Shown: positions 1 through 64,000 of the stretch, piece after piece
Layout of the letters: the number at the start of each line of letters is the position of its first letter
Numbering within the stretch: position 1 is the first letter of the stretch
DNA from: a virus
Taxonomy: Duplodnaviria; Caudoviricetes
Length of the DNA stretch: 64,000 bases
Direction: 5' to 3' (one strand)
IMG/VR virus record: IMGVR_UViG_3300037400_006508
Span: 32,001 to 96,000 of that record
Program-made: the position numbers and the translations under genes
The notes under the pieces: model-generated
The model's input: the letters and a program-made list of their open reading frames with translations, nothing else
Database searches by the model: none
Told to the model about the DNA's origin: nothing

Positions 1-15
1 ACGGGAGGAAATTCG

Positions 16-429
16 ATGACGAAGAAAACCACTAGAGAGGCATGCCGGCTGGCGAACGAGGAGGGCGACCAGACCCTGTGCGAGCAAGAGAACTGCCCAT
101 GGTACGGAGACCCGGACGGATGCAACCATCCGACGAGGAACCGCGACGAGGCACCGTACGGCAATGCCGCGGCCATCAGGAATGCCTTGGAGGATCTAGT
201 CTACAACATCGAGATCAGGTCGGCTGCGTACGACATCTTCTCGATCGTCGACAAGAAGACGTGGCTCGACGCAAAGGCGGCTCTGTCGGAGCCGGCTCGC
301 AACTGCGACAGGTTCAGGAACGAAACCGAGGCCGAGGACGCGTACATCAAGGAGCACCCTAACGAAGACGAGCCGGACGCGAACACGTACGGCGGGTGGC
401 TTCTGCACACGGAGAAGAAGCATGACTAG
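16..429 (+). CDS. hypothetical phage protein (Cys-containing N-terminus)
   Basis: GGAGG RBS upstream; overlaps next gene. Confidence 0.75.
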   Translation: MTKKTTREACRLANEEGDQTLCEQENCPWYGDPDGCNHPTRNRDEAPYGNAAAIRNALEDLVYNIEIRSAAYDIFSIVDKKTWLDAKAALSEPARNCDRFRNETEAEDAYIKEHPNEDEPDANTYGGWLLHTEKKHD

Positions 430-862
430 CGAAAACCAATGGAACCGGATCGCCGACGAAGACATCTTCGTCGTAGACGACAAGTCCTGGCTCCGCACGA
501 AACGGGCGAAGGCGCTGAAGTCGCACTTCGACACGTTCTTCAAGATGCGGTACGACGACAAGCCCGAGAAGATCATCGACGAAGCGTGGTTCATCTACCT
601 GGTCCAGATTCTAAGGGACGTCGTGTTCGACACCGGCATCGCGACCCACGTGGATTGGATCCCTGAGAACTTTACGAAGCTCCCGTTCGACAAGGACGTC
701 GGACCGGTTCTGTTCGGGAAGTTCATCTCGTGGTTCACGGGCGAGAGCGCCGGCGACGTATACAAGATGGACGAGGACACGTCGGAGACGGTCCAGGCCG
801 GGATGTACGAAGTTGCAAAGGACTGGTTCAAGTATCTGAAGAAGGACAAGAGAAATGGATGA
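422..862 (+). CDS. hypothetical protein
   Basis: ORF overlapping both neighbours; phage-like codon usage. Confidence 0.75.
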   Translation: MTSENQWNRIADEDIFVVDDKSWLRTKRAKALKSHFDTFFKMRYDDKPEKIIDEAWFIYLVQILRDVVFDTGIATHVDWIPENFTKLPFDKDVGPVLFGKFISWFTGESAGDVYKMDEDTSETVQAGMYEVAKDWFKYLKKDKRNG

Positions 863-1250
863 GATCCTCGATATCGCGGCCATTGCCGTCATCGCGTACA
901 TCCTGTGGCTTCTTCTCAGGAGGAAGTCTGACGCGTACATCTACGTTCCGGAAGGGACGGCAATGGCCGCCTGGCAGTACAAGCAGCTGCCGATGCACGA
1001 GTGCAAGTTCTGCGGTTCTCACGTGAACCTGAACCGGCACCATGTCATCAGCCAGCTGGCCTGTCCCGAGCGCAAGAATGATCCGGACAACCTGATCGTA
1101 CTGTGCCGCTCGTGCCACCAGGTGGTCGGGCACAAGAACAACTGGAAGAAATTCAATCCCTGGGTCGGGGAGATCTGCGAGAAGTACGGCGGACCTCCGG
1201 TCGATTCAAGGGAGTGGAAGGAACAACATTCAACAAAGAAAGGGGAATAG
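855..1250 (+). CDS. HNH endonuclease with N-terminal transmembrane helix
   Basis: CKFC...RHHVI...DNLIVLCRSCHQVVGH motif; hydrophobic IAAIAVIAYILWLLL followed by RRK. Confidence 0.85.
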   Translation: MDEILDIAAIAVIAYILWLLLRRKSDAYIYVPEGTAMAAWQYKQLPMHECKFCGSHVNLNRHHVISQLACPERKNDPDNLIVLCRSCHQVVGHKNNWKKFNPWVGEICEKYGGPPVDSREWKEQHSTKKGE

Positions 1251-1251
1251 G

Positions 1252-1446
1252 ATGGGAAAAACTTCAAAGGAGTACTATACCGAGACGTTCGAGGGCATCA
1301 GGATGTTCGGATGCGGTGTCTTCGGCATGGTGTCCAATCTTGTGGAATGGGGCTACGGAAAAGCCCGCAGCGTTGTTTTTAGCGGCAAGTCTAAGCGAAA
1401 GGAGAAAGTGATCGATGTCGAGGAAGCTTCAATCAGGGAAGGATAA
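1252..1446 (+). CDS. small hypothetical protein
   Basis: Starts 1 nt after upstream TAG. Confidence 0.55.
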   Translation: MGKTSKEYYTETFEGIRMFGCGVFGMVSNLVEWGYGKARSVVFSGKSKRKEKVIDVEEASIREG

Positions 1447-1936
1447 CATCCACAAGGTCGTAAAGGTTGTAAAAAGGGATATCAAGTGCCTGGAATCCGA
1501 CCTGTATGAAAGGTTGAAGAAGACCAACGACATACTTGTCGGCGTCGACGATCTCTTCGGATGCGCGATCATCTACGCCCATTGCACGTTCGACGAGATG
1601 AAGATCTTGTACAAGAAGATCTACGACCAGGACAGCAAGCACGACGAATCTCTTGGATATTGCTTCCACGGTCCTTTCCGCAGAGGCATGGCCATGGCTG
1701 AATTCGTCTGGGTTAGCTCGGAGCGCAACGAGCGCAACGACGCCGTACCGACCTTCATGCACGAAATATCCCATATGGCGGACAACATCATAACGTCCGC
1801 CTGTGTGAACGACAGAAGCGGTGAAGTCCGTGCAAACATCGTAGAAAGGGAGTCAAGGAAGGTCCTACTCCATTTCTTCGGCATAGACTGCGCACCGGTC
1901 ATTGGAGAAAAAGAGACAAAGGAGGCATTCGAATGA
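1415..1936 (+). CDS. HExxH zincin-like protein
   Basis: FMHEISH motif with downstream Glu (GEVRA). Confidence 0.6.
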   Translation: MSRKLQSGKDNIHKVVKVVKRDIKCLESDLYERLKKTNDILVGVDDLFGCAIIYAHCTFDEMKILYKKIYDQDSKHDESLGYCFHGPFRRGMAMAEFVWVSSERNERNDAVPTFMHEISHMADNIITSACVNDRSGEVRANIVERESRKVLLHFFGIDCAPVIGEKETKEAFE

Positions 1937-2691
1937 CAGCACCTGGATTCGTGAAAGGATACAGCGTACCGCCGCCATCTGGAGACAAGGTTAAGCCTTG
2001 GATCGACTACAAGGCTGCGAAGAAGGCCGAGGAGCGAAAGCACGACGACAAGGTCGCCGAAGCCGAAAAACAGATCGGCATCGCTGCGGGCGCATCGAAG
2101 GACGCTCCGTTGGTCGAATCGGCACAGACGGTCGCGAGGAAGCTCGGCGCATACGGTCCGGTGACGATCGACGACGTGATCCGGGAGATGGAGCGTCTAG
2201 GATGGAGGAACATCCGCGGCACAGAGGGCGGAAAGGCCAAGAACTGGAAGGGTTCCGTGTTCGCAAGCTCGGAATGGGCTTGCGTCGGATCCATCTCGTC
2301 CAGGGACAAGACCGCCCACGGACGGCACGTCCGCCAGTGGGCCCTTAAGTCGTGGCTGAAGGACCACCCGGTGAACGGAACCAACAGCGAGGCGTCCGCG
2401 TTCTCGCTGTGGAGGCTGTACCAGGAGGCCGCCCACTTCTACCCGGCCGGCACGGAACTTGCTTTCATTCTGGGCAGGTCTATGCTAGACTCGTCGTTCG
2501 ACACGCTGGTGGCCGGAAACAACATCCGCTACCGGCAGGACGGAAGCGCAGCAAAGCTGAACATGGACTTGTACGGATGCAGGGTCTACGTGGTCAACGG
2601 GATCGGCGCGACCGTCATGCCGGTGCGAGGCCTCGAGAACGAGATCCGCCAGATCGGCATAGAACACGACATCGCCAGCAGAGAAGACTGA
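1933..2691 (+). CDS. hypothetical protein, possible winged-helix domain
   Basis: GPVTIDDV...GSVF...AHGRHVRQW pattern reminiscent of phage wHTH proteins; ATGA overlap. Confidence 0.6.
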   Translation: MTAPGFVKGYSVPPPSGDKVKPWIDYKAAKKAEERKHDDKVAEAEKQIGIAAGASKDAPLVESAQTVARKLGAYGPVTIDDVIREMERLGWRNIRGTEGGKAKNWKGSVFASSEWACVGSISSRDKTAHGRHVRQWALKSWLKDHPVNGTNSEASAFSLWRLYQEAAHFYPAGTELAFILGRSMLDSSFDTLVAGNNIRYRQDGSAAKLNMDLYGCRVYVVNGIGATVMPVRGLENEIRQIGIEHDIASRED

Positions 2692-2692
2692 A

Positions 2693-3082
2693 ATGTACAC
2701 GGACTTCAAATCGCTGAGGAAGGCGTACGACAACGACGAGCTGAGCGTGTGGGAGTACCAGAAGTACTTCTCCGGCCTTTTCGGTACCGTCAACCCGGGG
2801 TACCCGGATTTCAGCGACCAATACGTCAAATCCGTCTGCAAGGCGGCCGATCCGGACCGAAAAGGCTCGCCCAGCCAGCCTAGATGGATCATCGTCATGT
2901 TCGAATGCAACACGTACGGTGAGATAGTCCGTCCGCTTGGTGCGTCGTCGTTCCGAACGAAGACCGACGCCATGTCCTTCTTGAACAGGAAGCAGCAGGA
3001 AGGCGGCAGGTTCATAACATCGTCGTCGCTTGTGTCCGAGTACAGAAGATACGACATGTTCAAGGAGGACAAGCTGCAATGA
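2693..3082 (+). CDS. hypothetical protein
   Basis: ORF fills gap; ATGA overlap with next gene. Confidence 0.7.
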   Translation: MYTDFKSLRKAYDNDELSVWEYQKYFSGLFGTVNPGYPDFSDQYVKSVCKAADPDRKGSPSQPRWIIVMFECNTYGEIVRPLGASSFRTKTDAMSFLNRKQQEGGRFITSSSLVSEYRRYDMFKEDKLQ

Positions 3083-4515
3083 GCCCATTCATGGAAAGGC
3101 GGAGCGAACGGGTGTCAAAGCTCTATGAGTCCCTCCTTTCCATGGAGGGAATGACGGCATGCTTTCCCACGAAGTGGTGGCCGAACGCCGACATACCGGA
3201 ATTCGAGCCGCTGCATCCCGAGGTGTGCACGGACGTCGACAAGATGTGGAGGTACGCCCTGACGGCGCCATACTGCCAGGGATCCACCGTGAAGATATTC
3301 GACAGGAAGTCCGTGCCAGCCATGGAATCGGTGAACACCGACTGGGAGTCGATCCTGCAGGGGCTGAACCATGTCGGACGGCCGTCCGGCGGAGGCGAGT
3401 TCATGCGTCCTACCGGAAGGTGGACCATGGACCTGGTCAATACGCCGGACGGCTACAGGATCCTGGAGGCCGCGCATGCCCTGCACCACATGAGGGAGCT
3501 GGCATGCGACGGGCCGGACGGGTTTCTGGAATGCCTGGCCGAGATCGCGTTCGCAAAGCGGTACGGAGTCACGTTCTGGTGTCCGACGGAGGAGGACATA
3601 CGAAACAGGTTCGACGGGTCGTACAGGCACGCCGGATCCTGGTTCGACTCCGAAGGCGCCAGGATGGTGGTGTCCACCAACATACGAAAGCCGTGGCTGT
3701 CCGTAGGCGCGGTCGGACAAGGAGGGCTCGAGTTCGGAAGGACAAGGGTCGCGATACTGTCCGGCATACACCTGGAGCCGCAGCCGTGGAGTACGCGTGA
3801 GGACAACCCGAACGACGCGGACGAAACGTGGCTGGAGATGAACAGATGGTCGTGCCTGCCGTCCATCGTGACGCTGTGCGGCTGGATGTTCGTCGACGAG
3901 CTGCTGAAGATGCCGCTTGTCGGAAGATACGGGGATTCCAGCCGCGGAGACGTGATGTTCACGTGCCCCGTTACAAGGCTGGACGGTCCGTCGACCATCG
4001 ACGAGTACATGTCGGAGCGGTCCGTGCTGGAGGACAACGACCGAGGTATCTGGAAGCTGGGATCCTTTATGGAACACCGGCTTCCGGTCATCGAGCGTTG
4101 CATACCGCCGTTCCCGTGCATGGACTGCTTCAGGCTGAACATGGCATCTGAAGGCGCTCCTACGAGGCCCATGCATGCAAGGCCGGAAAAGGGCTCCGGC
4201 GATGCCGAGGCGGACGCCGAATGGAAGGCGTACGACGACAAGGTCGCAAAGATCGTCCGTGTGGTAGAGAAGGCCTGCGCGTTCCACGACATAAGGTTCA
4301 AGTACAAGACCGGCGGCGGTGCCGAGCGAAGGTCGAGAAGATCCAAGTGGCGCAAGCTAAAGGGCCTTTCGGAGAAGATAGACAGCTCGATGCGAAGGGT
4401 TGAACGTGCATACGCCAAAAGCTTCTATTCAAAAGCGGAGGCAGAGATGGAGGCTGTAGACGCAATGCTGGAAGAAATGACTAAAACGATAGGAGGAACT
4501 AGTGAAAACGATTGA
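3079..4515 (+). CDS. hypothetical protein (478 aa)
   Basis: Long ORF with typical codon usage; no motif confidently recognised. Confidence 0.75.
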   Translation: MSPFMERRSERVSKLYESLLSMEGMTACFPTKWWPNADIPEFEPLHPEVCTDVDKMWRYALTAPYCQGSTVKIFDRKSVPAMESVNTDWESILQGLNHVGRPSGGGEFMRPTGRWTMDLVNTPDGYRILEAAHALHHMRELACDGPDGFLECLAEIAFAKRYGVTFWCPTEEDIRNRFDGSYRHAGSWFDSEGARMVVSTNIRKPWLSVGAVGQGGLEFGRTRVAILSGIHLEPQPWSTREDNPNDADETWLEMNRWSCLPSIVTLCGWMFVDELLKMPLVGRYGDSSRGDVMFTCPVTRLDGPSTIDEYMSERSVLEDNDRGIWKLGSFMEHRLPVIERCIPPFPCMDCFRLNMASEGAPTRPMHARPEKGSGDAEADAEWKAYDDKVAKIVRVVEKACAFHDIRFKYKTGGGAERRSRRSKWRKLKGLSEKIDSSMRRVERAYAKSFYSKAEAEMEAVDAMLEEMTKTIGGTSEND

Positions 4516-4780
4516 ACAGATCATAAAAGACATGCGGGCTGCGGCAACGGACTCGTACGCGGCCAAGATCGCGAAAGAACTCGAAGATCGCGTAGCTGAC
4601 GCCGTGACGGTCAGGCAGGCGGCAGTCTGCCTGCGGGACGACGACAAGGCGATCCTAGACTGGGCCGACGAGCTGGAGAAGGCGCTGAATCGTATAAAGA
4701 AGACGATCGGCCATCTCCAGAACGACAGCATGAAGAGCATGGCGGAGGTCCGCCGTGTTGCCAACAGCATCAAACTGTAA
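4502..4780 (+). CDS. hypothetical coiled-coil protein
   Basis: AGGAGG RBS, GTG start. Confidence 0.7.
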   Translation: MKTIEQIIKDMRAAATDSYAAKIAKELEDRVADAVTVRQAAVCLRDDDKAILDWADELEKALNRIKKTIGHLQNDSMKSMAEVRRVANSIKL

Positions 4781-4789
4781 GGAGTTGAA

Positions 4790-5071
4790 ATGGACGATTT
4801 CGATGAGGAGAAGAAGGCCGAGCAGGAGCTGCTCGAATTCGACAGGAAGATCTACAACGACATCACGGACGTGTTCACGAAGCACGGGCTGCAGTACCGA
4901 GACGCGCAGGCCGCGTACGACAAGCTGACCGGTATCCGGGCGTCGATGGAGGGGTTCTCGGTGCCGGGGTACTCTTGCAAGCGGTACTTCGTCGAGAACC
5001 TCGTCGAGGTGATCCAGGATCTTGCCGACGCCATGAACGCCATGAGGAAGGGGAAGTCCGATGAGCAGTGA
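4790..5071 (+). CDS. hypothetical protein
   Basis: AAGGAG RBS. Confidence 0.75.
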   Translation: MDDFDEEKKAEQELLEFDRKIYNDITDVFTKHGLQYRDAQAAYDKLTGIRASMEGFSVPGYSCKRYFVENLVEVIQDLADAMNAMRKGKSDEQ

Positions 5072-5306
5072 TCCGAAGCACCTGTGGTTCGACTGGGTCT
5101 TCCTGGTCACTGTCGGGCTTTTCGTCGGGGCTATCGTGGCGACGGTGCTGGACGCCATCTTCCTGTACAAGTTCACGAGAATCATCGTGGCTTGCCTGGG
5201 AGGAGGGGTCTGCGGGATCCTGGCCATGTCGATCGCGGAGGATATCAACATCGAGTTCCGTTGCAGCCGGAAGGACAAGGAGGATAAAGATGGACAACGA
5301 TCTTAG
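5061..5306 (+). CDS. small membrane protein (2 TM)
   Basis: Two hydrophobic stretches. Confidence 0.65.
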   Translation: MSSDPKHLWFDWVFLVTVGLFVGAIVATVLDAIFLYKFTRIIVACLGGGVCGILAMSIAEDINIEFRCSRKDKEDKDGQRS

Positions 5307-5712
5307 CACGCTGTTCGTGAAGCGGTTTGCCGTCGATTCCAGCCTGTCGTTGCCGAACGTGGACGCCGTGTACATCCGGACCCTTCTGGAGAACGGGTCG
5401 TACAAGGAGGCCTGCGAAAAGCTGATCGACTACTATGGGGAGAACTCCGTGACGGCTCTGAACTGGAAGATCCATGATCTGAAGGACGAGCTGGAGCAGG
5501 TCGGAAACGAGTGCTACGATCTGCGTCGAAGCAACGAAGCGGAGCACCGGGAGAAGGTCCGGTTCTGGGAGAAGGCCGAGCAGGCCGCAAGGCTTGTTCG
5601 GCGCTTCCTTGACTTCGACATACGCGGAAGTTCCCTGGACTGCATTCCGATGCGTGAGCTTCTGGAAGACGCGGAAACGTTCATCAACAATAACAAGGAG
5701 CTGCTGTCATGA
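5290..5712 (+). CDS. hypothetical coiled-coil protein
   Basis: Start moved to ATG 5290 after AGGAGG RBS. Confidence 0.7.
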   Translation: MDNDLSTLFVKRFAVDSSLSLPNVDAVYIRTLLENGSYKEACEKLIDYYGENSVTALNWKIHDLKDELEQVGNECYDLRRSNEAEHREKVRFWEKAEQAARLVRRFLDFDIRGSSLDCIPMRELLEDAETFINNNKELLS

Positions 5713-5993
5713 AGGACATCGATGAAAACGTAAGGGACGCGGTCGATCAAGGCAGATGGTTCGCTGGCTGCAACACATGCGTCGTCGTGGACAAGAAGGA
5801 GAATTGGTGGAAGCTGATACTCCATGGCCACGAGATCGCCAACGGACACTACGACGATCATGGCAGGAAGGTGGTGGACCATGCCACGTTCGCAGGGTTC
5901 TACACCAACGTGACGATTCGCCGCCTCAATGCGATCGGGGTCGATACGAAGGCACTGGCCAAGAAGGAAAAGGTCGGTAAATACGAAGAATAG
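5709..5993 (+). CDS. hypothetical protein
   Basis: ATGA overlap, AAGGAG RBS. Confidence 0.7.
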   Translation: MKDIDENVRDAVDQGRWFAGCNTCVVVDKKENWWKLILHGHEIANGHYDDHGRKVVDHATFAGFYTNVTIRRLNAIGVDTKALAKKEKVGKYEE

Positions 5994-6002
5994 GAGGAAA
6001 AC

Positions 6003-6434
6003 ATGAGCACAAGATCAAGAATCGGGTACGTGGAGAAAGACGGTTCCGTCGTCTCCATCTACTCTCACTGGGACGGCTATCCGTCCCATCACGGGACCAT
6101 TTTGCTGAACCACTACAAGACTCTCAGCAAGGTGAAGAGCCTGGTGAAGCTCGGGGCTATCTCGTCGCTCGGAACAAAGGTTTCCACAAAGAAGCCGCAC
6201 ACGTTCGACCGTCCGCAGGCGGACGTCACTGTGGCGTACCACCGGGACCGGGGCGAAGACTTCGAGCAAATCAAGTACAATGGTGTTGACGAGTTCGTCC
6301 ACGGGGATATCGACGAGTGGGGATACCTCTTCAAGGACGGAAAGTGGTACGTCGTCGACGGAAGCGCGAACGTGGACTGCCGCAAGCTGTTCGAGCTGAC
6401 CAAGAACTTCATCAAGTCTACCGAGGCCTGGTGA
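6003..6434 (+). CDS. conserved phage protein of unknown function (MSTRSRIG...YxHWDGYP family)
   Basis: Motif MSTRSRIG...SIYSHWDGYP; AGGAGG RBS. Confidence 0.8.
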   Translation: MSTRSRIGYVEKDGSVVSIYSHWDGYPSHHGTILLNHYKTLSKVKSLVKLGAISSLGTKVSTKKPHTFDRPQADVTVAYHRDRGEDFEQIKYNGVDEFVHGDIDEWGYLFKDGKWYVVDGSANVDCRKLFELTKNFIKSTEAW

Positions 6435-6715
6435 TGACCTTTGACGAAGAGAAAAAGTTCAAGGAGTCCGTGAACTTCCGGCAGGTCGAGCGTTGCTGCG
6501 GAACCTGCTGGTGGTTTGACAGGAACTACGAGAACGCCGGATGCCGCCATCCGAGGCAGGCCGAGTTCGACTCGTACGAGCAGGAGCTTCGAAAAAACAT
6601 GCCGGACTATACTCCGGAAACGTACGGAGCGTACGGCGGGGCTGAAACGGACGAGGGTCACGTGTGTAACCTATGGGAGAAAAACACTAAGACCGAACGA
6701 GGAGAAAAGCAATGA
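6434..6715 (+). CDS. small Cys-rich (putative Zn-binding) protein
   Basis: CCGTC...C...HVC; TGATG overlap. Confidence 0.7.
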   Translation: MTFDEEKKFKESVNFRQVERCCGTCWWFDRNYENAGCRHPRQAEFDSYEQELRKNMPDYTPETYGAYGGAETDEGHVCNLWEKNTKTERGEKQ

Positions 6716-6921
6716 CACTAGACGAATGGTTCGAAAAGAACAAGTCTCCGATTGACGACGGGGACATCTGCGCCCCTCCGATGTCGGTCGACGACGCTGC
6801 GTCCGTGCTGGTCACGGAGCTGTTCGACGACGACTTCCTGATCGGGTATCCTGGCAATGCCGGGCAGATCATGACGGAGGTCGTTTGCGCGATCGTGAAG
6901 AAGTACGGGAGGAAGAAATGA
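6712..6921 (+). CDS. hypothetical protein
   Basis: GAGGAG RBS, ATGA overlap. Confidence 0.7.
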   Translation: MTLDEWFEKNKSPIDDGDICAPPMSVDDAASVLVTELFDDDFLIGYPGNAGQIMTEVVCAIVKKYGRKK

Positions 6922-7196
6922 CCACTGAGGGTGGTGCCGAACTGACGGAGTTCGAGGAGTCCTGCGTGAAATCCATGCAGCGTCTCGCTCGCAAATGGAA
7001 CTCCAAGCCGAACCGTCTGTGGCTGTATTCGGCCGGCGGCTCGCTGTTCGTGATGCTGCACAGCGGCGACGGCAACGATGAGCCGGATCTGCGGCCGGAG
7101 ATCGACGGTGTCACCGGATGTACACACGGCGGCGGTCTGAATCCGAACAATGCCGTTTGCAAGATCGACATCGAAAACGACGGAGGTGACTGGTAA
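6918..7196 (+). CDS. hypothetical protein
   Basis: ATGA overlap; GGAGG RBS. Confidence 0.7.
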   Translation: MTTEGGAELTEFEESCVKSMQRLARKWNSKPNRLWLYSAGGSLFVMLHSGDGNDEPDLRPEIDGVTGCTHGGGLNPNNAVCKIDIENDGGDW

Positions 7197-7564
7197 TGAG
7201 ACAACCATGCCTACAGTGCCTTCTAAAGCACATCGGAAACGCGGCCGTCCTAATCGAGGAGGTCGAGGACGGCTACCCGTACTCTCACATGGTAATTGGA
7301 CACCTTGATCAGGCGGCGCAAGAGATCCGGGGCTACTCGAAGGAGTTTGCCCTGGTGATCCGGGCCCACCGGATCAAGTGGCAGCAGGACCACGACTACT
7401 CCATCCCGTTCGAGGCCTTTGACAGGTACGTCGGAGATCTAGAGCTTCTAGGGGACCTGGACAACAAGGGAATGTTCCCGCATGTGCCCGAGGACTGCTA
7501 CGAGGGGCTGGACAAGCTCGCGTCCGGCGACGGGTACAATCTAATGACGGGAGACCAGCGATGA
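7196..7564 (+). CDS. CxxCxxKH helical protein (probable paralog of 53416-53844)
   Basis: CLQCLLKH...IGHLDQA; TAATG overlap. Confidence 0.75.
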   Translation: MRQPCLQCLLKHIGNAAVLIEEVEDGYPYSHMVIGHLDQAAQEIRGYSKEFALVIRAHRIKWQQDHDYSIPFEAFDRYVGDLELLGDLDNKGMFPHVPEDCYEGLDKLASGDGYNLMTGDQR

Positions 7565-7598
7565 CGAAGTAACGCTTCTCGGAAAAAAGGTTGTAAAA

Positions 7599-7937
7599 AT
7601 GAGACATTACAAGGAAACGGTCGAAATCGACAAGGAGACCAGCGACTGGCTCAAGCACCTTCTCTCGTACGAGGAGATGACGGAAGAGGACTTCGAGAAG
7701 GAGGAGATCGGTTGGGACAGGACCATCTACGAGGAAACCGTCGAGTTCAAGGATGGGAAGCAAGCTGACATCAAGGTCTGCAGCGGGCAGCACAACCTCT
7801 GGGCCGAGGCTGTACTGTTCTCGAAGGACGGCGACGAGCTTTGCTTTACCGACCCTGAGTTCGATGGCATCGTCGGAGAGTGGCATATGCAGACCGGAAG
7901 CGCGAAGTACACAATCACCGTAAAGGAGGTAGCATGA
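7599..7937 (+). CDS. hypothetical acidic protein
   Basis: ORF with typical codon usage. Confidence 0.75.
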   Translation: MRHYKETVEIDKETSDWLKHLLSYEEMTEEDFEKEEIGWDRTIYEETVEFKDGKQADIKVCSGQHNLWAEAVLFSKDGDELCFTDPEFDGIVGEWHMQTGSAKYTITVKEVA

Positions 7938-8290
7938 CATATAAAGATTGGAAGAAGCTGAAGATGACGATAGTTCAGCTTGAAAGCATGGCCGGAGGAA
8001 TACTTCGTCTCGATGACGTGAAAATCTTCGACGAAAAATGCCGCCACCCGTACTTCCATGTGACGTGCAGCTGGTACGAGATCGACGAGCTGGAAAGGCT
8101 GTGGAAGGAGCTTGGAAAGATTCCCGTTTCGTCCGATGACAGGCTGCAGGAACGGTTCCACGCGATTGGCGTTATGTTCGAGAAGGGAACAAAGGTCGAG
8201 GACGTGTGGCACTGGTTCGACGAGCGGCACCCGTTCGGCGTCAAGTACCTGATGTACGGTGTCCGAGACGCCAGCAAGGAGGCGACGTGA
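7934..8290 (+). CDS. hypothetical protein
   Basis: AAGGAGGT RBS, ATG 7934. Confidence 0.75.
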   Translation: MTYKDWKKLKMTIVQLESMAGGILRLDDVKIFDEKCRHPYFHVTCSWYEIDELERLWKELGKIPVSSDDRLQERFHAIGVMFEKGTKVEDVWHWFDERHPFGVKYLMYGVRDASKEAT

Positions 8291-8550
8291 GCAACAAGGT
8301 GGAGGTAAGCGAGGAGTTGAAGGACATCTTGTCCGACGAGTTCTGCAACAAGGAATTCCTCGTAAAGGCGTTCGACAAGGCGGTTCGCAAATATGCGGTT
8401 GACATCGGTCTGCTACACGACTGGTACATTACCTCCGTGTCGCAACGCGACGAACCGGTGTGGACCGACAAGCACTTGAAAGAGCTTATGTCCGACTTCT
8501 ACCTCATACCCAGGGACATCAGCGACCGATACAAGGGATCGAAGAAATGA
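8287..8550 (+). CDS. hypothetical protein
   Basis: GTGA overlap, AAGGAGG RBS. Confidence 0.65.
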   Translation: MSNKVEVSEELKDILSDEFCNKEFLVKAFDKAVRKYAVDIGLLHDWYITSVSQRDEPVWTDKHLKELMSDFYLIPRDISDRYKGSKK

Positions 8551-8909
8551 ACAAGAAGTTCTACGAGGACGCGATCCGGGACTACGCGAAGAAGCACCGG
8601 ATCCGCCTGCTGTACCCTGACCCGAATCCGGGCCGCAACAAGGGAGGGCAGTGCAGACGGACGGTCTGGCTCGGTGAGTACGACGACGGCGAGGAGCTCG
8701 CCGCGGCGTTCTTCCACGAGGTCGGCCACATCCGAGACGAGCGCACGAAGACAGGGAGGAATCACCGAGTGACGAGGTTCGAGCACGAGCTGAGGGCATG
8801 GGTCTTCGGGTTCGAGAGGATGCATGTGTTCGGAATTGACGCCACAAAGCGGATGCACCGCTACCTGACGAGGTGCCTGGAAAGCTACAACAGGGAGGAA
8901 AATCAATGA
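8547..8909 (+). CDS. HExxH metallopeptidase-like protein (ImmA/IrrE-like zincin)
   Basis: FFHEVGH...EHELRAW; start moved to ATG 8547. Confidence 0.7.
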   Translation: MNKKFYEDAIRDYAKKHRIRLLYPDPNPGRNKGGQCRRTVWLGEYDDGEELAAAFFHEVGHIRDERTKTGRNHRVTRFEHELRAWVFGFERMHVFGIDATKRMHRYLTRCLESYNREENQ

Positions 8910-9190
8910 TCAACATTAAAGAAATGTCGTTCACGCAGTCCCGCGAGTTCGAGGCTTACCTGCAGGCGGTCGCTTCCTTGGAGGCGGCCGCCCGCGGCGT
9001 AAACGCGGCCGCGAACGAGTTGTTCTCCTGCGAACACGGTACGTCCGAGGTGCAGGAGGACCTGCGGAAGCTGTCAGACGAGATCCGCGCGAAGGAGCTC
9101 AAGGTCATGGAACTGTGCATCAGCTACAAGACGTGCCAGGAGCTCGCCAAGAATGTGGAGATTAAACTGAAGAAAGGGACCAGGAAATGA
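8906..9190 (+). CDS. hypothetical coiled-coil protein
   Basis: GGAGG RBS; ATGA overlap. Confidence 0.7.
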   Translation: MINIKEMSFTQSREFEAYLQAVASLEAAARGVNAAANELFSCEHGTSEVQEDLRKLSDEIRAKELKVMELCISYKTCQELAKNVEIKLKKGTRK

Positions 9191-9492
9191 TGTACAAACA
9201 GAACAAAGACGCCGATACGAAGCTGATCAAGTTCACGGACAAGGACCCGGAGGGCCTTGGAGACACTCCTGACGTGACCATGTACGTGAAGTTCCGGTTC
9301 GACCTATCGTGGGGGCAGATCGATTCCATACACGAAGCGGCCGAATACGTGGGTTACGCCGACTTTCCAACGTTCGCCGACTGGATCGAAGCCGTGATCG
9401 AAAAGGCCAGGAAGGACGATTCGTGGAAGAACGACAAGAAGAACCGTTGGGAGTTCTGGGATCCGGACCCCTGCCTGGAAGTGGAGGTGTAG
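9187..9492 (+). CDS. hypothetical protein (probable paralog of 13651-13908)
   Basis: Shared F-x-(D/E)-W and W-x-F-x3-DPC motifs. Confidence 0.7.
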   Translation: MMYKQNKDADTKLIKFTDKDPEGLGDTPDVTMYVKFRFDLSWGQIDSIHEAAEYVGYADFPTFADWIEAVIEKARKDDSWKNDKKNRWEFWDPDPCLEVEV

Positions 9493-9493
9493 C

Positions 9494-9757
9494 ATGGCAA
9501 ACATCAAATTCGGAGACGAGGAAACCCACGAAAGGTTTCACAGGTGCGTCAACCTTCCGGTCGACGACGGTAAGATGACGTTGTCCCAGTGGATCATGTG
9601 GAAGCTGTCCGGTTACAACTGGGACGATACCGTCACGCTGTACTACGACCCGTACGAGGAGAACTGGTTCGCGTTCGTGACACGCGACAAGGACGGCAAC
9701 AAGATCATCAACGGCGGTCTCATCTACCGCGACAACGGGTGGGAGAGCCACACATGA
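9494..9757 (+). CDS. DUF4120-like protein
   Basis: LYYD...F...NGGLIY...W-x-x-HT C-terminus; GGAGGT RBS. Confidence 0.6.
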   Translation: MANIKFGDEETHERFHRCVNLPVDDGKMTLSQWIMWKLSGYNWDDTVTLYYDPYEENWFAFVTRDKDGNKIINGGLIYRDNGWESHT

Positions 9758-10200
9758 AGGGTATCGGCCCGAACGTGATTCTGGTCAAGTCCGGCGACCC
9801 GTCTTTCCTGAAGGACATGTCCGTCGAAGGGCTCCTGAGAAGAATGCATCCGCCAGTCCCGCAGCCGGAACACCCTGCGGACCTGTCGGAGTTTTCCGAC
9901 GAGGAGCTCCAGGCGGAGCTTTCGAAGCTTCAGTCGGAGCTTTCGAAGCGACGGGCCGCCAGGGCCAGGGAGCTCTCCGAAAAGCGTCGCGACCACTTCG
10001 AGCGGTTCTGCCTTCTGTGCAGGAACTACCACGGTATGTTCAACGGAGGCCTCTGCTACTGGGGCGCAACCGCGCAGGACGTCACCAGCTGTTCCCGGTT
10101 CGACGATAGGAATGACGACAGGTGGACGCGAATTTACAAGGACGAGTACGAAAGATCGAAACCGAAAACAACAAACAAAAACAAGGAATACACAACATGA
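9754..10200 (+). CDS. hypothetical protein (coiled coil plus Cys cluster)
   Basis: ATGA overlap; CLLC...C...C. Confidence 0.65.
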   Translation: MKGIGPNVILVKSGDPSFLKDMSVEGLLRRMHPPVPQPEHPADLSEFSDEELQAELSKLQSELSKRRAARARELSEKRRDHFERFCLLCRNYHGMFNGGLCYWGATAQDVTSCSRFDDRNDDRWTRIYKDEYERSKPKTTNKNKEYTT

Positions 10201-10739
10201 AACTCGCACTAGTGACAATCTCCGCCATCGCCGGCATCTTTCTTGTCGGCGTCTGCATGGTGTACAGCTCCAAGAACGGAGCCATCTCGCTCGAGGAGAG
10301 CGTAAACGCCGCGAAGTCGGGAATCGACGTCCAACTTGTAAACAGATTCAACAAGTTGACCGAACTGGCCGAATGCGTGAAGAAGTACGACGAACACGAG
10401 TACAAGACGCTGCTCGAGGTGATCACGGCACGCGGCAAGAACATGTCGGCCAGCGACGCCAAGCAGTGCATCGCGGCCGTCAACGCCGTCGCGGAGCAAT
10501 ACCCGGAGCTCAGGTCGCAGTCGAACTACGCTCAGCTGATGACCGAGATTTCCCTGATGGAGAACCATCTGGCGCAGTCCAAGAAGGCGTACAACGAGTT
10601 CGTGCGCGACTACAACCGCCACGTCCGCAAGTTCCCGACTAGCATCTTCCTCGGATGGACAGGCTACGAGGTGGTCAAGTACGACTATTACGAGGCCGAT
10701 GAGTCCGTCAAGGACAGCAAGCCGATGACACTGTTCTAG
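10197..10739 (+). CDS. lemA: LemA family membrane protein
   Basis: N-terminal TM; AVAEQYPELRS...ENHLAQSKKAYNEFVRDYN...FPT; start ATG 10197. Confidence 0.9.
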   Translation: MKLALVTISAIAGIFLVGVCMVYSSKNGAISLEESVNAAKSGIDVQLVNRFNKLTELAECVKKYDEHEYKTLLEVITARGKNMSASDAKQCIAAVNAVAEQYPELRSQSNYAQLMTEISLMENHLAQSKKAYNEFVRDYNRHVRKFPTSIFLGWTGYEVVKYDYYEADESVKDSKPMTLF

Positions 10740-10741
10740 CC

Positions 10742-11503
10742 ATGGACAGGGTAGTCGTGACGCTGAGGGAGGCCATCTTCTCTGTCACGATCGCGTCCGT
10801 GCTATTCCTCGCCGGATTCCTGATCTCGACGAGGATAGAGCATGGTGTGAACCAGAGGAACCTCCGCTACAGGCAGGCAGCGAAGATCGCCACCGAGGAC
10901 GGGTTCCTCATCGGAGCCCGTACCGACATAGGATACGCCTTCGTAGAAGGCGAGTTCAAGGCCGTCGACACGGTGTCGCACGAAAAACTCGGAGGCCAGT
11001 GGCTGTGGATCATGGCCGACCACCAAAGGTACACGCGCCACACCAGGACCGTCACCTACACGACGACCGACGGAAAGGGCCATGTGCACACCCACACGAG
11101 GGTCGAGCATTATTGGACTTGGGACACCTTCAAGGTGGAGAAGTCCCATTCGAAGAAAGTCTCGTACATGGGTGTTGAATTTCCGTATGGAAAATTCGAC
11201 TATTCATGGGTCGGCAACAAATACAAGACCGTGGATACCGGTCTCAATACCAGGATCGAGTTCACGTCCATGCCGGCCAAGTTCCGTGCATCTGCGTTCA
11301 CCAAGCTCGAGAAAGGAACCGTTTCCGACGGGACCGGACTCAGGCCCGGTGTCCATATCGAAAAGCTGTACGAGTCGTGCACGAAATCGTATGCGGTGGT
11401 CGTGTTCTGGGTCTTATGGATTCTCCTGATGGCTGCCGCCGTCGTTGGATTCGTTGTCTTGGACAACAGATGGATAGAAGACAAACAGGATGAATTACAA
11501 TGA
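10742..11503 (+). CDS. two-TM membrane protein with large soluble loop (LemA-adjacent)
   Basis: N- and C-terminal hydrophobic helices; directly after lemA. Confidence 0.8.
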   Translation: MDRVVVTLREAIFSVTIASVLFLAGFLISTRIEHGVNQRNLRYRQAAKIATEDGFLIGARTDIGYAFVEGEFKAVDTVSHEKLGGQWLWIMADHQRYTRHTRTVTYTTTDGKGHVHTHTRVEHYWTWDTFKVEKSHSKKVSYMGVEFPYGKFDYSWVGNKYKTVDTGLNTRIEFTSMPAKFRASAFTKLEKGTVSDGTGLRPGVHIEKLYESCTKSYAVVVFWVLWILLMAAAVVGFVVLDNRWIEDKQDELQ

Positions 11504-11745
11504 CTAGCGAAGAAGTAACCAATCTACGTCATGCCACGGAGGGCATGACGAGGCTGGACTGGGCCGCAAGGCTGATAGCCGAGACCAGTTCGTCGTTTCC
11601 GACGGGCAAGGGTCACATCGAAGGGGTGGAGGAGCTGGAGACGACCCTCCGCCTTGTTCGGCACATGCACGACGTTCTCATGAGCCGCGCATGGAATCAG
11701 TTCGACAAGATGAAAAGGAAGGCAGAAAAGAATGACCGAAAATAA
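11500..11745 (+). CDS. hypothetical protein
   Basis: ATGA overlap. Confidence 0.65.
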   Translation: MTSEEVTNLRHATEGMTRLDWAARLIAETSSSFPTGKGHIEGVEELETTLRLVRHMHDVLMSRAWNQFDKMKRKAEKNDRK

Positions 11746-11941
11746 TGAAGAAGGCGTCCGTACCGTGGACGCCTTGAGCGAGGAAGAGTTCCTCAAGCTC
11801 GTGCTCAATACTTTGAATAGCACCGACGAACTGAAGAGTCTGGGAAAGGGCATGATGGAATTGGCCGAAGGAGTCGCCACGGCTATCGTTCGTCTTGCCT
11901 ATGACCGCAAGGTCGTCATCGTAAGAAAGGAGAACGAATGA
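11732..11941 (+). CDS. hypothetical protein
   Basis: Overlapping ORF in gene array. Confidence 0.65.
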   Translation: MTENNEEGVRTVDALSEEEFLKLVLNTLNSTDELKSLGKGMMELAEGVATAIVRLAYDRKVVIVRKENE

Positions 11942-12138
11942 AAGAGTACAACGTGAAGGCCGGAGGCGAGGTTGTCGTCTCAGACGGGTTCAAGACGCTG
12001 AAGCAGGCCAAGGCGGAGATCGCACGGTTCAAGGAGTCGGATTCCGCGTACGACATCTGTCGGCCGGAGGGCTGGTACAAGATCGTGGTCCGCGAGATCG
12101 GACCGTGGCGAATTGTAAAGGACAAGAAGCATGCATAA
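11938..12138 (+). CDS. hypothetical protein
   Basis: AAGGAG RBS; ATGA overlap. Confidence 0.7.
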   Translation: MKEYNVKAGGEVVVSDGFKTLKQAKAEIARFKESDSAYDICRPEGWYKIVVREIGPWRIVKDKKHA

Positions 12139-12150
12139 CAAGGAGAAGCG

Positions 12151-12609
12151 ATGATCAAGGTATACCTGGCCGGACCCGTTGTGGCGGAGAAGGCGATCAC
12201 GGACAGGGTCGACGCCGTATGCACGCTTCTCAGACGCTGGGGCTCTGACGTGGGGGTCTACCGTCCGTGCGAACACCGGGTCCCGAACGCCTGGGGCATC
12301 TCCCAGGAATCGTGGGCGCAATGCGTTTTCACGATGGACGTGCTGGCGATCGACGAATGCGACTGGGTTGTGGCATGCGACTTCGGGCGCCAGCACGCGG
12401 CAATGGGTACGGCATGGGAATGCGGCTACGCATTCGCCAAGGGCAAGCGCATTCTCGTGGTTACGATGCCCGGAGTCGACGAGTCGTCGCTCATGCTGGA
12501 AGGTTGCGCCTCGTGCGTGTGGAGCATCCCCGGAATGGGGCAGTGCAAGGAGCCGTCCGAGCTGTTCTACGAGCGCGGGCGGGAAAGGAACGAAAGGAAG
12601 CTGACATGA
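12151..12609 (+). CDS. nucleoside 2-deoxyribosyltransferase / nucleotide N-hydrolase family protein
   Basis: KVYLAGP...DVLAIDECDWVVA...GTAWECGYAFAKGK signature. Confidence 0.85.
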   Translation: MIKVYLAGPVVAEKAITDRVDAVCTLLRRWGSDVGVYRPCEHRVPNAWGISQESWAQCVFTMDVLAIDECDWVVACDFGRQHAAMGTAWECGYAFAKGKRILVVTMPGVDESSLMLEGCASCVWSIPGMGQCKEPSELFYERGRERNERKLT

Positions 12610-13109
12610 AGATCATTCTCATCACGGACGGCGACTGGTCGCGTGGCGACTCGTACCAGGATGCCTTCGAAAAACTGGAAAAGTACGTAAACGACAATTA
12701 CTATCGGAATCCCGATCTCTACGACAAGCGAGAGGTCAAGCCGGAGGTGATGATCGTGACGGACGACGATACGGCAGAGCTCGACAGCTACGGGCAGCTC
12801 ATTACGGAAGGAGGCAGCTGGTGGCTCAAGATCCCGCTTGAAGGAAAGCGCGGTCCGAGCGGAAACTACCGCTTCGACATCATGCAGAAACTCAAGGACG
12901 AGGACTACAAGGAGGAGGTCGAGAACCACCTGATCGCCACGTACGGCGAGGAGTTCCACGCCTTCTGCGAGAAGCAGGGATACTGCGAGTCTGGGAAGTG
13001 CGAGTTCAAGGGCAAGGTGACGTCCGACGACGAAAGCTGCTTCCAGATGTGGTACGAGAAGTACAAGAAGCCGGAGCGAGACAAGGAGAGGAAAGATGGA
13101 AAGTCTTAA
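12606..13109 (+). CDS. hypothetical protein
   Basis: Start ATG 12606 (ATGA overlap). Confidence 0.7.
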   Translation: MKIILITDGDWSRGDSYQDAFEKLEKYVNDNYYRNPDLYDKREVKPEVMIVTDDDTAELDSYGQLITEGGSWWLKIPLEGKRGPSGNYRFDIMQKLKDEDYKEEVENHLIATYGEEFHAFCEKQGYCESGKCEFKGKVTSDDESCFQMWYEKYKKPERDKERKDGKS

Positions 13110-13284
13110 CATGGAAAAATGTTCCGAGTGCGGACACAAAGCCCATCTGGTTCATGACGACCTTGGATACTTCGCCGAGTGCGCGTATGACTTCTGCGGC
13201 AACACGACGGAGTACTTCGACAAACCGGAGGAGGCGATCGAGGCATGGAACGAGAGAAACAGACCGAAGTTCGACGTCCCGTGA
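13096..13284 (+). CDS. Lar family restriction alleviation-like zinc-finger protein
   Basis: CSECG...C...CG...EEAIEAWNER. Confidence 0.75.
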   Translation: MESLNMEKCSECGHKAHLVHDDLGYFAECAYDFCGNTTEYFDKPEEAIEAWNERNRPKFDVP

Positions 13285-13642
13285 AGGAGGACAGCATGGA
13301 ATTGACAAGAGAGGAAGTTGACCGATATTGCTCGCTTAGCGCAAAGATCGAACAAAAAGCCAGGGAGATCGTCAATACATTAGGAGAACGGTTTCTAGCG
13401 GCTAACGAAAAATTCGATGACGGAACCGGGTACGTCCTTGTCACGCACAACCCGATAGCCGTAATTGCAAAGCCTCTTTTCTTAAAAACGTCTGACGAGC
13501 TTAAAGAGATAAACTGGAAGCTCGCCGATGAAAAAAGAAAAGAGGAAGCCGAGGCCAGGGAAGAACGCGAAAAGAATGAAAAAGCAAAGCGCTATCAGGA
13601 GTACCTGAGGCTCAAAAAGGAATTCGACATTCCGTGAAGGAG
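13270..13642 (+). repeat. imperfect 20-bp direct repeat flanking one gene
   Basis: TTCGACGTCCCGTGAAGGAG (13270-13289) vs TTCGACATTCCGTGAAGGAG (13623-13642), 18/20 identical. Confidence 0.75.
13296..13637 (+). CDS. hypothetical protein (AT-richer than neighbours)
   Basis: AAGGAGG RBS, ATG 13296. Confidence 0.75.
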   Translation: MELTREEVDRYCSLSAKIEQKAREIVNTLGERFLAANEKFDDGTGYVLVTHNPIAVIAKPLFLKTSDELKEINWKLADEKRKEEAEAREEREKNEKAKRYQEYLRLKKEFDIP

Positions 13643-13650
13643 TAAAAACC

Positions 13651-13908
13651 ATGCTCGTGACAGACTCAAACGGAGAGTACTACAACAGACATCTGCTGCG
13701 GTTCGATGAGGACTTTGTTCAGCTAACGTTTCCTATCACGGATGAACAGCTGACAAAGTTGAACGAAGCAATGGACGAGGACGTGTCGGAACCGGACTGC
13801 CCGTTTGAAGAGTGGGTGACCAGGATTCTCGACTATGTGGGGATCAAACGCGAACACTGGATGTTCCTGTGGCTTGATCCGTGCTTTACGGTAAAACAAT
13901 CCTACTAG
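13651..13908 (+). CDS. hypothetical protein
   Basis: AAGGAG RBS; similar to 9187-9492. Confidence 0.7.
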   Translation: MLVTDSNGEYYNRHLLRFDEDFVQLTFPITDEQLTKLNEAMDEDVSEPDCPFEEWVTRILDYVGIKREHWMFLWLDPCFTVKQSY

Positions 13909-13921
13909 ACAACATCTAGAC

Positions 13922-14236
13922 ATGAAAGAACATTTCGACTGCAATCTTCCCGGGCTTCTGGAAGAGGTGCTGAACAATCCGACCTGCGCGATCCTGAAGG
14001 TACCGATCAACATAACGAAAGGAATCCTGGCGGAGCTCGCGCATCTCGCCATCGAGATCGACGACGACCGTCTGCACATCATGATGCTGCGACTCGGATT
14101 GTACGATCTGTCCGCAGCGGAACGTGTAAAGAAAATAGACGAGTTGAGAGAAAAGGTTCGCAAGGACCTGTACAAGCGCATTGGCATAAAGTCAAGCGAA
14201 ATTTCCAAGAAGGAGGAAAACAATGCCAAGCTGTAA
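13922..14236 (+). CDS. hypothetical protein
   Basis: ORF with typical codon usage. Confidence 0.7.
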   Translation: MKEHFDCNLPGLLEEVLNNPTCAILKVPINITKGILAELAHLAIEIDDDRLHIMMLRLGLYDLSAAERVKKIDELREKVRKDLYKRIGIKSSEISKKEENNAKL

Positions 14237-14714
14237 GTACTGCAACGAGCCGATGACGCGTAAGAACGACCATCTGAAGGTGTCGTTCTACATGTGTCCG
14301 AAGTGCGGAGCCCGCGGCCCGTCCGTGAAGATGGACCACCTTGGCTGGAAGGAGGAGCTCGATGCGAAGACCCTTGGCCAGAGCATCGAAGTCAAGGCAA
14401 CTTCCGCGGAGGACGATCTGCGAAAGCGCAATGCCGTGCTGTCCGCCCGATGCTCCAGGCTCAAGGCCTGCGAGCTTCCGAACAACGCCAAGCTCGAGCG
14501 CGACGTCAACAACAGGATCCGCAATCTGCAGGCAAACCGGAAGGAACTGAACAAGCACGCGTACCTCAGGGATCTGGCCCATCTCTACAAGCAGAAGGCT
14601 ACGTTCCTGGAGTACAAGACCGGGTTCGAGAAGGAGTTCGCAGGCCTGAGGCAGCAGATTCGCGAGAACAAGCGAAAGCTTTCGGAGTTGAAAAAATCGA
14701 AGTCCCGAGTATAA
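14223..14714 (+). CDS. zinc-ribbon plus basic coiled-coil protein
   Basis: CKYC...CPKC; AAGGAGG RBS. Confidence 0.75.
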   Translation: MPSCKYCNEPMTRKNDHLKVSFYMCPKCGARGPSVKMDHLGWKEELDAKTLGQSIEVKATSAEDDLRKRNAVLSARCSRLKACELPNNAKLERDVNNRIRNLQANRKELNKHAYLRDLAHLYKQKATFLEYKTGFEKEFAGLRQQIRENKRKLSELKKSKSRV

Positions 14715-14715
14715 T
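14688..14715 (+). promoter_or_regulatory. sigma70-like promoter
   Basis: TTGAAA-N16-TATAAT. Confidence 0.65.
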
Positions 14716-14721
14716 GTATGC

Positions 14722-14962
14722 CTCCATGCGGTTCAACGGTTGCCGCATGGAACCCGCCGGGCTGGAAGTGGCCTGATTGACTGCGTGCCCCTGCAGGAGA
14801 GCGGATGTGGGGACTGGGGGACGGAGCACCGTGCAGCGCATGCGGCCGTCGACTCTTTCGAGGAGATGAATGCCCTCGGACATTGATGACCGCCAAGGCG
14901 AAGGTGGTGGGGTCCTTTGTAACCCGAGACAATGCGCACGCCGGCACTCCCGCAGGGGCATG
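14722..14962 (+). ncRNA. candidate structured non-coding RNA of unknown family
   Basis: Starts just after the promoter; hairpins 14723-14751 and 14758-14775; long-range helix 14786-14799 with 14947-14960 enclosing further stems. Confidence 0.5.
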
Positions 14963-14973
14963 GGGGATTTCTG

Positions 14974-15002
14974 TTGACAACCTCCTGGATTGCCTGTAGT
15001 GT
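14974..15002 (+). promoter_or_regulatory. sigma70-like promoter
   Basis: TTGACA-N17-TAGTGT. Confidence 0.6.
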
Positions 15003-15026
15003 ATGGCGGCAACCCAGGAGGTTCCG

Positions 15027-15455
15027 ATGAAGTTCAAGATACCGAGGCTGGACAGCCCTCTCAACCGCACCAAGAAGAAGGAGGTCTTCAACGACAGACT
15101 TCCACGCGAATGGAAGAAGCTCAAGCAGCTTTTCGAGGCTGAGCTGAAATCGTACGAGAAGGACTGGTCCGTCGAGGACTGGAGGGAGAAGGCGGGGCTG
15201 TACGCCGACATGGTTGCCGTGAAGACGGCCGTCTGCGACGAGGACTGCTTCCACATGCAGATGGAGGACGGTACCATGAATCCTGACACCAAGGACAAGA
15301 TGGGGTACGCTGCACGTCTGGCCAACAGACTGGTGAAGGAAGGGGCCGGTTGTATCCTGCAGTCCGTCAAGGATTCGTTCTCCGTTGGAATGTCCTGGCA
15401 ATCTCGTTCGGGTGATCCGGACGAGATTGTTCAGGTTATAGAGATCGGGTTCTGA
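15027..15455 (+). CDS. hypothetical protein
   Basis: AGGAGGT RBS before ATG 15027. Confidence 0.75.
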   Translation: MKFKIPRLDSPLNRTKKKEVFNDRLPREWKKLKQLFEAELKSYEKDWSVEDWREKAGLYADMVAVKTAVCDEDCFHMQMEDGTMNPDTKDKMGYAARLANRLVKEGAGCILQSVKDSFSVGMSWQSRSGDPDEIVQVIEIGF

Positions 15456-15460
15456 GCGAA

Positions 15461-15481
15461 GGGAGGCCCGTCGGGCCTCCC
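15461..15481. repeat. perfect GC-rich inverted repeat (hairpin, no U-tract)
   Basis: GGGAGGCCCG-T-CGGGCCTCCC. Confidence 0.7.
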
Positions 15482-15933
15482 GAGCGCCATATTGACGCCG
15501 TAGGCAGCCGCGAAGCGGTTGGCATATTGCTCCTGCGCAACGACGGCCGCAGGCCGGCGGGTGCGAGATGCGTATTTGGAAAGGTGTAGGGAAACCTTGG
15601 TTTCCCACAGTGAAGAAGAGAAGAAAGGGAAGGAGAGGGATGAGAGAGTATTATAATAGGGGTACGGGGGAAGAGAAGAGAGGGAGCAGGGAGGACCTCG
15701 GGAAGGAGGGGAAGGAACGCTTGAAAAATTATTATGCGTCAAGTCCCTGTTTTCCAGTATGTTGTTACGCTCTAGCTTCAGGTTATTAACAACCTGTTTA
15801 TAAGTCTCTCCATGCTGTTGTAGGTTAAGTGTATGCATTTTCAGGTTATAATTACTTGAATGGGCCAGTTTCGTCATTCACACCAGGGGTGGTTCCCGGG
15901 TGGCTGGCCCAACCGCAAACAAAAGGAGAAACC
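15482..15933. other. non-coding region with purine tract, AT-rich block and palindromes (candidate origin or regulatory hub)
   Basis: G/A-rich tract ~15612-15717; AT-rich 15721-15860; palindromes 15779-15796 and 15840-15860; TATAAT at 15847-15852. Confidence 0.5.
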
Positions 15934-16737
15934 ATGAGCAAGATCGGACTAGCAGCCGCATTCCACCATTACGACGAGGACGGGGCGTTCATCCCCGCTT
16001 CGCGTCTCGTGGAGGGCGGACCGTTCGACGGCCAGGTGGCGCCGCTGATCGGCGCAATCGTCGCGTGGGACGGACACGCGGCTACGTGGGGCTTCATCAA
16101 GTACGAGGCCCCGCGGATCTTCCCCCGCTACGAAGGCGGGGCCTGGGTCATCGACCCCAGGAAGCCGAACCGGGCCGCGAACGTGGCCACGACCCGGGTG
16201 GGCACCGTGCACTGCTCCGTGTGCGGACAGTCCGTCAAGACTCCCGTCAAGGGGTGCCGGGACGAAAAGGTCAAGTGTCCGCTGTGCGGAGCGGACAGGA
16301 CCTCTGTCGCCGTCGTCAAGGAGAACTCGCACGAGTTCGACGAGATGTTCGGTGACATCAAGGACGCCATGCTCGGCTACGCGAAGACCGCGGCGGCCGA
16401 GGACGTCCCGTTCCAGTTCCCGCTCGTCGTCTGCGGGAGCTCCACGCTGAAGCCCGGCGATTCCCTCGTCCCACCGGACGCTCAGGGGATCGCCCAGAGC
16501 CACGGCCGAGCCCTGGTCGCCCTCCGTTCGATGGCGGGGGGACTCAACGACCTGGTCAACGCCGGCACGGACGACGACACGGACCTCTCCATCATCCCCG
16601 GGATCTACTACGGTTCCATGAGCGAGGAGGAGGTCCGCAACGGCGCCACCTGGGGCGAAGGTGCCGCCGGCTTCTATCTCCGGATGAGGCTTCCGGAGAA
16701 GAAGCGCTGCGCTCCGTTCCATTCCTTCCGATACTAG
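15934..16737 (+). CDS. hypothetical protein with zinc ribbon
   Basis: AAAGGAG RBS before ATG 15934; CSVC...CPLC. Confidence 0.75.
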   Translation: MSKIGLAAAFHHYDEDGAFIPASRLVEGGPFDGQVAPLIGAIVAWDGHAATWGFIKYEAPRIFPRYEGGAWVIDPRKPNRAANVATTRVGTVHCSVCGQSVKTPVKGCRDEKVKCPLCGADRTSVAVVKENSHEFDEMFGDIKDAMLGYAKTAAAEDVPFQFPLVVCGSSTLKPGDSLVPPDAQGIAQSHGRALVALRSMAGGLNDLVNAGTDDDTDLSIIPGIYYGSMSEEEVRNGATWGEGAAGFYLRMRLPEKKRCAPFHSFRY

Positions 16738-16738
16738 G

Positions 16739-17023
16739 ATGGACGGTTGCGCCCTGGCCCGCGAGATCCTCCGCTACCGCAGACGGATCGGCATCACGCA
16801 GGCCGAGCTCGCCCGGAGGACCGGGGCGAGCGCGAGGTCGGTCAAGCGCTGGGAGAAGGGATTCCTTCCCCAGACGCGCCACCTCGAACGCCTCGGTCCG
16901 GCCCTGGGCATGACGCTGTCCGAGAGGGCGGCGTTCATGGGCGCGGCCGCGTCGCTCCGGTCGCGCTATTGCCATCCGGCCCCTTCTGTGGTAGCATCCG
17001 TGCGCGATGCAGATCACAGATAG
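16739..17023 (+). CDS. XRE-family helix-turn-helix regulator
   Basis: RRRIGITQAELARRTGASARSVKRWEKG..P. Confidence 0.85.
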   Translation: MDGCALAREILRYRRRIGITQAELARRTGASARSVKRWEKGFLPQTRHLERLGPALGMTLSERAAFMGAAASLRSRYCHPAPSVVASVRDADHR

Positions 17024-17288
17024 GTTCAGGTCGGAGTTCGGCAGCCTGGTCGACGAGGCCCGCGGAATGATCAAGCTGATCAATTCCGTCAAGGGCCACC
17101 TGGCGTCGAAGCACCGCGACGACCCCCTCTACCGCATGACGCTCAAGCGCCTGCGCGAGGACGGGATCCGTCTCGCTTCGTACGCGGAGTGCGTTTCGCT
17201 CCTCTCCTCGGACGAGGACCGCGACGCGCTTCTCTCCGGATTCGGATGCAGCTGGGACCCCGACAAAAAGAGGGTCGACCTGCACTGA
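17007..17288 (+). CDS. hypothetical protein
   Basis: Overlaps end of XRE gene. Confidence 0.6.
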   Translation: MQITDRFRSEFGSLVDEARGMIKLINSVKGHLASKHRDDPLYRMTLKRLREDGIRLASYAECVSLLSSDEDRDALLSGFGCSWDPDKKRVDLH

Positions 17289-17372
17289 TCCGGATAAAGC
17301 TCGCGCAAGCGACGAGCCCGCGTTCGCCGAGACGACGGGCCGTACAATCCATTCGGCACGGGGACTCTGAGC

Positions 17373-17735
17373 ATGAGCTTCAGGTTTTCCACCGCGGGCA
17401 ACCGCATCAACGACGAGCTGTACGCTCGTCTCAAACAGGCTCGCCGCATCGGCCTTCACGGCGAGCTTGTCTTCGTCAAGGCCAGGTCCAGCCACCGGTT
17501 CGAGGTGCACTTCTCCGACGGGACCCAAAAGGTCCTCGCCGGGGAGGTCCGACTCATGAACCTGCTCCAGAGGGACATCGAGGCGGAACCTGCCCGTCGT
17601 ATCCTCTGGAAGGCCTCGCATCCGGGAGGTTCCGACCAGACGGTCGGGATCGACGAGCGGATTGTCGAGACCTCGGTTTCGGCCGAGACCGACCAGGATC
17701 TGGCGCATCACCGCAAGGTAGGCGCGAACTCCTGA
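17373..17735 (+). CDS. hypothetical protein
   Basis: ORF ending just before terminator. Confidence 0.65.
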   Translation: MSFRFSTAGNRINDELYARLKQARRIGLHGELVFVKARSSHRFEVHFSDGTQKVLAGEVRLMNLLQRDIEAEPARRILWKASHPGGSDQTVGIDERIVETSVSAETDQDLAHHRKVGANS

Positions 17736-17737
17736 GG

Positions 17738-17769
17738 AAAGGGGGCGGGTACGCCCGCCCCTTTTTCTT
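17738..17769 (+). terminator. rho-independent terminator
   Basis: GGGGCGGG-TACG-CCCGCCCC followed by TTTTTCTT. Confidence 0.85.
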
Positions 17770-17808
17770 AGCTATTGGACGATTTGAAAATTCCCCACGG
17801 AAAAGGTG

Positions 17809-17837
17809 TTGACATAGAATCGTTGTTGTGCTACTGT
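17809..17837 (+). promoter_or_regulatory. sigma70-like promoter with extended -10
   Basis: TTGACA-N17-TACTGT, TGn before -10, A-rich upstream. Confidence 0.7.
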
Positions 17838-17868
17838 CAGTGCCAACCCACCAATCACATCCATCGAT

Positions 17869-18804
17869 ATGCCGCTCGACCCAGCACCCGTAATCGCAGA
17901 AGCCCTGGACAACAGGGACCGCGCCAGGATTCGCACGAAGAAGCAAAGTAAGGCGCGCAAGGCCAAGAAGCCCCGCATACCGAAGCTGCATCGTCCGAAG
18001 AAGGAATCGACGAAGACGATCACGACCCGTCTGTACAAGACGTGGGCCGCGATCGTGCATGGCTATTACAACGGGCACTGCGCCATCTGCGGGAAGGAGA
18101 ACTCGAAGGACGCACCGCTCAACGCGCACCACATCATGCCGAGGCAGATGTTCAGCGGACTGCGCTTCGATCCACAGAACGGGATAGCCCTTTGTCCGAA
18201 GTGCCACAAGATGGGAAAGTGGTCGGCGCACAAGGGAGGGATCTGGTTCGCCGAGTGGCTCCGCAACCATGCTCCCGAGAAATACCAGCACTGTCTCGCG
18301 AACGCCGTGTTCGAGCTCGACTGCAAGGACCGCATGCAGCTGTACATGACCGAGGAGGAATTGCACGAGCGGTATAGCGACGCGATCGCGCCCATCAACT
18401 GGTACAGGGTCGTTGCATACGACAAGAAGGGCAACAAGGTCGAGTCCGTGATCAAGGCGTACAACAACCGCGTGGCCGAGTACATCTTCTGGCAGCGCTG
18501 GCCCGCCGGCCAGGACTGGTTCGAGAAGCTCAAGGGAATCCACAAGACGGAGCAGGTCTACGTCGAGGAGGACGAGGCGCACAGCGGCTTTGACGCCGAG
18601 AGGCTCAGGAAGGACCTAGTCGGACGCGGTCTCATGGACGAGGATGGCAACGCCATCTGCCGTCAGCAGACACCAAGAATTGCCGACGCCGCGAAGATGG
18701 CGATCGTGCAGAGCGCAATGGACAAACAATTTCAACCGCGGCATGACGCAACCGGGCCTGGTGTACGCAGCACACCTACCAGTGAAGTAGAAGGCGCCGT
18801 GTGA
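17869..18804 (+). CDS. HNH / NinG(Rap)-like endonuclease
   Basis: CAICG...LNAHHIMPR...LRFDPQNGIALCPKCH. Confidence 0.85.
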   Translation: MPLDPAPVIAEALDNRDRARIRTKKQSKARKAKKPRIPKLHRPKKESTKTITTRLYKTWAAIVHGYYNGHCAICGKENSKDAPLNAHHIMPRQMFSGLRFDPQNGIALCPKCHKMGKWSAHKGGIWFAEWLRNHAPEKYQHCLANAVFELDCKDRMQLYMTEEELHERYSDAIAPINWYRVVAYDKKGNKVESVIKAYNNRVAEYIFWQRWPAGQDWFEKLKGIHKTEQVYVEEDEAHSGFDAERLRKDLVGRGLMDEDGNAICRQQTPRIADAAKMAIVQSAMDKQFQPRHDATGPGVRSTPTSEVEGAV

Positions 18805-18910
18805 CTCGGCGGCGGCCGGTGAAGAACGATGCTATGAAACATGATTGTCAGGGAAATCACCCAATTCATGCGGAGCTGACGGATCGTCGATTGCCGCGGT
18901 TCTTTTAAAC

Positions 18911-19249
18911 ATGAAGGCCAGGAGCAGAAAGACATACTTCCTGAAGAGGAAGAATGACGAGCGGAGATCCAAGGGGATTCCGCGTCTTCCGAACAGCATG
19001 TACAGGCTTCTGGCCGACGCGGACTGCCCCGACAGCGATTTCGGCAACAGGCAGGCGCAGTTCCTGGTCGACTTCATGAACACGGTAGAGGCCAGGCAGG
19101 GAAGGATGGTCAAGAAGTTCGACATCCTTCTCGCCAAGAAGCTGCTGTACAAGCTCATGGCGTCTTACAACCATTTCGTCCTGCTCAGCGAAAAGTACGC
19201 ATGCAGGATCGACGAACTGGCGGAGAAACTTAGGAATGCGTCTCGCTGA
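18911..19249 (+). CDS. hypothetical basic protein
   Basis: ATG 18911; typical codon usage. Confidence 0.65.
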   Translation: MKARSRKTYFLKRKNDERRSKGIPRLPNSMYRLLADADCPDSDFGNRQAQFLVDFMNTVEARQGRMVKKFDILLAKKLLYKLMASYNHFVLLSEKYACRIDELAEKLRNASR

Positions 19250-19466
19250 ACGGAACTGGAGCTACCCCTGGTACGCCGTCACGAAGGGCGGCATGTACGT
19301 CATGGGCTTCACCTCGCAGAACGAGTGCGAGCAGTATTGCGACGCGAATGGCTTCCACATGGTTTCCAAGAACCGTACCAACCTGATGCACAGGAAGCCT
19401 AGGTACGAGGACAACTGGACTGACGACTATCCCGAAGATGGTATACAAGGAGAACTAGACAAATGA
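19236..19466 (+). CDS. hypothetical protein
   Basis: Overlapping gene array. Confidence 0.65.
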   Translation: MRLAERNWSYPWYAVTKGGMYVMGFTSQNECEQYCDANGFHMVSKNRTNLMHRKPRYEDNWTDDYPEDGIQGELDK

Positions 19467-19924
19467 CACGCGTATACGCAGAGGGCGAGCAGCCCGAAAA
19501 GAAGGAAGATGGCGTCAAAGTGACGCTTTCGCTCAACAACGAGATGCTGGGCCAGATGATCTCCAAGGGGATCCAGGATCTGCCCAAGGAGGTCATCCAC
19601 ACCCTCTCATACGAGGCCATGAAGACCGCCCTTGAGGACAAGGAGTTTCTCAAGCACCTGATGTTCAGGGCCGACAGCGATTCCTACAACTGGTGGGACA
19701 GGGCGCATCTTCAGCCATGGCTCGCCGAGCTCCTCTCGAAGTCGTTCACCGAAGAAGAGGTGAAGGAGTTCAGGGACGGCGTTTTGAAGGTGCTGAAGGC
19801 GGACCACAGGCATATTGCCATGGACGCCCTGACCAACTGCTTCATGCGCAGGTTGGCTGACTACGACTTCACTACACAGGTGCAGTGCATAATCGGGCAA
19901 ATGATGAGCAGCAACGGCCAATGA
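19463..19924 (+). CDS. hypothetical protein
   Basis: AAGGAG RBS; ATGA overlaps. Confidence 0.75.
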   Translation: MTRVYAEGEQPEKKEDGVKVTLSLNNEMLGQMISKGIQDLPKEVIHTLSYEAMKTALEDKEFLKHLMFRADSDSYNWWDRAHLQPWLAELLSKSFTEEEVKEFRDGVLKVLKADHRHIAMDALTNCFMRRLADYDFTTQVQCIIGQMMSSNGQ

Positions 19925-20109
19925 AGAAGATCGTCGAAGTCCTTAAGTTCGCCGGAACCGATTCGGCTGGATCCGTGTCCAGGGAGTACTGCGACATCGG
20001 GTTCATAGGAGCCTGCAGGAGGCTGTGGCACTTCTGGAGGCACAACGGCACGCACCTGGACGACTACTATGAGTTCAGGATCCGCGTTATCGAGAGGAAG
20101 AGCAAGTGA
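19921..20109 (+). CDS. hypothetical protein
   Basis: ATGA overlap. Confidence 0.6.
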   Translation: MKKIVEVLKFAGTDSAGSVSREYCDIGFIGACRRLWHFWRHNGTHLDDYYEFRIRVIERKSK

Positions 20110-20300
20110 GCAAGAAGTGGTACAACACGCAGGAGATGGCCTTGGTCACCGTGCTTCACGACTACCTGGTCAACGGGTTCGCGAAGTACGTCGACAAGGA
20201 GGCGAACCAGGACACCAAGGACGGGCTGCTCCACATCATCCATGACGCATCGTGCATCGTGGCCCAGATCATTTCGAACAATAAAAGCAAGGTAAATTGA
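20106..20300 (+). CDS. hypothetical protein
   Basis: GTGA overlap. Confidence 0.6.
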   Translation: MSKKWYNTQEMALVTVLHDYLVNGFAKYVDKEANQDTKDGLLHIIHDASCIVAQIISNNKSKVN

Positions 20301-20301
20301 G

Positions 20302-20928
20302 ATGCACGTAACACGGATAGCGCACACGCCGGATCCGCAGAGGCTCATCGAGACCTGCGCCCGCATTTCGTACGAATCCAAGAACGAGCCGTTCGATCCG
20401 AAGGTGAACTCCGAGTTCATTCGGAAGCTCATCAAGAACGGGCACGAGTCCCCGCTGGAGCACGCGTCAGCCACGTTCCTCATCGAAGGAATCAGCAGGG
20501 CGTGCTCGCATCAGATTGTCAGGCACCGCTTGGCCTCCTTCAGCCAGAAGTCAGGTCGCTATGTGAAGTTCGATCCGGACAAGTGCTCGTTCGTGTGGCC
20601 GCCGTCGATCAAGGACGGCGGATCAAAAGCCGTCATTGCCGCTAACATGGCAATGTCGGCCGCCCATGATTGCTACAATACGCTCATAGACGCCGGGGTA
20701 CCGAAGGAGGACGCCAGGTTCTTCCTTCCGCAGGCTGAGGAAACATCGCTCTACATGACCGCGAACTTCCGCGAGTGGCGCCACTTCCTGCAGCTTCGTT
20801 TGGACAGGCATGCGCAGTGGGAGATCAGAGCGGTCGCACGCGAGATTCTCAGGCAGCTGTGCGTGGACGGCATGTACGACTGCTTCGCAGACATCCAGGC
20901 CAAGTTCGATTGCGAGGAGAAGAGGTGA
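20302..20928 (+). CDS. thyX: FAD-dependent thymidylate synthase
   Basis: GHESPLEH, SRACSHQIVRHRLASFSQKSGRY, EDARFFLP, NFREWRHFL...HAQWEIR motifs. Confidence 0.96.
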   Translation: MHVTRIAHTPDPQRLIETCARISYESKNEPFDPKVNSEFIRKLIKNGHESPLEHASATFLIEGISRACSHQIVRHRLASFSQKSGRYVKFDPDKCSFVWPPSIKDGGSKAVIAANMAMSAAHDCYNTLIDAGVPKEDARFFLPQAEETSLYMTANFREWRHFLQLRLDRHAQWEIRAVAREILRQLCVDGMYDCFADIQAKFDCEEKR

Positions 20929-21230
20929 GCGACAAGATGTCCAGATTCAAGACCAAGGTCGGCTGGGAAGGGGTTCTATTCTTTTCGTTTGTAGGTATCG
21001 CGGTACTTTTCCTCGGATTTCTTGTCTACATCCTGTTCACCACGTTGGACAGATACGATCATCCGAAGACGTACGGAGACACGATCGAGTACCTTATGCG
21101 GCCGATACAGACAGCCAAGAAGGAGGCGATCAGGCTTGGAGACCAGGAAAGGTTCGAGTATTGGTCCAGTTTGGAAAAAGAGCTGTCTGAAAAATCTATG
21201 GAGGAATCTATGAAAGGAGAGCAACAATGA
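20925..21230 (+). CDS. single-pass membrane protein
   Basis: GTGA overlap; hydrophobic segment. Confidence 0.65.
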   Translation: MSDKMSRFKTKVGWEGVLFFSFVGIAVLFLGFLVYILFTTLDRYDHPKTYGDTIEYLMRPIQTAKKEAIRLGDQERFEYWSSLEKELSEKSMEESMKGEQQ

Positions 21231-21553
21231 AAACAGAAGAAGTCAACGAGATCATGAAGCTGCCGGAAATGGACGAGGCAGTTATGATCGGCAGCGTCGA
21301 GGAGAGGGAGAGCTATTTCCCGGCCATAGTCGGATACGACAAGGAGAAGGGAAGGTTCAAATACGACTACAACGAGCTCTGCCATTGCTTCGCAGAGGAG
21401 TTCAGGAAGTCGGACGAGGAGTCCGGAACCGTAGATCCAGAGAAGGACTACGAGACGGACGGCGTCGAGTGGGTCGAGTACAACGTGATCCGCTCGCTGC
21501 CGTATTGGGGCGAGCACGCGCCTGAGATCGTCTATCCGGAGGAAGACCAGTGA
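21227..21553 (+). CDS. hypothetical phage protein
   Basis: AAAGGAG RBS; acidic; EWVEYNVIRSLPY motif. Confidence 0.75.
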   Translation: MKTEEVNEIMKLPEMDEAVMIGSVEERESYFPAIVGYDKEKGRFKYDYNELCHCFAEEFRKSDEESGTVDPEKDYETDGVEWVEYNVIRSLPYWGEHAPEIVYPEEDQ

Positions 21554-21762
21554 TAATGGTTTTCTACATACTGGCGTGCTGCATACCGTCGCTCGGGTTC
21601 ATAGCCGCCACGGTGATCCTGGGCCTCAACGACCAAATCTTCCTGGCGTGCTTCTGCCTTGCGTTCGCCGTGATCACGCTGCCGAAGCTGCAGATACAGT
21701 CGCCAGGATGGAAGGACGGAGACAAAGAGGAAAAGAAGGATGAAGATCAAAAAGCCGAATGA
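21550..21762 (+). CDS. small 2-TM membrane protein
   Basis: Two hydrophobic helices, charged tail. Confidence 0.65.
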   Translation: MIMVFYILACCIPSLGFIAATVILGLNDQIFLACFCLAFAVITLPKLQIQSPGWKDGDKEEKKDEDQKAE

Positions 21763-22570
21763 AGGGAAATCCAAAATGGAAGGAATGAAATCACAGAAGG
21801 AACTCTCCGACAAGGAGTATACAGTGAAGACCGTAACGAACAATGCCGGTGATGTCAGGTGCTGGTTCGGTAATACCTGTCGCGACGGGTGCGACAAGTA
21901 TGAGAACGGCAAGTGCAGTGGGATAGTGCATCCTACTTACCCGCCGAAGCTGGCCGACTGCCCGTTCGCCAACAAGGCATGTCCCGTGCTCGACAGCTGG
22001 GGCGAGGTTACAGTCGGAGATCCGGAGACAGGATCCGGGCAGGCCACGCTGGGCTACCAGAGACCAATCACCAAGGAGGAGGCCCTAAAGCTGTCCGCTC
22101 CATGGAACGCCTATGTGCGAAAGATCAAGGCTCTGTTCGGAAAGGATCCGCGCATCAAGATCGTGTACGACGAGGAGATGATGAATCTTTCCCTGTACGT
22201 GGACGACATGCCGAAGTGCGAAGCGTTGAAGCAACTGATCCCAAGAACGAAGGAATTTGGAAACGTGGTGCTGGACATAGCCGTACTTCCTTCCGTGGCC
22301 ATGGGTTATTCGTCTTCGGAAGCGCTTTTGAAGACGGCGTTCGACGGCAATCCGGTATTCAAGTCGGCAATCACCGTTAACAAGGACGTGTCGTTCAATC
22401 CTGCTACGTTCGTCCTGTTCAAGAACGAGACCTCGCAGATGTGGAACGACAACCTGTGCGATCCGAACGGTCTGACGACGACGCTGTACCAGGACATCGC
22501 CAAGGATGTTCTGAACCTTCCAAGCAATGTCTACTGCTGCACCGAAGAGGGGCAGGACGTAATTCGATAG
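21740..22570 (+). CDS. hypothetical protein (Cys-rich N-terminus)
   Basis: Long ORF; LSAPW...ALFGKDP...AFDGNPVF...TLYQDIAKDV C-terminal domain. Confidence 0.75.
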   Translation: MKIKKPNEGKSKMEGMKSQKELSDKEYTVKTVTNNAGDVRCWFGNTCRDGCDKYENGKCSGIVHPTYPPKLADCPFANKACPVLDSWGEVTVGDPETGSGQATLGYQRPITKEEALKLSAPWNAYVRKIKALFGKDPRIKIVYDEEMMNLSLYVDDMPKCEALKQLIPRTKEFGNVVLDIAVLPSVAMGYSSSEALLKTAFDGNPVFKSAITVNKDVSFNPATFVLFKNETSQMWNDNLCDPNGLTTTLYQDIAKDVLNLPSNVYCCTEEGQDVIR

Positions 22571-22580
22571 GGTGACTGCC

Positions 22581-23471
22581 ATGAGCAATGAAATTCCAAG
22601 TTCTCTGAAGGATACGGTAAGGTGGTATCTGGAGAAGAGCGACTTCGAGTTCTTTAGGGACAAGGAGACGCTTGAGAAGTCCCTGTCGGACTATCTTCGA
22701 ATCTCCATCCAGGAGACCAGTCTTCTGTGGAAGCTGTCCGTCGTTTGCAAGGAGTGCGGCGGCATCGGCCTTTACGGGAACGAGCTGTTCGACGGTAACG
22801 ATCAGGATGCGGCCGAGGATTGGAACATGTCCGACATGGGTTACGGACAGTGGATCGTTTACTACACTCCGAGCCTGAAGGCCAAGGTACCGTTGATCCC
22901 GTGGAACAGGATCATAGACATACGTAGTTCCCTTCTGACACCGCTTGCGAAGGATATTGTCCTTGAGTTCGACGGAAAGCTGTTCGAGAAGATACACGAG
23001 CTGCTGTACCATACCGACAACGAGGACGATTCTCCGTGGATCGTGAACTCCGATCGTTGCAAGGCGTTCCACAGGAGCATAAACCTGAAGGACATCGTGG
23101 ACAACGTGGACGACAGTTTCTACGGGTGGGTCGTGGTGAACGAGGACACGGCCAAGAAGCTGTCGGAAGAGAAAGAATCGTTCGTCAAGGAGAATCCGGA
23201 AAACAGGAAGGACCCGTGGTTCATGTACACGCCGAACAGGGATATGATACCGGACAATCTGGCGTACATCGTTCCGAAGGGGTCGATCGTGCTGGAGCAG
23301 GCCCAGTTCCCGTCCGTCTGCCTGAACAAGCAGTTCCATTTCTTCGAGCGTTTTGCGGGCGGGATCTACCGCACGAGGTTCGACGACGGTCTGAAGTCCG
23401 GCATAAAGGTCCTGAACTTCGGCTGCGAATGGTGGGACGACGAAACAAAAACCATCAAGGACGACCAATAG
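22581..23471 (+). CDS. hypothetical acidic protein
   Basis: Long ORF; start at ATG 22581 or GTG 22572. Confidence 0.75.
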   Translation: MSNEIPSSLKDTVRWYLEKSDFEFFRDKETLEKSLSDYLRISIQETSLLWKLSVVCKECGGIGLYGNELFDGNDQDAAEDWNMSDMGYGQWIVYYTPSLKAKVPLIPWNRIIDIRSSLLTPLAKDIVLEFDGKLFEKIHELLYHTDNEDDSPWIVNSDRCKAFHRSINLKDIVDNVDDSFYGWVVVNEDTAKKLSEEKESFVKENPENRKDPWFMYTPNRDMIPDNLAYIVPKGSIVLEQAQFPSVCLNKQFHFFERFAGGIYRTRFDDGLKSGIKVLNFGCEWWDDETKTIKDDQ

Positions 23472-23480
23472 GAGGCAAAC

Positions 23481-23672
23481 ATGGGAAACCCGGAACAGGT
23501 GATAAAGATAATCGAAGACGATTACGGCATCAGGATCCTGATCTACGATGGGGACGGATACACGGACAAGCAGCGCCGGCTCATGGACGCGATCGTGAAG
23601 CAGTTCCCGAAGGAAGCCAGGGTCGAGTTCGTGGAAAAGTCTGCCATAGTGCATGAATTGGAGGACAAATAA
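23481..23672 (+). CDS. hypothetical protein
   Basis: AGGAGG RBS. Confidence 0.7.
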   Translation: MGNPEQVIKIIEDDYGIRILIYDGDGYTDKQRRLMDAIVKQFPKEARVEFVEKSAIVHELEDK

Positions 23673-23926
23673 TGAAACTGATCAAGCTGATAATGCCCTC
23701 GCAGGGCGACATGGAGATCGTGAAGCAGGAAGGCGGCGTCATCACGCTCAAGCCGACCTACTTCGGAGGCGAATGCGCCGGCCCCATCGTCCAGTTCGTC
23801 GAGCACGACGAGGAGAACGACAAGCCGGCCGTCCCGGGCGAGAAGGCGAAGTACGACGTCGTGGAGGCGTCGTACCGCATCAAGATCAAGAAGGACAACG
23901 AGCTCAAGCTCATGAGGGCCGAGTGA
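23672..23926 (+). CDS. hypothetical protein
   Basis: GGAGG RBS; TAATG overlap. Confidence 0.7.
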   Translation: MKLIKLIMPSQGDMEIVKQEGGVITLKPTYFGGECAGPIVQFVEHDEENDKPAVPGEKAKYDVVEASYRIKIKKDNELKLMRAE

Positions 23927-24276
23927 TGGTTCCGTACAACCCAGAGACGAATGTGCCGTGGTTCACGGAGTACGACGTGGACTACATCCTGAAGCACGAC
24001 ATATCCGAGCAGTTCGGCGCGCTTTCCCAGGTGTTCCTGTCGAAGCTGGACCACGTGATGGCGGGCGGCATGCACGCGACAGGCCTTTCGAACGAGTTCC
24101 TGAAGGCCGGCATAAAGTCGTACGAGGCGTGGCTCGCAGGCCAGTGCCGCAAGGCGAGGGACGCAGCCCTGTCCGAACCGGACGGCGTCAAGGTGCTGGA
24201 GGCGTGCGCCAGCGAAGGCCTGAAGACCATGCTTCGCGGCATGGAGCCGATAAAGCCGGAGGACAGCAACAAATGA
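23926..24276 (+). CDS. hypothetical protein
   Basis: TGATG overlap. Confidence 0.7.
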   Translation: MVPYNPETNVPWFTEYDVDYILKHDISEQFGALSQVFLSKLDHVMAGGMHATGLSNEFLKAGIKSYEAWLAGQCRKARDAALSEPDGVKVLEACASEGLKTMLRGMEPIKPEDSNK

Positions 24277-24755
24277 GAATGAACGTAAGCAGGGTGCCGT
24301 CGATGGCGGAGAGGGGCGGAGACAGCAAAGTGATGCTCAACATCTCGCTCCAGGCCGGAAAGCAGCTTGCCCAGGTCATGCAGTTCCTCGGCATCTCCTC
24401 GATAAGGCTTTCCTCCGTCGAGACCATGGGGAGCAGCAACCTGAAGATGGACGAGGTGCGTTTCTTCGACGGCGTACCGCAGGGCCTGTTCAAGTGGTCG
24501 AACAACTGCCTGTCCGGGCTGTGTTCCTTCATGGAGGCATTCGGGATACTTGAGGTGTCGCTCGAACCCGACTCCGGCGACGAGCAGACCCTGTCCCGCA
24601 TGTGGACCATGCTGGAGAACGACAATTCGCAGGTCCATCCCCTGAAGGGTCAGAGGAGCCGTCCAGCCGTACCGCAGACGGCAGGTCCCGTCGACGAAGG
24701 GAGGCCCACGGCCGGAACCCCTGCCGAGAACGATCTCGGGGAGATCGTGCTGTGA
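24273..24755 (+). CDS. hypothetical protein
   Basis: ATGA overlap; GGAGG RBS. Confidence 0.7.
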   Translation: MRMNVSRVPSMAERGGDSKVMLNISLQAGKQLAQVMQFLGISSIRLSSVETMGSSNLKMDEVRFFDGVPQGLFKWSNNCLSGLCSFMEAFGILEVSLEPDSGDEQTLSRMWTMLENDNSQVHPLKGQRSRPAVPQTAGPVDEGRPTAGTPAENDLGEIVL

Positions 24756-25060
24756 CCGAACAGGAGTACGTCCCCGAGTACGACGAGCTCGGAAGGGAGC
24801 TGGTCGACGACGGGTACGGAAAAAAGATACCGCTGTCAGGAAGGATGAACCCGTTCGACAAGTTCACGGTGAAGCAGCGGACGAAGATATCCGCCGTGTA
24901 CACCATGATAGCGCAGGCCCTGCCCGTGGAGGGCAAGGACTACCTCGTCGAGTTCAGCTTCCCGGATCCGGACGGGAACCCGAACATAGCGCTCCGGGCC
25001 AAGACGGAGATCGGAGCGGACTTCATACGGCATTTGTCGAAAACCCTAAAAACCCAATAG
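24752..25060 (+). CDS. hypothetical protein
   Basis: GTGA overlap. Confidence 0.7.
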   Translation: MTEQEYVPEYDELGRELVDDGYGKKIPLSGRMNPFDKFTVKQRTKISAVYTMIAQALPVEGKDYLVEFSFPDPDGNPNIALRAKTEIGADFIRHLSKTLKTQ

Positions 25061-25070
25061 GTAAAAAAAA

Positions 25071-25862
25071 ATGGAAGAGAACAAGGATAACAAAGAGAAC
25101 GCCGCGCCCGTCGAGGCCGGCGGGAACAAAGAGGAAGAGAAGAAGCGCAAGGTCGTCATCGGCCCCGAGGTGAAGGTCATCTTCTCCGGCGGAGGCTCCG
25201 AGGAGGTCGTCATGTCGAAGAGGGACATCTTCTCCGTCATGAACACGATCACGAACCGGCTCGCCAAGACGAAGTCCAGGGAGGAGATGGAGGCCATCAC
25301 GGTGTCCGTACACTCCGTGGAGAGCCCGGAGAAGTCCGATCCGCCCGCGGAGGGGGAGGAGCGCTTCGAGGGGCCCTACCTCGTCGCCGGCCTGGAGATC
25401 GAAGGCATGAAGATCCCGGAGGCCGCGTCCGAGCTCACGAAGGGCGTCATCCCGGGCGACGCGGCCATCAAGCAGTTCGAGCTCCTGTCCGAGCAGCTGT
25501 TCCTGCGCTCGATGATGGACACGGTGACGATCGTCGCCGGGTTCTCGACGGGCATGGCGATCATCCCGCTCATCAATTCGATGCGCGACGTCGAGGGCAG
25601 GACGCTGGTGGAGATGTACCACGGCCTGCACGACGCCGCCGAGCGGCTCCGCGCCTTCTGCACGAAGAACTTCCCGGACAAGGGTATCAACTTCGACAAG
25701 AGGCCGGAGGACGCGGAGGCCGGGAAGGAGACGAGCCTCGACGGCACGGTGGAGAAGAAGATCGTCCTTCCGTCCGGCCTCCCCGCCTCGATGGCGGAGA
25801 AGGGCGTGGTCACGCCCGAGGAGGCCCGCAAGGACCAGGTGAAGGTCGTGCACCTTGTTTAG
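25071..25862 (+). CDS. hypothetical protein
   Basis: Long ORF, strong GC3 bias. Confidence 0.8.
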   Translation: MEENKDNKENAAPVEAGGNKEEEKKRKVVIGPEVKVIFSGGGSEEVVMSKRDIFSVMNTITNRLAKTKSREEMEAITVSVHSVESPEKSDPPAEGEERFEGPYLVAGLEIEGMKIPEAASELTKGVIPGDAAIKQFELLSEQLFLRSMMDTVTIVAGFSTGMAIIPLINSMRDVEGRTLVEMYHGLHDAAERLRAFCTKNFPDKGINFDKRPEDAEAGKETSLDGTVEKKIVLPSGLPASMAEKGVVTPEEARKDQVKVVHLV

Positions 25863-25890
25863 GAGGGGCCAGTCCTTCTTCGGCACGCAC

Positions 25891-26301
25891 ATGGCCGGCC
25901 TGCGCCACCGCAGGATGGCCAGGCTGCTCTCCGCGTTCCCGGACATGGACTCCGTGAGGACGATGTGGGATCTGTGCCTGGCCATCCTCGGGGACGTACA
26001 GGCGCGCCTGGACGGCCATTCCTACGCTCGCCACCGCTGCGAGAGGATGGTCTGGGCGGCCGAGAGGGAGGGGCTGATACGGAGGCTCCCCACGACCATG
26101 CGGTCGAAGGCGGTACCCCCGGAGCGCAGGCACCGCGGCGAGAACGCGTACCGCATGCTGCCGGAGGGGCTCCGCTGGCTGGGAGAGCAGCTCTCGTACG
26201 AGAGGCACCTGTCCAGGATGGAGGAGCTCAAGGAGATAACCCGTGCGAAGCGAACGGCCCGCCGCACGGTCGCAACGAAGGCCGGGAGTAAACACACATG
26301 A
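25891..26301 (+). CDS. possible winged-helix DNA-binding protein
   Basis: AEREGLIRR...YRMLPEGLRWL resembles a wHTH wing; start uncertain. Confidence 0.5.
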   Translation: MAGLRHRRMARLLSAFPDMDSVRTMWDLCLAILGDVQARLDGHSYARHRCERMVWAAEREGLIRRLPTTMRSKAVPPERRHRGENAYRMLPEGLRWLGEQLSYERHLSRMEELKEITRAKRTARRTVATKAGSKHT

Positions 26302-26603
26302 AGAAGAACGACAAGGAATGCAAGGCCGAACGCGGCCTCAAGGAGACGATCGCCTCGATCAAGCTGCCCGCCTGGGTCAAGCGGCTGCACGCCGAGCTCA
26401 AGCAGCTCATCGACCGGCTCGCCAAGCTGGACGAGGCCCTCGACAAGCTCCAGGGACTGGTCGAGCGCAAGGAGGCAAGCCGCGAGGACAAGGCCTCCCT
26501 GCGCCTGATGAAGAGGCAGCGCAAGGCCATGCTGGCGTACCGCACCGCCCTCGAGGCGAGGCTCGCCCTTTCCGATCTGGAATCCGAACCCTGCGGCAAA
26601 TAA
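26298..26603 (+). CDS. coiled-coil protein
   Basis: ELKQLIDRLAKL...LMKRQRKAMLAYRTALEARL. Confidence 0.75.
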   Translation: MKKNDKECKAERGLKETIASIKLPAWVKRLHAELKQLIDRLAKLDEALDKLQGLVERKEASREDKASLRLMKRQRKAMLAYRTALEARLALSDLESEPCGK

Positions 26604-26610
26604 CGACGGC

Positions 26611-26648
26611 CCCGGCACGGGTACTATTCCATGCTGCCCCGTGCCGGG
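26611..26648. repeat. intergenic 11-bp hairpin
   Basis: CCCGGCACGGG / CCCGTGCCGGG, no U-tract. Confidence 0.6.
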
Positions 26649-26685
26649 ACATTGGCACACGGACCAAACATAGCGGAGGTGACAG

Positions 26686-27429
26686 ATGAGGCTCAGGAAC
26701 GCGACACACTCGATAAAGTACTCCAAGCTGGCGAACAAACAGCTGCAACCCGATGGGGTTACGCGTGACCTTCCGGTCATCAGGGACTTCATTTCGGACT
26801 TGATCGACTCGTGCAGGGGCATGATAGTCACCCTAGATCCTTCGGATCTAGACGCCATCAACTCGCTGTTGGACAGGGCAAAGGAACAACCTATAGACTT
26901 TTCAATGCTTTCCATTCATGACGACGACCCTACCGGCATGAAGGAGAAGGACAGGGTTCTCAGGGAACGCAGGGCGACGAAGCAGGCCATGCAGAGCGAG
27001 GCCATGCGCATCCTTCGTGAACGGGAGGAGCGCATCAAGGCCGAGTCGAACATGCTGGACGAATCCGGCAACCCGATCAACGACAAGCTCCTGTCCCAGG
27101 CAAGCATCAAGGACATCAAGCCGGAGCTGCACCCCGAGATGGGCAACGAGCTCGACAAGATCATGGCCAACAACATGGCCGTCCTCGAGAAGAAGGACGA
27201 GGAGAAGCCGAAGGTCCCGTATACGCTCACTCTCGGCGTCGACGATTTCGCCAAGGACAGGAACGCGATCATGGCGAAGAGGGACGGAACCCCGGTTCCG
27301 CACGATCCGAAGCATTACCAGAGCGAAACCAGGGCCGTACCTCCCGGCGTTCCGGACGTACCCGGGGCCGCGCAGCAGTACAGGGACGCCTCGAACTGGA
27401 GGCCGGCTCCGGGCATGCCGACGACATGA
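26686..27429 (+). CDS. hypothetical protein
   Basis: GGAGGT RBS. Confidence 0.8.
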   Translation: MRLRNATHSIKYSKLANKQLQPDGVTRDLPVIRDFISDLIDSCRGMIVTLDPSDLDAINSLLDRAKEQPIDFSMLSIHDDDPTGMKEKDRVLRERRATKQAMQSEAMRILREREERIKAESNMLDESGNPINDKLLSQASIKDIKPELHPEMGNELDKIMANNMAVLEKKDEEKPKVPYTLTLGVDDFAKDRNAIMAKRDGTPVPHDPKHYQSETRAVPPGVPDVPGAAQQYRDASNWRPAPGMPTT

Positions 27430-29264
27430 CGCAGGAAGTCGTACCGGTATTGTACAGCATAGATCTGGCGCACGAGAAGTACCAGATCGTGGACGCGTTC
27501 ACACTGTTCCTTTCGTCGCTGGCAAGCGTATGCAAGAACAGCTCGAAGGCGCTCGATGTAGCAATCGTGTGCAGGGGATGGGAGTCCAGGCACCATGACG
27601 CGGTACGGCTGGTCATGAGCTACGCCCCTTCGGGGAGCCGGGTTTCGTTCGTGGACAACATCGATGAAAAGTACGATGACCTGCGTAGGGTCAAGTCGTC
27701 CATAGATTCGCACGGATGGCCGAAGTGCATCATGGACCGGCTGGCCATACGCAGCATATTCACGGGCTACGGCTGGGCGTTCTTCCTCGACATGGACGTC
27801 CTCTTTTCCGACGATATCTTCAACTCCATGAAGGATGCGGAGGACGACGTCGCCTTCTACGCCGTTCCGGACGGGTACATAACCCAGGTGAAGGGAAAGG
27901 ACCGGGAGGAAGAGGTGTCCAAGCATCGCGGGATACCCAGGTTCTCGGCCGGGTGCGTGCTTTGCAACATGTCGTTGTTCCCCACGCTGAAGCAGTGCGT
28001 GGACTATTACTTCGACAACAAGGCCGACATGGATTCCAATTGCTTCACGATGGAGCAGGACATAATGTCGTACTACGCGTGGGACAAGGGCCTGAAGACA
28101 GCCTGTTTCGACAGTACCACGCACACCCTGCCGTTCCTGTACTGGGAAAGCGTCCCCGACTCCGATGTGGAGTACTGCTACTCGAGGTTCGGCGTCAAGG
28201 GCGCAAGGAAGCCCACGTTCAACGGGATCAAGTGCCTACACATGGCGGGGAAGGGGAAGGAACGCGGATTCTACGACCCCGACAGCGACGAGTACAGGTT
28301 CTCGAAGGAGTACAGGAGGATAGCCGATCGCGCCATAGACGCGACTACCTTGTCGTATCCGATGGTTCTCAAGAAGTTCGCAAGGGCCACCGACGTCGTA
28401 AGAAGGACGTCGCCCAACAGGCCGTTCAGCGACGAGCCGCACAGGCGTACCGTCGTCTATTCGAATTCGGGGTCCGAAAGGTGGAGGGACTTTCTTACGC
28501 CTTCCGTGCTTTCTCTGTCCTCGCATTCGTCGGTCGATCTGAGGATAGTCGTCCTGGAGAACGCCGGAAACGCCTCTTCGCCGTACGACAAGGACTTGTT
28601 GAGGAAGGCCGCCGGGGAACGGAACTACGTAGAGTACAGGGAGGTGGACCTGGACCTCGGCATTTTTTCGGACAACAGGTGGACCGGTGTAAATCTCCAC
28701 AAGCTGTTCATGCACTCCATTCTTGGTGACATAGACGACTACTGCCTCTTCATGGACAGCGACGTGATGGTGATCGACGACATAGGTCCTTTGTTCTCGG
28801 TCTGCGACGCGCAGCCTACGAAGGACAAGTTTCTCGGCACGTTGAACTGGTTCCACTTCACCGACAGGCATCCAATACCCGTGCAGCCGGCCGGCGGATT
28901 CTTCTTCATGCACCCGAACGGATATCCGGCCAGAGCCGCGTACAAGAGGATGTTCACGTCGGAATGGCACGACAACGATGAATACGTCATAGGCGACTGC
29001 GTGGATCCGTCTGATTTCGTAAATCTCGACAATGCCAGCATAGAGGCCATAACCGAGGGGGGAGCAAACGGACAGGAAAGGAGGGACAGGCTGGCCAAGG
29101 CCGGAATACCGGAAGGAAGGGTGTTCGCCGTCCATTTCCTGTCGTCGTCCGTCAGCGACAGGTTCAACAGGCTCAGGATGAGGAAGGACTTCAGGAGGTA
29201 CGTAGACGACTGGAACGTCTACCGCAGGCTGGCCGGGTTCGTATACGGGAGGGAACCGTCATGA
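27426..29264 (+). CDS. tandem two-domain GT-A (GT8-like) glycosyltransferase
   Basis: Two DxD motifs (FFLDMDVLF, LFMDSDVMV), each followed by xAGxx, EQD/NDE and late His motifs. Confidence 0.8.
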   Translation: MTQEVVPVLYSIDLAHEKYQIVDAFTLFLSSLASVCKNSSKALDVAIVCRGWESRHHDAVRLVMSYAPSGSRVSFVDNIDEKYDDLRRVKSSIDSHGWPKCIMDRLAIRSIFTGYGWAFFLDMDVLFSDDIFNSMKDAEDDVAFYAVPDGYITQVKGKDREEEVSKHRGIPRFSAGCVLCNMSLFPTLKQCVDYYFDNKADMDSNCFTMEQDIMSYYAWDKGLKTACFDSTTHTLPFLYWESVPDSDVEYCYSRFGVKGARKPTFNGIKCLHMAGKGKERGFYDPDSDEYRFSKEYRRIADRAIDATTLSYPMVLKKFARATDVVRRTSPNRPFSDEPHRRTVVYSNSGSERWRDFLTPSVLSLSSHSSVDLRIVVLENAGNASSPYDKDLLRKAAGERNYVEYREVDLDLGIFSDNRWTGVNLHKLFMHSILGDIDDYCLFMDSDVMVIDDIGPLFSVCDAQPTKDKFLGTLNWFHFTDRHPIPVQPAGGFFFMHPNGYPARAAYKRMFTSEWHDNDEYVIGDCVDPSDFVNLDNASIEAITEGGANGQERRDRLAKAGIPEGRVFAVHFLSSSVSDRFNRLRMRKDFRRYVDDWNVYRRLAGFVYGREPS

Positions 29265-29986
29265 TGCCCGGCACGGCGATAGTACCGTTTGCAAGCGTGT
29301 CGCTGCACGACGCGTCCCTGGTGTATTCGTGCCTGTCCGAGCTGTCCTCCATCGGGTGCAGGCAGGCCATCGTGCAGTGCGGGTCCGGCAGGTGCAGGGA
29401 CGCGTTCTTCGAGTATGCCGCCTCCGTACGGGGCAAGGAGAACCTCGGCATCAGGTGTTCCGTGGAGATCGCGAGGTCGACGTGCGGCAACGGCGTTACG
29501 GCCGTAGGGCACTTGCTGCTTTCGTCGGTCGAGCATCCGTACCTTTCAGGGGAGAGAACGGCGTTGCTATGCCCGCCGTGGTGGTCGAAGAACAGGGACT
29601 ACCGGGAGCTGGACTGCTTTTCGCTGGCCGACAACGACGATGTCGTGTCCGTCATGCTATCAGGATGGTACTGGGCTTTTTGCGGCGGAAAGATGAACTA
29701 CGTGCCACGCGACTGCAGGTACGAAGGGTGCCATGCGGTTCGGTCCTGGTACCGTTGCGAGAACCATGTGTTCAACGCCGATGCGCCGCAGATCGTGAAT
29801 CTCAGGCATTTCAGGCACGGCGGAATACTGGAGGACCTGGGCGAGTACAACGGCGTGCTGAGGCACGTCAGGTCGAGCTATTGGGGAAGGGACGACATCA
29901 ACATGGTGCTTGTGCCGAAGGACGTCAAACCCATGTTCGACGATGTTCTCGGGATGGATCCCGGATACAGGAGCGAGCCATGCTGA
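29261..29986 (+). CDS. hypothetical protein in glycosyltransferase cluster
   Basis: ATGA-coupled between two GT genes. Confidence 0.65.
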   Translation: MMPGTAIVPFASVSLHDASLVYSCLSELSSIGCRQAIVQCGSGRCRDAFFEYAASVRGKENLGIRCSVEIARSTCGNGVTAVGHLLLSSVEHPYLSGERTALLCPPWWSKNRDYRELDCFSLADNDDVVSVMLSGWYWAFCGGKMNYVPRDCRYEGCHAVRSWYRCENHVFNADAPQIVNLRHFRHGGILEDLGEYNGVLRHVRSSYWGRDDINMVLVPKDVKPMFDDVLGMDPGYRSEPC

Positions 29987-31656
29987 AGCTGTTCCAGTTC
30001 GACGAGGGGAAGCCCAGGATGATTTCCCTGCGCACGATGTTCCTGCCGTCCCACGTGTTCATCGTGGGAGGCAGCCCGTATCTGAAGAAGCAGAACTACA
30101 AGCTGCTGGAGAGCAGGGGTGTGTTCTCCATAGGGCTCAACAACGTAAGCCGCCTGGTAAGGACGTCCTGTTGCATGACGTTCGACAACCCGAAATGCTA
30201 TTACAGGAGCGTATTGCTGGATTCCGGCATGACGAAGCTGGCGCGCCTCCAGCATTCCAACGACGAGGTTCTGGACGGCACAAGATGGAACTCGATACCA
30301 AATACCCTTTTCTTCAACCACAAGAACGGGCCTCTTTCGGAGGGGTCCCTTGGGTCTGACGAGCTTGTGTGCCCGAACTCGGTGCTAGCCTCGGCCGTTG
30401 CGTTCGCCCTGGCCACCGGCACCAAGAAGATCATACTGTCCGGGTGCGATTTCGAGGCCGGCGGCTATTGTTACTCGGATGACAAGCTGAAGGGCGACAA
30501 GCTGGAGTGGAACGACCTGCTGTACAACGAGCAGATAGACTGGCTGGTCGGGCTCAAGCCGATGCTCGACAGGATGGGGGTGTCGATCATAGACACCAGC
30601 TACAGGTCCAAGCTTGGCGGCGTGTACCAGCAGTGCTCCATAGATTTCGCGGTCAAAAACATAGTCAGCGGGAACGACAGGGTCGATGAAGGGCACAAGC
30701 CGGGACACGTGTTCGACTACATAGACAAGGTGGCCGTAAAGGTGCCCGAAAGAATGGAGGTCGCACGCGCAAGGAGGAGAAGGATAGGAAGCGGCGTACC
30801 GGTTGTTTCGGCGCTTGACGTGCGCGACGACGGGTTCGACGGCAACACGTACGTCCTCATTTGCCTGTGCTTCCTGCATTCCCTGTCCGAGTCGAATCCC
30901 GGAAGGAAGGTGTATCTGTTCCTGAGCGGAGAGCGGGAGAAGCATCTCAGGATGATCAAAAGAGCGGCCAAGGGACTCGATCTCAAGATCGTACGGCTCT
31001 CGGAGGAGAAGAAAAAGATGATACCGGTGCAGGGCCAGCGTGGGTTCTCGACGAACCTCAGGTGTGCCCTTCCGAAACTTCTTGTCAACGAGGACAGGTG
31101 CATATGGATGGACTGCGACCTGATCGTGAACGACAACCTGGACTGGCTGGAGGAGGAGGCCGACAGGGCCTGGGAGCTGAACGGCAGGAAGCATTTCTTC
31201 CAGGGCTGCATAGATCTGGGCTACTGCTCCACCGACCAGAGTCTCGTTTACACCAACGCGGGGGTCGAGTTCATTCGCATGAAGGAGCTGCGCGACACGG
31301 GAATGGACGACGAGCTCCTGCATTTGTGCGAGATATGGAGCAGGAACGGCGCGTACGACAACAAGGCGTCGGACCAGAACACGATAAACGCCATGGGCGC
31401 CGATTACATTTCGCCGACGTGGAACGTGACCGAGCTGACGGTCCACAACAACTACGCCCAGGACAGGGTGCTGTGGGAGGATTATGGGCGCGTGTTCCAT
31501 TACATCGGATACAAATGGCTCATACCGAAGAGGAAAAACAAGATGGTGGACAGGCTGTCGGACAGGATGAAAAAGGTCAAAAAGGACCTGGGGGACGGCA
31601 TATTCGATTTCGACGGCGGCGGCTTTTGGCAGGAGTTCTGCAACAGACAGGAGTAA
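29980..31656 (+). CDS. DUF115/Maf-like domain fused to GT8 glycosyltransferase
   Basis: VFIVGGSPYL...IGLNN...GTKKIILSGCDF, then RCALPKLL...IWMDCDLIV...NAGV...DQNTIN...HYIG; start ATG 29980. Confidence 0.8.
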   Translation: MLKLFQFDEGKPRMISLRTMFLPSHVFIVGGSPYLKKQNYKLLESRGVFSIGLNNVSRLVRTSCCMTFDNPKCYYRSVLLDSGMTKLARLQHSNDEVLDGTRWNSIPNTLFFNHKNGPLSEGSLGSDELVCPNSVLASAVAFALATGTKKIILSGCDFEAGGYCYSDDKLKGDKLEWNDLLYNEQIDWLVGLKPMLDRMGVSIIDTSYRSKLGGVYQQCSIDFAVKNIVSGNDRVDEGHKPGHVFDYIDKVAVKVPERMEVARARRRRIGSGVPVVSALDVRDDGFDGNTYVLICLCFLHSLSESNPGRKVYLFLSGEREKHLRMIKRAAKGLDLKIVRLSEEKKKMIPVQGQRGFSTNLRCALPKLLVNEDRCIWMDCDLIVNDNLDWLEEEADRAWELNGRKHFFQGCIDLGYCSTDQSLVYTNAGVEFIRMKELRDTGMDDELLHLCEIWSRNGAYDNKASDQNTINAMGADYISPTWNVTELTVHNNYAQDRVLWEDYGRVFHYIGYKWLIPKRKNKMVDRLSDRMKKVKKDLGDGIFDFDGGGFWQEFCNRQE

Positions 31657-31659
31657 AAA

Positions 31660-32679
31660 ATGGACGAAAGAATGGCACCGAAGATCAACAGGGGCATGAC
31701 GGACGAGCCGCGTGTGCCGCATGCGAATGCCGCCGGCGTTCAGACCGGGAAGCCGGGGTTGCTTCCTAACAGGGTCTACGTGTCGTCCGGCGGCGAGGAG
31801 AACGCCGTGGACTACATGACGGCATGGAGCCGCGCCCAGCAGCGCAAGGCCGGGACGCTGCCTCCTTTGAAGGGGGGCATAGACGATGATTCGCCCGAGC
31901 TGTACAGGCATCCGGAGGCCACTCCGTTCGGAAAGACGTTCGCCGCGCAGCACAAGGCGCTTGACGGCGACGACGTAGACAGGCTGAGGGCTCCCGACGA
32001 GATAGCGAAGCCGGTTCCGCCTCCGTCGGAGCCGCCCAGGACGGAGATACCTCCTCCGGCGGAGAAGCCGCTTGCGTACGATACCCGCCCTGCGACGGTC
32101 GGGCAGCCCGTTCAAGTGCAGCCCATCGAGTTTCTTCCGGGGGGATTCGGCGAGCCTGTGGATACCAAGGGGTACGAGACGGGCGTCCAGTCTCGTCCGG
32201 TTCCCCTTGCGTCGACCGTAAGGCCGTCCCATGCGGTTGAACAGCAGCAGCTTCAGTACCAGCCGGTGCAGGTCGTCGAGAAGCCGGTCTACGTCACCAA
32301 GGAGGTTCCGGTATTCAAGGAGGTCGAAAAGATCGTCGAGAAGCCGGTCGAAAAGATCGTCGAGGTCGAGAAGCCGGTCGAGACGGAGTTTTCCAAGTGG
32401 TACGCCAAGCGTTGCCGCGTTCAGCTGGCCACGCCCGAGATGACTTTCACGGTTTCGGCGATAGCCGTGTCCAGATCCATCCACGGCGTTACGGTTTTTC
32501 TGGCCACGGAAGGCGATTCCATGACGTTCATACCGAGGGCCGGCACGCACATAAAGCTGGCGTTCGACGGCAAGGTGGAGTCGACTATCTTCACGGGCGT
32601 CTCGTTCGAGATCGAGGACCTCAAGCTCATGGGTTTGTGCTTCCTGATCAGGGAGGACGGGACAGACGAGAAGAAATGA
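31660..32679 (+). CDS. Pro-rich protein with VEKP repeats and globular C-terminal domain
   Basis: AGGAG RBS; VEKPV/EKIVE repeats ~32275-32385. Confidence 0.8.
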   Translation: MDERMAPKINRGMTDEPRVPHANAAGVQTGKPGLLPNRVYVSSGGEENAVDYMTAWSRAQQRKAGTLPPLKGGIDDDSPELYRHPEATPFGKTFAAQHKALDGDDVDRLRAPDEIAKPVPPPSEPPRTEIPPPAEKPLAYDTRPATVGQPVQVQPIEFLPGGFGEPVDTKGYETGVQSRPVPLASTVRPSHAVEQQQLQYQPVQVVEKPVYVTKEVPVFKEVEKIVEKPVEKIVEVEKPVETEFSKWYAKRCRVQLATPEMTFTVSAIAVSRSIHGVTVFLATEGDSMTFIPRAGTHIKLAFDGKVESTIFTGVSFEIEDLKLMGLCFLIREDGTDEKK

Positions 32680-32680
32680 C

Positions 32681-32709
32681 TTGCTTTAGAAGCGGATTTG
32701 TGATATTTT
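32681..32709 (+). promoter_or_regulatory. possible sigma70-like promoter
   Basis: TTGCTT-N17-TATTTT with TGn. Confidence 0.45.
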
Positions 32710-32736
32710 AACCGGCGAACGAACGTTGAGAACAGC

Positions 32737-33063
32737 ATGGCCGCCCCGTACCAGCAGATGATGTCGATAAAGGTCCCCGATCGATTGGTCGCATTCGAGA
32801 AGAGGGAGTTCGACGAACATGGAGAGAGTACAGCTGGGGTGGCCCTTTTCGGAGAACACGCGCAGTTCCGCGTGGCCGCGTCCGAGATCGGAAGGCGGGT
32901 GGCCAACCGCCTGAGGGAGGCGAGGAGCAAGAGGGTCCGGAAGGTTCAGCTGGTAATGGAGTTCCCGATATCGGATTTTGTGAAGGTTGAAGACGATTTC
33001 AAGAAGGAACAGAAGGCTGAAGGAAGAACGAAAAGGAGGAAAAGAGATGAAGAAGAGAGCTGA
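32737..33063 (+). CDS. hypothetical protein
   Basis: ORF downstream of putative promoter. Confidence 0.6.
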   Translation: MAAPYQQMMSIKVPDRLVAFEKREFDEHGESTAGVALFGEHAQFRVAASEIGRRVANRLREARSKRVRKVQLVMEFPISDFVKVEDDFKKEQKAEGRTKRRKRDEEES

Positions 33064-33142
33064 TTCGAAGATGATTTCTCGTACGGGGGAGATGAAATTC
33101 CCCACGTACAGGTATACAACACCAACCCCCAATACAAAAGAC

Positions 33143-34081
33143 ATGGGAAAGAAAGACGAAAAGCCGGCCAAGCCGGAAAACAAGATCATGACTGTCGACG
33201 TGGCGTCCAAGGAGGGCAGGGAGATCCTTGCCAAGATGGGCGAGACGATCGCAAACGATCTTGCGCAGTACAAGCAGGCCGTCGGCGCCGCCAGGGCGCT
33301 GTGCGAGTTCCTGGAGGGCAGGCTCGCCAAGATCAGCAACGACGGAAAGGGCTTCTGCGCCGTGATGTCGAAGCTATTTCCGGACCTGGCTCCTTCGTGC
33401 GGGACGGAGCGCGGGGCCGGACTGCCGGAGATGCTGCTGGGCAGCACGAGGTTCAAGATCGACCCGAAGGACATCGAGTTCCGCCGTGTGCCGAAGTACG
33501 ACACCAAGGATTCGATCGCGTTCTGTGTCACGGTAAGGAGCTCGTCCGAGAAGGACGGCTGCACGGAGTCCGTGTCCGAGTCGTTCATTCTCAACGTCTC
33601 CAACAACTACCACGATTCTGTCGCCGCGTTCGACAAGGCGATCTCCGGTCTCGAGTTCGTCAAGTTCGAGGAGAAGACGGCCGACACGTGCAAGTGCAAG
33701 AAGGAATGCGCGGGAAAGTGCGACGGAAAATGCAAGACCGGAAAGAAGGACGTTTCCTTCTCCAAGGTGCTTGCATCCAGGAAGGCGCTCGAGGGCCTCA
33801 AGCAGTTTCTGCTGAAGGGTTCGAGCTACGCCGTGCCGTCCACCAGGTTCAAGGTCCTTTTCGACAAGGTCGACAGGAAGAGCCAGAAGTTCGTCTACGA
33901 GCTCCGTTTCTTCCAGAAGAACTACAGGAAGGACGAGACGCAGTCGTACGAGCGCGCCCTTCTCCGGATCCGGATGGACGGAGATTGCGGCGACCTCATA
34001 GTCAAGCGGTTCGACAAGGCTGTAGGAGAACTCAGGTTCAACGAGTTCCCGAAGAAGCCGGCCACACCCAGGAAGAAGTAA
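33143..34081 (+). CDS. hypothetical protein with internally duplicated domain and Cys/Lys linker
   Basis: STRFK...FDKA..L.F..F..K occurs twice; linker CKCKKECAGKCDGKCK; start uncertain. Confidence 0.7.
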   Translation: MGKKDEKPAKPENKIMTVDVASKEGREILAKMGETIANDLAQYKQAVGAARALCEFLEGRLAKISNDGKGFCAVMSKLFPDLAPSCGTERGAGLPEMLLGSTRFKIDPKDIEFRRVPKYDTKDSIAFCVTVRSSSEKDGCTESVSESFILNVSNNYHDSVAAFDKAISGLEFVKFEEKTADTCKCKKECAGKCDGKCKTGKKDVSFSKVLASRKALEGLKQFLLKGSSYAVPSTRFKVLFDKVDRKSQKFVYELRFFQKNYRKDETQSYERALLRIRMDGDCGDLIVKRFDKAVGELRFNEFPKKPATPRKK

Positions 34082-34087
34082 AAAAAG

Positions 34088-34426
34088 ATGTTCGGTATTG
34101 ACAAAAAGGAAAAAGATGGCATCCTTGTAAGAAACTGCTCCACAAGGAGCGTTCTCGAGCGTATGGGTGCCGCGTTGGGCGATTTCAAGCACGAGTCCGG
34201 CAGGTACGTGGTCTTCGGCGACGACGTCACGCTTGAATCGATCAGGAAGTGGTCCAACGACAACGGTTTCTATTCCAAGGTAAGCGAACTCGGTCCGGTC
34301 ACCGTGGTGGACATCATGGTCGACAGGGAGAAGGGAAACCTTCCGATGCACGGCAGGATACGCCGCCAGCGCCCGGACAGGAGGAAGCAGCAGGAGGAGT
34401 GGAACCCTTCGGACAACAACGACTAG
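34088..34426 (+). CDS. hypothetical protein
   Basis: ORF in gene array; start uncertain. Confidence 0.55.
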   Translation: MFGIDKKEKDGILVRNCSTRSVLERMGAALGDFKHESGRYVVFGDDVTLESIRKWSNDNGFYSKVSELGPVTVVDIMVDREKGNLPMHGRIRRQRPDRRKQQEEWNPSDNND

Positions 34427-34430
34427 GTTT

Positions 34431-34550
34431 GGCGCACGTGGACTAATAACCGGTTTGTGAAGGATGAGTGATGCATGTTGGTTGACGGGAAAAGGACGGT
34501 AAGTCGGTGAGCAGATGCGGGTAAAGTCCCGCCGTGCGCCTTTGTTTGGT
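34431..34550 (+). other. intergenic structured element followed by U-rich tract
   Basis: GGCGCACG/CGTGCGCC closing stem; GGACT/AGTCC; ACCGGTTT/AAGTCGGT. Confidence 0.4.
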
Positions 34551-34557
34551 TGTTGAG

Positions 34558-35157
34558 ATGACGAAGAGGGAAGAGCTGAAGAGGAAGTACAAGAAGCTGG
34601 GCTGGGAGCTTCCGGCCCGCATGGAGCGCCTGTCCGAGGACGCGATAGCCAAGTACGTCGCAAGGGCCGACGCGGAGCTGTTCAAAAGGAAGAATCCGGA
34701 GGAGGACGATCTTTACTCCGCCCCTCCGGTGAAGCCTGCGCCGGTTCCGGAGGTCGATATCGACCTTGACGACGGCCTTTCGGACTGCGAGGACGAGATA
34801 CGGACCAAGCAGGTGCTGCCCGACCTGGTCGAAGAGTGCGCCGAGCACCTGAAGACGGCCCTCCGGCTTTACATCAAACGGAGGATGTGGCTTTCCACGT
34901 CAGACCACAGGAACGATCCGGAGGTCGTCGAATACCTGGCGCAGGCCAAGAAGGCCGTCGCACGCGCCGTATGCTGCATCGTTACGCAGGAGGGCAACGG
35001 ATACGAGCGCGGATCCAGGATGATGCAGCTGTTCGACACCGCCATAACGGAGATGAGGAACGAGTTCACGGACGCTCTGGTGGCCACCGCCGTGATGAAC
35101 ACCCTGCTGTCAGACAAGCATCAGGTCGAAATGGCCATGACGATGAGGAACAAGTAA
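34558..35157 (+). CDS. hypothetical protein
   Basis: ATG 34558; typical codon usage. Confidence 0.75.
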   Translation: MTKREELKRKYKKLGWELPARMERLSEDAIAKYVARADAELFKRKNPEEDDLYSAPPVKPAPVPEVDIDLDDGLSDCEDEIRTKQVLPDLVEECAEHLKTALRLYIKRRMWLSTSDHRNDPEVVEYLAQAKKAVARAVCCIVTQEGNGYERGSRMMQLFDTAITEMRNEFTDALVATAVMNTLLSDKHQVEMAMTMRNK

Positions 35158-35372
35158 TGGAAAAGAGGAATGTTGCAACCTCCGTCAGGGAGGTCGATTC
35201 GTCCGACATAGACGACGCCATCGGGGATGCCGCCAAGGTCATCGCCGGTGTTTCGGACGAGGTCAAGAAGGCTTGCGCGGACATCGCCGCGGCCCGCGAG
35301 TCGGCCCGCAAGGCGAGGGAGGCGGACGAAGCCGCCGAACGCGGTCTGCTCGATATGGCGTCGGTAAAGTAG
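35157..35372 (+). CDS. small Ala-rich helical protein
   Basis: TAATG overlap. Confidence 0.65.
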   Translation: MEKRNVATSVREVDSSDIDDAIGDAAKVIAGVSDEVKKACADIAAARESARKAREADEAAERGLLDMASVK

Positions 35373-35404
35373 GTTTTACGCAACAGCTGTATGATCATGC
35401 GCGA

Positions 35405-35434
35405 TTGACCTGTCGCGCATGCATGCTTTATAGT
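35405..35434 (+). promoter_or_regulatory. sigma70-like promoter for the tRNA
   Basis: TTGACC-N18-TATAGT, 11 nt upstream of tRNA. Confidence 0.6.
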
Positions 35435-35445
35435 GTATTGAGCAC

Positions 35446-35522
35446 TGCGGGGTAGAGCAACCCGGTAGCTCGGCAGATTCATAATCTGTAGGTTGTTGGT
35501 TCAAATCCAACCCCCGCAACCA
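35446..35522 (+). tRNA. tRNA-Met(CAT), initiator-like body
   Basis: 77-nt cloverleaf: acceptor TGCGGGG/CCCCGCA, anticodon arm GCAGA-TTCATAA-TCTGT, T-loop GGTTCAAATCC, encoded CCA. Confidence 0.93.
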
Positions 35523-35547
35523 ATTTTTTCATCGCAAGGGACAAGAC

Positions 35548-38211
35548 ATGGCCGCAACACAGAACGCAAATCCATTCTCCGGAGGGGGATACGACTCGAT
35601 GCCGGATGCCTACAAGTATCCTAATCCGTTCTGCGACATAGCAAGCTTCTACACGCCGAACAATCTGAGCGACGCGTTCGAGTACATGGAGTTCCTGTTC
35701 CTTACGATGCCGCCGTTCATGGCGGTCACGAACAGGGTCGTTTCGTACTTCCTGACGGATATCGAGGTCAACGACGTGTCCGACGACGTTCGCGACAAGT
35801 ACGAGGACATCTTCGACGACAAGCTGCACATGATCCAGCGCCTGCAGGACATAGGCAAGGACTACTTCTGCTTCGGCGGGGACACGAAGGTCGTCACGCA
35901 CGAGGGATCGGTGCCGATACGGGATCTGGCCGGCAGGACCGTCCAGGTCCTTTCCATAGACGGGAAGTGGCATCCGGCCAGGTTCAGGTCGTACGGCGTG
36001 CAGCCGACGGTCGAGATAGAGTTCGGGACCGGAGTCAGGGTCAGGGCGACGAAGGAGCACGAATGGTGGGTGTCCAGACGGTACGGTTCGGAGCTGTCCA
36101 AGGTCACCACGGGCGAGATCAGAAAGTCACATCTAGTCCCGTACCAGCAGCCGCCAAGGCCCCGTCAGGGCAACAATTACGTCAGGGGCGCCCTCCACGG
36201 AATCGTCTTCGGGCTGAACAAGCCGGTGCTTGCGGGACATGAGCTCGAGTTCCTCGAGAACTTCGAGGAGCAGAGCGGGCTGAAGGCCGACAAATCCATG
36301 CGGAAGATACCGGATCCGAAGGAGAAGGCCGAGTTCTGGTACGGATTCTTCAGCGGAATAGCGGCCGTGTGCGGCTACTTCCAGGGGTCGTCCAGGCAGT
36401 TCTTCATCACGAACCGCAGCGAGAAGGCCCTGAAGGCCCTCAAGGCGGGAGCCGCGAAGGCCCACATCAGGACCAGGGCCGTCGTCAAGCGCAGGATCTT
36501 CAACGACAACCTCCGCTACTACCTTCCGATCAACCTGGCCGATCTTCAGGAGGACGATTTCCTCTGCGGGGACCAGAAGGAGTCGTTCGTCAAGTTCAAG
36601 ACGCAGCCCCACCGCAAGTACACGACGATCCGGTCGATCGGAACGGAGTGGAAGGAAGAGGAGGTGTTCTGCTGCGTCGAGCCGGATACGCATACGTTCA
36701 CGCTTGACGGCGGCGTGGTGACCGGAAACTGCTACGGAAACTCGTTCGTATCGCTGTACCTGCCGTTCGAGAGGTACCTGTGCTGCCCCAAATGCTTCAC
36801 GCAGTACAAGATAGACAATCTGAAGTACGAGTTCGACTCCAACAACGGGGAGTTCAAGGCCTATTGCCCGAAGTGCAAGGACAAGATGGTCATGAAGCGC
36901 GTCGACAGGCGCCTCCACGACCCTTCCAAGGTGCAGGTGATTCGCTGGAACCCGAAGCGCATCAAGCTGAAGGTGCACGACATCTCGGGCCAGGTCAAGT
37001 ACTACTACAAGCTGGACCCGAAGTTCGTGGACCATATCAGGAAGGGAGATCCGTTCTACCTCAACACGACCCAGTGGGGCTTCGTCGAGACGTGTCTCGG
37101 CAAGAAGTCCGGCTCCGAGGGCGAGCATCTGTTCGAGTTCGAGGACGACCAGATCTTCCATCTCAGGGACACGGTGTTCGCCGGTCTGTCCGACAAGATA
37201 AAGGGGTGGGCCATTCCGCCCCTGCTTCCGTATTTCAAGCTGGCGTACTACATCCAGCTCATGCGCCGCTACGACGAGGCGATCGCGCTGGACTTCATCG
37301 TACCTTTCCGGATCCTGTACCCGCAGGGGCAGGCCCCGGGCGGGCAGGACCCGCTCACGATGGTGTCCATGCAGACCTTCGTCGCCGCCATGTCGTCCAT
37401 GGTGGAGAAGAAGCGCAAGAACATGACCTCGATCGAGGTGTCGCCGTTCGCGATCGGCTACGAGATGATCGGCGGCGAGGCGCAGCAGCTTTCGCCGAAG
37501 GACAACATCCAGAACGCGGAGCAGGAGCTGCTCAACGCGATGGGATTCCCGCAGGAGCTGTTCGCGGGCACGCTTTCGCTGCAGGCCGCCCCGGTGGCCC
37601 TTCGTCTGTTCGAGCGCGAGTGGAACCCGTTCGTGGACGGAATGAACTCCGTTCTGCAGTGGATGACGGACGCGATCGCCAAGTACTTCATGTGGGACCA
37701 GGCGAAGGTCAGGCTGACGCCGATCACGCTCGCCGACGACATGGAGAAGAAGGGCATCATGCTGCAGATGGCCGCCGGCCAGCAGCTGTCCAACCAGACG
37801 GCGTTCCGTGCTCTCGGGTACGACTACCTCAAGGAGCAGGAGCGCATCATCCAGGAGCAGCAGGACGTCCAGAAGCTCCAGCAGAAGGCCATGGCGGAGG
37901 CCCAGGCCGAGCAGGCCAACGGCGCCATGGGCGGCTCGGGCGAGGGCGGCGCGGACGACAGCGGCATGAACGGTCCCGGCGGCAGCGTCGGGGCCACGCC
38001 AGGCTCCATCGAGGAGCAGGCGTCCCAGATCGCGCAGAACCTCGTCATGGCGAACAACCCGACGCAGTCCAGGCAGACGCTCGCTTCCGTCGAGCAGACG
38101 AATCCGACGCTGTACGCCATGGTAAAGGCCAAGATGCAGGAGATGCGGCAGCAGCTGTCGTCGGACGGGAAGCAGATGATGATACAGCAGATGCAGCAGC
38201 AGGGCGGGTAG
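35548..38211 (+). CDS. phage portal protein containing an intein
   Basis: Spliced junction DYF-CYGNSFV resembles the portal D..xYGNxF motif; GWAIPP and LNAMGFPQELF motifs; Gln/Gly-rich tail; heads the structural cluster. Confidence 0.8.
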   Translation: MAATQNANPFSGGGYDSMPDAYKYPNPFCDIASFYTPNNLSDAFEYMEFLFLTMPPFMAVTNRVVSYFLTDIEVNDVSDDVRDKYEDIFDDKLHMIQRLQDIGKDYFCFGGDTKVVTHEGSVPIRDLAGRTVQVLSIDGKWHPARFRSYGVQPTVEIEFGTGVRVRATKEHEWWVSRRYGSELSKVTTGEIRKSHLVPYQQPPRPRQGNNYVRGALHGIVFGLNKPVLAGHELEFLENFEEQSGLKADKSMRKIPDPKEKAEFWYGFFSGIAAVCGYFQGSSRQFFITNRSEKALKALKAGAAKAHIRTRAVVKRRIFNDNLRYYLPINLADLQEDDFLCGDQKESFVKFKTQPHRKYTTIRSIGTEWKEEEVFCCVEPDTHTFTLDGGVVTGNCYGNSFVSLYLPFERYLCCPKCFTQYKIDNLKYEFDSNNGEFKAYCPKCKDKMVMKRVDRRLHDPSKVQVIRWNPKRIKLKVHDISGQVKYYYKLDPKFVDHIRKGDPFYLNTTQWGFVETCLGKKSGSEGEHLFEFEDDQIFHLRDTVFAGLSDKIKGWAIPPLLPYFKLAYYIQLMRRYDEAIALDFIVPFRILYPQGQAPGGQDPLTMVSMQTFVAAMSSMVEKKRKNMTSIEVSPFAIGYEMIGGEAQQLSPKDNIQNAEQELLNAMGFPQELFAGTLSLQAAPVALRLFEREWNPFVDGMNSVLQWMTDAIAKYFMWDQAKVRLTPITLADDMEKKGIMLQMAAGQQLSNQTAFRALGYDYLKEQERIIQEQQDVQKLQQKAMAEAQAEQANGAMGGSGEGGADDSGMNGPGGSVGATPGSIEEQASQIAQNLVMANNPTQSRQTLASVEQTNPTLYAMVKAKMQEMRQQLSSDGKQMMIQQMQQQGG
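35869..36729 (+). mobile_element. intein (287 aa) with degenerate LAGLIDADG-like domain
   Basis: Block A CFGGDTKV, block B RATKEHEW, blocks F/G VFCCVEPDTHTFTLDGGVVTGN then C+1. Confidence 0.9.
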
Positions 38212-38212
38212 C

Positions 38213-39004
38213 ATGAACGATCTTAGATGGCTTGAAAGGGCGGTTGATTCGTTCATTGAAAAGAGGGCTGATATTGAGAAGAAAGCCGATCCCCCCTTTA
38301 GAGGATTGAATGCCACGAATCCGTTAAAGAGATTTGTGTATAAGAAATATGGGTACGTACCGCAAGCCCCAATGACGTATCTCAGTACCCCTGATCAGAA
38401 GAGGGACTATAGGGATATGGTGAACGAAGTAGATTTTTTCGAGAAAAAACAGCCTTGGTACAATAAGGAGAACCCAACGCCGGAACAGAGGGCCGCACGA
38501 TTTGATCTTGACAGGGCAACCGGAAATGTGGGCAGCAGCTACACATCCAGATACGTTTCCATGGATTTGAACCGGGACTTTAAAGAAGGTCCGTGGGTTG
38601 TTCTTGGGTCGTATCCATCTTCCGAATCAGGTCTTAGACACGAGGTAGGCCATTATATGGACGATTTGAACTCCGGCGACCCGGAGAAGTTTTTTATGGA
38701 TACCAATCGAGTTGACAAAGAGACAAGAGCGTGGGATCTGGCAGGAATAGCGGCCGGCAATCCGCTTAGGGAAGCATGCCTAGACACGTATAGACTGGCT
38801 AAGAATCCTGAAAATTTTGTAGAGAAGGACAAACCTTTGCATAAAACTTTATCCAATCTTGTAGACAGGGTTAATGAAGAAGAAAGAAAGGTATATCGGC
38901 ATCCAGAAACGTACATTGACAAGTATAAGACTAATGGCATACCGGTAGTATATGACTATAATTCCGCATTGGAAGCGTCCAGAAATGGGTACGGTATACA
39001 TTGA
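38213..39004 (+). CDS. HExxH zincin-like protein with K-x-A leader (AT-richer)
   Basis: LRHEVGH...KETRAW...CLDTY; N-terminus ...FIEKRADIEKKA. Confidence 0.75.
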   Translation: MNDLRWLERAVDSFIEKRADIEKKADPPFRGLNATNPLKRFVYKKYGYVPQAPMTYLSTPDQKRDYRDMVNEVDFFEKKQPWYNKENPTPEQRAARFDLDRATGNVGSSYTSRYVSMDLNRDFKEGPWVVLGSYPSSESGLRHEVGHYMDDLNSGDPEKFFMDTNRVDKETRAWDLAGIAAGNPLREACLDTYRLAKNPENFVEKDKPLHKTLSNLVDRVNEEERKVYRHPETYIDKYKTNGIPVVYDYNSALEASRNGYGIH

Positions 39005-39028
39005 CTTCTATTTAAGTGATTCTACGAT
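39001..39028 (+). promoter_or_regulatory. sigma70-like promoter
   Basis: TTGACT-N16-TACGAT. Confidence 0.55.
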
Positions 39029-39041
39029 AGCATAGCTGACG

Positions 39042-39146
39042 ATGAGCGCGGACTACGAAACGTATCTGATGGCCATAGTTTTTTCAGCCCTTGCGATAGC
39101 GATACTGCTCGATTTCTTCGATGACAACAACGGGAGGTTCGGATGA
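39042..39146 (+). CDS. 34-aa single-TM peptide coupled to the metacaspase
   Basis: MSADYETYLMAIVFSALAIAILLDFFDDNNGRFG; ATGA overlap with next gene; absent from ORF track. Confidence 0.6.
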   Translation: MSADYETYLMAIVFSALAIAILLDFFDDNNGRFG

Positions 39147-40003
39147 CTTTGGTCGAATGGGTTAAGGCGTTCCTGAAAGGGGATGTCGAGTCTACCGACG
39201 ACGTTTTCGCCGTTTGCGTCGGCATGGAGTCCAGCCGCAGCGCCGGATCCTGCCCGGGCGCCGGCGTCGACGCCCTCAGGATGAGGGATCTGCTCGGCAG
39301 GCACGCGAAGGCGGGGCTGAAGCTGCTGACAAACTCGCAGGCCACAGCGTCCGCGGTCAAGGCGGCTCTGTCGGAGGCTTTGGGCCACAAGCTGGCGATC
39401 TTATTCTACTCTGGCCACGGAGGCAGGGACGAGAAGGACAAGAACGCCGCGTTCGACCCGGACATGAGGGACGAGTACCTGTGCCTGTACGACAAAATGA
39501 TGCGGGACGACGAGGTGTGGTCGATCCTGCAGCAGGCCAAGGGACGCGTCGTGTGCATATTCGACTGCTGCCATTCCGGAACCATGTATAGATCTGCGGC
39601 CGTCGACGGCGGTTCGAGGTTCGAGATCGGCGGATACCCGTTTACGCTCAGGAAGTACAAGAGTTCTCTCGACATGGAGATGGAGACCCTCAGGAACCAG
39701 GCCGCCGACAACGCGGATGTCGGCATGTCCCACGAGGAGATCGAGCGGATCTACAGCAGGGGATGCGCGTACATACGCAGTACCACGCCGGATCTTCTTG
39801 TCTGGAGCGCATGCCAGGAGAACGAGTATTCCTACGGGGCCGGCACGGGAGGAATCTTCACGAATGCGCTTCTTTCCGCGTACGGCAAGGACAGAAGCTA
39901 CGGTTCCGTGTGGAAAAGGATATGCGGCAGGATGAAGAGGGAGCCCAATACGCCGGTCAGGACCGTATTCGGCAAAGGCTTTGGAGGAAAGGTGTTCAGA
40001 TGA
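39143..40003 (+). CDS. metacaspase / caspase-like peptidase C14
   Basis: Catalytic dyad motifs FYSGHGG and IFDCCHSG; WSACQENEYSY, GIFTNALL. Confidence 0.92.
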   Translation: MTLVEWVKAFLKGDVESTDDVFAVCVGMESSRSAGSCPGAGVDALRMRDLLGRHAKAGLKLLTNSQATASAVKAALSEALGHKLAILFYSGHGGRDEKDKNAAFDPDMRDEYLCLYDKMMRDDEVWSILQQAKGRVVCIFDCCHSGTMYRSAAVDGGSRFEIGGYPFTLRKYKSSLDMEMETLRNQAADNADVGMSHEEIERIYSRGCAYIRSTTPDLLVWSACQENEYSYGAGTGGIFTNALLSAYGKDRSYGSVWKRICGRMKREPNTPVRTVFGKGFGGKVFR

Positions 40004-40224
40004 GCGAGGAGAATGAGAAGACGCGTGGCGTGGTAGAGGTCTTCGGCAGGAACATCCTGCGCGGTCCGCTTCTTTCGTCCGACGACGCCACGACGATCGT
40101 CATACGGAAGAGGGATGGGAAGCCCATGGCCCTGTTCGCCAGACTGGTCGACGACACGTGGGCCTTCGGCAACGAGGGCGATTCCGACTGGGAGAACGTG
40201 AAGGCCAGGTTTGGAGTTTCCTAG
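40000..40224 (+). CDS. small hypothetical protein
   Basis: ATGA overlap with metacaspase stop. Confidence 0.7.
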   Translation: MSEENEKTRGVVEVFGRNILRGPLLSSDDATTIVIRKRDGKPMALFARLVDDTWAFGNEGDSDWENVKARFGVS

Positions 40225-40239
40225 GCATTTTGGTATCAT
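40211..40239 (+). promoter_or_regulatory. possible promoter for a leaderless LysM transcript
   Basis: TTGGAG-N17-TATCAT with TGn; ATG 8 nt downstream. Confidence 0.4.
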
Positions 40240-40246
40240 GGGGCAA

Positions 40247-40570
40247 ATGTCAGAGGCATACAGGACTGGATTCTACGCGAAGTGCGCCGAGGCCGGCATC
40301 GATCCGATGCTGGCCGACGTTTTGTACAAAGCCGCCGAGAACGGGGACCCGAACATCGCCAGGGCCACCGAGATATTCAAGGACTATCTGACGAACAGGA
40401 GGGTTTGCGTACGGAACGGAGAGACGCTCTCCGGGATAGCCAGCCGCAACGGAAAGAGCCTCCAGGAGGTCATGGAGGCCAATGGGATGTCTTCGCCGTA
40501 CGTGAAGCCCGGCCAGGTGCTGAAGATCCCTCTGATGTCGGTAGGAAAGGCGGGTAGGGATGCCACCTAA
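40247..40570 (+). CDS. LysM protein with conserved N-terminal leader
   Basis: VRNGETLSGIASRNGKSLQEVMEANGM...PGQVLKIP; leader YRTGFYAKCAEAG...YKAA. Confidence 0.85.
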   Translation: MSEAYRTGFYAKCAEAGIDPMLADVLYKAAENGDPNIARATEIFKDYLTNRRVCVRNGETLSGIASRNGKSLQEVMEANGMSSPYVKPGQVLKIPLMSVGKAGRDAT

Positions 40571-40793
40571 CAGGAAACTCGGGTACATACCGTTCGCGGA
40601 GCGGATGCTTACGAAGGTCGACATCGACAAGATGTTCGACGATCTCCGCGATGAAATACAGGAGCAATTCGACAAGATCGAGGTCATAACCGATCCGGAG
40701 CCCAACACAGTATACGAGATGTTGGCCAGGCAGGACAAGCTGGTCGCGAACCTGAACCAGCTTGCCGAATTCGGGGGCGACACCAACAACTAG
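40560..40793 (+). CDS. small hypothetical protein
   Basis: Overlaps LysM gene; precedes tail fibre. Confidence 0.7.
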   Translation: MPPNRKLGYIPFAERMLTKVDIDKMFDDLRDEIQEQFDKIEVITDPEPNTVYEMLARQDKLVANLNQLAEFGGDTNN

Positions 40794-40804
40794 GAGTCTT
40801 CAAG

Positions 40805-42862
40805 ATGCCACAGGAACTTGGAAACATACTTCTTAACACAACGATCCTCAACAAGGTCGAGGTATCGGGCGTAATCGCAGACACCATAAACAAGGTCGAA
40901 AACCTCGTTGCGGAGGCCGTGTCGACCGCATGGAAGGCCGGAGGGTCGCAGCCGGCGTCCGCTTTTAGCAGCAATACGCTGTTGACGGAGGCTAACGAGG
41001 GCAAGGTGTACAACCTGTCCGACGCCCTTACGATAACGGACCAGAACAAGCAGTACTTCACCGAGAACGCGGCGGGAACCTACCCGGCCGGCACGAACGT
41101 GGCCGTCATCCAGACCACGCCTCCGGTGTACGCGGCCGCATCCGGTACCGCCGTATCCGGTACGAAGTATTATTCTAAGATGGGAAATTTCTACACGGAG
41201 GTTCCGGTACCCGCCGGGGAATCCGTGGAGGGATTGTATATACGTACCTCGCAGCCCGTGTACAAGTACGACGTTCTTGCCGGTACCGACGCCGCCAACG
41301 TCAAGCAGATAAACGTAGGCAGTTCCGCGTATCCGTATTATCCGCAGAACGGCGTTATAACGATACCGATCGCCAGCGGAGTGGAGGGCAGCACCAAGGT
41401 CGACGGGTTCATGTCTTCCGGCCAGGCGACAAAGCTCGATGAAATCGAATCTGGAGCCAACGTAGGTTTTAACGATATATTTACGGACAGTTCATCCGAC
41501 GTCGTTGCGTCCAGTGACGATACCGCGATGGCTATCAGCGGAGAAGGCGGAATCTATACATACAGTGGATCTTCGAATCATTCGCTTCCAACAGTCGTAA
41601 TAAAGGCCAAGGAAGCGACGGAATCGTCTCCTGGCGTAGTAACGCTAGCATCGTCAAACACGTATGAGTGGTCAACCAGCGCAGCGGGCGTTGCAACAGC
41701 GTCCGATGTTGTTTACTATGTTGAGAACTATGTTAGCGACTATAATAATAGTCTTGGAAGGTTTGACGAGCTTACAGTAAACTATGCGGATCCAAACCAC
41801 CCGGGGCAGACTACTTCAAGCTCCCTTTCCACCAGCGGTGGAAACACGCTTGCGGTAACACTTGGTGAAAATATGACGGCAAGCAACTTCTATGACGGTC
41901 ATGACGATACCGACAGACTCGTCACCATAGACGCCATTGTACCGGTCAAGAAGGTCAAGGTCGCCGGATCCGCCAACAGCATTTCACCCGACGCAAGCGG
42001 AAGGGTCACAATCCCGTCGGGAACAACGTCAGCCAGGGGCGTTGTCAAGCTGTACACAAGCGCGTATGGAAGCAATACCGACGGTGCCGTGACGCAGAAG
42101 GCCGTATCGGGCGCGATAAAAGGGCTTAGGAATTTTTCCAAAATTACCGTATTTTCCGATCCGAACGGCGACACTTACAGCTCTGGAGATTTGATTCCAG
42201 ATTCAAATGCATCTCAGCTTAACGTTACTCTTGACAGACCGCTTACCGTATCGAGCCTGTCAAGCTATGAGGTTGTTATTGGCGTCGTTAACGCGACATC
42301 GTCGGCTCCTGGCGCCATGAAGCTGTATCCTTCGGCAAACGGAACGAACAAGGACGGAGCCGTGACGCAGAGCGGAGTGAAGGCGATAGCGGATTCGGTA
42401 ACGGCGCTGCGCAACTACAGCCAGATCACAGCGAAGTATCAAAAATGGAACTCAGGTGGAACAGCCGTGGAATGGGTTTCTGGTTCCATAACTCCGGTAA
42501 CAAACTCGTCCACTATTGCCGTATACGGTGTTGAGTCGGTACAGGTGTCTTCCAGTTCTAATACCGCCATAGCCATTTCTGTCGCAAGACCGGATAGCGA
42601 ACACGGTTGGCCTGGCGTTGTGACGCTGGAAGACGCCGTAGAGTCTAGTTCAGGTGCAAACAAAGGCATTGCGGCATCGCCGTTGATGGTTACAAACTCC
42701 ACGGCCACCCGTGTAAAGAAGAGCATCACGCTCTCTGGACTCCGCCAGGTGTCGAACGACACGCAGACCCCGATTCCCGCGTCGATCAACTCCACCGACA
42801 TACCGAACACGCTCTACGGACTCATCAAGGCGCTCAAGTTCGCCGCCAACCACGCGAGCTAA
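40805..42862 (+). CDS. tail fibre protein
   Basis: Ser/Thr-rich; four fibre repeats such as ATESSPGVVTL and GTTSARGVVKLYTSAYGSNTDGAVTQKAV. Confidence 0.8.
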   Translation: MPQELGNILLNTTILNKVEVSGVIADTINKVENLVAEAVSTAWKAGGSQPASAFSSNTLLTEANEGKVYNLSDALTITDQNKQYFTENAAGTYPAGTNVAVIQTTPPVYAAASGTAVSGTKYYSKMGNFYTEVPVPAGESVEGLYIRTSQPVYKYDVLAGTDAANVKQINVGSSAYPYYPQNGVITIPIASGVEGSTKVDGFMSSGQATKLDEIESGANVGFNDIFTDSSSDVVASSDDTAMAISGEGGIYTYSGSSNHSLPTVVIKAKEATESSPGVVTLASSNTYEWSTSAAGVATASDVVYYVENYVSDYNNSLGRFDELTVNYADPNHPGQTTSSSLSTSGGNTLAVTLGENMTASNFYDGHDDTDRLVTIDAIVPVKKVKVAGSANSISPDASGRVTIPSGTTSARGVVKLYTSAYGSNTDGAVTQKAVSGAIKGLRNFSKITVFSDPNGDTYSSGDLIPDSNASQLNVTLDRPLTVSSLSSYEVVIGVVNATSSAPGAMKLYPSANGTNKDGAVTQSGVKAIADSVTALRNYSQITAKYQKWNSGGTAVEWVSGSITPVTNSSTIAVYGVESVQVSSSSNTAIAISVARPDSEHGWPGVVTLEDAVESSSGANKGIAASPLMVTNSTATRVKKSITLSGLRQVSNDTQTPIPASINSTDIPNTLYGLIKALKFAANHAS

Positions 42863-42885
42863 CGACACAACCAAAGGAAACGACC

Positions 42886-44307
42886 GTGGACATCCACGAA
42901 ATCTTCGAGAACGCGTACGTCGTGACGAACGGCGGCGAAAGGCTGGAGCAGTTCAAGTCCGTCTTCAAGGCGGCCGGGCTGCCCGAATGCAAGGAGTGGA
43001 GGGCCTGCATGATAAAGGGCGAGGGCCAGATGGGCAATTCCGTCTCGCAGTACTCGCTCGTAAGGCACGCCAAGGAGGCGAATCTTCCGTTCCTTGTCGT
43101 TTTCGAGGATGACGCGGTACCGTCGGACGATGCGGAGAAGGAGATCGTTTCCGCGTTCGAGAACAGGAAGGACGACTGCCTGTGCCTGACCCTTGGGTGG
43201 AGCTACGACTCAGACCCGGACGCTGGCGAGGACAAGTCCAAGCATAGGCGCGTGTACGGTTCCCACGCCTATGCACTGTTCGGGGAGAAGGCGTACGACG
43301 CATACGTTTCGCAGTGGCAGGAAAACGGTAGGGCGGATGTCGTCATATCGAAGATGGCCGGCGCGACCATGAATGGCAAGAACCTGTTCGCGCAGCATTC
43401 GGTCGGGGAGACGATACACCTTCCCCACGGATGGACGATCGATTCTGAGATGGAGCGCATGGTTGACAGGGAGGCCGGAGACAGGTTTTCGAAGGCAAGA
43501 GCCGCCGTTGATGCGGCAAAGGCCAAGGATACCATACACGTCGCGTACACGATCGACATCCAGGGCAAGGGCGCCCAGCAGTTCAACGACCAGCTGTACG
43601 TTTCCGCCAGGTCGCTCAAGCTGTCGAAGGCGAAGGATGACGACATCGTCGTCCATGTCATGTACAACGAGATCTCCGTCGACATGATGGAGCGTCTGCA
43701 CGCGCTGGAGTCCGACGGATTCAAGGTGGTGGGAAGGAAGCTTGCAAGGACGGACATGGACTACTGGCAGCAGTTCTCCAAGTACGACCCGGAGTCGCCG
43801 CAGAGGTCGTGGGGCGGCATTGTATATGCAAGGCTGTGGCTTCCGTTGCTTCTTCCTGACGTGAAGAGGTGCATATACCTGGATTCGGATACTTTGGTAA
43901 GGGCCAGCCTGAAGGATTTTTATTCGTCGGATCTGGAAGGGAAGCCGCTCGGCATGGTCATGGGCAGCATAGCCGAGTATGGGTACAATTCCGGTGTCAT
44001 GTTGATGGACCTGGAGGCCATGAGGTCGGATGGATCCGTCTACGGCAAGCTGGAGAAGTTCATGGCCGAGAACGCCAGGAAGTTCTATTGCCCCGACCAG
44101 ACCGTGATCAACAAGTTCTTCGAGGGCAGGATCAAGGAGTTCGGGCAGGAGTGGAACTACCCTCCGAACCAGGGCGTCGTGGACCAGTTCATGCCGAAGG
44201 CGAAGGTTCTTCATTTCTACAACGGCACGCAGAAGCCATACAATCTGTACGCGGACGACTTCGGCCGGTGCCTTGACGAATGGAACAGGATACTTCTGGG
44301 GAGGTAG
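42886..44307 (+). CDS. GT25-like plus GT8 fused glycosyltransferase
   Basis: FLVVFEDDAV...GSHAYAL (GT25-like); YARLWLP...IYLDSDTLV...YNSGVMLMDL...PDQTVIN...LHFYNGTQKPY (GT8). Confidence 0.88.
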   Translation: MDIHEIFENAYVVTNGGERLEQFKSVFKAAGLPECKEWRACMIKGEGQMGNSVSQYSLVRHAKEANLPFLVVFEDDAVPSDDAEKEIVSAFENRKDDCLCLTLGWSYDSDPDAGEDKSKHRRVYGSHAYALFGEKAYDAYVSQWQENGRADVVISKMAGATMNGKNLFAQHSVGETIHLPHGWTIDSEMERMVDREAGDRFSKARAAVDAAKAKDTIHVAYTIDIQGKGAQQFNDQLYVSARSLKLSKAKDDDIVVHVMYNEISVDMMERLHALESDGFKVVGRKLARTDMDYWQQFSKYDPESPQRSWGGIVYARLWLPLLLPDVKRCIYLDSDTLVRASLKDFYSSDLEGKPLGMVMGSIAEYGYNSGVMLMDLEAMRSDGSVYGKLEKFMAENARKFYCPDQTVINKFFEGRIKEFGQEWNYPPNQGVVDQFMPKAKVLHFYNGTQKPYNLYADDFGRCLDEWNRILLGR

Positions 44308-44308
44308 G

Positions 44309-44689
44309 ATGTCCAAGGAATACGCCGCATTTCAGCTCGACGAGCTCGTGCCGGAGGTATCCGACACGAGGTACACGATCTCCACACCGACGCAGACCAC
44401 ATCCGGTACTACCGTGTCGTTGACGTTGAACGACAAGTCGATCAACCAGGTGTCGCTGGCGCCAACCGTCACAGGTGTCACTGTTTCTTTCCCCGCGAAA
44501 GTTCCAGGTTACGCCAGGGACTTCTTCGTAAGGCTCGTGATCACCGGCACAACGGTTCCGGCCATCACGTGGCAGGAGGCCAACGGGGATCCGATCGACT
44601 TCGACGTGGACGACGACTCCTGGGCCGATATAGAGCAGGGCGTCAACATCCTGATGTTCACGGAGACGAGCCAGGCCGCACAGGCTTGA
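44309..44689 (+). CDS. beta-rich putative virion accessory protein
   Basis: ATG 44309 after GGAGGT; Thr/Val-rich. Confidence 0.7.
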   Translation: MSKEYAAFQLDELVPEVSDTRYTISTPTQTTSGTTVSLTLNDKSINQVSLAPTVTGVTVSFPAKVPGYARDFFVRLVITGTTVPAITWQEANGDPIDFDVDDDSWADIEQGVNILMFTETSQAAQA

Positions 44690-44699
44690 GGGGTGCACT

Positions 44700-47600
44700 A
44701 TGTATCCGATTCCGGCAAACGCGGCGCGTATCCAGTACCTCGAAAGTACCGGTACGCAGTACGTGGACACTGGGGTAGTTCCAACAATCAACACGAAGTT
44801 TGTTTATGACATGCGACTTACCGATGTTGAGAACACCAGCTATTTTGGATCTTTTAGTGCCAACAACAGATTCCAGCTGACTAACACATTAAGTAACTCT
44901 AGGACGGTTTTTCGTTTTGCGTGTGGTATTTCTTCAGATTCGGCCATAGATACTAATATCGCTGCCGACACGGATCGACATCTGTTCAGCATCGATCTAG
45001 GCGGAGGAAGCTGTGTTGTTTCTGTGGATGATTCAACCTTTACCAGAACAATAGGGACATCTTTAGTAGATGGCTACTCCGTTTATCTTCTTTCAAGACA
45101 CAATGTGAATGGCGCTTCTGCTTCGAAAGGCGCCCTGTATGCAGCCAAGCACTACGAGAACGGTATTTTGTGCCATGACTGGGTCCCAGTCCGTGTCGGA
45201 ACGGTTGGATATTTGTTCGACCGCATGAGCGGCCAGTTGTTCGGCAACCAGGGGACGGGAGACCCGTTCGTCCTCGGTCCGGACGACTTCTCGATCTTCT
45301 CGCATTCCGTGAAGCACGTCGAGGTTGTGAGCAGCAGGCCGTATGACGCCGAGGTGGAGTACATCGAGTCAACGGGAACACAGTACATTGATACGGGATT
45401 TGATTTTGCATCCAGTCATGATTTCACAATTTCATTATATTTTGACCTACTTAAGCGGAGGGATCCAAGTGAAAACAACTATCTTTTTTCTTGCATCGAT
45501 AGTTCAGCATGGTTATCATGTGAGATAGATCGGTCTTCTCCGTATCGGGCCTATGCAAACGTAGGAACAAAAACGCTTATATACTGTGGGCCATCCCCAT
45601 ATCCATTTAATTCATGGGATATCTTCACCTTTTCAGTAAATGTGAATTCGCAGCAATATACAATTGCTGGTGGTAATTGGTCAACGAGCGGAACGTACAC
45701 GGGTACTTTACCCAGTGGTCGTATCAATTTGCTTACGGGTCGAAATTTGGCGTCAACCGGATCAAGGCCATTTGTTAGGATCGGCTATGTTAAAATTTGG
45801 GACAATGGCACCCTCGTCCGTGACTTTGTTCCAGTCCGTGTGGGCACCGAATACTGCCTCTATGACAAAGCCAATCCGACAAGTGGGGACAATGGGGATG
45901 GGCTTTACCACAACAAGGGCACCGGCGCATTCCTCGGAGGCTCGGACACTGGTCCGAGCATAGTGCTGGCGGGCAGGGTCTTGGGCGACTCATCCGGTAC
46001 CGTGAAGGCCGTGCGCAAGCACTACGACATGCCGGTGCAGTACACGATCGACGAGTGCAACGGCAACGCGCCTACTGCCGTCAACGTGTATTTTCCTTCA
46101 GGAAAGTACAGTGCGCTGAACTACACGCCTACGTGGGAACACCATAGGTTCGTGGGATGGTATACATCCAGGTATGCTCCGCTGGAGTATGTGTACAAAG
46201 CAGCAGAAGCTGATGCCTACGTAGATTCCGGCATTGCAGCCGAAAACAAAGGAACATGGGAAACGGATATACGGTTTTCAACTTCCGGAAATTGCAGATA
46301 CATAGGTGTTGGGACTTCTGGGTCAACGGCAAAGATATCGGCAGGTCTACAGTCGCCGTCATCGACTACAATGATACCTTCGTGCTACGAAACGTGGAAC
46401 GATTCTCCGCTAACGACAATAGACACGACTACAAGACATTTTTTGAGATATGTGTTTCAACCCGGCAATCAGCAATTTTATTGCGACGGCGTTTTGCACA
46501 TGTCGTCAACTAAAACGTCTGTCACTGTTCCTAATTGCAATATAGGCATATTTGAATGCGTAAACCAAGATGGCACAAGACACACATATCATAAATCAAG
46601 AGCCGTGTATTTGTATGAGTGCAAGCTGTATAACAGCAGTGGAGTTCTTGTAAGGCATTTTCTGCCGGTCAGCGATTACTCTGGTGACGCTGCTCTTTAC
46701 GATCTCGTGTCCAATCAGCTGTTTTACTCGCAAACAAGTACGAAACTGGAAGCGGGGTCTGCTGAAACTGAGACGGCGGTGTCTCCATCCGATGCTGTAG
46801 TCTTCGATCGATCGACAGTGTACGCCAGATGGCAGCTTCCGACAACGGTGACCTTCGACGCCACGACCAATGGCGGCCAGATGCCGTCCGGCTGGGTGTC
46901 GCCGGATTACTACGAAGGGCAGCCGTATGGCATACTTCCGACACCAACCAAGTCAGGCGAGGTGTTCCTCGGGTGGTTTACTTCGGGCGGAACCAGGGTT
47001 ACAACGTCCAGCGTTGTTTCTGCCGGCACATTGACCGCACGGTACGCCGCAGTGACATACGACACATCGTTCCAGGTCACCACTACGTCGTCCTACCGCA
47101 AGACCGGAATCTATTCCGCCAACCGATATTCTTCCTCCGACCCGATTGTGGTTGACTGGGGAGATGGAACAACCGATGTTGTTTATGGCAACATCAGCCA
47201 GCTTGCGCACACCTATTCTGGCGCTTCTACATACACGGTCAAAATTTCCGACAACATTAGCACCTTCTGCCCATCATACAGCAACACCACATGGTATCAA
47301 ACGACATCGCAGAATCAGTATACCTTCAAGAAAGTGTTGACCCTCTCATCGAAGGTGACACAGCTGTCGTCATATGCGTTTTACTACTGCTCAGCCATGA
47401 CGGATGCGATCATCCCAAGCAAGGCGACCTCAATACCGACTTCTTGTTTCTATTATTGCTCACAGTTGAAGAGCTCCTCTGTGCAGCTTCCAAGCACGGT
47501 GACAAGCATTGGAAGTTACGCCTTCTACTATTGCAGAGGCAGTTCCTTTATCTCGATAATGATACCGGCGTCGGTGACTAGCATCGGGTCTTACGCTTTC

Positions 47601-48776
47601 GCGAACGACAATTACTTGAGAAATATAACCTTTGAGACGTCGAGTAGCACACTCACACTTAACACGTATGCCTTCAGTGCGTGCTTTTATAGTGGATCGA
47701 CGGCAGCCTCGATCGACCTTTCGCCGAGGAAGATTACTTCTATACCAAACTACTGCTTTAACAATTGCAGGTATTTGAAGGGCATAGTATGGCCTCAAGG
47801 ATTGACCAGTATTGGAGGATCTGCGTTCCGGTACTGCTTCTACTATACTGCTAGCACAGGCACTGTGGAAATCCCAGAGGGTGTTACGAACATCTCTGGC
47901 ACCTATGCGTTCGCCAACTGCCTATACTTGACCGCTGTGACATTGCCAAGCACATTGACCAACCTCAACAACTACACCTTCTATTATTGCACGAGGCTGG
48001 CGACCATCACTTCCAACAGGTCAACGGCTCCCACGGTGTCCTCCGCCACATTCGGCAACAGTTCAACTTACTATACGGGCAGGACATACTACTCGACGGG
48101 AAAGAACAGCCTATATGTGCCAGCAGGAGCAACCGGGTACAATGCATCTTACTGGTCGAGCGTTTTGTGCAACAGCTCCATGTGCGGATTTACTCTTATC
48201 GAGAATTCCATACAGGAGGTAGAATATATCACGCTTACGACAGCGCCTTCCGGAACAATGAGCACGAATGACGGAAACATTCTTCCGATCGACGTCGTTC
48301 CGGGCACTTCTACAGAGCTGGAGATAGACTGGGTTGTGAACAACTCTACAGGAAACATACTGTTTGGAATCTCGTCGTCCAGCGATTCTGCGGATTTCCG
48401 CATATTCTCAACCAACTCTAATTATTACTATGATAGGGGGTCCGGGAGGCTGAGTCCGTCGTATACCACGTTTGGAGTCGGGCTGGGTACGAGGTTCAAG
48501 ATAAAGGCCGGCAACTATTATCTTCAGAACGTGACGGGAGGATATACTGCAACAGGAACAAGTGCGGCGTATACACCGCAGTCTCCACAGTGTCTTGGAT
48601 TCTGGGGGTACACGACGATATACTCCTGCAAGGTGTGGGACGGTAATACGCTTGTCCGTAGTCTTACGCCGGCCAGAATAGGGCAGAACGGAGGATTGTA
48701 CGACTCCGTTTCAGGCAGATTCTTCAGGGTGATCGGTAATGGCGCGTACACGCTTGGATCCGATGTGACGCAGTAG
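44700..48776 (+). CDS. mosaic adhesin / receptor-binding protein (4 lectin-like modules, InlB B-type repeats, PKD-like domain, BspA-type LRR)
   Basis: Repeated module EYxESTGTQYxDTG...LVRxFxPxR..G.LYD; VTFD..GG...PTPTK.G..F.GWFT; VDWGDGT; IPASVTSIGSYAF repeats. Confidence 0.8.
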   Translation: MYPIPANAARIQYLESTGTQYVDTGVVPTINTKFVYDMRLTDVENTSYFGSFSANNRFQLTNTLSNSRTVFRFACGISSDSAIDTNIAADTDRHLFSIDLGGGSCVVSVDDSTFTRTIGTSLVDGYSVYLLSRHNVNGASASKGALYAAKHYENGILCHDWVPVRVGTVGYLFDRMSGQLFGNQGTGDPFVLGPDDFSIFSHSVKHVEVVSSRPYDAEVEYIESTGTQYIDTGFDFASSHDFTISLYFDLLKRRDPSENNYLFSCIDSSAWLSCEIDRSSPYRAYANVGTKTLIYCGPSPYPFNSWDIFTFSVNVNSQQYTIAGGNWSTSGTYTGTLPSGRINLLTGRNLASTGSRPFVRIGYVKIWDNGTLVRDFVPVRVGTEYCLYDKANPTSGDNGDGLYHNKGTGAFLGGSDTGPSIVLAGRVLGDSSGTVKAVRKHYDMPVQYTIDECNGNAPTAVNVYFPSGKYSALNYTPTWEHHRFVGWYTSRYAPLEYVYKAAEADAYVDSGIAAENKGTWETDIRFSTSGNCRYIGVGTSGSTAKISAGLQSPSSTTMIPSCYETWNDSPLTTIDTTTRHFLRYVFQPGNQQFYCDGVLHMSSTKTSVTVPNCNIGIFECVNQDGTRHTYHKSRAVYLYECKLYNSSGVLVRHFLPVSDYSGDAALYDLVSNQLFYSQTSTKLEAGSAETETAVSPSDAVVFDRSTVYARWQLPTTVTFDATTNGGQMPSGWVSPDYYEGQPYGILPTPTKSGEVFLGWFTSGGTRVTTSSVVSAGTLTARYAAVTYDTSFQVTTTSSYRKTGIYSANRYSSSDPIVVDWGDGTTDVVYGNISQLAHTYSGASTYTVKISDNISTFCPSYSNTTWYQTTSQNQYTFKKVLTLSSKVTQLSSYAFYYCSAMTDAIIPSKATSIPTSCFYYCSQLKSSSVQLPSTVTSIGSYAFYYCRGSSFISIMIPASVTSIGSYAFANDNYLRNITFETSSSTLTLNTYAFSACFYSGSTAASIDLSPRKITSIPNYCFNNCRYLKGIVWPQGLTSIGGSAFRYCFYYTASTGTVEIPEGVTNISGTYAFANCLYLTAVTLPSTLTNLNNYTFYYCTRLATITSNRSTAPTVSSATFGNSSTYYTGRTYYSTGKNSLYVPAGATGYNASYWSSVLCNSSMCGFTLIENSIQEVEYITLTTAPSGTMSTNDGNILPIDVVPGTSTELEIDWVVNNSTGNILFGISSSSDSADFRIFSTNSNYYYDRGSGRLSPSYTTFGVGLGTRFKIKAGNYYLQNVTGGYTATGTSAAYTPQSPQCLGFWGYTTIYSCKVWDGNTLVRSLTPARIGQNGGLYDSVSGRFFRVIGNGAYTLGSDVTQ

Positions 48777-48780
48777 ACGC

Positions 48781-50004
48781 ATGATTTCAGCAGCACACCA
48801 CACGTTGATGGGTCCTGATACGGGGATAAAGCTGCCGTACGACTGGTCGTACGACACGGTTATGGATCAGAGGGACGCGCTGGCCGCGAAGGTAACGAGA
48901 AATTCGACTCCAACGGTGACGGACACGTACATCGATCTTTCGGCTCTTGGAGTAGCTCAGGTCTTGCATCATCCTGTCCCATTGATTGACTACCCTGGAA
49001 AGGTTGGGATGGCGTTCAGATTCAGCGACGAGCCTGCTGTGTCTGAGTATTGTATCGTAGATCCAGAAGTTGGAACGGTTACACGAACGGGCGCAAAGAT
49101 GACTATTACGTCGAGCAACGTAAATACTCGTTTGTGTCTTGACAGATACGGAAAAATGTGTGGTGTCGTCAGATATGATGGTGGTGTCTACTCTTTTGGA
49201 CAGGACGGCAGCAATTGCACGAAGCACGGCACATGCGAGGCGTTTCCGACAAACAGAGGCTTCAGACTTGTACAGATACCTGAGGGCGGATTCATAGCGT
49301 ACGGTGAAGAGTCGACGACTAGGCACATGTACAAGATAGATGACAATTACAACCCGTCTCTCGCGTACACATGGGATCAGACGTCGTACTATCCGTACAG
49401 CGCAATTTTCATGCCGGATTATCTTGTGATCACAATTACGCTGGGTACGATACAGCGGTTCAAGAGAGACTTGTCCAGCGGTACCAGACTTTCTACGGTA
49501 ACGTATGGGTCGTATATTTCTCTTGCCGGCATGACAATGTGTCCGCTGACCAGGGGTGATATATTCTTTGGCATGTCTGGGAACAAGTATAGCAGCAAGA
49601 AGCTTGTAGGATACAAGGTGGGCACGAATGCGGCTGTTCTGTCCACAACGCTTGCGTCGAGCAACGGTACCGGAGAAAACACCGGGTGTTTTCTTCCGAC
49701 TGGAGAATTTTTCAGCCATGTTCAGTATGACGGCAACAATACGGCGCCAGTGAAAGGAAATCAATGGTATTTGTATAATTATGAAACTGACACGTTTACT
49801 AATGTTGGAGGAACACATGACGGAACTACTGCAGTCGGGTGGAGGGTCTGCATGCTTCCGACGGGGAAATGTCTTTCGTACAGGAACAATATAGGCAACG
49901 ACGGGAAGATCTATTTCAAGTTCCACGATTGGGGATTTAAGAAAAAGGACATACCGGCTAATTTGATAAGTGGCCCTTTCGGATTCAACAACACATGCTG
50001 TTAG
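48781..50004 (+). CDS. beta-rich (possible propeller) putative virion protein
   Basis: Gly/Thr/Tyr-rich, repeated LPTG motifs; AT-richer. Confidence 0.6.
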   Translation: MISAAHHTLMGPDTGIKLPYDWSYDTVMDQRDALAAKVTRNSTPTVTDTYIDLSALGVAQVLHHPVPLIDYPGKVGMAFRFSDEPAVSEYCIVDPEVGTVTRTGAKMTITSSNVNTRLCLDRYGKMCGVVRYDGGVYSFGQDGSNCTKHGTCEAFPTNRGFRLVQIPEGGFIAYGEESTTRHMYKIDDNYNPSLAYTWDQTSYYPYSAIFMPDYLVITITLGTIQRFKRDLSSGTRLSTVTYGSYISLAGMTMCPLTRGDIFFGMSGNKYSSKKLVGYKVGTNAAVLSTTLASSNGTGENTGCFLPTGEFFSHVQYDGNNTAPVKGNQWYLYNYETDTFTNVGGTHDGTTAVGWRVCMLPTGKCLSYRNNIGNDGKIYFKFHDWGFKKKDIPANLISGPFGFNNTCC

Positions 50005-50013
50005 GAGAAAAAC

Positions 50014-50517
50014 ATGTACGCGAAATACATCTCTGAAACAACGATCAATACGACGATCCCGAAATCTGGGCATGACGCGCAGGGACGCCTCGTGACCGGA
50101 GATCTGACGAACAGGCCGGACGTCCTGGCCCTGCTCAACTACTTTCCGGTGGTTGAGCAGGAGATGCCGTCCGAACCGATCGAAGGGTACCACTACGAGA
50201 AGCGGTACGCCCCTCCGGACAGCAACGACGGGATCGTACAATTCTGGGTTTCCGTCGAGGATCCTCCGCCCCCTCCGGAGCCGGTCAAGGTGTATTCCAA
50301 GCTCAAGATCCTGATGGCTGCTGACCAGGCCGGGATCATAGATCCGCTTATGGACCTTATCGAGTCGGACAGGAAGCTAAAGTACATCTGGGACGCGTCG
50401 AACACGATCGAGGACAACGCCCTTCTTTCCGCATACATCCCGAACATCGCCCAGGCGCTTGCAAAAACGGAGCAGGAGGTGTATGCTTTTCTCGACAACT
50501 ACTGCATTGCAGACTAG
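50014..50517 (+). CDS. hypothetical protein (possible fibre assembly chaperone)
   Basis: AGGAG RBS; follows fibre genes; poly-Pro hinge. Confidence 0.6.
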   Translation: MYAKYISETTINTTIPKSGHDAQGRLVTGDLTNRPDVLALLNYFPVVEQEMPSEPIEGYHYEKRYAPPDSNDGIVQFWVSVEDPPPPPEPVKVYSKLKILMAADQAGIIDPLMDLIESDRKLKYIWDASNTIEDNALLSAYIPNIAQALAKTEQEVYAFLDNYCIAD

Positions 50518-50526
50518 GAGGACGAC

Positions 50527-50976
50527 ATGAAGAAGTGGTGGAAGAAGATCTGGAAGAAGATCAAGGAATGGCTCGAGGGCGACGAGAAGTTCGACTACCA
50601 GGGCCTGGACTGGTGCTACGGCGGCGAGAGGGCAAAGGGGGCCGTGGAGGACGTGTCCCAGAACGGGTTCAAGCTGAACTCGGTCTCGGCCGACGAGAAG
50701 GGCGTCAGGTTCTCCGGCGAGGGCAGGATGTGGGGGTACACCCACGACCATGCCGACGCACGCAACTGCATATTCTTCCTCGGCGACGACGGCGTCTGGC
50801 ACGGAGGATTCTGGGAATGGGGCTCCGTGGACAGGACCTACCGAGATTTCAACAACATCTACTCCGGGTACAAGGGGTGGAAGGTGCAGCCGTTCCTCAA
50901 GTCGAAGAGATGGCTGTTCTTCGTCATGACAAGGTCCGGGGATAAGAGGACCAACCTGATGTTCATCGACAGGTAG
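50527..50976 (+). CDS. Trp/Gly-rich protein with amphipathic cationic N-terminal helix
   Basis: MKKWWKKIWKKIKEWLEG; AGGAGG RBS. Confidence 0.75.
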   Translation: MKKWWKKIWKKIKEWLEGDEKFDYQGLDWCYGGERAKGAVEDVSQNGFKLNSVSADEKGVRFSGEGRMWGYTHDHADARNCIFFLGDDGVWHGGFWEWGSVDRTYRDFNNIYSGYKGWKVQPFLKSKRWLFFVMTRSGDKRTNLMFIDR

Positions 50977-50985
50977 AAGTCCGGC

Positions 50986-51795
50986 ATGCCGGAAGGCGAA
51001 ATCAGGGTAGCCTACACGATAGACGTGCGGGGGGCCGGCGCTCAGCAGTTCTGCGACCAGCTCCTCGTCTCCGTGTATTCTCTTCTCAAGACGAAATCGC
51101 CGGACGACCGTATACGCGTGTCCGTGTTCTACGGGAGCATCCCATACGGGCTGGAGCAACGTGTGTCGTCGTTGGGAAGGGACGGATTCAAGGTCGAGTT
51201 CAACAGAATAGACGCAAATCTGCTTGCGAGGCTTGACAGATGTTCCGGAAGGGATCCTACCAAGGGAATACGGACTTTTTCCGGGATAACTTTCGTAAGG
51301 TTCTGCCTTCCGGACCTGATTCCGGACGCGGACAGGGTCGTATACCTGGATTGCGACACACTGGCCCGTTTTCCCATAAAGGATCTTTGGGACGTCGAAT
51401 TCGACGCTGGCTCCCTTATAGCGGCCACGCCGGGCGTCGTACCGGAGTACGGATTCAATTCCGGTACGATAGTTCTCGACCTGGCGGGGATGAGAAGGGA
51501 GGGGTGCGTGGAGCCGTTTCTCGAATATGCCGAAAAAGAGGCGAAGCTGTTCATGCTTCCCGACCAGACCGCCATGAATAAGTTCTTCGGCGGCAGGATA
51601 ACGGAGATTGACGGATCGTGGGTGTTCACTCCGTCCGTCGGAGGAAACAGCCCGTATCTAAGGTCTGCGAAGATGTTTCACTTCTATAACGGGCATAAAC
51701 CGTACCGTATAACCAGGGAAGATACCGGAAGGGTTCTTGTCATATGGAACAATCTTCTTTCCGAGGCGGAAAAGGAGGTGTCCGATGCCGGATAG
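50986..51795 (+). CDS. GT8 glycosyltransferase
   Basis: FVRFCLPDL...VYLDCDTL...FNSGTIVLDL...PDQTAMN...FHFYNGHKPY. Confidence 0.9.
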   Translation: MPEGEIRVAYTIDVRGAGAQQFCDQLLVSVYSLLKTKSPDDRIRVSVFYGSIPYGLEQRVSSLGRDGFKVEFNRIDANLLARLDRCSGRDPTKGIRTFSGITFVRFCLPDLIPDADRVVYLDCDTLARFPIKDLWDVEFDAGSLIAATPGVVPEYGFNSGTIVLDLAGMRREGCVEPFLEYAEKEAKLFMLPDQTAMNKFFGGRITEIDGSWVFTPSVGGNSPYLRSAKMFHFYNGHKPYRITREDTGRVLVIWNNLLSEAEKEVSDAG

Positions 51796-53419
51796 CGAAA
51801 ATGACGGCGCACCGAGCCCGATAGTGGATACGAGAACGGTAGATTATAACTGCGAATGCTGCAAATGCGGTCTTCTTAGCGTCGTTATCGAGTTTGATAA
51901 TGGTTGCAGGTGCCTGGGGATATACAGCAAGGAGGATTGCAGCGGTGATTGGTGGGAGAAAGAATGTCATTACGGCCCTTCCCATTTCGAAGTGGAGGTA
52001 TCTTTGTTGTATTGGGATTCGGAGCCGCCGCCCGGAACGGATCCCGTATCGGCAAGAGAGGTTGTTTTCTTCGAGTTTGACGCGGCGCATACCAGGTCCT
52101 CAGGTTATCTTTCATACTCGTCCCACGAGCAAATACCCGTTTGTTCGCCCGGCAAGTACAAAGTGGAGCTCCGTATATATGGAGACGGCATGAGCGTTAC
52201 CTTCGAGAAGGTTATTACCCTGTCGTCGATATACGGCCAGACCGTGGTTTTGAAGTATAGAAACATGGAATACCACGGGTGCTGCAATCCAACGCTGACT
52301 ATATCGTTGTACGATTTGTGCAGATCGAGAAAAACTCCCGATGGGGATGAAATTGCCGACGATCTGAAGGATTTTGACGACGTAGTAGTTACCATGGAGG
52401 ACGGTACGCAGTATACGCTCACTTACGATCCGGATGATTCATACACCTATTACTACAAGGATTTCGATCTGCCGTGCGGAAGCAGCTCCGGTGGGAGCGT
52501 TGAAAGCGTAACTATAGGCGGCGAGGAGGTTTCTCTTTATTGGGGGGATTTCTATTTTAACCCGTCCCAGCCGTACAATGCGTCTGAGTGGCATGAGGAT
52601 TGCAATTGGTATTTGATGCTCCGCTTGCCGCCCAGATACTATTTGTATCTCAGCATGGAGGGAAACGAATGCACTTCCGTGGGCGATACCATGACTTTGT
52701 ATGTAAAGGATTGCGATTATGGTTCGTGGCACATGACCGGGGTAACGCTTTCAAAGGTGCCCGGAAGTTCTAGCTTCGTATATTTCGACAGAGTTCCGCT
52801 TGAACATTTTAATCTTACCAGTTGCGACTGCAGGAGTCTGGATGTCTATCTTGATCAAGGGGGGAACACACTGGTTGGCCATGCCGATTTCCACGATGAG
52901 TACAATGGTGTTAGAAGCGTGTTCGTTTTGACTGGATCGGTCGACAATATAAAGCTCAGGAGAATAGTTGTAACCGCAAACGAGAAGGAGGATCATATAA
53001 CCGAGCCGTACACCATAACCGTTCACGTCAGTTACTACGACGGATACTCCACGCAGTATTTCACATGTACGCTTTCAAATCAGGGAGGAAGCGGAGGAAG
53101 CGGAAGTTCGGGGTCGTCCGGAAGTGGAAGCGGAGGCATAGGCCCCGGCGCAGGATGCAGCACCGTGGTGTGCATGGAGACGTATTCGTGCGGTGTAGAT
53201 TACATAGACGCCCCGCCCTTCATATACGCCGATTCAAATACAAGTTTTCCGTCGGACGATCTTGTGCAGATAGATATCGGTATCTATTACACCGGTCCAT
53301 ATTATCGTGGATTGCAAGAGCCCGAACCCGTGGTTAAGCTGTTGGAAGCACCGAAAAGCGATGTGGACGATGTATTCAGCGAAGGCGTCGTTGAAGAGTC
53401 AGAGAAAGGCGAAAAATGA
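51785..53419 (+). CDS. acidic Cys/Tyr-rich multi-domain protein with Gly-Ser linker
   Basis: AAGGAGGT RBS before ATG 51785; many Cys; GGSGGSGSSGSSGSGSGG linker. Confidence 0.7.
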   Translation: MPDSENDGAPSPIVDTRTVDYNCECCKCGLLSVVIEFDNGCRCLGIYSKEDCSGDWWEKECHYGPSHFEVEVSLLYWDSEPPPGTDPVSAREVVFFEFDAAHTRSSGYLSYSSHEQIPVCSPGKYKVELRIYGDGMSVTFEKVITLSSIYGQTVVLKYRNMEYHGCCNPTLTISLYDLCRSRKTPDGDEIADDLKDFDDVVVTMEDGTQYTLTYDPDDSYTYYYKDFDLPCGSSSGGSVESVTIGGEEVSLYWGDFYFNPSQPYNASEWHEDCNWYLMLRLPPRYYLYLSMEGNECTSVGDTMTLYVKDCDYGSWHMTGVTLSKVPGSSSFVYFDRVPLEHFNLTSCDCRSLDVYLDQGGNTLVGHADFHDEYNGVRSVFVLTGSVDNIKLRRIVVTANEKEDHITEPYTITVHVSYYDGYSTQYFTCTLSNQGGSGGSGSSGSSGSGSGGIGPGAGCSTVVCMETYSCGVDYIDAPPFIYADSNTSFPSDDLVQIDIGIYYTGPYYRGLQEPEPVVKLLEAPKSDVDDVFSEGVVEESEKGEK

Positions 53420-53844
53420 GTTGCAACTGCGATAAGGACAAGTCTGCGAAAGTGGATTCGCGGTCATCCGGCTACAGCCAGCCAATGGCTTGCGGCAAGT
53501 GCCTTGCCAAGCATTTGTCGAAGGCTTCGGTCGAGTACTCGGAGGTGTTGGAGGACGCATCAAGGTACACCGAGCTGTCATTTTGCATAGGCGATCTGGC
53601 GTGTGCGGAGGACCATGCTTCCGCTCTCGGCTGGAGTGACATGAAGGACAAGATAAGATCCGCCAGGGAAAGCGTATATTCGTTCGAGAAGTCAACGTAC
53701 GACGATCTGGTGTCGCTTGCGTCCGAGGCGGTAGGCCGTATTGTGTCTAAGGACAAGGATAACATGAAGTTTGCGATGGAAATGGCCAAGGCTCGGGCGG
53801 CCGCCCGTGCGTCGGAGGACAGCAACGATGTCGGCGCACCCTGA
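53416..53844 (+). CDS. CxxCxxKH helical protein
   Basis: CGKCLAKH...IGDLACA; similar to 7196-7564. Confidence 0.75.
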   Translation: MSCNCDKDKSAKVDSRSSGYSQPMACGKCLAKHLSKASVEYSEVLEDASRYTELSFCIGDLACAEDHASALGWSDMKDKIRSARESVYSFEKSTYDDLVSLASEAVGRIVSKDKDNMKFAMEMAKARAAARASEDSNDVGAP

Positions 53845-54322
53845 TTCGTTCGAGGAGGGAGACGGAACGGTCGAGTCCGTCACTAAGGACAAGACCGAGA
53901 AGCACGATGAGATCGTCGTCCGCCTCAAGGACGGAAGGCGGATCGTCATATCGAACAACACGGAGCTCGGGAAGCGCATACTTCCGGTTCTTGGTTCGAA
54001 GATAGGATACCACGGATACCGCGTAACCGGCACGAACGTCGTACACAGGACGCACCCGAACAGGGGGTCCAGGGGCGGATGGCTCGAGGAGAAGAAGGCG
54101 CAGTACTGGGGGGATGTCGATCTCTCGCGGGGCTCCGAGGCGCACGAAGGGCAGACCGTGATCGTGCTCGAAGGCCGGAGACAGCTTGAATTTGCGACTT
54201 TGGAGGACGCGGCCAACTATCTGGCAGGCGTAGGAATGCTGCCTAGGTCCGATGTGGAGACCATGCTGCGCAGCAGGGAGCCGCTGATCAACGGAAGACA
54301 GGTCTCCTATCCGGAGGGATAG
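53828..54322 (+). CDS. DUF3465-like protein
   Basis: KHDEIVVRL.DG...NN.ELG.RI...VVHRTH...GGWL pattern; GGAGG RBS before ATG 53828. Confidence 0.6.
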   Translation: MSAHPDSFEEGDGTVESVTKDKTEKHDEIVVRLKDGRRIVISNNTELGKRILPVLGSKIGYHGYRVTGTNVVHRTHPNRGSRGGWLEEKKAQYWGDVDLSRGSEAHEGQTVIVLEGRRQLEFATLEDAANYLAGVGMLPRSDVETMLRSREPLINGRQVSYPEG

Positions 54323-54340
54323 CGCCGCATAGGTTTTTTT
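54306..54340 (+). terminator. possible terminator
   Basis: CCTAT...ATAGG pairing with inner TATCC-GGAG-GGATA hairpin, followed by T7. Confidence 0.35.
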
Positions 54341-54372
54341 GGTTTAATCGCATAAACATCCTGGAGATCGAG

Positions 54373-54942
54373 ATGACACGTTACGAAAAGGGATTTCTTG
54401 CAAAGTGCGCGGAGTACGGGCTTCCGTACGAGAACGCGATCGGACTGTTCAAGTCTGCCAAGGTCACTGGACTCATGAGCGACGGAAGGGTCGTCACAAT
54501 AGACCATGGGAAGAAGACGGTAGGCGGCGGCAGGCCGATGCCGTCCTCGGGCGCCGGGTTCGTTTATACCGGTAAGTCCGATCCAAGGACCGTTGCGTCC
54601 GGAGGAGGGAGGTACAGATACGCTCCGGCTTCCTCGCAACCGGGCGCAAAGTTGGCGAAGAGGCAGCCTGACGGGAAGGGCGGATACCGCATGTCCGAGC
54701 CGGAGTGGAGGAAGACGTACGGCAACACGAAGAGACCGAACCTACCGCAGTCCGAGATCGACAGGATCCATGCGAAAAACGTATCGGCCATGAGGAGCGA
54801 TCCGGACTACATCGCCTGGAGCAACAGGGTCGACCGCGGAGTCAGGGAAGATCGCCTGCGTGCCGCCAGGGAGATGAACGAAATGGCTGAGAAGCTTCTA
54901 GCGGCACGCGCCGCGGCCAGGTCCCGTGGCGGAAGGTCGTAG
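54373..54942 (+). CDS. basic Gly/Arg-rich protein with conserved N-terminal leader
   Basis: MTRYEKGFLAKCAEYG...LFKSA. Confidence 0.8.
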   Translation: MTRYEKGFLAKCAEYGLPYENAIGLFKSAKVTGLMSDGRVVTIDHGKKTVGGGRPMPSSGAGFVYTGKSDPRTVASGGGRYRYAPASSQPGAKLAKRQPDGKGGYRMSEPEWRKTYGNTKRPNLPQSEIDRIHAKNVSAMRSDPDYIAWSNRVDRGVREDRLRAAREMNEMAEKLLAARAAARSRGGRS

Positions 54943-54943
54943 G

Positions 54944-55519
54944 ATGACCCCGTACGAGTCCGGCTTCCTGTCCAGGTGCTCCGAACTTGGCGTTCCGGAG
55001 CGCCTTTCGTCGTCTTTGCTGAAGCGTGCGGCCGAGGTCGGTCTGAAGACGAACCTGACCACGCACGTGGACATGCCCTATGTACCTGCCGTCGATACGC
55101 CGGTTCCCGACAACCCTACGCCTCCTCCGTTCGACTGGTCGAAGCTGGAATGGAAGAAAAGGGAGCCGGGCCTCCTGACCCGTATACTGAACGGCAGGAG
55201 AATATCGAAGTATCCTGACTGGAAGGATCGCATGAACAGGGACGTCGAGGAGCACAACAAGGCCGTCAGCGACTGGTACGACGAGGCGTACAAGAAGCTT
55301 CCGCCGTTGCCCGGAGGACCGGTGCAGAAGCTCAGCGACATCTACGATTACGTACGGAGGCGGCATGCTTTCACGCCGCCGACCCATCTTATGAAGGAGC
55401 AGCCGTCCTTCTATTGGGACGACTCTCCGCAGGAATACAGGCCTCCCACGCGGGATGAAAGGTTCAAGGAGTGGAGGTTCCAGAATCCATGGACCCCCGC
55501 TTCCGAGTTCAAGGGGTAG
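54944..55519 (+). CDS. Pro/Trp-rich protein with conserved N-terminal leader
   Basis: MTPYESGFLSRCSELG...LLKRA. Confidence 0.8.
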   Translation: MTPYESGFLSRCSELGVPERLSSSLLKRAAEVGLKTNLTTHVDMPYVPAVDTPVPDNPTPPPFDWSKLEWKKREPGLLTRILNGRRISKYPDWKDRMNRDVEEHNKAVSDWYDEAYKKLPPLPGGPVQKLSDIYDYVRRRHAFTPPTHLMKEQPSFYWDDSPQEYRPPTRDERFKEWRFQNPWTPASEFKG

Positions 55520-55523
55520 CCGG

Positions 55524-58091
55524 ATGTCCGTAAAGTCAGCCCAGATTCCGGTGGACTTCATGGGCTGGGCCCAGGCCCAGGTTCCACATGACGTCGTGTC
55601 GTCCGTCGAGCGCAGCACGCCGGAGAACAAGATCGCGTTCGGTACAGGCAAGGGCGTGAAGGCCGGGTTGTCCCCGGAGGAGGCGAAGCTACGCGCCCTT
55701 CAGCACGAACTGGCGCTAAATCAGCAGGAGAACACGTCCACCGGTCTTGTGTCGGGACGGCCGTACAAGAATCACGAGTTTTTTGCAAGGACCAATATGC
55801 CGGAGAAGGTGTATGTCAATGTAGGCGGGTACGGGGAAGGGGAAGGCAACCCGCTTCTGTTCGGCGGATCGATTTCCCCCAATCCTGTCCTTGATCTGGC
55901 TACACCCGGAAAGATAGCCCCGGAGGACACCCTATCGTTTCAGCAATCGCAGGGAAGGGCGGCACAGAACGCGATAGATCTATTCAGGGCCGCCGGCGTG
56001 CCAGTCGAGTTGTTCGGGCATTCGTACGGAGGCGACACGGCCGCGCACCTGGCCGTTGCGAACCCGGACGTACCGACGCATGCAATAGATCCCGTCAGCA
56101 TGTTCAATCAGGTTCCTTCGGAGAAGAGGCCGTCGAACCTGACCGTGTATCAGCCGTACGGCAGCGCATGGAACGACGTTCCGTACGATTTCATCGCAAC
56201 CGTCGGAAACAAGTACGCCCCGGACAGGAACACCGTTCAGTACGAAGGCGGCCATGTCAAGGGGACAGGGCAGCTTGTCGACAGCATAATAGACGATTCA
56301 ACGGCGAAGCGGACGTCCGATGCCGCGGTTCCGGCGCCATCCGCGGTCGTTCCTCTAAAGAAGGCCGGAAGCGGCCTCGTAGGTCCGCACAACATAGGTT
56401 CCGTATTCATGAAGGCGGCCGCCAGCTATAGATGGGGAGACGCATCTGCAAAACCTATCGTACCGGCCGAGAAGCCGGCGGATCCGCCGGCGCAGCCGAA
56501 AGAAAAAGGATCCGGCGGGTTTTCCCTTTTCGACAATGCCGCTACAAGGGGCATAGCCGATGCGATAAACTGGGGAATCGACACAGGATCCAGGGTCGGA
56601 ACGCGCATGGGGTGGGTCGATCCGGACGCGAACGCAAGAAGGCTGAGGGACAGGGCCGCCCGCCGCGAGGCGGACGAGAACAACGGGGTCGTGACCGGAA
56701 AGTACTACCGCGAAGCCCTGGACAGCGCATTGGACGACTGGAACGCCGGACAGGGCGACAAGGCGTGGACGAGAACGCTTGACGACCATTTCAGGTGGGG
56801 GAACATAACTCCGCAGGAATACTACGGCATGTTGAAGGACCAGTACGGCAAGTATGCGTACATGTTCGGCATGCCGGGGGACATGTCTGCCGATCCTAAC
56901 GGGCAATTCCCGATTACCAGGGACGGGAAGCCGGTCATGGTTCTTGGAAATGGCAAAAACGAGCAAATGGCCGTCGACACCAGGCAGAGGCAGTATGCAT
57001 TCCAGAAGATGCTGGAGGGCGCGGGGCAGCATTTCGCCCATATGAAGGACGGTGATGTCGGATTCTTCGGTCCCTACACCCGTGCGGCTTCGTTCGCCAT
57101 AAACGAGGACAGGTCGTTGCACGATGGACCTTTTGTAGCGAACACCGACAATCTTTCCGATGTATATCCGGCTCCAGGAAGCATGCGGACCGGAAAGCCG
57201 TGGGGGTACAATCTTGCCGATCTTTCAGACAAGGCGAAACAGTTTCGCATGGATCGCGAGCTGGAGTGGTACGATAGACAGCTGGAGGAAAGTCGGAAGC
57301 TTCCGGAGTGGCAACGCGTCCCAGGTCTCGAAGAAAGCATCCTTTCGGCCAAAGAATCGGCAAAAAGGCCATGGGAGAAGTATTTTGTGGAGACCCCGGC
57401 GCGCCTCAAGAGCCTCAGCGACGGAATATCGATGAGAAAATACAATCTTGAAAACGGCGACGGCCTTACGCCGGAGGACAGGGATAGACTGCAATCGGAG
57501 ATAGACTCCATGCAGAAGGAGTACGACAGCCTGTATGAAGGCAGTCGCGAGCAGGATAAGATGGATTGGGCCAGGGTCGGAGACGCCGCCGGATTCGCGG
57601 TACCGTATCTTGCGTTTCCGACGTACGCCATACCGACCTACGGAATAAGCTCGGCTACGCGAAACCTGAACAAAGGAAACTACGCGTCAGCCGTCATGGA
57701 TGCCGCGACGGCGGCCATTCCTTTCGGGGTAGACAGACTCGGAATCAAAAACAAGGTAGGGCAGGTTGCGGCGAATCTCGTTCCGTTCGGCGTTGCGCAG
57801 ACGGCCGGCCCGCTCTTGGACGAGTATTCGTACGGCGGGTACAACGACGCGACTCCGGAGTATCAGGAGGCGATGTCCCGGATACAGAACGACATGCAGA
57901 GGACAAGGGACATATCCTCTCTTGCCGCGATGTTGTCGGGCTATGACCAGATGAGTCCGGAAGACCAGGCCGGTGTATGGAGGATGTTTAACAATCTGAC
58001 GGAATCCGAGATGGATCAGCTGGACGCATTCGTTAACCAAAATGGCGGGAAGATAGACATCCCATGGCGTACCCAGACCTATTTTAAGTAA
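55524..58091 (+). CDS. large putative virion protein with alpha/beta-hydrolase domain and hydrophobic C-terminal helices
   Basis: Nucleophile elbow LFGHSYGG, HAIDPV, GGH; start ATG 55524. Confidence 0.75.
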   Translation: MSVKSAQIPVDFMGWAQAQVPHDVVSSVERSTPENKIAFGTGKGVKAGLSPEEAKLRALQHELALNQQENTSTGLVSGRPYKNHEFFARTNMPEKVYVNVGGYGEGEGNPLLFGGSISPNPVLDLATPGKIAPEDTLSFQQSQGRAAQNAIDLFRAAGVPVELFGHSYGGDTAAHLAVANPDVPTHAIDPVSMFNQVPSEKRPSNLTVYQPYGSAWNDVPYDFIATVGNKYAPDRNTVQYEGGHVKGTGQLVDSIIDDSTAKRTSDAAVPAPSAVVPLKKAGSGLVGPHNIGSVFMKAAASYRWGDASAKPIVPAEKPADPPAQPKEKGSGGFSLFDNAATRGIADAINWGIDTGSRVGTRMGWVDPDANARRLRDRAARREADENNGVVTGKYYREALDSALDDWNAGQGDKAWTRTLDDHFRWGNITPQEYYGMLKDQYGKYAYMFGMPGDMSADPNGQFPITRDGKPVMVLGNGKNEQMAVDTRQRQYAFQKMLEGAGQHFAHMKDGDVGFFGPYTRAASFAINEDRSLHDGPFVANTDNLSDVYPAPGSMRTGKPWGYNLADLSDKAKQFRMDRELEWYDRQLEESRKLPEWQRVPGLEESILSAKESAKRPWEKYFVETPARLKSLSDGISMRKYNLENGDGLTPEDRDRLQSEIDSMQKEYDSLYEGSREQDKMDWARVGDAAGFAVPYLAFPTYAIPTYGISSATRNLNKGNYASAVMDAATAAIPFGVDRLGIKNKVGQVAANLVPFGVAQTAGPLLDEYSYGGYNDATPEYQEAMSRIQNDMQRTRDISSLAAMLSGYDQMSPEDQAGVWRMFNNLTESEMDQLDAFVNQNGGKIDIPWRTQTYFK

Positions 58092-58094
58092 CAG

Positions 58095-58577
58095 ATGGCG
58101 TCCACCTTTTCATCCGTGATACAGCTTCTCCTGTCCGTGTTCGACTTCATAAGGGGCCGGTCGGACAGGAAGCGGAAAAGGCTTGACGTGCTGGAGGACA
58201 GGATAAAGGCGATCCAGCGCGATATTGCAAAAGCCCTGGAAGATGGTAGAATAACCGACGTAGCCACCCTGAGGATGGAGTTGGACGGATTGAAGAAGGA
58301 GTACGACAAGCTTGGAGGAAAACGCGCATCGGTGGCCGCCGCCACCGGCATGCTTCTTTTTTTAGCCATTACGCCGTTTTTGTCCGGATGCTTTTCGACC
58401 AGGTCGGATCCGTCGACCCCGTATGTGGTCGTCGGCGAGAGGATCATAATACTGGAGCCCGGTTCCGAGCTCGTTGTTCCGGAACTGGTTCCTCCGGCGA
58501 AGAAATGGTACCTGATAGACAACATAGGCCTTCAGGTCGGACTTGGCATACCGATGTTACTGGAGAACGACAGATGA
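58095..58577 (+). CDS. coiled-coil protein with internal lipoprotein signal (spanin-like candidate)
   Basis: Heptad region, then KRASVAAATGMLLFLAITPFLSGC lipobox and Pro-rich tail. Confidence 0.55.
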   Translation: MASTFSSVIQLLLSVFDFIRGRSDRKRKRLDVLEDRIKAIQRDIAKALEDGRITDVATLRMELDGLKKEYDKLGGKRASVAAATGMLLFLAITPFLSGCFSTRSDPSTPYVVVGERIIILEPGSELVVPELVPPAKKWYLIDNIGLQVGLGIPMLLENDR

Positions 58578-58930
58578 AGGACTTTTCCGGGCTTCTCAAG
58601 ATCGCCGGTGTCGGATACTCGCCCACGGTGGGCGACTTCATGAACAGATGGAACGGCGACATCAACGCGAATCCGTTCCAGAGGAGCGACGCGTTCAGCC
58701 GGATCAACAACGCCGGGCTCGACGTCAAGCAGCCGGCATCCAGGATACCGTATGTCCTTGGCGGCGGCGTTCTTGGAAGGGCCGCGGCATCATACCTGGG
58801 GGCCAATCCGTTCTGGAAGAACGTAGCCACGGTAGGCGGGGCCATGGTCGGAAATTCCATTTACAAGAAGAACAATCCGGATCCAAGGGCGATGCCGGTC
58901 GCACCAGGAGTGATAAGGAGAGGTTGGTAG
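58574..58930 (+). CDS. glycine-zipper membrane-like putative virion protein
   Basis: LGGGVLGRAAASYLG...VGGAMVG; KIAG near N-terminus. Confidence 0.7.
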   Translation: MKDFSGLLKIAGVGYSPTVGDFMNRWNGDINANPFQRSDAFSRINNAGLDVKQPASRIPYVLGGGVLGRAAASYLGANPFWKNVATVGGAMVGNSIYKKNNPDPRAMPVAPGVIRRGW

Positions 58931-59290
58931 ATGTACAGGATAAACGAGTTCTTGACCCCCAGGGAGAGGGCCGAGGCGATAAGGGTCGGCGCTCTTCGCA
59001 AACTTGCTTCTTTGGGCATGACGCCGTCCGATTTTTCCCGCCAGATGAAAAAATCGGCCCTTGCCGGGGCCGCAGCCGGCGTCGGGGCTGCCGCGGCCGG
59101 CAAGATGGCGCCGCTTCTGTCCCCGAAGACGCTGTTTTCGCTTGCCATCTACCTTGGAATTCCGCTTGGGGCGCTGAGCTACGGCCTAAAGAGCTCGTTC
59201 TCCCCGGAGACAAGCGCAAACAGCGATCTGAAGACCAAGCTTGACGAGATGAACGACATCGTCGAGCAGTACAGGAGGCAGCTCGGCTAA
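58931..59290 (+). CDS. Gly/Ala-rich membrane-like putative virion protein with leader-like segment
   Basis: IRVGALRKLASLGM...MKKSA followed by two hydrophobic segments. Confidence 0.75.
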   Translation: MYRINEFLTPRERAEAIRVGALRKLASLGMTPSDFSRQMKKSALAGAAAGVGAAAAGKMAPLLSPKTLFSLAIYLGIPLGALSYGLKSSFSPETSANSDLKTKLDEMNDIVEQYRRQLG

Positions 59291-59682
59291 TGAACCAGGG
59301 CATGCCGTCGTGGGCCGAGCTGATGGCCCGTATGCCGAAGTCCTCGGTCTTTCCACAGCCCAGCGAGGTTGCGCACGGGCTTGAGACGATCAAGTACAAG
59401 AAGACCCCCGTCGTGGTATCCGAGTACCATGTGGAGGTGTTCGACATGGAGTCGAAGAAGGACAGGGAGGACTACTGCAAGCTGATGCTGGACCTTGCGA
59501 ACAAGGTTCAGAACTCGCAGTGCATGATCGGCAGGCAGGAGCTTGAGAAGATGACTTCCAAGGACGGATCCACCACGTGGAAGAGGTATGTTGAGTGGTT
59601 CGACTACAAGCTGAACGATACCAGCACGACCACGAAGACGGAGGACGAGGAGAAAGATGGAGATGAATCAGAAAATGGCTGA
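59290..59682 (+). CDS. hypothetical protein
   Basis: TAATG overlap. Confidence 0.75.
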   Translation: MNQGMPSWAELMARMPKSSVFPQPSEVAHGLETIKYKKTPVVVSEYHVEVFDMESKKDREDYCKLMLDLANKVQNSQCMIGRQELEKMTSKDGSTTWKRYVEWFDYKLNDTSTTTKTEDEEKDGDESENG

Positions 59683-61621
59683 GTTGGACACGGCCGCCTG
59701 GGCCGAGAGACATCCTGTCCTCGACACGATGGGAAAGGCCGGCCTCACGGGGGCCGGCGTAGCCGCGCTGTCGTCCATCCTGGCTGACTTCATAGAGGCG
59801 AGAAGGCAGGCCAAGAAGCAGCGCGAGCGCGACAAGATGAACAATAGCGAAGACGCCATAGTATTCCATGTGCGCGACGCGTCCGAGAAGGCGGCGGAGG
59901 ACTGTGTCGGGTCGTGCGATTCGCATCCGTGCGAGGATACGAACGTCACCGTCGTTTCCGAGGAGTCCGGAAAGAGCATAAAGTACCAGAACGGATCGGA
60001 CCAGATGCGGGAGACGAACGGCCGTTTCTCCGGTTTTGGGAAGAGCGCCGGGGGGTGGGGAGACGTTCCGGTGGACACGTTGAAGATCCTCGGATCCGTC
60101 GCGGCGTTCCCCGTCGGGTACATGGCCGTGTCCAAGATACACGAGAGGATGGAGAGGAACCGCCTCAAGAAGCAGATCGCCGCGGCGCAGCAGGAGTACA
60201 TAGACCTGCTCGACGGAAGGCGCGAGGAGAAGACCGCCGAGTTCTGCGACATGTTCATGATGGACGATCCGTATCTCGGTACCGGAATCGTAAAGTCCGC
60301 CGAGAAGAACCCGGCCGACTACAACGCGCTAGACAGGGCGGCCGCCTGGGTTGGAAACGGTCTGTCCTCCGTCAACAAGGATGCGCAGAACGTTTCAGCA
60401 GCCACCCTTGCGGCCGCCCTCCTTACTTCGGGAGTGTCCGCATGGGTCGTGCACAAGCTTCTCGCAGAGCGGTTCGACAAGAAGGACAATGACGCGGAGC
60501 CGCGCAGGGACATGAAGATCATGTTCAAGTCCAGTTCCGCGGACGAGCTGGAGATATCGCCGGAGCAGTTCATGGCAACGATAGTCGTGATGCGCGACTG
60601 CATAAGGGATTCGAAGCCAATGTCCAAGGAGGCGCAGTACTATTTCAACCACCCAAAGGCGCAGTATGACGACGAGGCGATGCAGCATGTGCTAAGGACG
60701 TACGCCCATGATAATTTGGGCGTTAAGTACGACAAAGCGAACGATACCGCCCTTCAGGCTAAACTGCTTGTGAGCTCCGGTCTGGCTAAACCAAAGGACA
60801 TAGTGCGGGCCGCAGTGGACGAAAAGGAAGCGGCCCGCCTAAAGTCATTGGCTCCGGACGTCAAGGACAGCGTAATGAACTACATGCTGGCCAATCCCGT
60901 CGGATGGCTTCGCATGATAGGGGCCAAGGAGAACAGGGACATCCTGGAGGCTGCAGTAAACAGGGGTATATCCGATATGCAGGGCAAGGGAGGCTTCATA
61001 GGAACGTTGATGGGCGTTCCGGTCCTCGGAGACGTGATGAAAAGCATCATGAGGTGGTACTCCATGAATACGGAGGCCGGAAGGCGCATGGTTGCCAACA
61101 GGATGCTGGAAGGCGCCGGCATGACGGACGCGGAGGAGAGGAACAGAGTGCTCAGGAACGATATGAATTTCAGCACAGGGTTCAACGCCGCAGATCCTAA
61201 GGCGGTAGTCGGATCGCCCATGGCCGCCAGACCGAAACAGATAGTCGCGCCCCCTCCTCCGCCACAAGTTCAGCCCGGAGCCGGAAACGGCGTGAATCCG
61301 CCCGAGATGAAAACAGATCTGGACACGGCTGGCGCCGGTCCCGGAATGACGGCAAATGCGTCCGCAGGCATGGGAAAGTCGTCTGGCGTCATCGGAGACA
61401 TAAAGTCGAACGTCGACTTCTTCGCGAACATGAAGACCCTTTCCGATATGACGAACAAGGATCTTGGAAGAACTATGAAGAAAACCAAGAAGGGAAAGTC
61501 GTCCAAGAACGAGCCGCAGGTCGAAGTGGACTTCGACAATGTTCTCATGGAGCACCTTACCGACGAGCAGCGCAGGAGGCTGTACGAAATAGCTGCGAGG
61601 ATAGCGGCCAAGAGGAAGTAG
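59657..61621 (+). CDS. large putative virion protein with several hydrophobic helices separated by K-x-A motifs
   Basis: KMAE, KAAE, KSAG, KTAE, KSAE, KEAQ motifs; 3-4 Gly/Ala-rich hydrophobic helices. Confidence 0.75.
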   Translation: MEMNQKMAELDTAAWAERHPVLDTMGKAGLTGAGVAALSSILADFIEARRQAKKQRERDKMNNSEDAIVFHVRDASEKAAEDCVGSCDSHPCEDTNVTVVSEESGKSIKYQNGSDQMRETNGRFSGFGKSAGGWGDVPVDTLKILGSVAAFPVGYMAVSKIHERMERNRLKKQIAAAQQEYIDLLDGRREEKTAEFCDMFMMDDPYLGTGIVKSAEKNPADYNALDRAAAWVGNGLSSVNKDAQNVSAATLAAALLTSGVSAWVVHKLLAERFDKKDNDAEPRRDMKIMFKSSSADELEISPEQFMATIVVMRDCIRDSKPMSKEAQYYFNHPKAQYDDEAMQHVLRTYAHDNLGVKYDKANDTALQAKLLVSSGLAKPKDIVRAAVDEKEAARLKSLAPDVKDSVMNYMLANPVGWLRMIGAKENRDILEAAVNRGISDMQGKGGFIGTLMGVPVLGDVMKSIMRWYSMNTEAGRRMVANRMLEGAGMTDAEERNRVLRNDMNFSTGFNAADPKAVVGSPMAARPKQIVAPPPPPQVQPGAGNGVNPPEMKTDLDTAGAGPGMTANASAGMGKSSGVIGDIKSNVDFFANMKTLSDMTNKDLGRTMKKTKKGKSSKNEPQVEVDFDNVLMEHLTDEQRRRLYEIAARIAAKRK

Positions 61622-61622
61622 G

Positions 61623-64000
61623 ATGGCGGACGGCCTTCCAGAGGGACTTCGTGAATTCGACGACGCGAAGGCGACGCGGAAGCTCATTTACGACAATGTG
61701 CTTTCCGCGGTGCAGAAGCGTTTTCCTGTAGAGGACGACAACTACAGGCTCGAGCTCCTCGACGCCAGGTACGGCGGTCCGCAGGAGTATACGCTGGCTC
61801 AGCAGAAGAACGCCATCTTGCGCAATAGAAACCTAAGGACTCCGATTGTCGGCAAGTGGCGTCTGACGGACAAGAAGACCGGCCAGGTGCTCGACGAACG
61901 CGAGGACCAGGTCATGCAGGTCCCGTACTGGACCGACCGCGGCACCATCATCAACAACGGGTCCGAGTACACGGTCATCACGCAGTCCAGGCTCCGTCCG
62001 GGCGTGTACGCCAGGCGCAAGACGAACGGAGGCCTGGAGGCGCAGTTCAACATCGATCCAAGGACGGGTCATTCGTTCAGGATAGGCCTGAACCAGCAGA
62101 CCGGCGTGTTCGACGTATCCGTAGGGCAGGGCCACATACCTCTGTACCAGGTTCTTCGCGGTCTCGGCGTCGACGACAAGGAGATCATCAGGAACTGGGG
62201 CGCGGATCTTACGGCGGCCAATGCGCAGAAGTCGGATCCGCAGGCGTGGAGGAAGCTCTACGAGCGTATGGCCGGGTACAGGGCGGATCCGAATTTGACC
62301 GACGCGGACAGGATGGAGTATGTCAGGAACGGTCTTACGTCGTATAAGGTCGATCCGGACATCGTCGAGAGGACGATGGGACTCCGCAACGTGTCCGGAG
62401 TCACCCCGCAGCTGCTCATGCGTGCGTCGCAGAAGCTTCTTAACATATCTCGCGGCGACGAGAAGCCGGACAATCGCGACAATCCAAGGTTTTCGGCTTA
62501 CTACTCGATCGAGGACTTCCTCAAAGAGCGCGTTGACAAGGATGCTGGTCGTCTCACAAAGTCGCTTCTGTTCAGGGCAAGGAGAAATAGAAACCTGAAG
62601 GGAGTCCGCAGGGACGCCCTCGCCCCGTATGTGGATGCGTTCATCCAGGGATCCGGCCTTGCGATGCCGGGAGAGGAGGCGAATCCGCTCTCCACGCTCG
62701 AGCAGATGTCCAGGATATCCAAGTTCGGCGAAGGAGGAATCCAGTCCGAAGAAGCCGTAACCATGTCCGCCCGCGAGGTGAACGGGGACTACCTCGGGTT
62801 CGTAGATCCGGTAGCCGGTCCCGAATCGGGCAGGATCGGCGTTGACGTCAGGGCCACCTACCATACGTACAAGGGCAAGGACAACAAGATCTATGGCGAA
62901 TTCCTGGATGCAAAGACGGGAAAGACGGCGTACGTCGACATCGGAACCGCCGCTGACAGAAAGATAGCCTTCCCGGGTCAGGACATGTCGAAGCCGTACG
63001 TGTATATCATGAAGGACGGCGTTCCGCAGATGGCTCCGACGTCGGAAGTGCAGTATATTGTTCCGAACTACGGGCGTGTCGTCGGGTCGAACACCAACAT
63101 GAATCCGTTTCCGACGGCCGTCCAGCCGAACAGGCAGTTCTACGCGTCGAAGTTCTGGACGCAGTATCTGCCGCAGGCGAAGGGCGAGGTGCCGTTGGTG
63201 GACTCGCTTATGCCGGACGGGAAGCAGACCTGGAGCGAGTACTACGGCAGGAAGGTCGGAGCCGTCAAGTCCGATGTAGACGGAGTCGTTACGCGTGTCA
63301 CGGACGACTCGGTCACCATCAAGGACAACACGGGCAAGACGCACAAGGTGGAGCTCGTCAAGAATCTTCCGTTCAACAGGCTGTCCGGCATTTCGTTCAG
63401 TCCGTCCGTCGAAGTCGGGCAGGACGTGAAGTCCGGCGACATGATCGCCCATTCCAACTTCACGGACAAGAAGACCGGTGCGATCAACATGGGCCAGAAC
63501 CTGCATGCGGCGATCATACCGTACAGGGGATACTCGTTCGAGGACGCCCACGTCATATCGGAGTCCGCCGCGAAGAGGCTTGCGACGGACAGGCTGTACA
63601 GTTTCGACCATGATTCAAGAAACGGCGTCATACTGGACAAAAAGAAATACATATCCGCGTTTCCGTCCAAGTTCACCAAGGATCAGATAGAGACGCTTGA
63701 CGACAATGGCCTTGTAAAGCCGGGTACGATACTCCACAGGGGAGATCCCATTGTAACTTCTCTCGGGCCAAAGGTTCTTACCTCGTCTGACAAGGCTCTC
63801 GGCAAACTGTCCAAGGCGCTGAGGAATTCGTATACGGACCGCACGGAGACATGGGAGCACGACTACGAGGGGAAGGTCGTAGACGCCGTAAGGACGGCCG
63901 GAGGCGCGAAGGTGAACGTCGTTGCGCAGCCGCCGGTCAGGGCCGGGGATAAGCTTTCCGGAAGGTTCGGGCTGAAGGGTGTCGTCGGAAAGGTCGTTCC
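61623..64000 (+). CDS. rpoB: multi-subunit DNA-directed RNA polymerase beta-like subunit (3'-truncated by window)
   Basis: Hand translation from ATG 61623: VPYWTDRGTIINNGSEY..QSRLRPGVY, NPLSTLEQMSRISKFGEGG, DPVAGPESGRIGV, GQNLHAAIIPYRGYSFEDA, GDKLSGRFGLKGVV, all collinear with bacterial RpoB motifs. Confidence 0.93.
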   Translation, partial: MADGLPEGLREFDDAKATRKLIYDNVLSAVQKRFPVEDDNYRLELLDARYGGPQEYTLAQQKNAILRNRNLRTPIVGKWRLTDKKTGQVLDEREDQVMQVPYWTDRGTIINNGSEYTVITQSRLRPGVYARRKTNGGLEAQFNIDPRTGHSFRIGLNQQTGVFDVSVGQGHIPLYQVLRGLGVDDKEIIRNWGADLTAANAQKSDPQAWRKLYERMAGYRADPNLTDADRMEYVRNGLTSYKVDPDIVERTMGLRNVSGVTPQLLMRASQKLLNISRGDEKPDNRDNPRFSAYYSIEDFLKERVDKDAGRLTKSLLFRARRNRNLKGVRRDALAPYVDAFIQGSGLAMPGEEANPLSTLEQMSRISKFGEGGIQSEEAVTMSAREVNGDYLGFVDPVAGPESGRIGVDVRATYHTYKGKDNKIYGEFLDAKTGKTAYVDIGTAADRKIAFPGQDMSKPYVYIMKDGVPQMAPTSEVQYIVPNYGRVVGSNTNMNPFPTAVQPNRQFYASKFWTQYLPQAKGEVPLVDSLMPDGKQTWSEYYGRKVGAVKSDVDGVVTRVTDDSVTIKDNTGKTHKVELVKNLPFNRLSGISFSPSVEVGQDVKSGDMIAHSNFTDKKTGAINMGQNLHAAIIPYRGYSFEDAHVISESAAKRLATDRLYSFDHDSRNGVILDKKKYISAFPSKFTKDQIETLDDNGLVKPGTILHRGDPIVTSLGPKVLTSSDKALGKLSKALRNSYTDRTETWEHDYEGKVVDAVRTAGGAKVNVVAQPPVRAGDKLSGRFGLKGVVGKVV

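Follow-up and report, generated by a model that had tools for sequence, protein, structure and literature searches.

A candidate promoter and leader module with a masked start site upstream of a 142-aa gene in an uncultured 143-kb phage

Positions 14688-15034 of the window hold a near-consensus promoter, a non-coding gap and a long hairpin that covers the start site of the gene at 15027 (Table 1). This interval is tentatively read as a lineage-specific, non-coding promoter and leader module of that gene and not as a separate RNA gene, a reading that we favour while holding it to be somewhat short of probable. The window is the whole stretch of DNA that was analysed, 64,000 nt in length, and corresponds to bases 32001-96000 of one 143,525-bp virus record with an estimated completeness of 95%. 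The genes of this uncultured phage are mostly on the + strand. Its coding regions are skewed towards A over T and G over C, and the GC content is approximately 55-58%. An earlier note on the same DNA described a promoter-driven, structured RNA of approximately 240 nt in a gap between two credible genes. The gap itself (14715-15026, approximately 310 nt) is confirmed: it has no coding signal in any frame, and the genes that flank it, 14223-14714 and 15027-15455, both score as coding (Table 1). At 65%, the GC content of the gap exceeds the local value of approximately 56%, and the gap lacks the excess of A over T that the phage's genes typically show.

Table 1. Features at the locus, in coordinates of the window
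Feature	Position	Strand	Details
Upstream gene, 163 aa	14223-14714	+	Zn-ribbon N-terminus and coiled coil; codon score 0.84
Promoter P1	14688-14715	+	TTGAAA-16-TATAAT; 11/12 sigma-70 consensus; predicted start near 14722
5'-terminal hairpin	14723-14751	+	9 Watson-Crick pairs and 1 G-U pair, 9-nt loop; at predicted +1
Weak 7-bp hairpin	14758-14775	+	Three G-U pairs, GAAG loop; 248-nt MFE
Rod-like domain, approximately 185 nt	14781-14965	+	Closed by helix 14784-14799/14947-14962
64-codon ORF, possible regulatory uORF	14805-14999	+	Stop TAG 14997-99 in loop of masking hairpin
SD/AUG-masking hairpin	14966-15034	+	Core arms 14979-14994/15008-15023; anti-SD CCTCCT 14982-87
Promoter P2	14974-15002	+	TTGACA-17-TAGTGT; read from sequence; predicted start near 15009
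SD and gene 15027-15455, 142 aa	15016-15455	+	SD AGGAGG (15016-21); codon score 0.93

The promoter that the earlier note saw pointing into the gap, P1, is present and is the best sigma-70-type match in the 143.5-kb genome. In a genome-wide scan it is the sole site with 11 of 12 consensus positions. On the + strand, 12 sites match at 10 or more of the 12 positions, compared with approximately 4.6 in shuffled sequence. One of the sites with 10 matches directly precedes a phage tRNA, so this type of promoter is plausibly used. The last nine codons of the upstream gene overlap P1. Promoter-like sites on the antisense strand at the locus have only 9 of 12 matches.

The earlier note also gave the next gene a promoter of its own at 14974, and a candidate, P2, is found there with its -35 hexamer at 14974-79 and, 17 nt further on, its -10 hexamer at 14997-15002. 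It is one of three + strand sites in the genome of the form TTGACA-N16-18-TAnnnT. A similar site (TTGACA-17-TACTGT) occurs at 17809 behind a textbook terminator. The -10 hexamer of P2 matches the consensus at three of six positions, which are the three most conserved ones, and P2 is promoter-like by sequence only. The promoter scan tool does not list it because its rule asks for at least four of six matches in the -10 box. Relative to the masking hairpin, the -35 box falls within the 5' arm, the -10 box within the loop, and the expected start, near 15009, on the first bases of the 3' arm. Because P2 is placed inside the hairpin, its transcripts would begin at the 3' arm and would not carry the masking strand.

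The core arms of the masking hairpin are complementary at 15 of 16 positions, with a predicted energy of -26.5 kcal/mol that places the core in the top 0.35% of 50-nt windows. In its extended form of approximately 28 bp (14966-15034), the energy is -31.2 kcal/mol and the pair probability is 0.84-1.0. The SD that serves the ATG at 15027 is in the 3' arm, and the AUG is covered by the extended form. When 164 roughly called, SD-bearing genes of the + strand are ranked from the most to the least occluded initiation region, gene 15027 comes second, with a mean unpaired probability of 0.14 compared with a median of 0.48. In a transcript that starts at 14722, the segment from SD to AUG has an unpaired probability of 0.14; in one that starts at 15009, this value is 0.44-0.49. 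In the folding model, the SD and AUG of long transcripts would therefore lie in a stable helix.

The masking hairpin is the strongest structure of the locus. It lies just outside the coordinates of the earlier note and is not described there.

In the favoured reading, transcription would start from P1 near 14722. A 10-bp hairpin at the very 5' end would open the RNA and would probably shield this end from decay, and it would be followed by a domain of approximately 185 nt that is kept shut by a 13/14-bp long-range helix. The P1 RNA would then read on into the masking hairpin, in which the SD and AUG of gene 15027 would be buried. Since no credible terminator lies between P1 and the gene, read-through is the default expectation. 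The sole terminator-like site in this interval, near 14966, has a 6-pair stem, an 8-nt loop and a ATTTCTGTTG tail with a poor U-run; canonical terminators are present elsewhere in the phage, for example at 17725 and 89093. Short transcripts from P2, within the masking hairpin and without the masking strand, would be translated. Long transcripts, whether from P1 or from upstream read-through, would be silent for gene 15027. Both promoters are predicted to fire, transcripts are predicted to start and end as set out here, and masking would be expected in vivo.

The leader model is consistent with the best promoter of the genome, the non-coding gap, the absence of a credible terminator, the rarity of the SD-masking hairpin and the placement of P2. 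Counting against it are the P2 -10 hexamer, with only three of six matches, the fold of the approximately 240-nt part, which is within background, and the absence of conservation elsewhere. Nor does the model account for the presence of so strong and dedicated a promoter as P1 just 286 bp upstream, and it assigns the long-range helix no necessary role. Both of these points count against it as well.

The first structure downstream of P1 is the 5'-terminal hairpin. It was proposed as 14723-31/14743-51 and is recovered as 14723-32/14742-51, with a pair probability of 0.92-1.0 that is retained when the transcript is extended to 15060. Its energy is -19.9 kcal/mol, within the top 4% of 50-nt windows, and its arm sequence forms a palindrome nowhere else. 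A stem-loop at the 5' terminus fits the role of an mRNA 5'-end stabiliser. An operator network was considered and rejected: elsewhere, the palindrome arm TCCATGCGG is found only as single copies inside genes.

The long-range closing helix (14786-99/14947-60) is likewise recovered, with 13 of 14 Watson-Crick pairs and a probability of approximately 1 even in a transcript that extends to 15060. It buries the AGGAG at 14795-99 and the AUG at 14805. The base of the rod alone, approximately 26 bp, has an energy of -44.4 kcal/mol. The other helices that had been proposed fare less well. The G-U-rich hairpin at 14758-75 is present in the 248-nt MFE, but in the longer transcript its probability is 0 and its bases pair with 15045-15058 instead. 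The interior ACGG/CCGT hairpin has a pair probability of approximately 0. The UUCG-capped stem and the CTCGG/CCGAG and ACCGCC/GGTGGT helices are absent from the global MFE and are at most local window folds (ACCGCC/GGTGGT). In the MFE, the interior of the rod is instead a single irregular rod made up of many 1-7-bp helices of average local stability, and local folds within 14760-14960 fall between the 13th and 55th percentile of 50-nt windows.

The + strand is favoured over the - strand, as the earlier note had argued from the G-U pairs. The + strand has an energy of -115.8 kcal/mol and a z-score of -2.39, compared with -98.5 kcal/mol and -1.43 for the - strand. A z-score of -2.39 or lower is found in 10 of 49 control windows of 248 nt taken across the genome (mean -1.03, sd 1.5). 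Because one in five control windows folds as well, the fold of the whole element is not exceptional for this genome.

Individual helices stand out more clearly. Across the whole genome, 13 helices of up to 248 nt in span have 13 or more Watson-Crick matches and no more than a single mismatch. Two of these, the closing helix and the masking hairpin, are within the approximately 310-nt gap. From the genome counts, approximately 0.03 would be expected there. The others include two in the UG27 arrays and one textbook terminator. What the analysis shows directly is these features of the sequence, how stable they are predicted to be and how rare they are within the genome.

The earlier note had taken the approximately 240-nt RNA to be a stand-alone phage ncRNA that acts as a decoy, a scaffold or a ribozyme. 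The results do not favour this: no RNA family matches, there is no credible terminator and the global fold is within genome background. The Rfam scan that had been suggested as a check returns no family match at the locus, and in the whole window it returns only a tRNA at 35446. A search of 14500-15200 against Rfam 15 with E-values up to 10 returns three chance-level matches with 13-17 bits, compared with thresholds of 50-80, and no riboswitch or phage RNA is among them. ARAGORN finds no tRNA or tmRNA genes in 14000-16500.

A wider form of this idea is a discrete ncRNA of approximately 240-310 nt that is transcribed from P1 and works in trans, whether as a decoy, a scaffold or an antisense RNA. 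Such an RNA would end at the weak site near 14966, or it would be trimmed to the hairpin at 15034 after Rho-dependent termination in the untranslated gene. It would account for the strongest promoter of the genome driving a sequence without coding signal, for a 5'-end hairpin followed by a strong closing helix, for the raised GC content and lost A-over-T skew of the gap, and for the better folding of the + strand. Of the hallmarks of a stand-alone sRNA gene, the locus has its own promoter and lacks its own intrinsic terminator of canonical form. The failure to match any Rfam family, even at the permissive E-value, argues against a discrete ncRNA, as do a poorly determined interior of ordinary local stability, a global z-score within genome background, and the absence of a second copy or a homologue in the collections searched. 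We consider it unlikely. On present evidence the locus does not add a new class of RNA, as the approximately 240-nt part has neither relatives nor a fold that stands out.

A leader with a riboswitch or another conserved aptamer was also considered and rejected; the SD hairpin is similar to an expression platform, but there is no match to a known aptamer. The units of the UG27 reverse-transcriptase RNA arrays in the genome share the motif ATCRAAC..TACAG..AAC near their 3' ends. This motif has no matches in the whole window with up to three mismatches, so the element is not an orphan UG27 unit. Like the UG27 units of the same phage, the element has a stem that closes around a folded interior. 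It differs from them in that it is without their motif and is located approximately 23-27 kb from the arrays.

As an alternative to an ncRNA, the earlier note had raised an mRNA in which the RBS is locked by pairing between its 5' and 3' parts. This is closer to the sequence. The SD-like AGGAG and the AUG at 14805 are indeed buried by the long-range helix, and a stronger hairpin, the one at 14966-15034, buries the SD and AUG of gene 15027. The 64-codon ORF that starts at 14805 has no coding signature. Its GC content by codon position is flat (0.64/0.59/0.62), compared with 0.54/0.35/0.77 in real genes here. Its codon score is 0.147, compared with 0.58-0.94 in neighbouring genes, and comparison with stop-free shuffles gives a p-value of 0.19. 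No homologue is found among 5.8 billion proteins. The translated ORF has no Pfam or PHROG match and nothing above chance in the protein atlas, and the ORF was not called by the gene caller of the source. It does not look coding.

A role for this ORF can still be drawn up as a cascade with two locks, in which translation of 14805-14999 switches on gene 15027 by translational coupling. The SD and AUG of the uORF would be accessible only while the RNA is still being made and the 3' arm of the closing helix, 150 nt downstream, has yet to be transcribed. A ribosome that entered there would melt the anti-SD arm of the masking hairpin and would terminate in the loop, 28 nt before the AUG at 15027. 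This is consistent with the 5-nt distance between AGGAG and ATG 14805, both of which are inside the closing helix, with a stop codon that falls within the masking-hairpin loop, and with an ATG at 15003, 3 nt beyond the stop. A further parallel is another of the 13 strongest helices, at 2973-3071, which likewise buries the AGGAGG of gene 3079 and has its 5' arm inside the preceding gene. The lack of codon periodicity, the p-value against stop-free shuffles and the lack of a homologue speak against the cascade. An open frame of this length is also expected in 12% of shuffles, and the G-rich sequence here contains many SD-like strings, such as the GAGGAG just before ATG 14870. The cascade is very unlikely in our estimate. 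Either a new lineage-specific structured RNA of approximately 240-310 nt, as a decoy or as a regulator processed by RNase III, or a two-lock uORF switch, when the two are put as one claim, is distinctly unlikely. The closed 185-nt domain may serve as a site for RNase III, hold the 64-codon uORF in a kinetic lock, act as a free RNA or have no role.

A type I toxin-antitoxin system of the hok/sok kind was rejected. The ORFs in the leader (64, 48 and 35 aa) are without a hydrophobic segment.

The 163-aa product of the upstream gene has only weak matches to Zn-ribbons in Pfam and PHROG. Its relatives are 72-94% identical and have at least four different C-termini and junctions (the close ones are 85-94% identical), so the 3' end of this gene is a recombination hot spot. 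In one relative, G001 (176.8 kb), the upstream gene is 73% identical and the sequence is collinear with the phage over 11500-20000. The homology fades at approximately 14680-14690, at the start of the P1 -35 hexamer, and resumes inside gene 15027. Other genes occupy approximately 7.4 kb of G001 at the site of the gap, which implies that the module is lineage-specific. The G001 homologue of gene 15027 is 38% identical, overlaps a preceding small membrane-protein gene by ATGA and is without the leader. It is the only homologue of gene 15027 for which the DNA was examined.

The element itself is absent from G001-G006, which were found through the upstream gene and portal and yield only chance-level matches. 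There is no blastn match in GenBank phages and no paralogue in the phage's own genome. The patterns of the closing helix and of the SD hairpin have no matches in viral and prokaryote contigs, and JGI metagenomes searched by upstream-gene alignment return G001 again and nothing else. The element is probably carried by the Logan and ENA contigs of the close relatives P0007 and P0009 and by a near-identical Logan contig of 1735 bp.

These patterns bear on a reading that treats the gap as filler left at a site of recombination. The 7.4-kb block would have been lost or replaced, leaving a promoter and functionless sequence in which the helices of the 240-nt part are fortuitous. The collinearity of G001 on both sides of the gap, the break in homology at approximately 14680-14690, the variety of junctions seen where the upstream gene ends in close relatives, and an interior that folds no better than average would all be expected in this case. 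The concentration of two of the 13 strongest helices within 310 nt would not be, given the expectation of approximately 0.03. The 5' hairpin also begins at the predicted +1 of P1, and the match of the masking hairpin to the SD, the AUG and P2 is too exact for accident. We regard filler, too, as unlikely, and return to the leader module as the favoured reading.

Two other origins were considered and rejected. A remnant of the 7.4-kb block of G001 is not apparent in a tblastx search with the gap, where the best E-value is 0.026. For a MITE-like insertion, no other inverted-repeat copy is found in the phage's own genome or in two scans with the pattern of the closing helix, and the flanks, read by eye, show no target-site duplication.

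The product of gene 15027 has few relatives. The 142-aa protein has no Pfam or PHROG match and nothing above chance in the protein atlas, and a single-sequence AlphaFold model is not confident (pLDDT 38). A HMMER search of 1.8 billion representatives returns five distant, unnamed relatives that are 32-47% identical. Among these distant homologues, only that of G001 turned up in viral contigs. None are found in the prokaryote genome collection or in the relatives G002-G006. If the leader module is real, it would mark this gene of no known family as a gene for which the time of expression is important to the phage.

Several known systems share parts of this arrangement. In the lambda N leader, pL and nutL are followed by a large hairpin that is sensitive to RNase III and directly precedes the start of N. 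The present locus is similar in its strong promoter, small 5' hairpin, long imperfect duplex (here approximately 26 bp, -44 kcal/mol) and structured initiation region. It differs in that no boxA or boxB motifs are identified, and nothing here points to the 142-aa protein as an antiterminator. An RNase III site is suggested here by the length of the duplex only. Long-range RBS locks are known from the MS2 maturation gene, in its 5' UTR, and from hok mRNA, which has a 5'-3' fold-back and is coupled to mok. As in these, an SD and AUG (14795-14807) pair with a distant segment and an upstream frame ends beside the next start. Unlike in these, the partner arm is 150 nt downstream inside the same ORF, and no antisense RNA gene is identified. 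The 64-aa peptide is not hydrophobic and so is not a hok-type toxin. The ompA leader has a 5'-terminal stem-loop that stabilises a bacterial mRNA, and the 10-bp hairpin here is likewise within 0-2 nt of the transcription start, where the +1 is predicted only.

The favoured reading is most similar to phage T4, in which the masked start sites of genes e, soc, 49 and I-TevI, together with an inner promoter, time translation (PMC3014915). By analogy, the SD and AUG would lie in a helix on long transcripts, and a promoter would lie in the DNA that encodes the 5' arm. The two differ in that there is no sequence homology, and the inner promoter here is sigma-70-like and not a T4 late TATAAATA box. 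The present locus also has a strong dedicated promoter and a closed 240-nt domain directly upstream. If the leader module is real, the strategy of T4, in which a hairpin hides the start site and itself contains a promoter, would extend to an unrelated, uncultured 143-kb phage, where it would use sigma-70-type promoters and the module would have arisen at a recombination junction.

The 3' end of the gene at 14223-14714 (window 14660-14714) is a recombination hot spot. Among six relatives of its protein product (P0004-P0009), the body of the protein is 85-94% identical and is followed by at least four unrelated C-termini. In P0005 and P0006, the C-terminus is a 54-aa Cys-rich extension.

A large non-coding block directly follows the gene at 15027 and has a positional counterpart in the 176.8-kb relative G001 (L021 2406-2600). 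In G001, approximately 600 nt with no shared gene lie between the gene 15027 homologue and that of gene 15934. Separately, the sequence at 15798-15819, TATAAG and then CTCCATGCTGTT, resembles that at 14710-14733, where TATAAT precedes CTCCATGCGGTT.

Other features of the window are listed in the table below. The promoter-like site after the intrinsic terminator, TTGACA-17-TACTGT at 17809, is of the same type as the one at 14974. The TTGACC-18-TATAGT site stops 12 nt short of the phage tRNA gene (35446), suggesting that this tRNA has its own promoter.

Other features of the window
Feature	Position	Strand	Details
Perfect or near-perfect inverted repeats (n=4)	876-970, 25912-25988, 59130-59225, 82415-82498	+	
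Long-range helix, 14/15 bp	2973-3071	+	3' arm holds AGGAGG of gene 3079-4515
Large non-coding block	15456-15933		directly 3' of gene 15027
Intrinsic terminator, then promoter-like site	17725-17850	+	textbook example: G/C stem, then TTTTTCTT
Promoter-like site TTGACC-18-TATAGT	35405-35434	+	10/12 matches
Portal gene	35548-38211	+	887 aa, PHROG 2739

The portal gene appears to contain an intein-like insert at roughly aa 108-395, which extends from about '...DYFC/FGGDTKVV...' to '...GGVVTGN/CYGNSF' (slashes mark the boundaries). The G001 portal keeps the same insert with 64% identity.

The four inverted repeats are 13-16 bp long with arms 51-66 nt apart. At least one of the four is in a coding region: the repeat at 876-970, within the ORF at 855-1250. 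In the long-range helix, the 5' arm is approximately 100 nt upstream, within the preceding gene (2693-3082). This arrangement, with its predicted helix, is a classical set-up for translational coupling.

Follow-up and report, generated by a model that had tools for sequence, protein, structure and literature searches.

Six proteins of an uncultured virus begin with the same short module, the leader, which appears best read as an analogue of the T4 capsid-targeting sequence (CTS) in which both the sequence and the cleavage code are new. Our analysis indicates that the leader most likely acts as a tag for head loading and is then removed by a T4-type head protease. The window is a stretch of 64,000 nucleotides (positions 32,001 to 96,000 of IMG/VR record IMGVR_UViG_3300037400_006508) within a 143.5-kb genome. 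A profile of the leader copies matched six ORFs in this genome at E values of 1e-18 to 1e-20. The next best score was 0.15, and the six copies are therefore not due to chance. Half of them lie inside the window, in ORFs that start at 40247, 54373 and 54944 as an earlier note on this DNA had claimed, each opening with the leader module; the other three lie just outside it. The same note had seen a degenerate copy in the ORF at 58931. That ORF scored -0.2 bits against a 139-sequence leader profile, has neither the Gly-Phe pair nor the Cys, and the claimed segment is not N-terminal, so we dropped it from the family. The features, in window coordinates unless marked as genome positions, are as follows.

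35548..38211, + strand: portal protein, which marks the upstream end of the head block with the leader genes (phrog_2739 portal, E 2e-8)
39143..40003, + strand: peptidase of the caspase family (C14), next to the portal gene and just before leader copy 1 (Pfam Peptidase_C14, E 3e-17)
40247..40336, + strand: leader copy 1, 30 residues, ending in LYKAA (profile match, E 2e-18)
40337..40570, + strand: cargo 1, LysM domain protein, pI 9.7 (Pfam LysM, E 4e-14)
54373..54459, + strand: leader copy 2, 29 residues, containing LAKCA and LFKSA (profile match, E 3e-19; AlphaFold)
54460..54942, + strand: cargo 2, basic, pI 10.7 (AlphaFold model, homologue search)
54944..55030, + strand: leader copy 3, 29 residues, ending in LLKRA (profile match, E 8e-18)
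55031..55519, + strand: cargo 3, Pro/Trp-rich, pI 8.1 (no family in Pfam or PHROGs)
58931..59290, + strand: claimed degenerate copy, not a detectable member of the leader family; small protein with a hydrophobic Gly/Ala-rich segment
61623..64000, + strand: start of the RNA polymerase beta/beta-prime(N) fusion gene, which crosses the window edge (orthologues 72-73% identical)
Genome 98188, just outside the window: leader stump of nine residues, MTPYELGFL
Genome 104675, 105855 and 106489 (72675, 73855 and 74489 on the window scale): the three leader copies outside the window

The leader belongs to a large family. A profile search of 1.84 billion representatives returned 354 protein clusters at E ≤ 1e-3, and among the best 148 of these clusters the module starts within the first 6 residues in 139 (94%). 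Two related complete phages, G001 and G002, carry 10-12 copies each, even though one has a GC content of 57% and the other of 38%. The search of the genome and its relatives thus yielded the many N-terminal matches with diverse cargo that the earlier note had anticipated. The consensus is MTrYEqGFLTKCAEyGV[PD]xxxAxxLLKxA. Over 138 members, positions M1 to A29 have a high information content, whereas those that follow have only about 0.1 bit, which shows that the similarity does stop at K-x-A, as had been proposed. Residues Y4, G7, F8 and C12 are invariant over and above the terminal motif itself; Cys12 is near-invariant in the detected members, whose detection depends in part on a profile and a regular expression requiring Cys12. 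Within the leader codons, conservation is lowest at third positions (0.41-0.43, versus 0.71-0.86 at second positions), indicating selection on the leader protein. For the same reason, we rejected a nucleotide-level element, such as a recombination or regulatory sequence.

In the AlphaFold model of the 54373 protein, the leader is predicted to form a two-helix hairpin (helix 3-14, turn, helix 19-31; pLDDT 94-97), directly followed by disorder over residues 33-110 and then by long C-terminal helices. A fold search of the PDB with this model gave matches only to the C-terminal long helix and none informative on the leader. No family for the leader emerged from Pfam and PHROGs scans of the six leader proteins, tblastn of the consensus against 50,697 phage records, T4-like phages included, gave no match at E ≤ 1, and a full-text literature search for leader strings and related concepts gave no relevant result. 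In a minor subfamily, each protein has 2-3 full leader modules, including a C-terminal one, an arrangement not usually expected of a signal that is purely N-terminal.

The cargo behind the leader is diverse in sequence. The 137 cargos fall into 105 unrelated groups and are mostly small, basic, low-complexity proteins, with a median length of 140 residues and a median pI of 10.0; the pI exceeds 9 in 114 of them (83%), versus 26-32% for the complete gene sets of the three phages. In the window, the cargos are unrelated to each other, as the earlier note had it (BLASTP E > 0.8), and the only paralogous pair among the six genome copies is 104675/105855. The LysM domain reported for the 40247 protein is real, and this cargo has leader-bearing orthologues in both related phages. 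The full-length 54373 protein found only itself in a homologue search, with no match outside this genome, and the protein at genome 106489 has a weak match to Rz-like spanins (E 0.007). Across the family, the recognizable cargo domains are confined to LysM, SH3 (SH3_3), Gly-zipper and collagen, with no enzyme or toxin domain among them, and a TM-like segment is present in only 12 of the 137 cargos. The idea of a portable address tag clipped at K-x-A agrees with the indirect evidence, including the N-terminal position in 139 of 148 clusters and the diversity of the cargo, whereas that of swappable effectors is not supported: the cargo looks like T4-style basic internal head proteins, with envelope-binding members among them, rather than an enzymatic effector repertoire.

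Approximately 90% of leader genes occupy variable slots in a syntenic head block with the order portal, RNA polymerase, protease, scaffold and MCP. The portal has orthologues in G001 and G002 that are 62-63% identical, and the RNA polymerase beta/beta-prime(N) fusion gene, one of two genes that encode a virion-type enzyme, sits inside the block. The protease gene is followed by that of an acidic, Ala-rich protein of 393 residues (the scaffold) and then by that of the 324-residue MCP. The protease gene lies at genome 110976-112394. Structurally, the N-domain of the protease (residues 1-206) matches T4 gp21 (5jbl; Z 12.3, rmsd 3.0 over 147 residues), which is also the top Foldseek match, and it aligns with herpesvirus proteases at Z scores of 6.9 (VZV protease) and 5.0.

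The motif with which the leader ends also marks other proteins of the head block. In the three phages, we found hydrophobic-x-K-x-A enriched 3.1-, 3.3- and 3.8-fold within this block, versus 0.8-1.2-fold elsewhere, and the enrichment was still 2.8-3.3-fold (P 1e-12 to 6e-15) when leader genes were left out. Nine control motifs, the T4 and phiKZ codes among them, showed no such enrichment: [LI]-x-E, the T4 code, reached only 1.1-1.3-fold, and [ASG]-x-E, the phiKZ/SPN3US code, gave ratios of 0.84-0.99. The plain assemblin code, [VLI]-x-A-[ST], was likewise not enriched. Within the first 45 residues, the motif occurs in 19 of 43, 21 of 46 and 22 of 36 head-block genes, versus approximately three expected. 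It is kept in both orthologues, with its x positions varying, at 29 of 48 sites, including MCP residues 25-29, and the scaffold has six copies of it and the protease nine, versus none in the C14 peptidase. An N-terminal motif in many head proteins, together with many copies in scaffold and protease, is the classical signature of prohead protease substrates. Two motifs fall within the leader itself: residues 9-13 read LTKCA and residues 25-29 read LLKxA, and the second coincides with the leader boundary in 127 of the 138 members. In leader copy 3, the first motif is altered or defective (LSRCS). Nor does a cleavage motif with x positions that vary elsewhere account for the near-invariance of Cys12, and both points speak against the pathway proposed below.

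These observations suggest the following pathway. The leader hairpin would dock its protein onto the scaffolding core of the assembling prohead; such a role in prohead incorporation is somewhat more likely than not. Once the shell has assembled, a gp21-type head protease would cut the leader within hydrophobic-x-K-x-A, which is probably the cleavage site of this enzyme. Cuts at the two leader motifs would break the tag into short peptides and free the basic cargo inside the head, beside the DNA. Whether the cargo then exits with the DNA at infection is a more speculative matter, and we put this last step forward tentatively. The near-invariant Cys may mark a further step that is absent from T4, for example a redox reaction or a covalent link to the core.

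A hairpin predicted with such confidence would be just as compatible with a domain for permanent docking. In such a scheme, the leader is an uncleaved docking or oligomerization domain for one common partner (scaffold, portal, inner body or capsid surface), and the motif serves binding. Besides the very confident predicted fold, the four residues that are invariant beyond the motif and the internal and C-terminal module copies of the one subfamily would fit such a domain, and the LysM, SH3 and collagen domains on some cargo would suit surface display. We nonetheless consider it improbable, given that the motif is concentrated at the N termini of roughly half the proteins of the head block and recurs in the scaffold and protease, and that an internal role suits basic, disordered cargo with Gly-zippers better than a decorative one. 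Less probable still is a recognition tag for another enzyme, either the C14 peptidase or a Cys-modifying enzyme of the kind that acts on RiPP leader peptides. Metacaspase-type enzymes cleave after Lys or Arg, and leader copy 1 is directly preceded by the C14 peptidase gene, which is kept in G001 and G002 and encodes a protein that itself has no copy of the motif; the near-invariant Cys12, subject to the partial dependence of detection on this residue, would suit a modifying enzyme. However, in G002 the C14 gene is distant from the leader genes, and phage Arash (below) has the same motif enrichment and a gp21-type protease with no C14 peptidase found, which disfavors the C14 peptidase as the enzyme that acts on the motif. 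For the Cys-modifying variant, the radical-SAM family PF04055 had no match in the 143.5-kb genome, whereas all 14 control genomes matched.

Two further readings seem very unlikely. The hairpin might be a small HTH-type nucleic-acid-binding motif that ties proteins to phage DNA, as co-packaged or DNA-acting factors. An Atlas structure search does place residues 1-27 on a pair of helices from HTH_38, HTH_23 and sigma-70 region 4 domains at TM scores of 0.58-0.68 by query, values that mean little over 27 residues. Moreover, the leader has two helices only, the consensus has a net charge of about zero, with the basic residues sitting in the cargo, and no HTH, SAP or HeH family of Pfam matched at E ≤ 1. 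Similarly remote is a family of lysis-related or membrane-acting proteins with the leader as a cytoplasmic regulatory or anchoring segment, for which one might cite the LysM, SH3_3 and glycine-zipper cargo and the weak spanin match of the 106489 protein. The rarity of TM-like segments argues against this, as does the location of the genes among those for head assembly and the virion RNA polymerase rather than in a lysis cassette, and the head-block motif at the leader end would be left unexplained.

Head loading followed by proteolytic removal has its nearest precedent in T4, where highly basic internal proteins undergo a single cut beside a targeting sequence of 10 residues (PMC8442874). Both the T4 CTS and the leader are short N-terminal tags common to otherwise unrelated, highly basic small proteins, and each ends in a motif found as well in the scaffold, in the protease and at the N terminus of the MCP. 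In both phages, a protease of the gp21 fold adjoins separate scaffold and MCP genes, and the cargo loci are variable. Even the first residues are alike, M-x-x-Y-[EQ]-[EQ]-(G)-F-[IL], which we regard as a resemblance only. Against this, the leader is three times longer than the T4 CTS, with a predicted hairpin fold and a near-invariant Cys, and its motif is hydrophobic-x-K-x-A in place of L/I-x-E. The phage itself is not T4-like, having a 324-residue MCP and a two-gene virion-type RNA polymerase, and the cargo families behind the leader number in the hundreds. Because the consensus has no match in the 50,697 phage records and L/I-x-E is not enriched, we take the leader to be an analogue of the T4 sequence and not a member by descent.

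Other viruses share parts of the proposed scheme. In the giant phages SPN3US, phiKZ and 201phi2-1, a short motif is where N-terminal propeptides are removed from many head and ejection proteins; some propeptides have only 20-24 residues, and long ones, like the protease, carry several motif copies (PMC10052503, PMC5694885). This processing, which also occurs in a phage that carries a virion RNA polymerase, resembles that proposed here, but the giant-phage motif, A/S/G-x-E, is not enriched in our head blocks, and their propeptides are protein-specific, with no shared portable module. About 30 N-terminal residues of P1 DarB are enough to direct the packaging of a foreign protein in the capsid (PMC9024508); this signal serves a single large cargo, and has no known shared tag family and no demonstrated link to a protease motif. 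Herpesvirus assemblin, which belongs to the same fold family as the protease described here (Z 6.9 to VZV protease), cuts at YLQA-T and VQA-S in its release and maturation sites in PrV (PMC4498786). Cleavage after Ala, with a hydrophobic residue upstream and a small one downstream, parallels the preference for S, A or G after the Ala of our motif; unlike the assemblin sites, our motif always has a Lys two positions ahead of the Ala. The nearest cultured relative is Salmonella phage Arash (OQ632216; PMC10585845), which has the order of the head module in common with our phage, along with a protease orthologue (E 1.5e-52) and an MCP that is 27% identical. In Arash, hydrophobic-x-K-x-A is enriched in gp218-gp226, including MCP residues 25-29, and not in the tail genes, and we found no leader copy. 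The Arash homologue of the RNA polymerase is the most-detected protein of the virion (PMC10585845).

At its broadest, and with some reserve, we propose that a large uncultured clade of phages with genomes of 140-200 kb and their own RNA polymerase uses a 29-residue hairpin and a new head-protease code to load hundreds of small basic proteins, and that this constitutes a second, independently evolved and much expanded system of the T4 CTS type. It is with the same caution that we describe hydrophobic-x-Lys-x-Ala as a previously undescribed head-protease code that Arash has as well, and in this cultured phage the code can be tested. As a portable tag, the leader is also a candidate for use in the packaging of foreign proteins. 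If the reading is correct, an N-terminal hydrophobic-x-K-x-A would predict head-internal proteins and processing sites in these phages, a rule that would annotate dozens of currently unannotated genes per genome. The sequence of tagging, prohead loading and clipping would then be no peculiarity of T4: it would recur, with another tag and another protease code, in unrelated and abundant uncultured phages.

Reading of the ORFs at window positions 40247, 54373 and 54944 bore out the earlier note's observation that the same module, a leader of ~29 residues, heads all three. A profile built from the leader copies matched six ORFs of the genome (the whole record, 143,525 bp) at E values of 1e-18 to 1e-20, the next best match being at 0.15; three of the six lie in the window and the others past its end, at genome positions 104675, 105855 and 106489. 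The degenerate copy proposed at 58931 scored -0.2 bits against a 139-sequence leader profile and is unsupported. The protein parts that follow the leader (cargos) are mutually unrelated in this genome, as had been claimed (E > 0.8), the paralogous pair 104675/105855 being the sole exception. The leader genes are presumably late, judging from their position. A further gene, at genome 98188-98673 (equivalent to window 66188, outside the window), is headed by a 9-residue leader stump, MTPYELGFL, which runs into KTA to give FLKTA; basic sequence and a hydrophobic, Gly-zipper-like segment come next. The tag may be present here in shortened form.

Pfam and PHROGs contain no family for the leader, and our literature search found no paper describing it or the hydrophobic-x-K-x-A motif. 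In a search of 1.84 billion representative proteins, 354 clusters matched the leader profile at E <= 1e-3, and the module starts within the first six residues in 139 of the best 148 profile matches. Two complete related phages carry it, G001 (176.8 kb, 57% GC) in 10-11 copies and G002 (151 kb with terminal repeats, 38% GC) in 11-12. The profile search of the genome and its relatives that had been suggested returned many N-terminal matches with diverse cargo, and the claim that similarity ends at K-x-A also held, since information content stays high over M1 to A29 and drops to ~0.1 bit immediately thereafter. The consensus, MTrYEqGFLTKCAEyGV[PD]xxxAxxLLKxA, has an invariant F8 and nearly invariant Y4, G7, K11, C12 and A13, the Cys frequency being partly imposed by member selection. 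The least conserved codon positions of the leader are the third, also between the 57% and 38% GC phages, which indicates selection on the peptide and not on DNA. Six members (P0014, P0019, P0024, P0084, P0113 and P0125) form a subfamily in which each protein has two or three complete modules and the second helix is shorter (GFMDKCAELGVDxxxLIKxA); P0019 has one module at its very C-terminus. Such proteins could be multivalent binders, or polyproteins that are cut at every module. P0021, P0025 and P0146 have a DUF3008-like segment (KSxxQQRLFGMVHAYQKG...) in front of the leader, so a start at residue 1 is not universal for the module.

The 137 cargo regions fell into 105 unrelated groups by BLAST, with a median length of 140 residues and a median pI of 10.0. 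Their pI exceeds 9 in 114 cases, whereas the share for all genes of the three phages (this genome, G001 and G002) is 26-32%, and their composition is high in Ala, Gly, Arg and Pro, with almost no Cys. The domains that Pfam identified among the 137 are LysM (five members), glycine zippers (three families, 2-5 members each), SH3_3, collagen and DUF3008, with no enzyme or toxin domain; the cargos therefore do not look like the "effectors" that the earlier note had envisaged.

About 90% of leader genes lie inside a syntenic block common to the three phages, in slots between conserved genes, and their number and cargo vary among the phages. The block runs from portal through RNA polymerase beta/beta-prime(N), beta-prime(C), an 831-residue protein, four conserved unknowns, protease, scaffold and two small proteins to a 324-residue major capsid protein (MCP), after which come sheath and tail genes. 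On a contig of 143.8 kb, an RNA polymerase beta gene has a more distant member of the leader family two genes upstream of it. Other genes near the leader genes are as follows (window coordinates).

38213-39004, 263-residue protein directly after the portal gene, with an HEVGH string resembling a zinc-metalloprotease motif; it falls in no Pfam or PHROG family, and its match in G001 is confined to a short piece
39143-40003, caspase-family Peptidase_C14 gene between the portal and first leader genes (E 3e-17; SGHG...DCCHSG dyad pattern), conserved in G001 and G002
40805-42862, 685-residue Ser/Thr-rich protein with a Phage_fiber_2 repeat (E 1e-5)
53828-54322, protein of 164 residues encoded immediately before leader gene 2, matching DUF3465 (E 2e-5); in G001 its orthologues also adjoin a leader gene
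55455-58091, protein of 855 to 878 residues encoded immediately after leader genes 2 and 3; its GHSYGG string recalls the nucleophile elbow of serine hydrolases, it belongs to no Pfam family, and both G001 and G002 lack an orthologue

Relative to shuffled sequences, hydrophobic-x-K-x-A was enriched 3.1-, 3.3- and 3.8-fold in the portal-to-MCP block of the three phages and 0.8-1.2-fold outside it. Nine control patterns were unenriched in the block, including R or E for K, G or S for A, shifted and reversed spacings, the T4 L/I-x-E and phiKZ A/S/G-x-E motifs and plain [VLI]-x-A-[ST]. When leader genes were left out, enrichment was still 2.8-3.3-fold (P 1e-12 to 6e-15). In the block, 19/43, 21/46 and 22/36 genes have the motif in their first 45 residues, where about 3 would be expected; elsewhere in each genome, such N-terminal occurrence is at chance level. 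Both orthologues preserve the motif, with altered x positions, at 29 of 48 sites. It closes MCP residues 25-29 in all three phages, occurs six times in the scaffold and nine times in the protease, and is nearly absent from inserted fibre and glycosyltransferase genes. Directly after the motif Ala, S, A, G, E and Q predominate. The leader itself holds two copies of the motif, at residues 9-13 in 134/138 members and at the boundary in 127/138.

The candidate protease is the 472-residue protein encoded upstream of the scaffold, whose homologues number more than 540 and come from contigs of 140-206 kb: its modelled residues 1-206 matched T4 gp21 (5jbl) with Z 12.3 and an rmsd of 3.0 over 147 residues, followed by the varicella-zoster virus (VZV; Z 6.9) and HCMV (Z 5.0) proteases. 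Salmonella phage Arash (OQ632216), the nearest cultured relative (MCP 27% identical), has an orthologue of this gp21-type protease (E 1.5e-52); the leader and the C14 peptidase are absent from Arash. Its head module, gp218-gp226 (12034-20912), has the same motif excess, with nine sites in gp220 (307 residues) and eight in gp223 (255 residues) against about 0.8 expected, and its MCP residues 25-29 are LVKEA; its tail genes have no excess. Motif excess with a gp21-type protease, and without the C14 peptidase, points to the gp21-type enzyme behind the motif.

The basic internal proteins of T4 have in common an N-terminal targeting sequence of 10 residues, next to which each is cut once; the T4 scaffold and protease are cut many times (PMC8442874; PMC3012670). 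The leader phages have the same pattern of basic tagged proteins with a multiply marked scaffold and protease, and for this reason we read the leader as a putative prohead-targeting propeptide. It would load its protein into the prohead and be removed at hydrophobic-x-K-x-A by the gp21-type protease, and the small basic proteins would stay in the head; we infer packaging, cleavage and delivery. Cutting could possibly occur after Lys, which would put the hydrophobic residue at P3 as in T4, or possibly after Ala, which would resemble the assemblin sites YLQA-T and VQA-S in having a small P1' residue (PMC4498786). The system is an analogue of the T4 capsid-targeting sequence (CTS) and not a member by descent, since there is no sequence match to T4, the motif is different and the phage is not T4-like. 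Leader residues 1-9 (M-T-R-Y-E-Q-G-F-L) resemble the start of the CTS, MKTYQEFIAE (M-x-x-Y-[EQ]-[EQ]-F-[IL]); the stretch is very short, and the likeness could be convergence or chance.

AlphaFold, run with the family alignment, modelled the leader of the 54373 protein as helix 3-14, a turn and helix 19-31 (residues 1-31 at pLDDT 94-97), followed by ~80 disordered residues. That the leader is a permanent docking domain is unlikely. That it is a tag for another enzyme is quite improbable: Arash, with its motif excess, disfavours the C14 peptidase in this role, and the genome has no radical-SAM gene to act as partner. An Atlas structure search with the leader returned nothing beyond two-helix overlaps with HTH domains. 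We give very little credence to a DNA-binding hairpin. A lysis or membrane role seems just as remote.

RNA polymerase subunits are among the most-detected proteins of Arash virions (PMC10585845), so homologues of the block's products do reach particles. The putative cleavage code could be bench-tested in Arash, an available phage.
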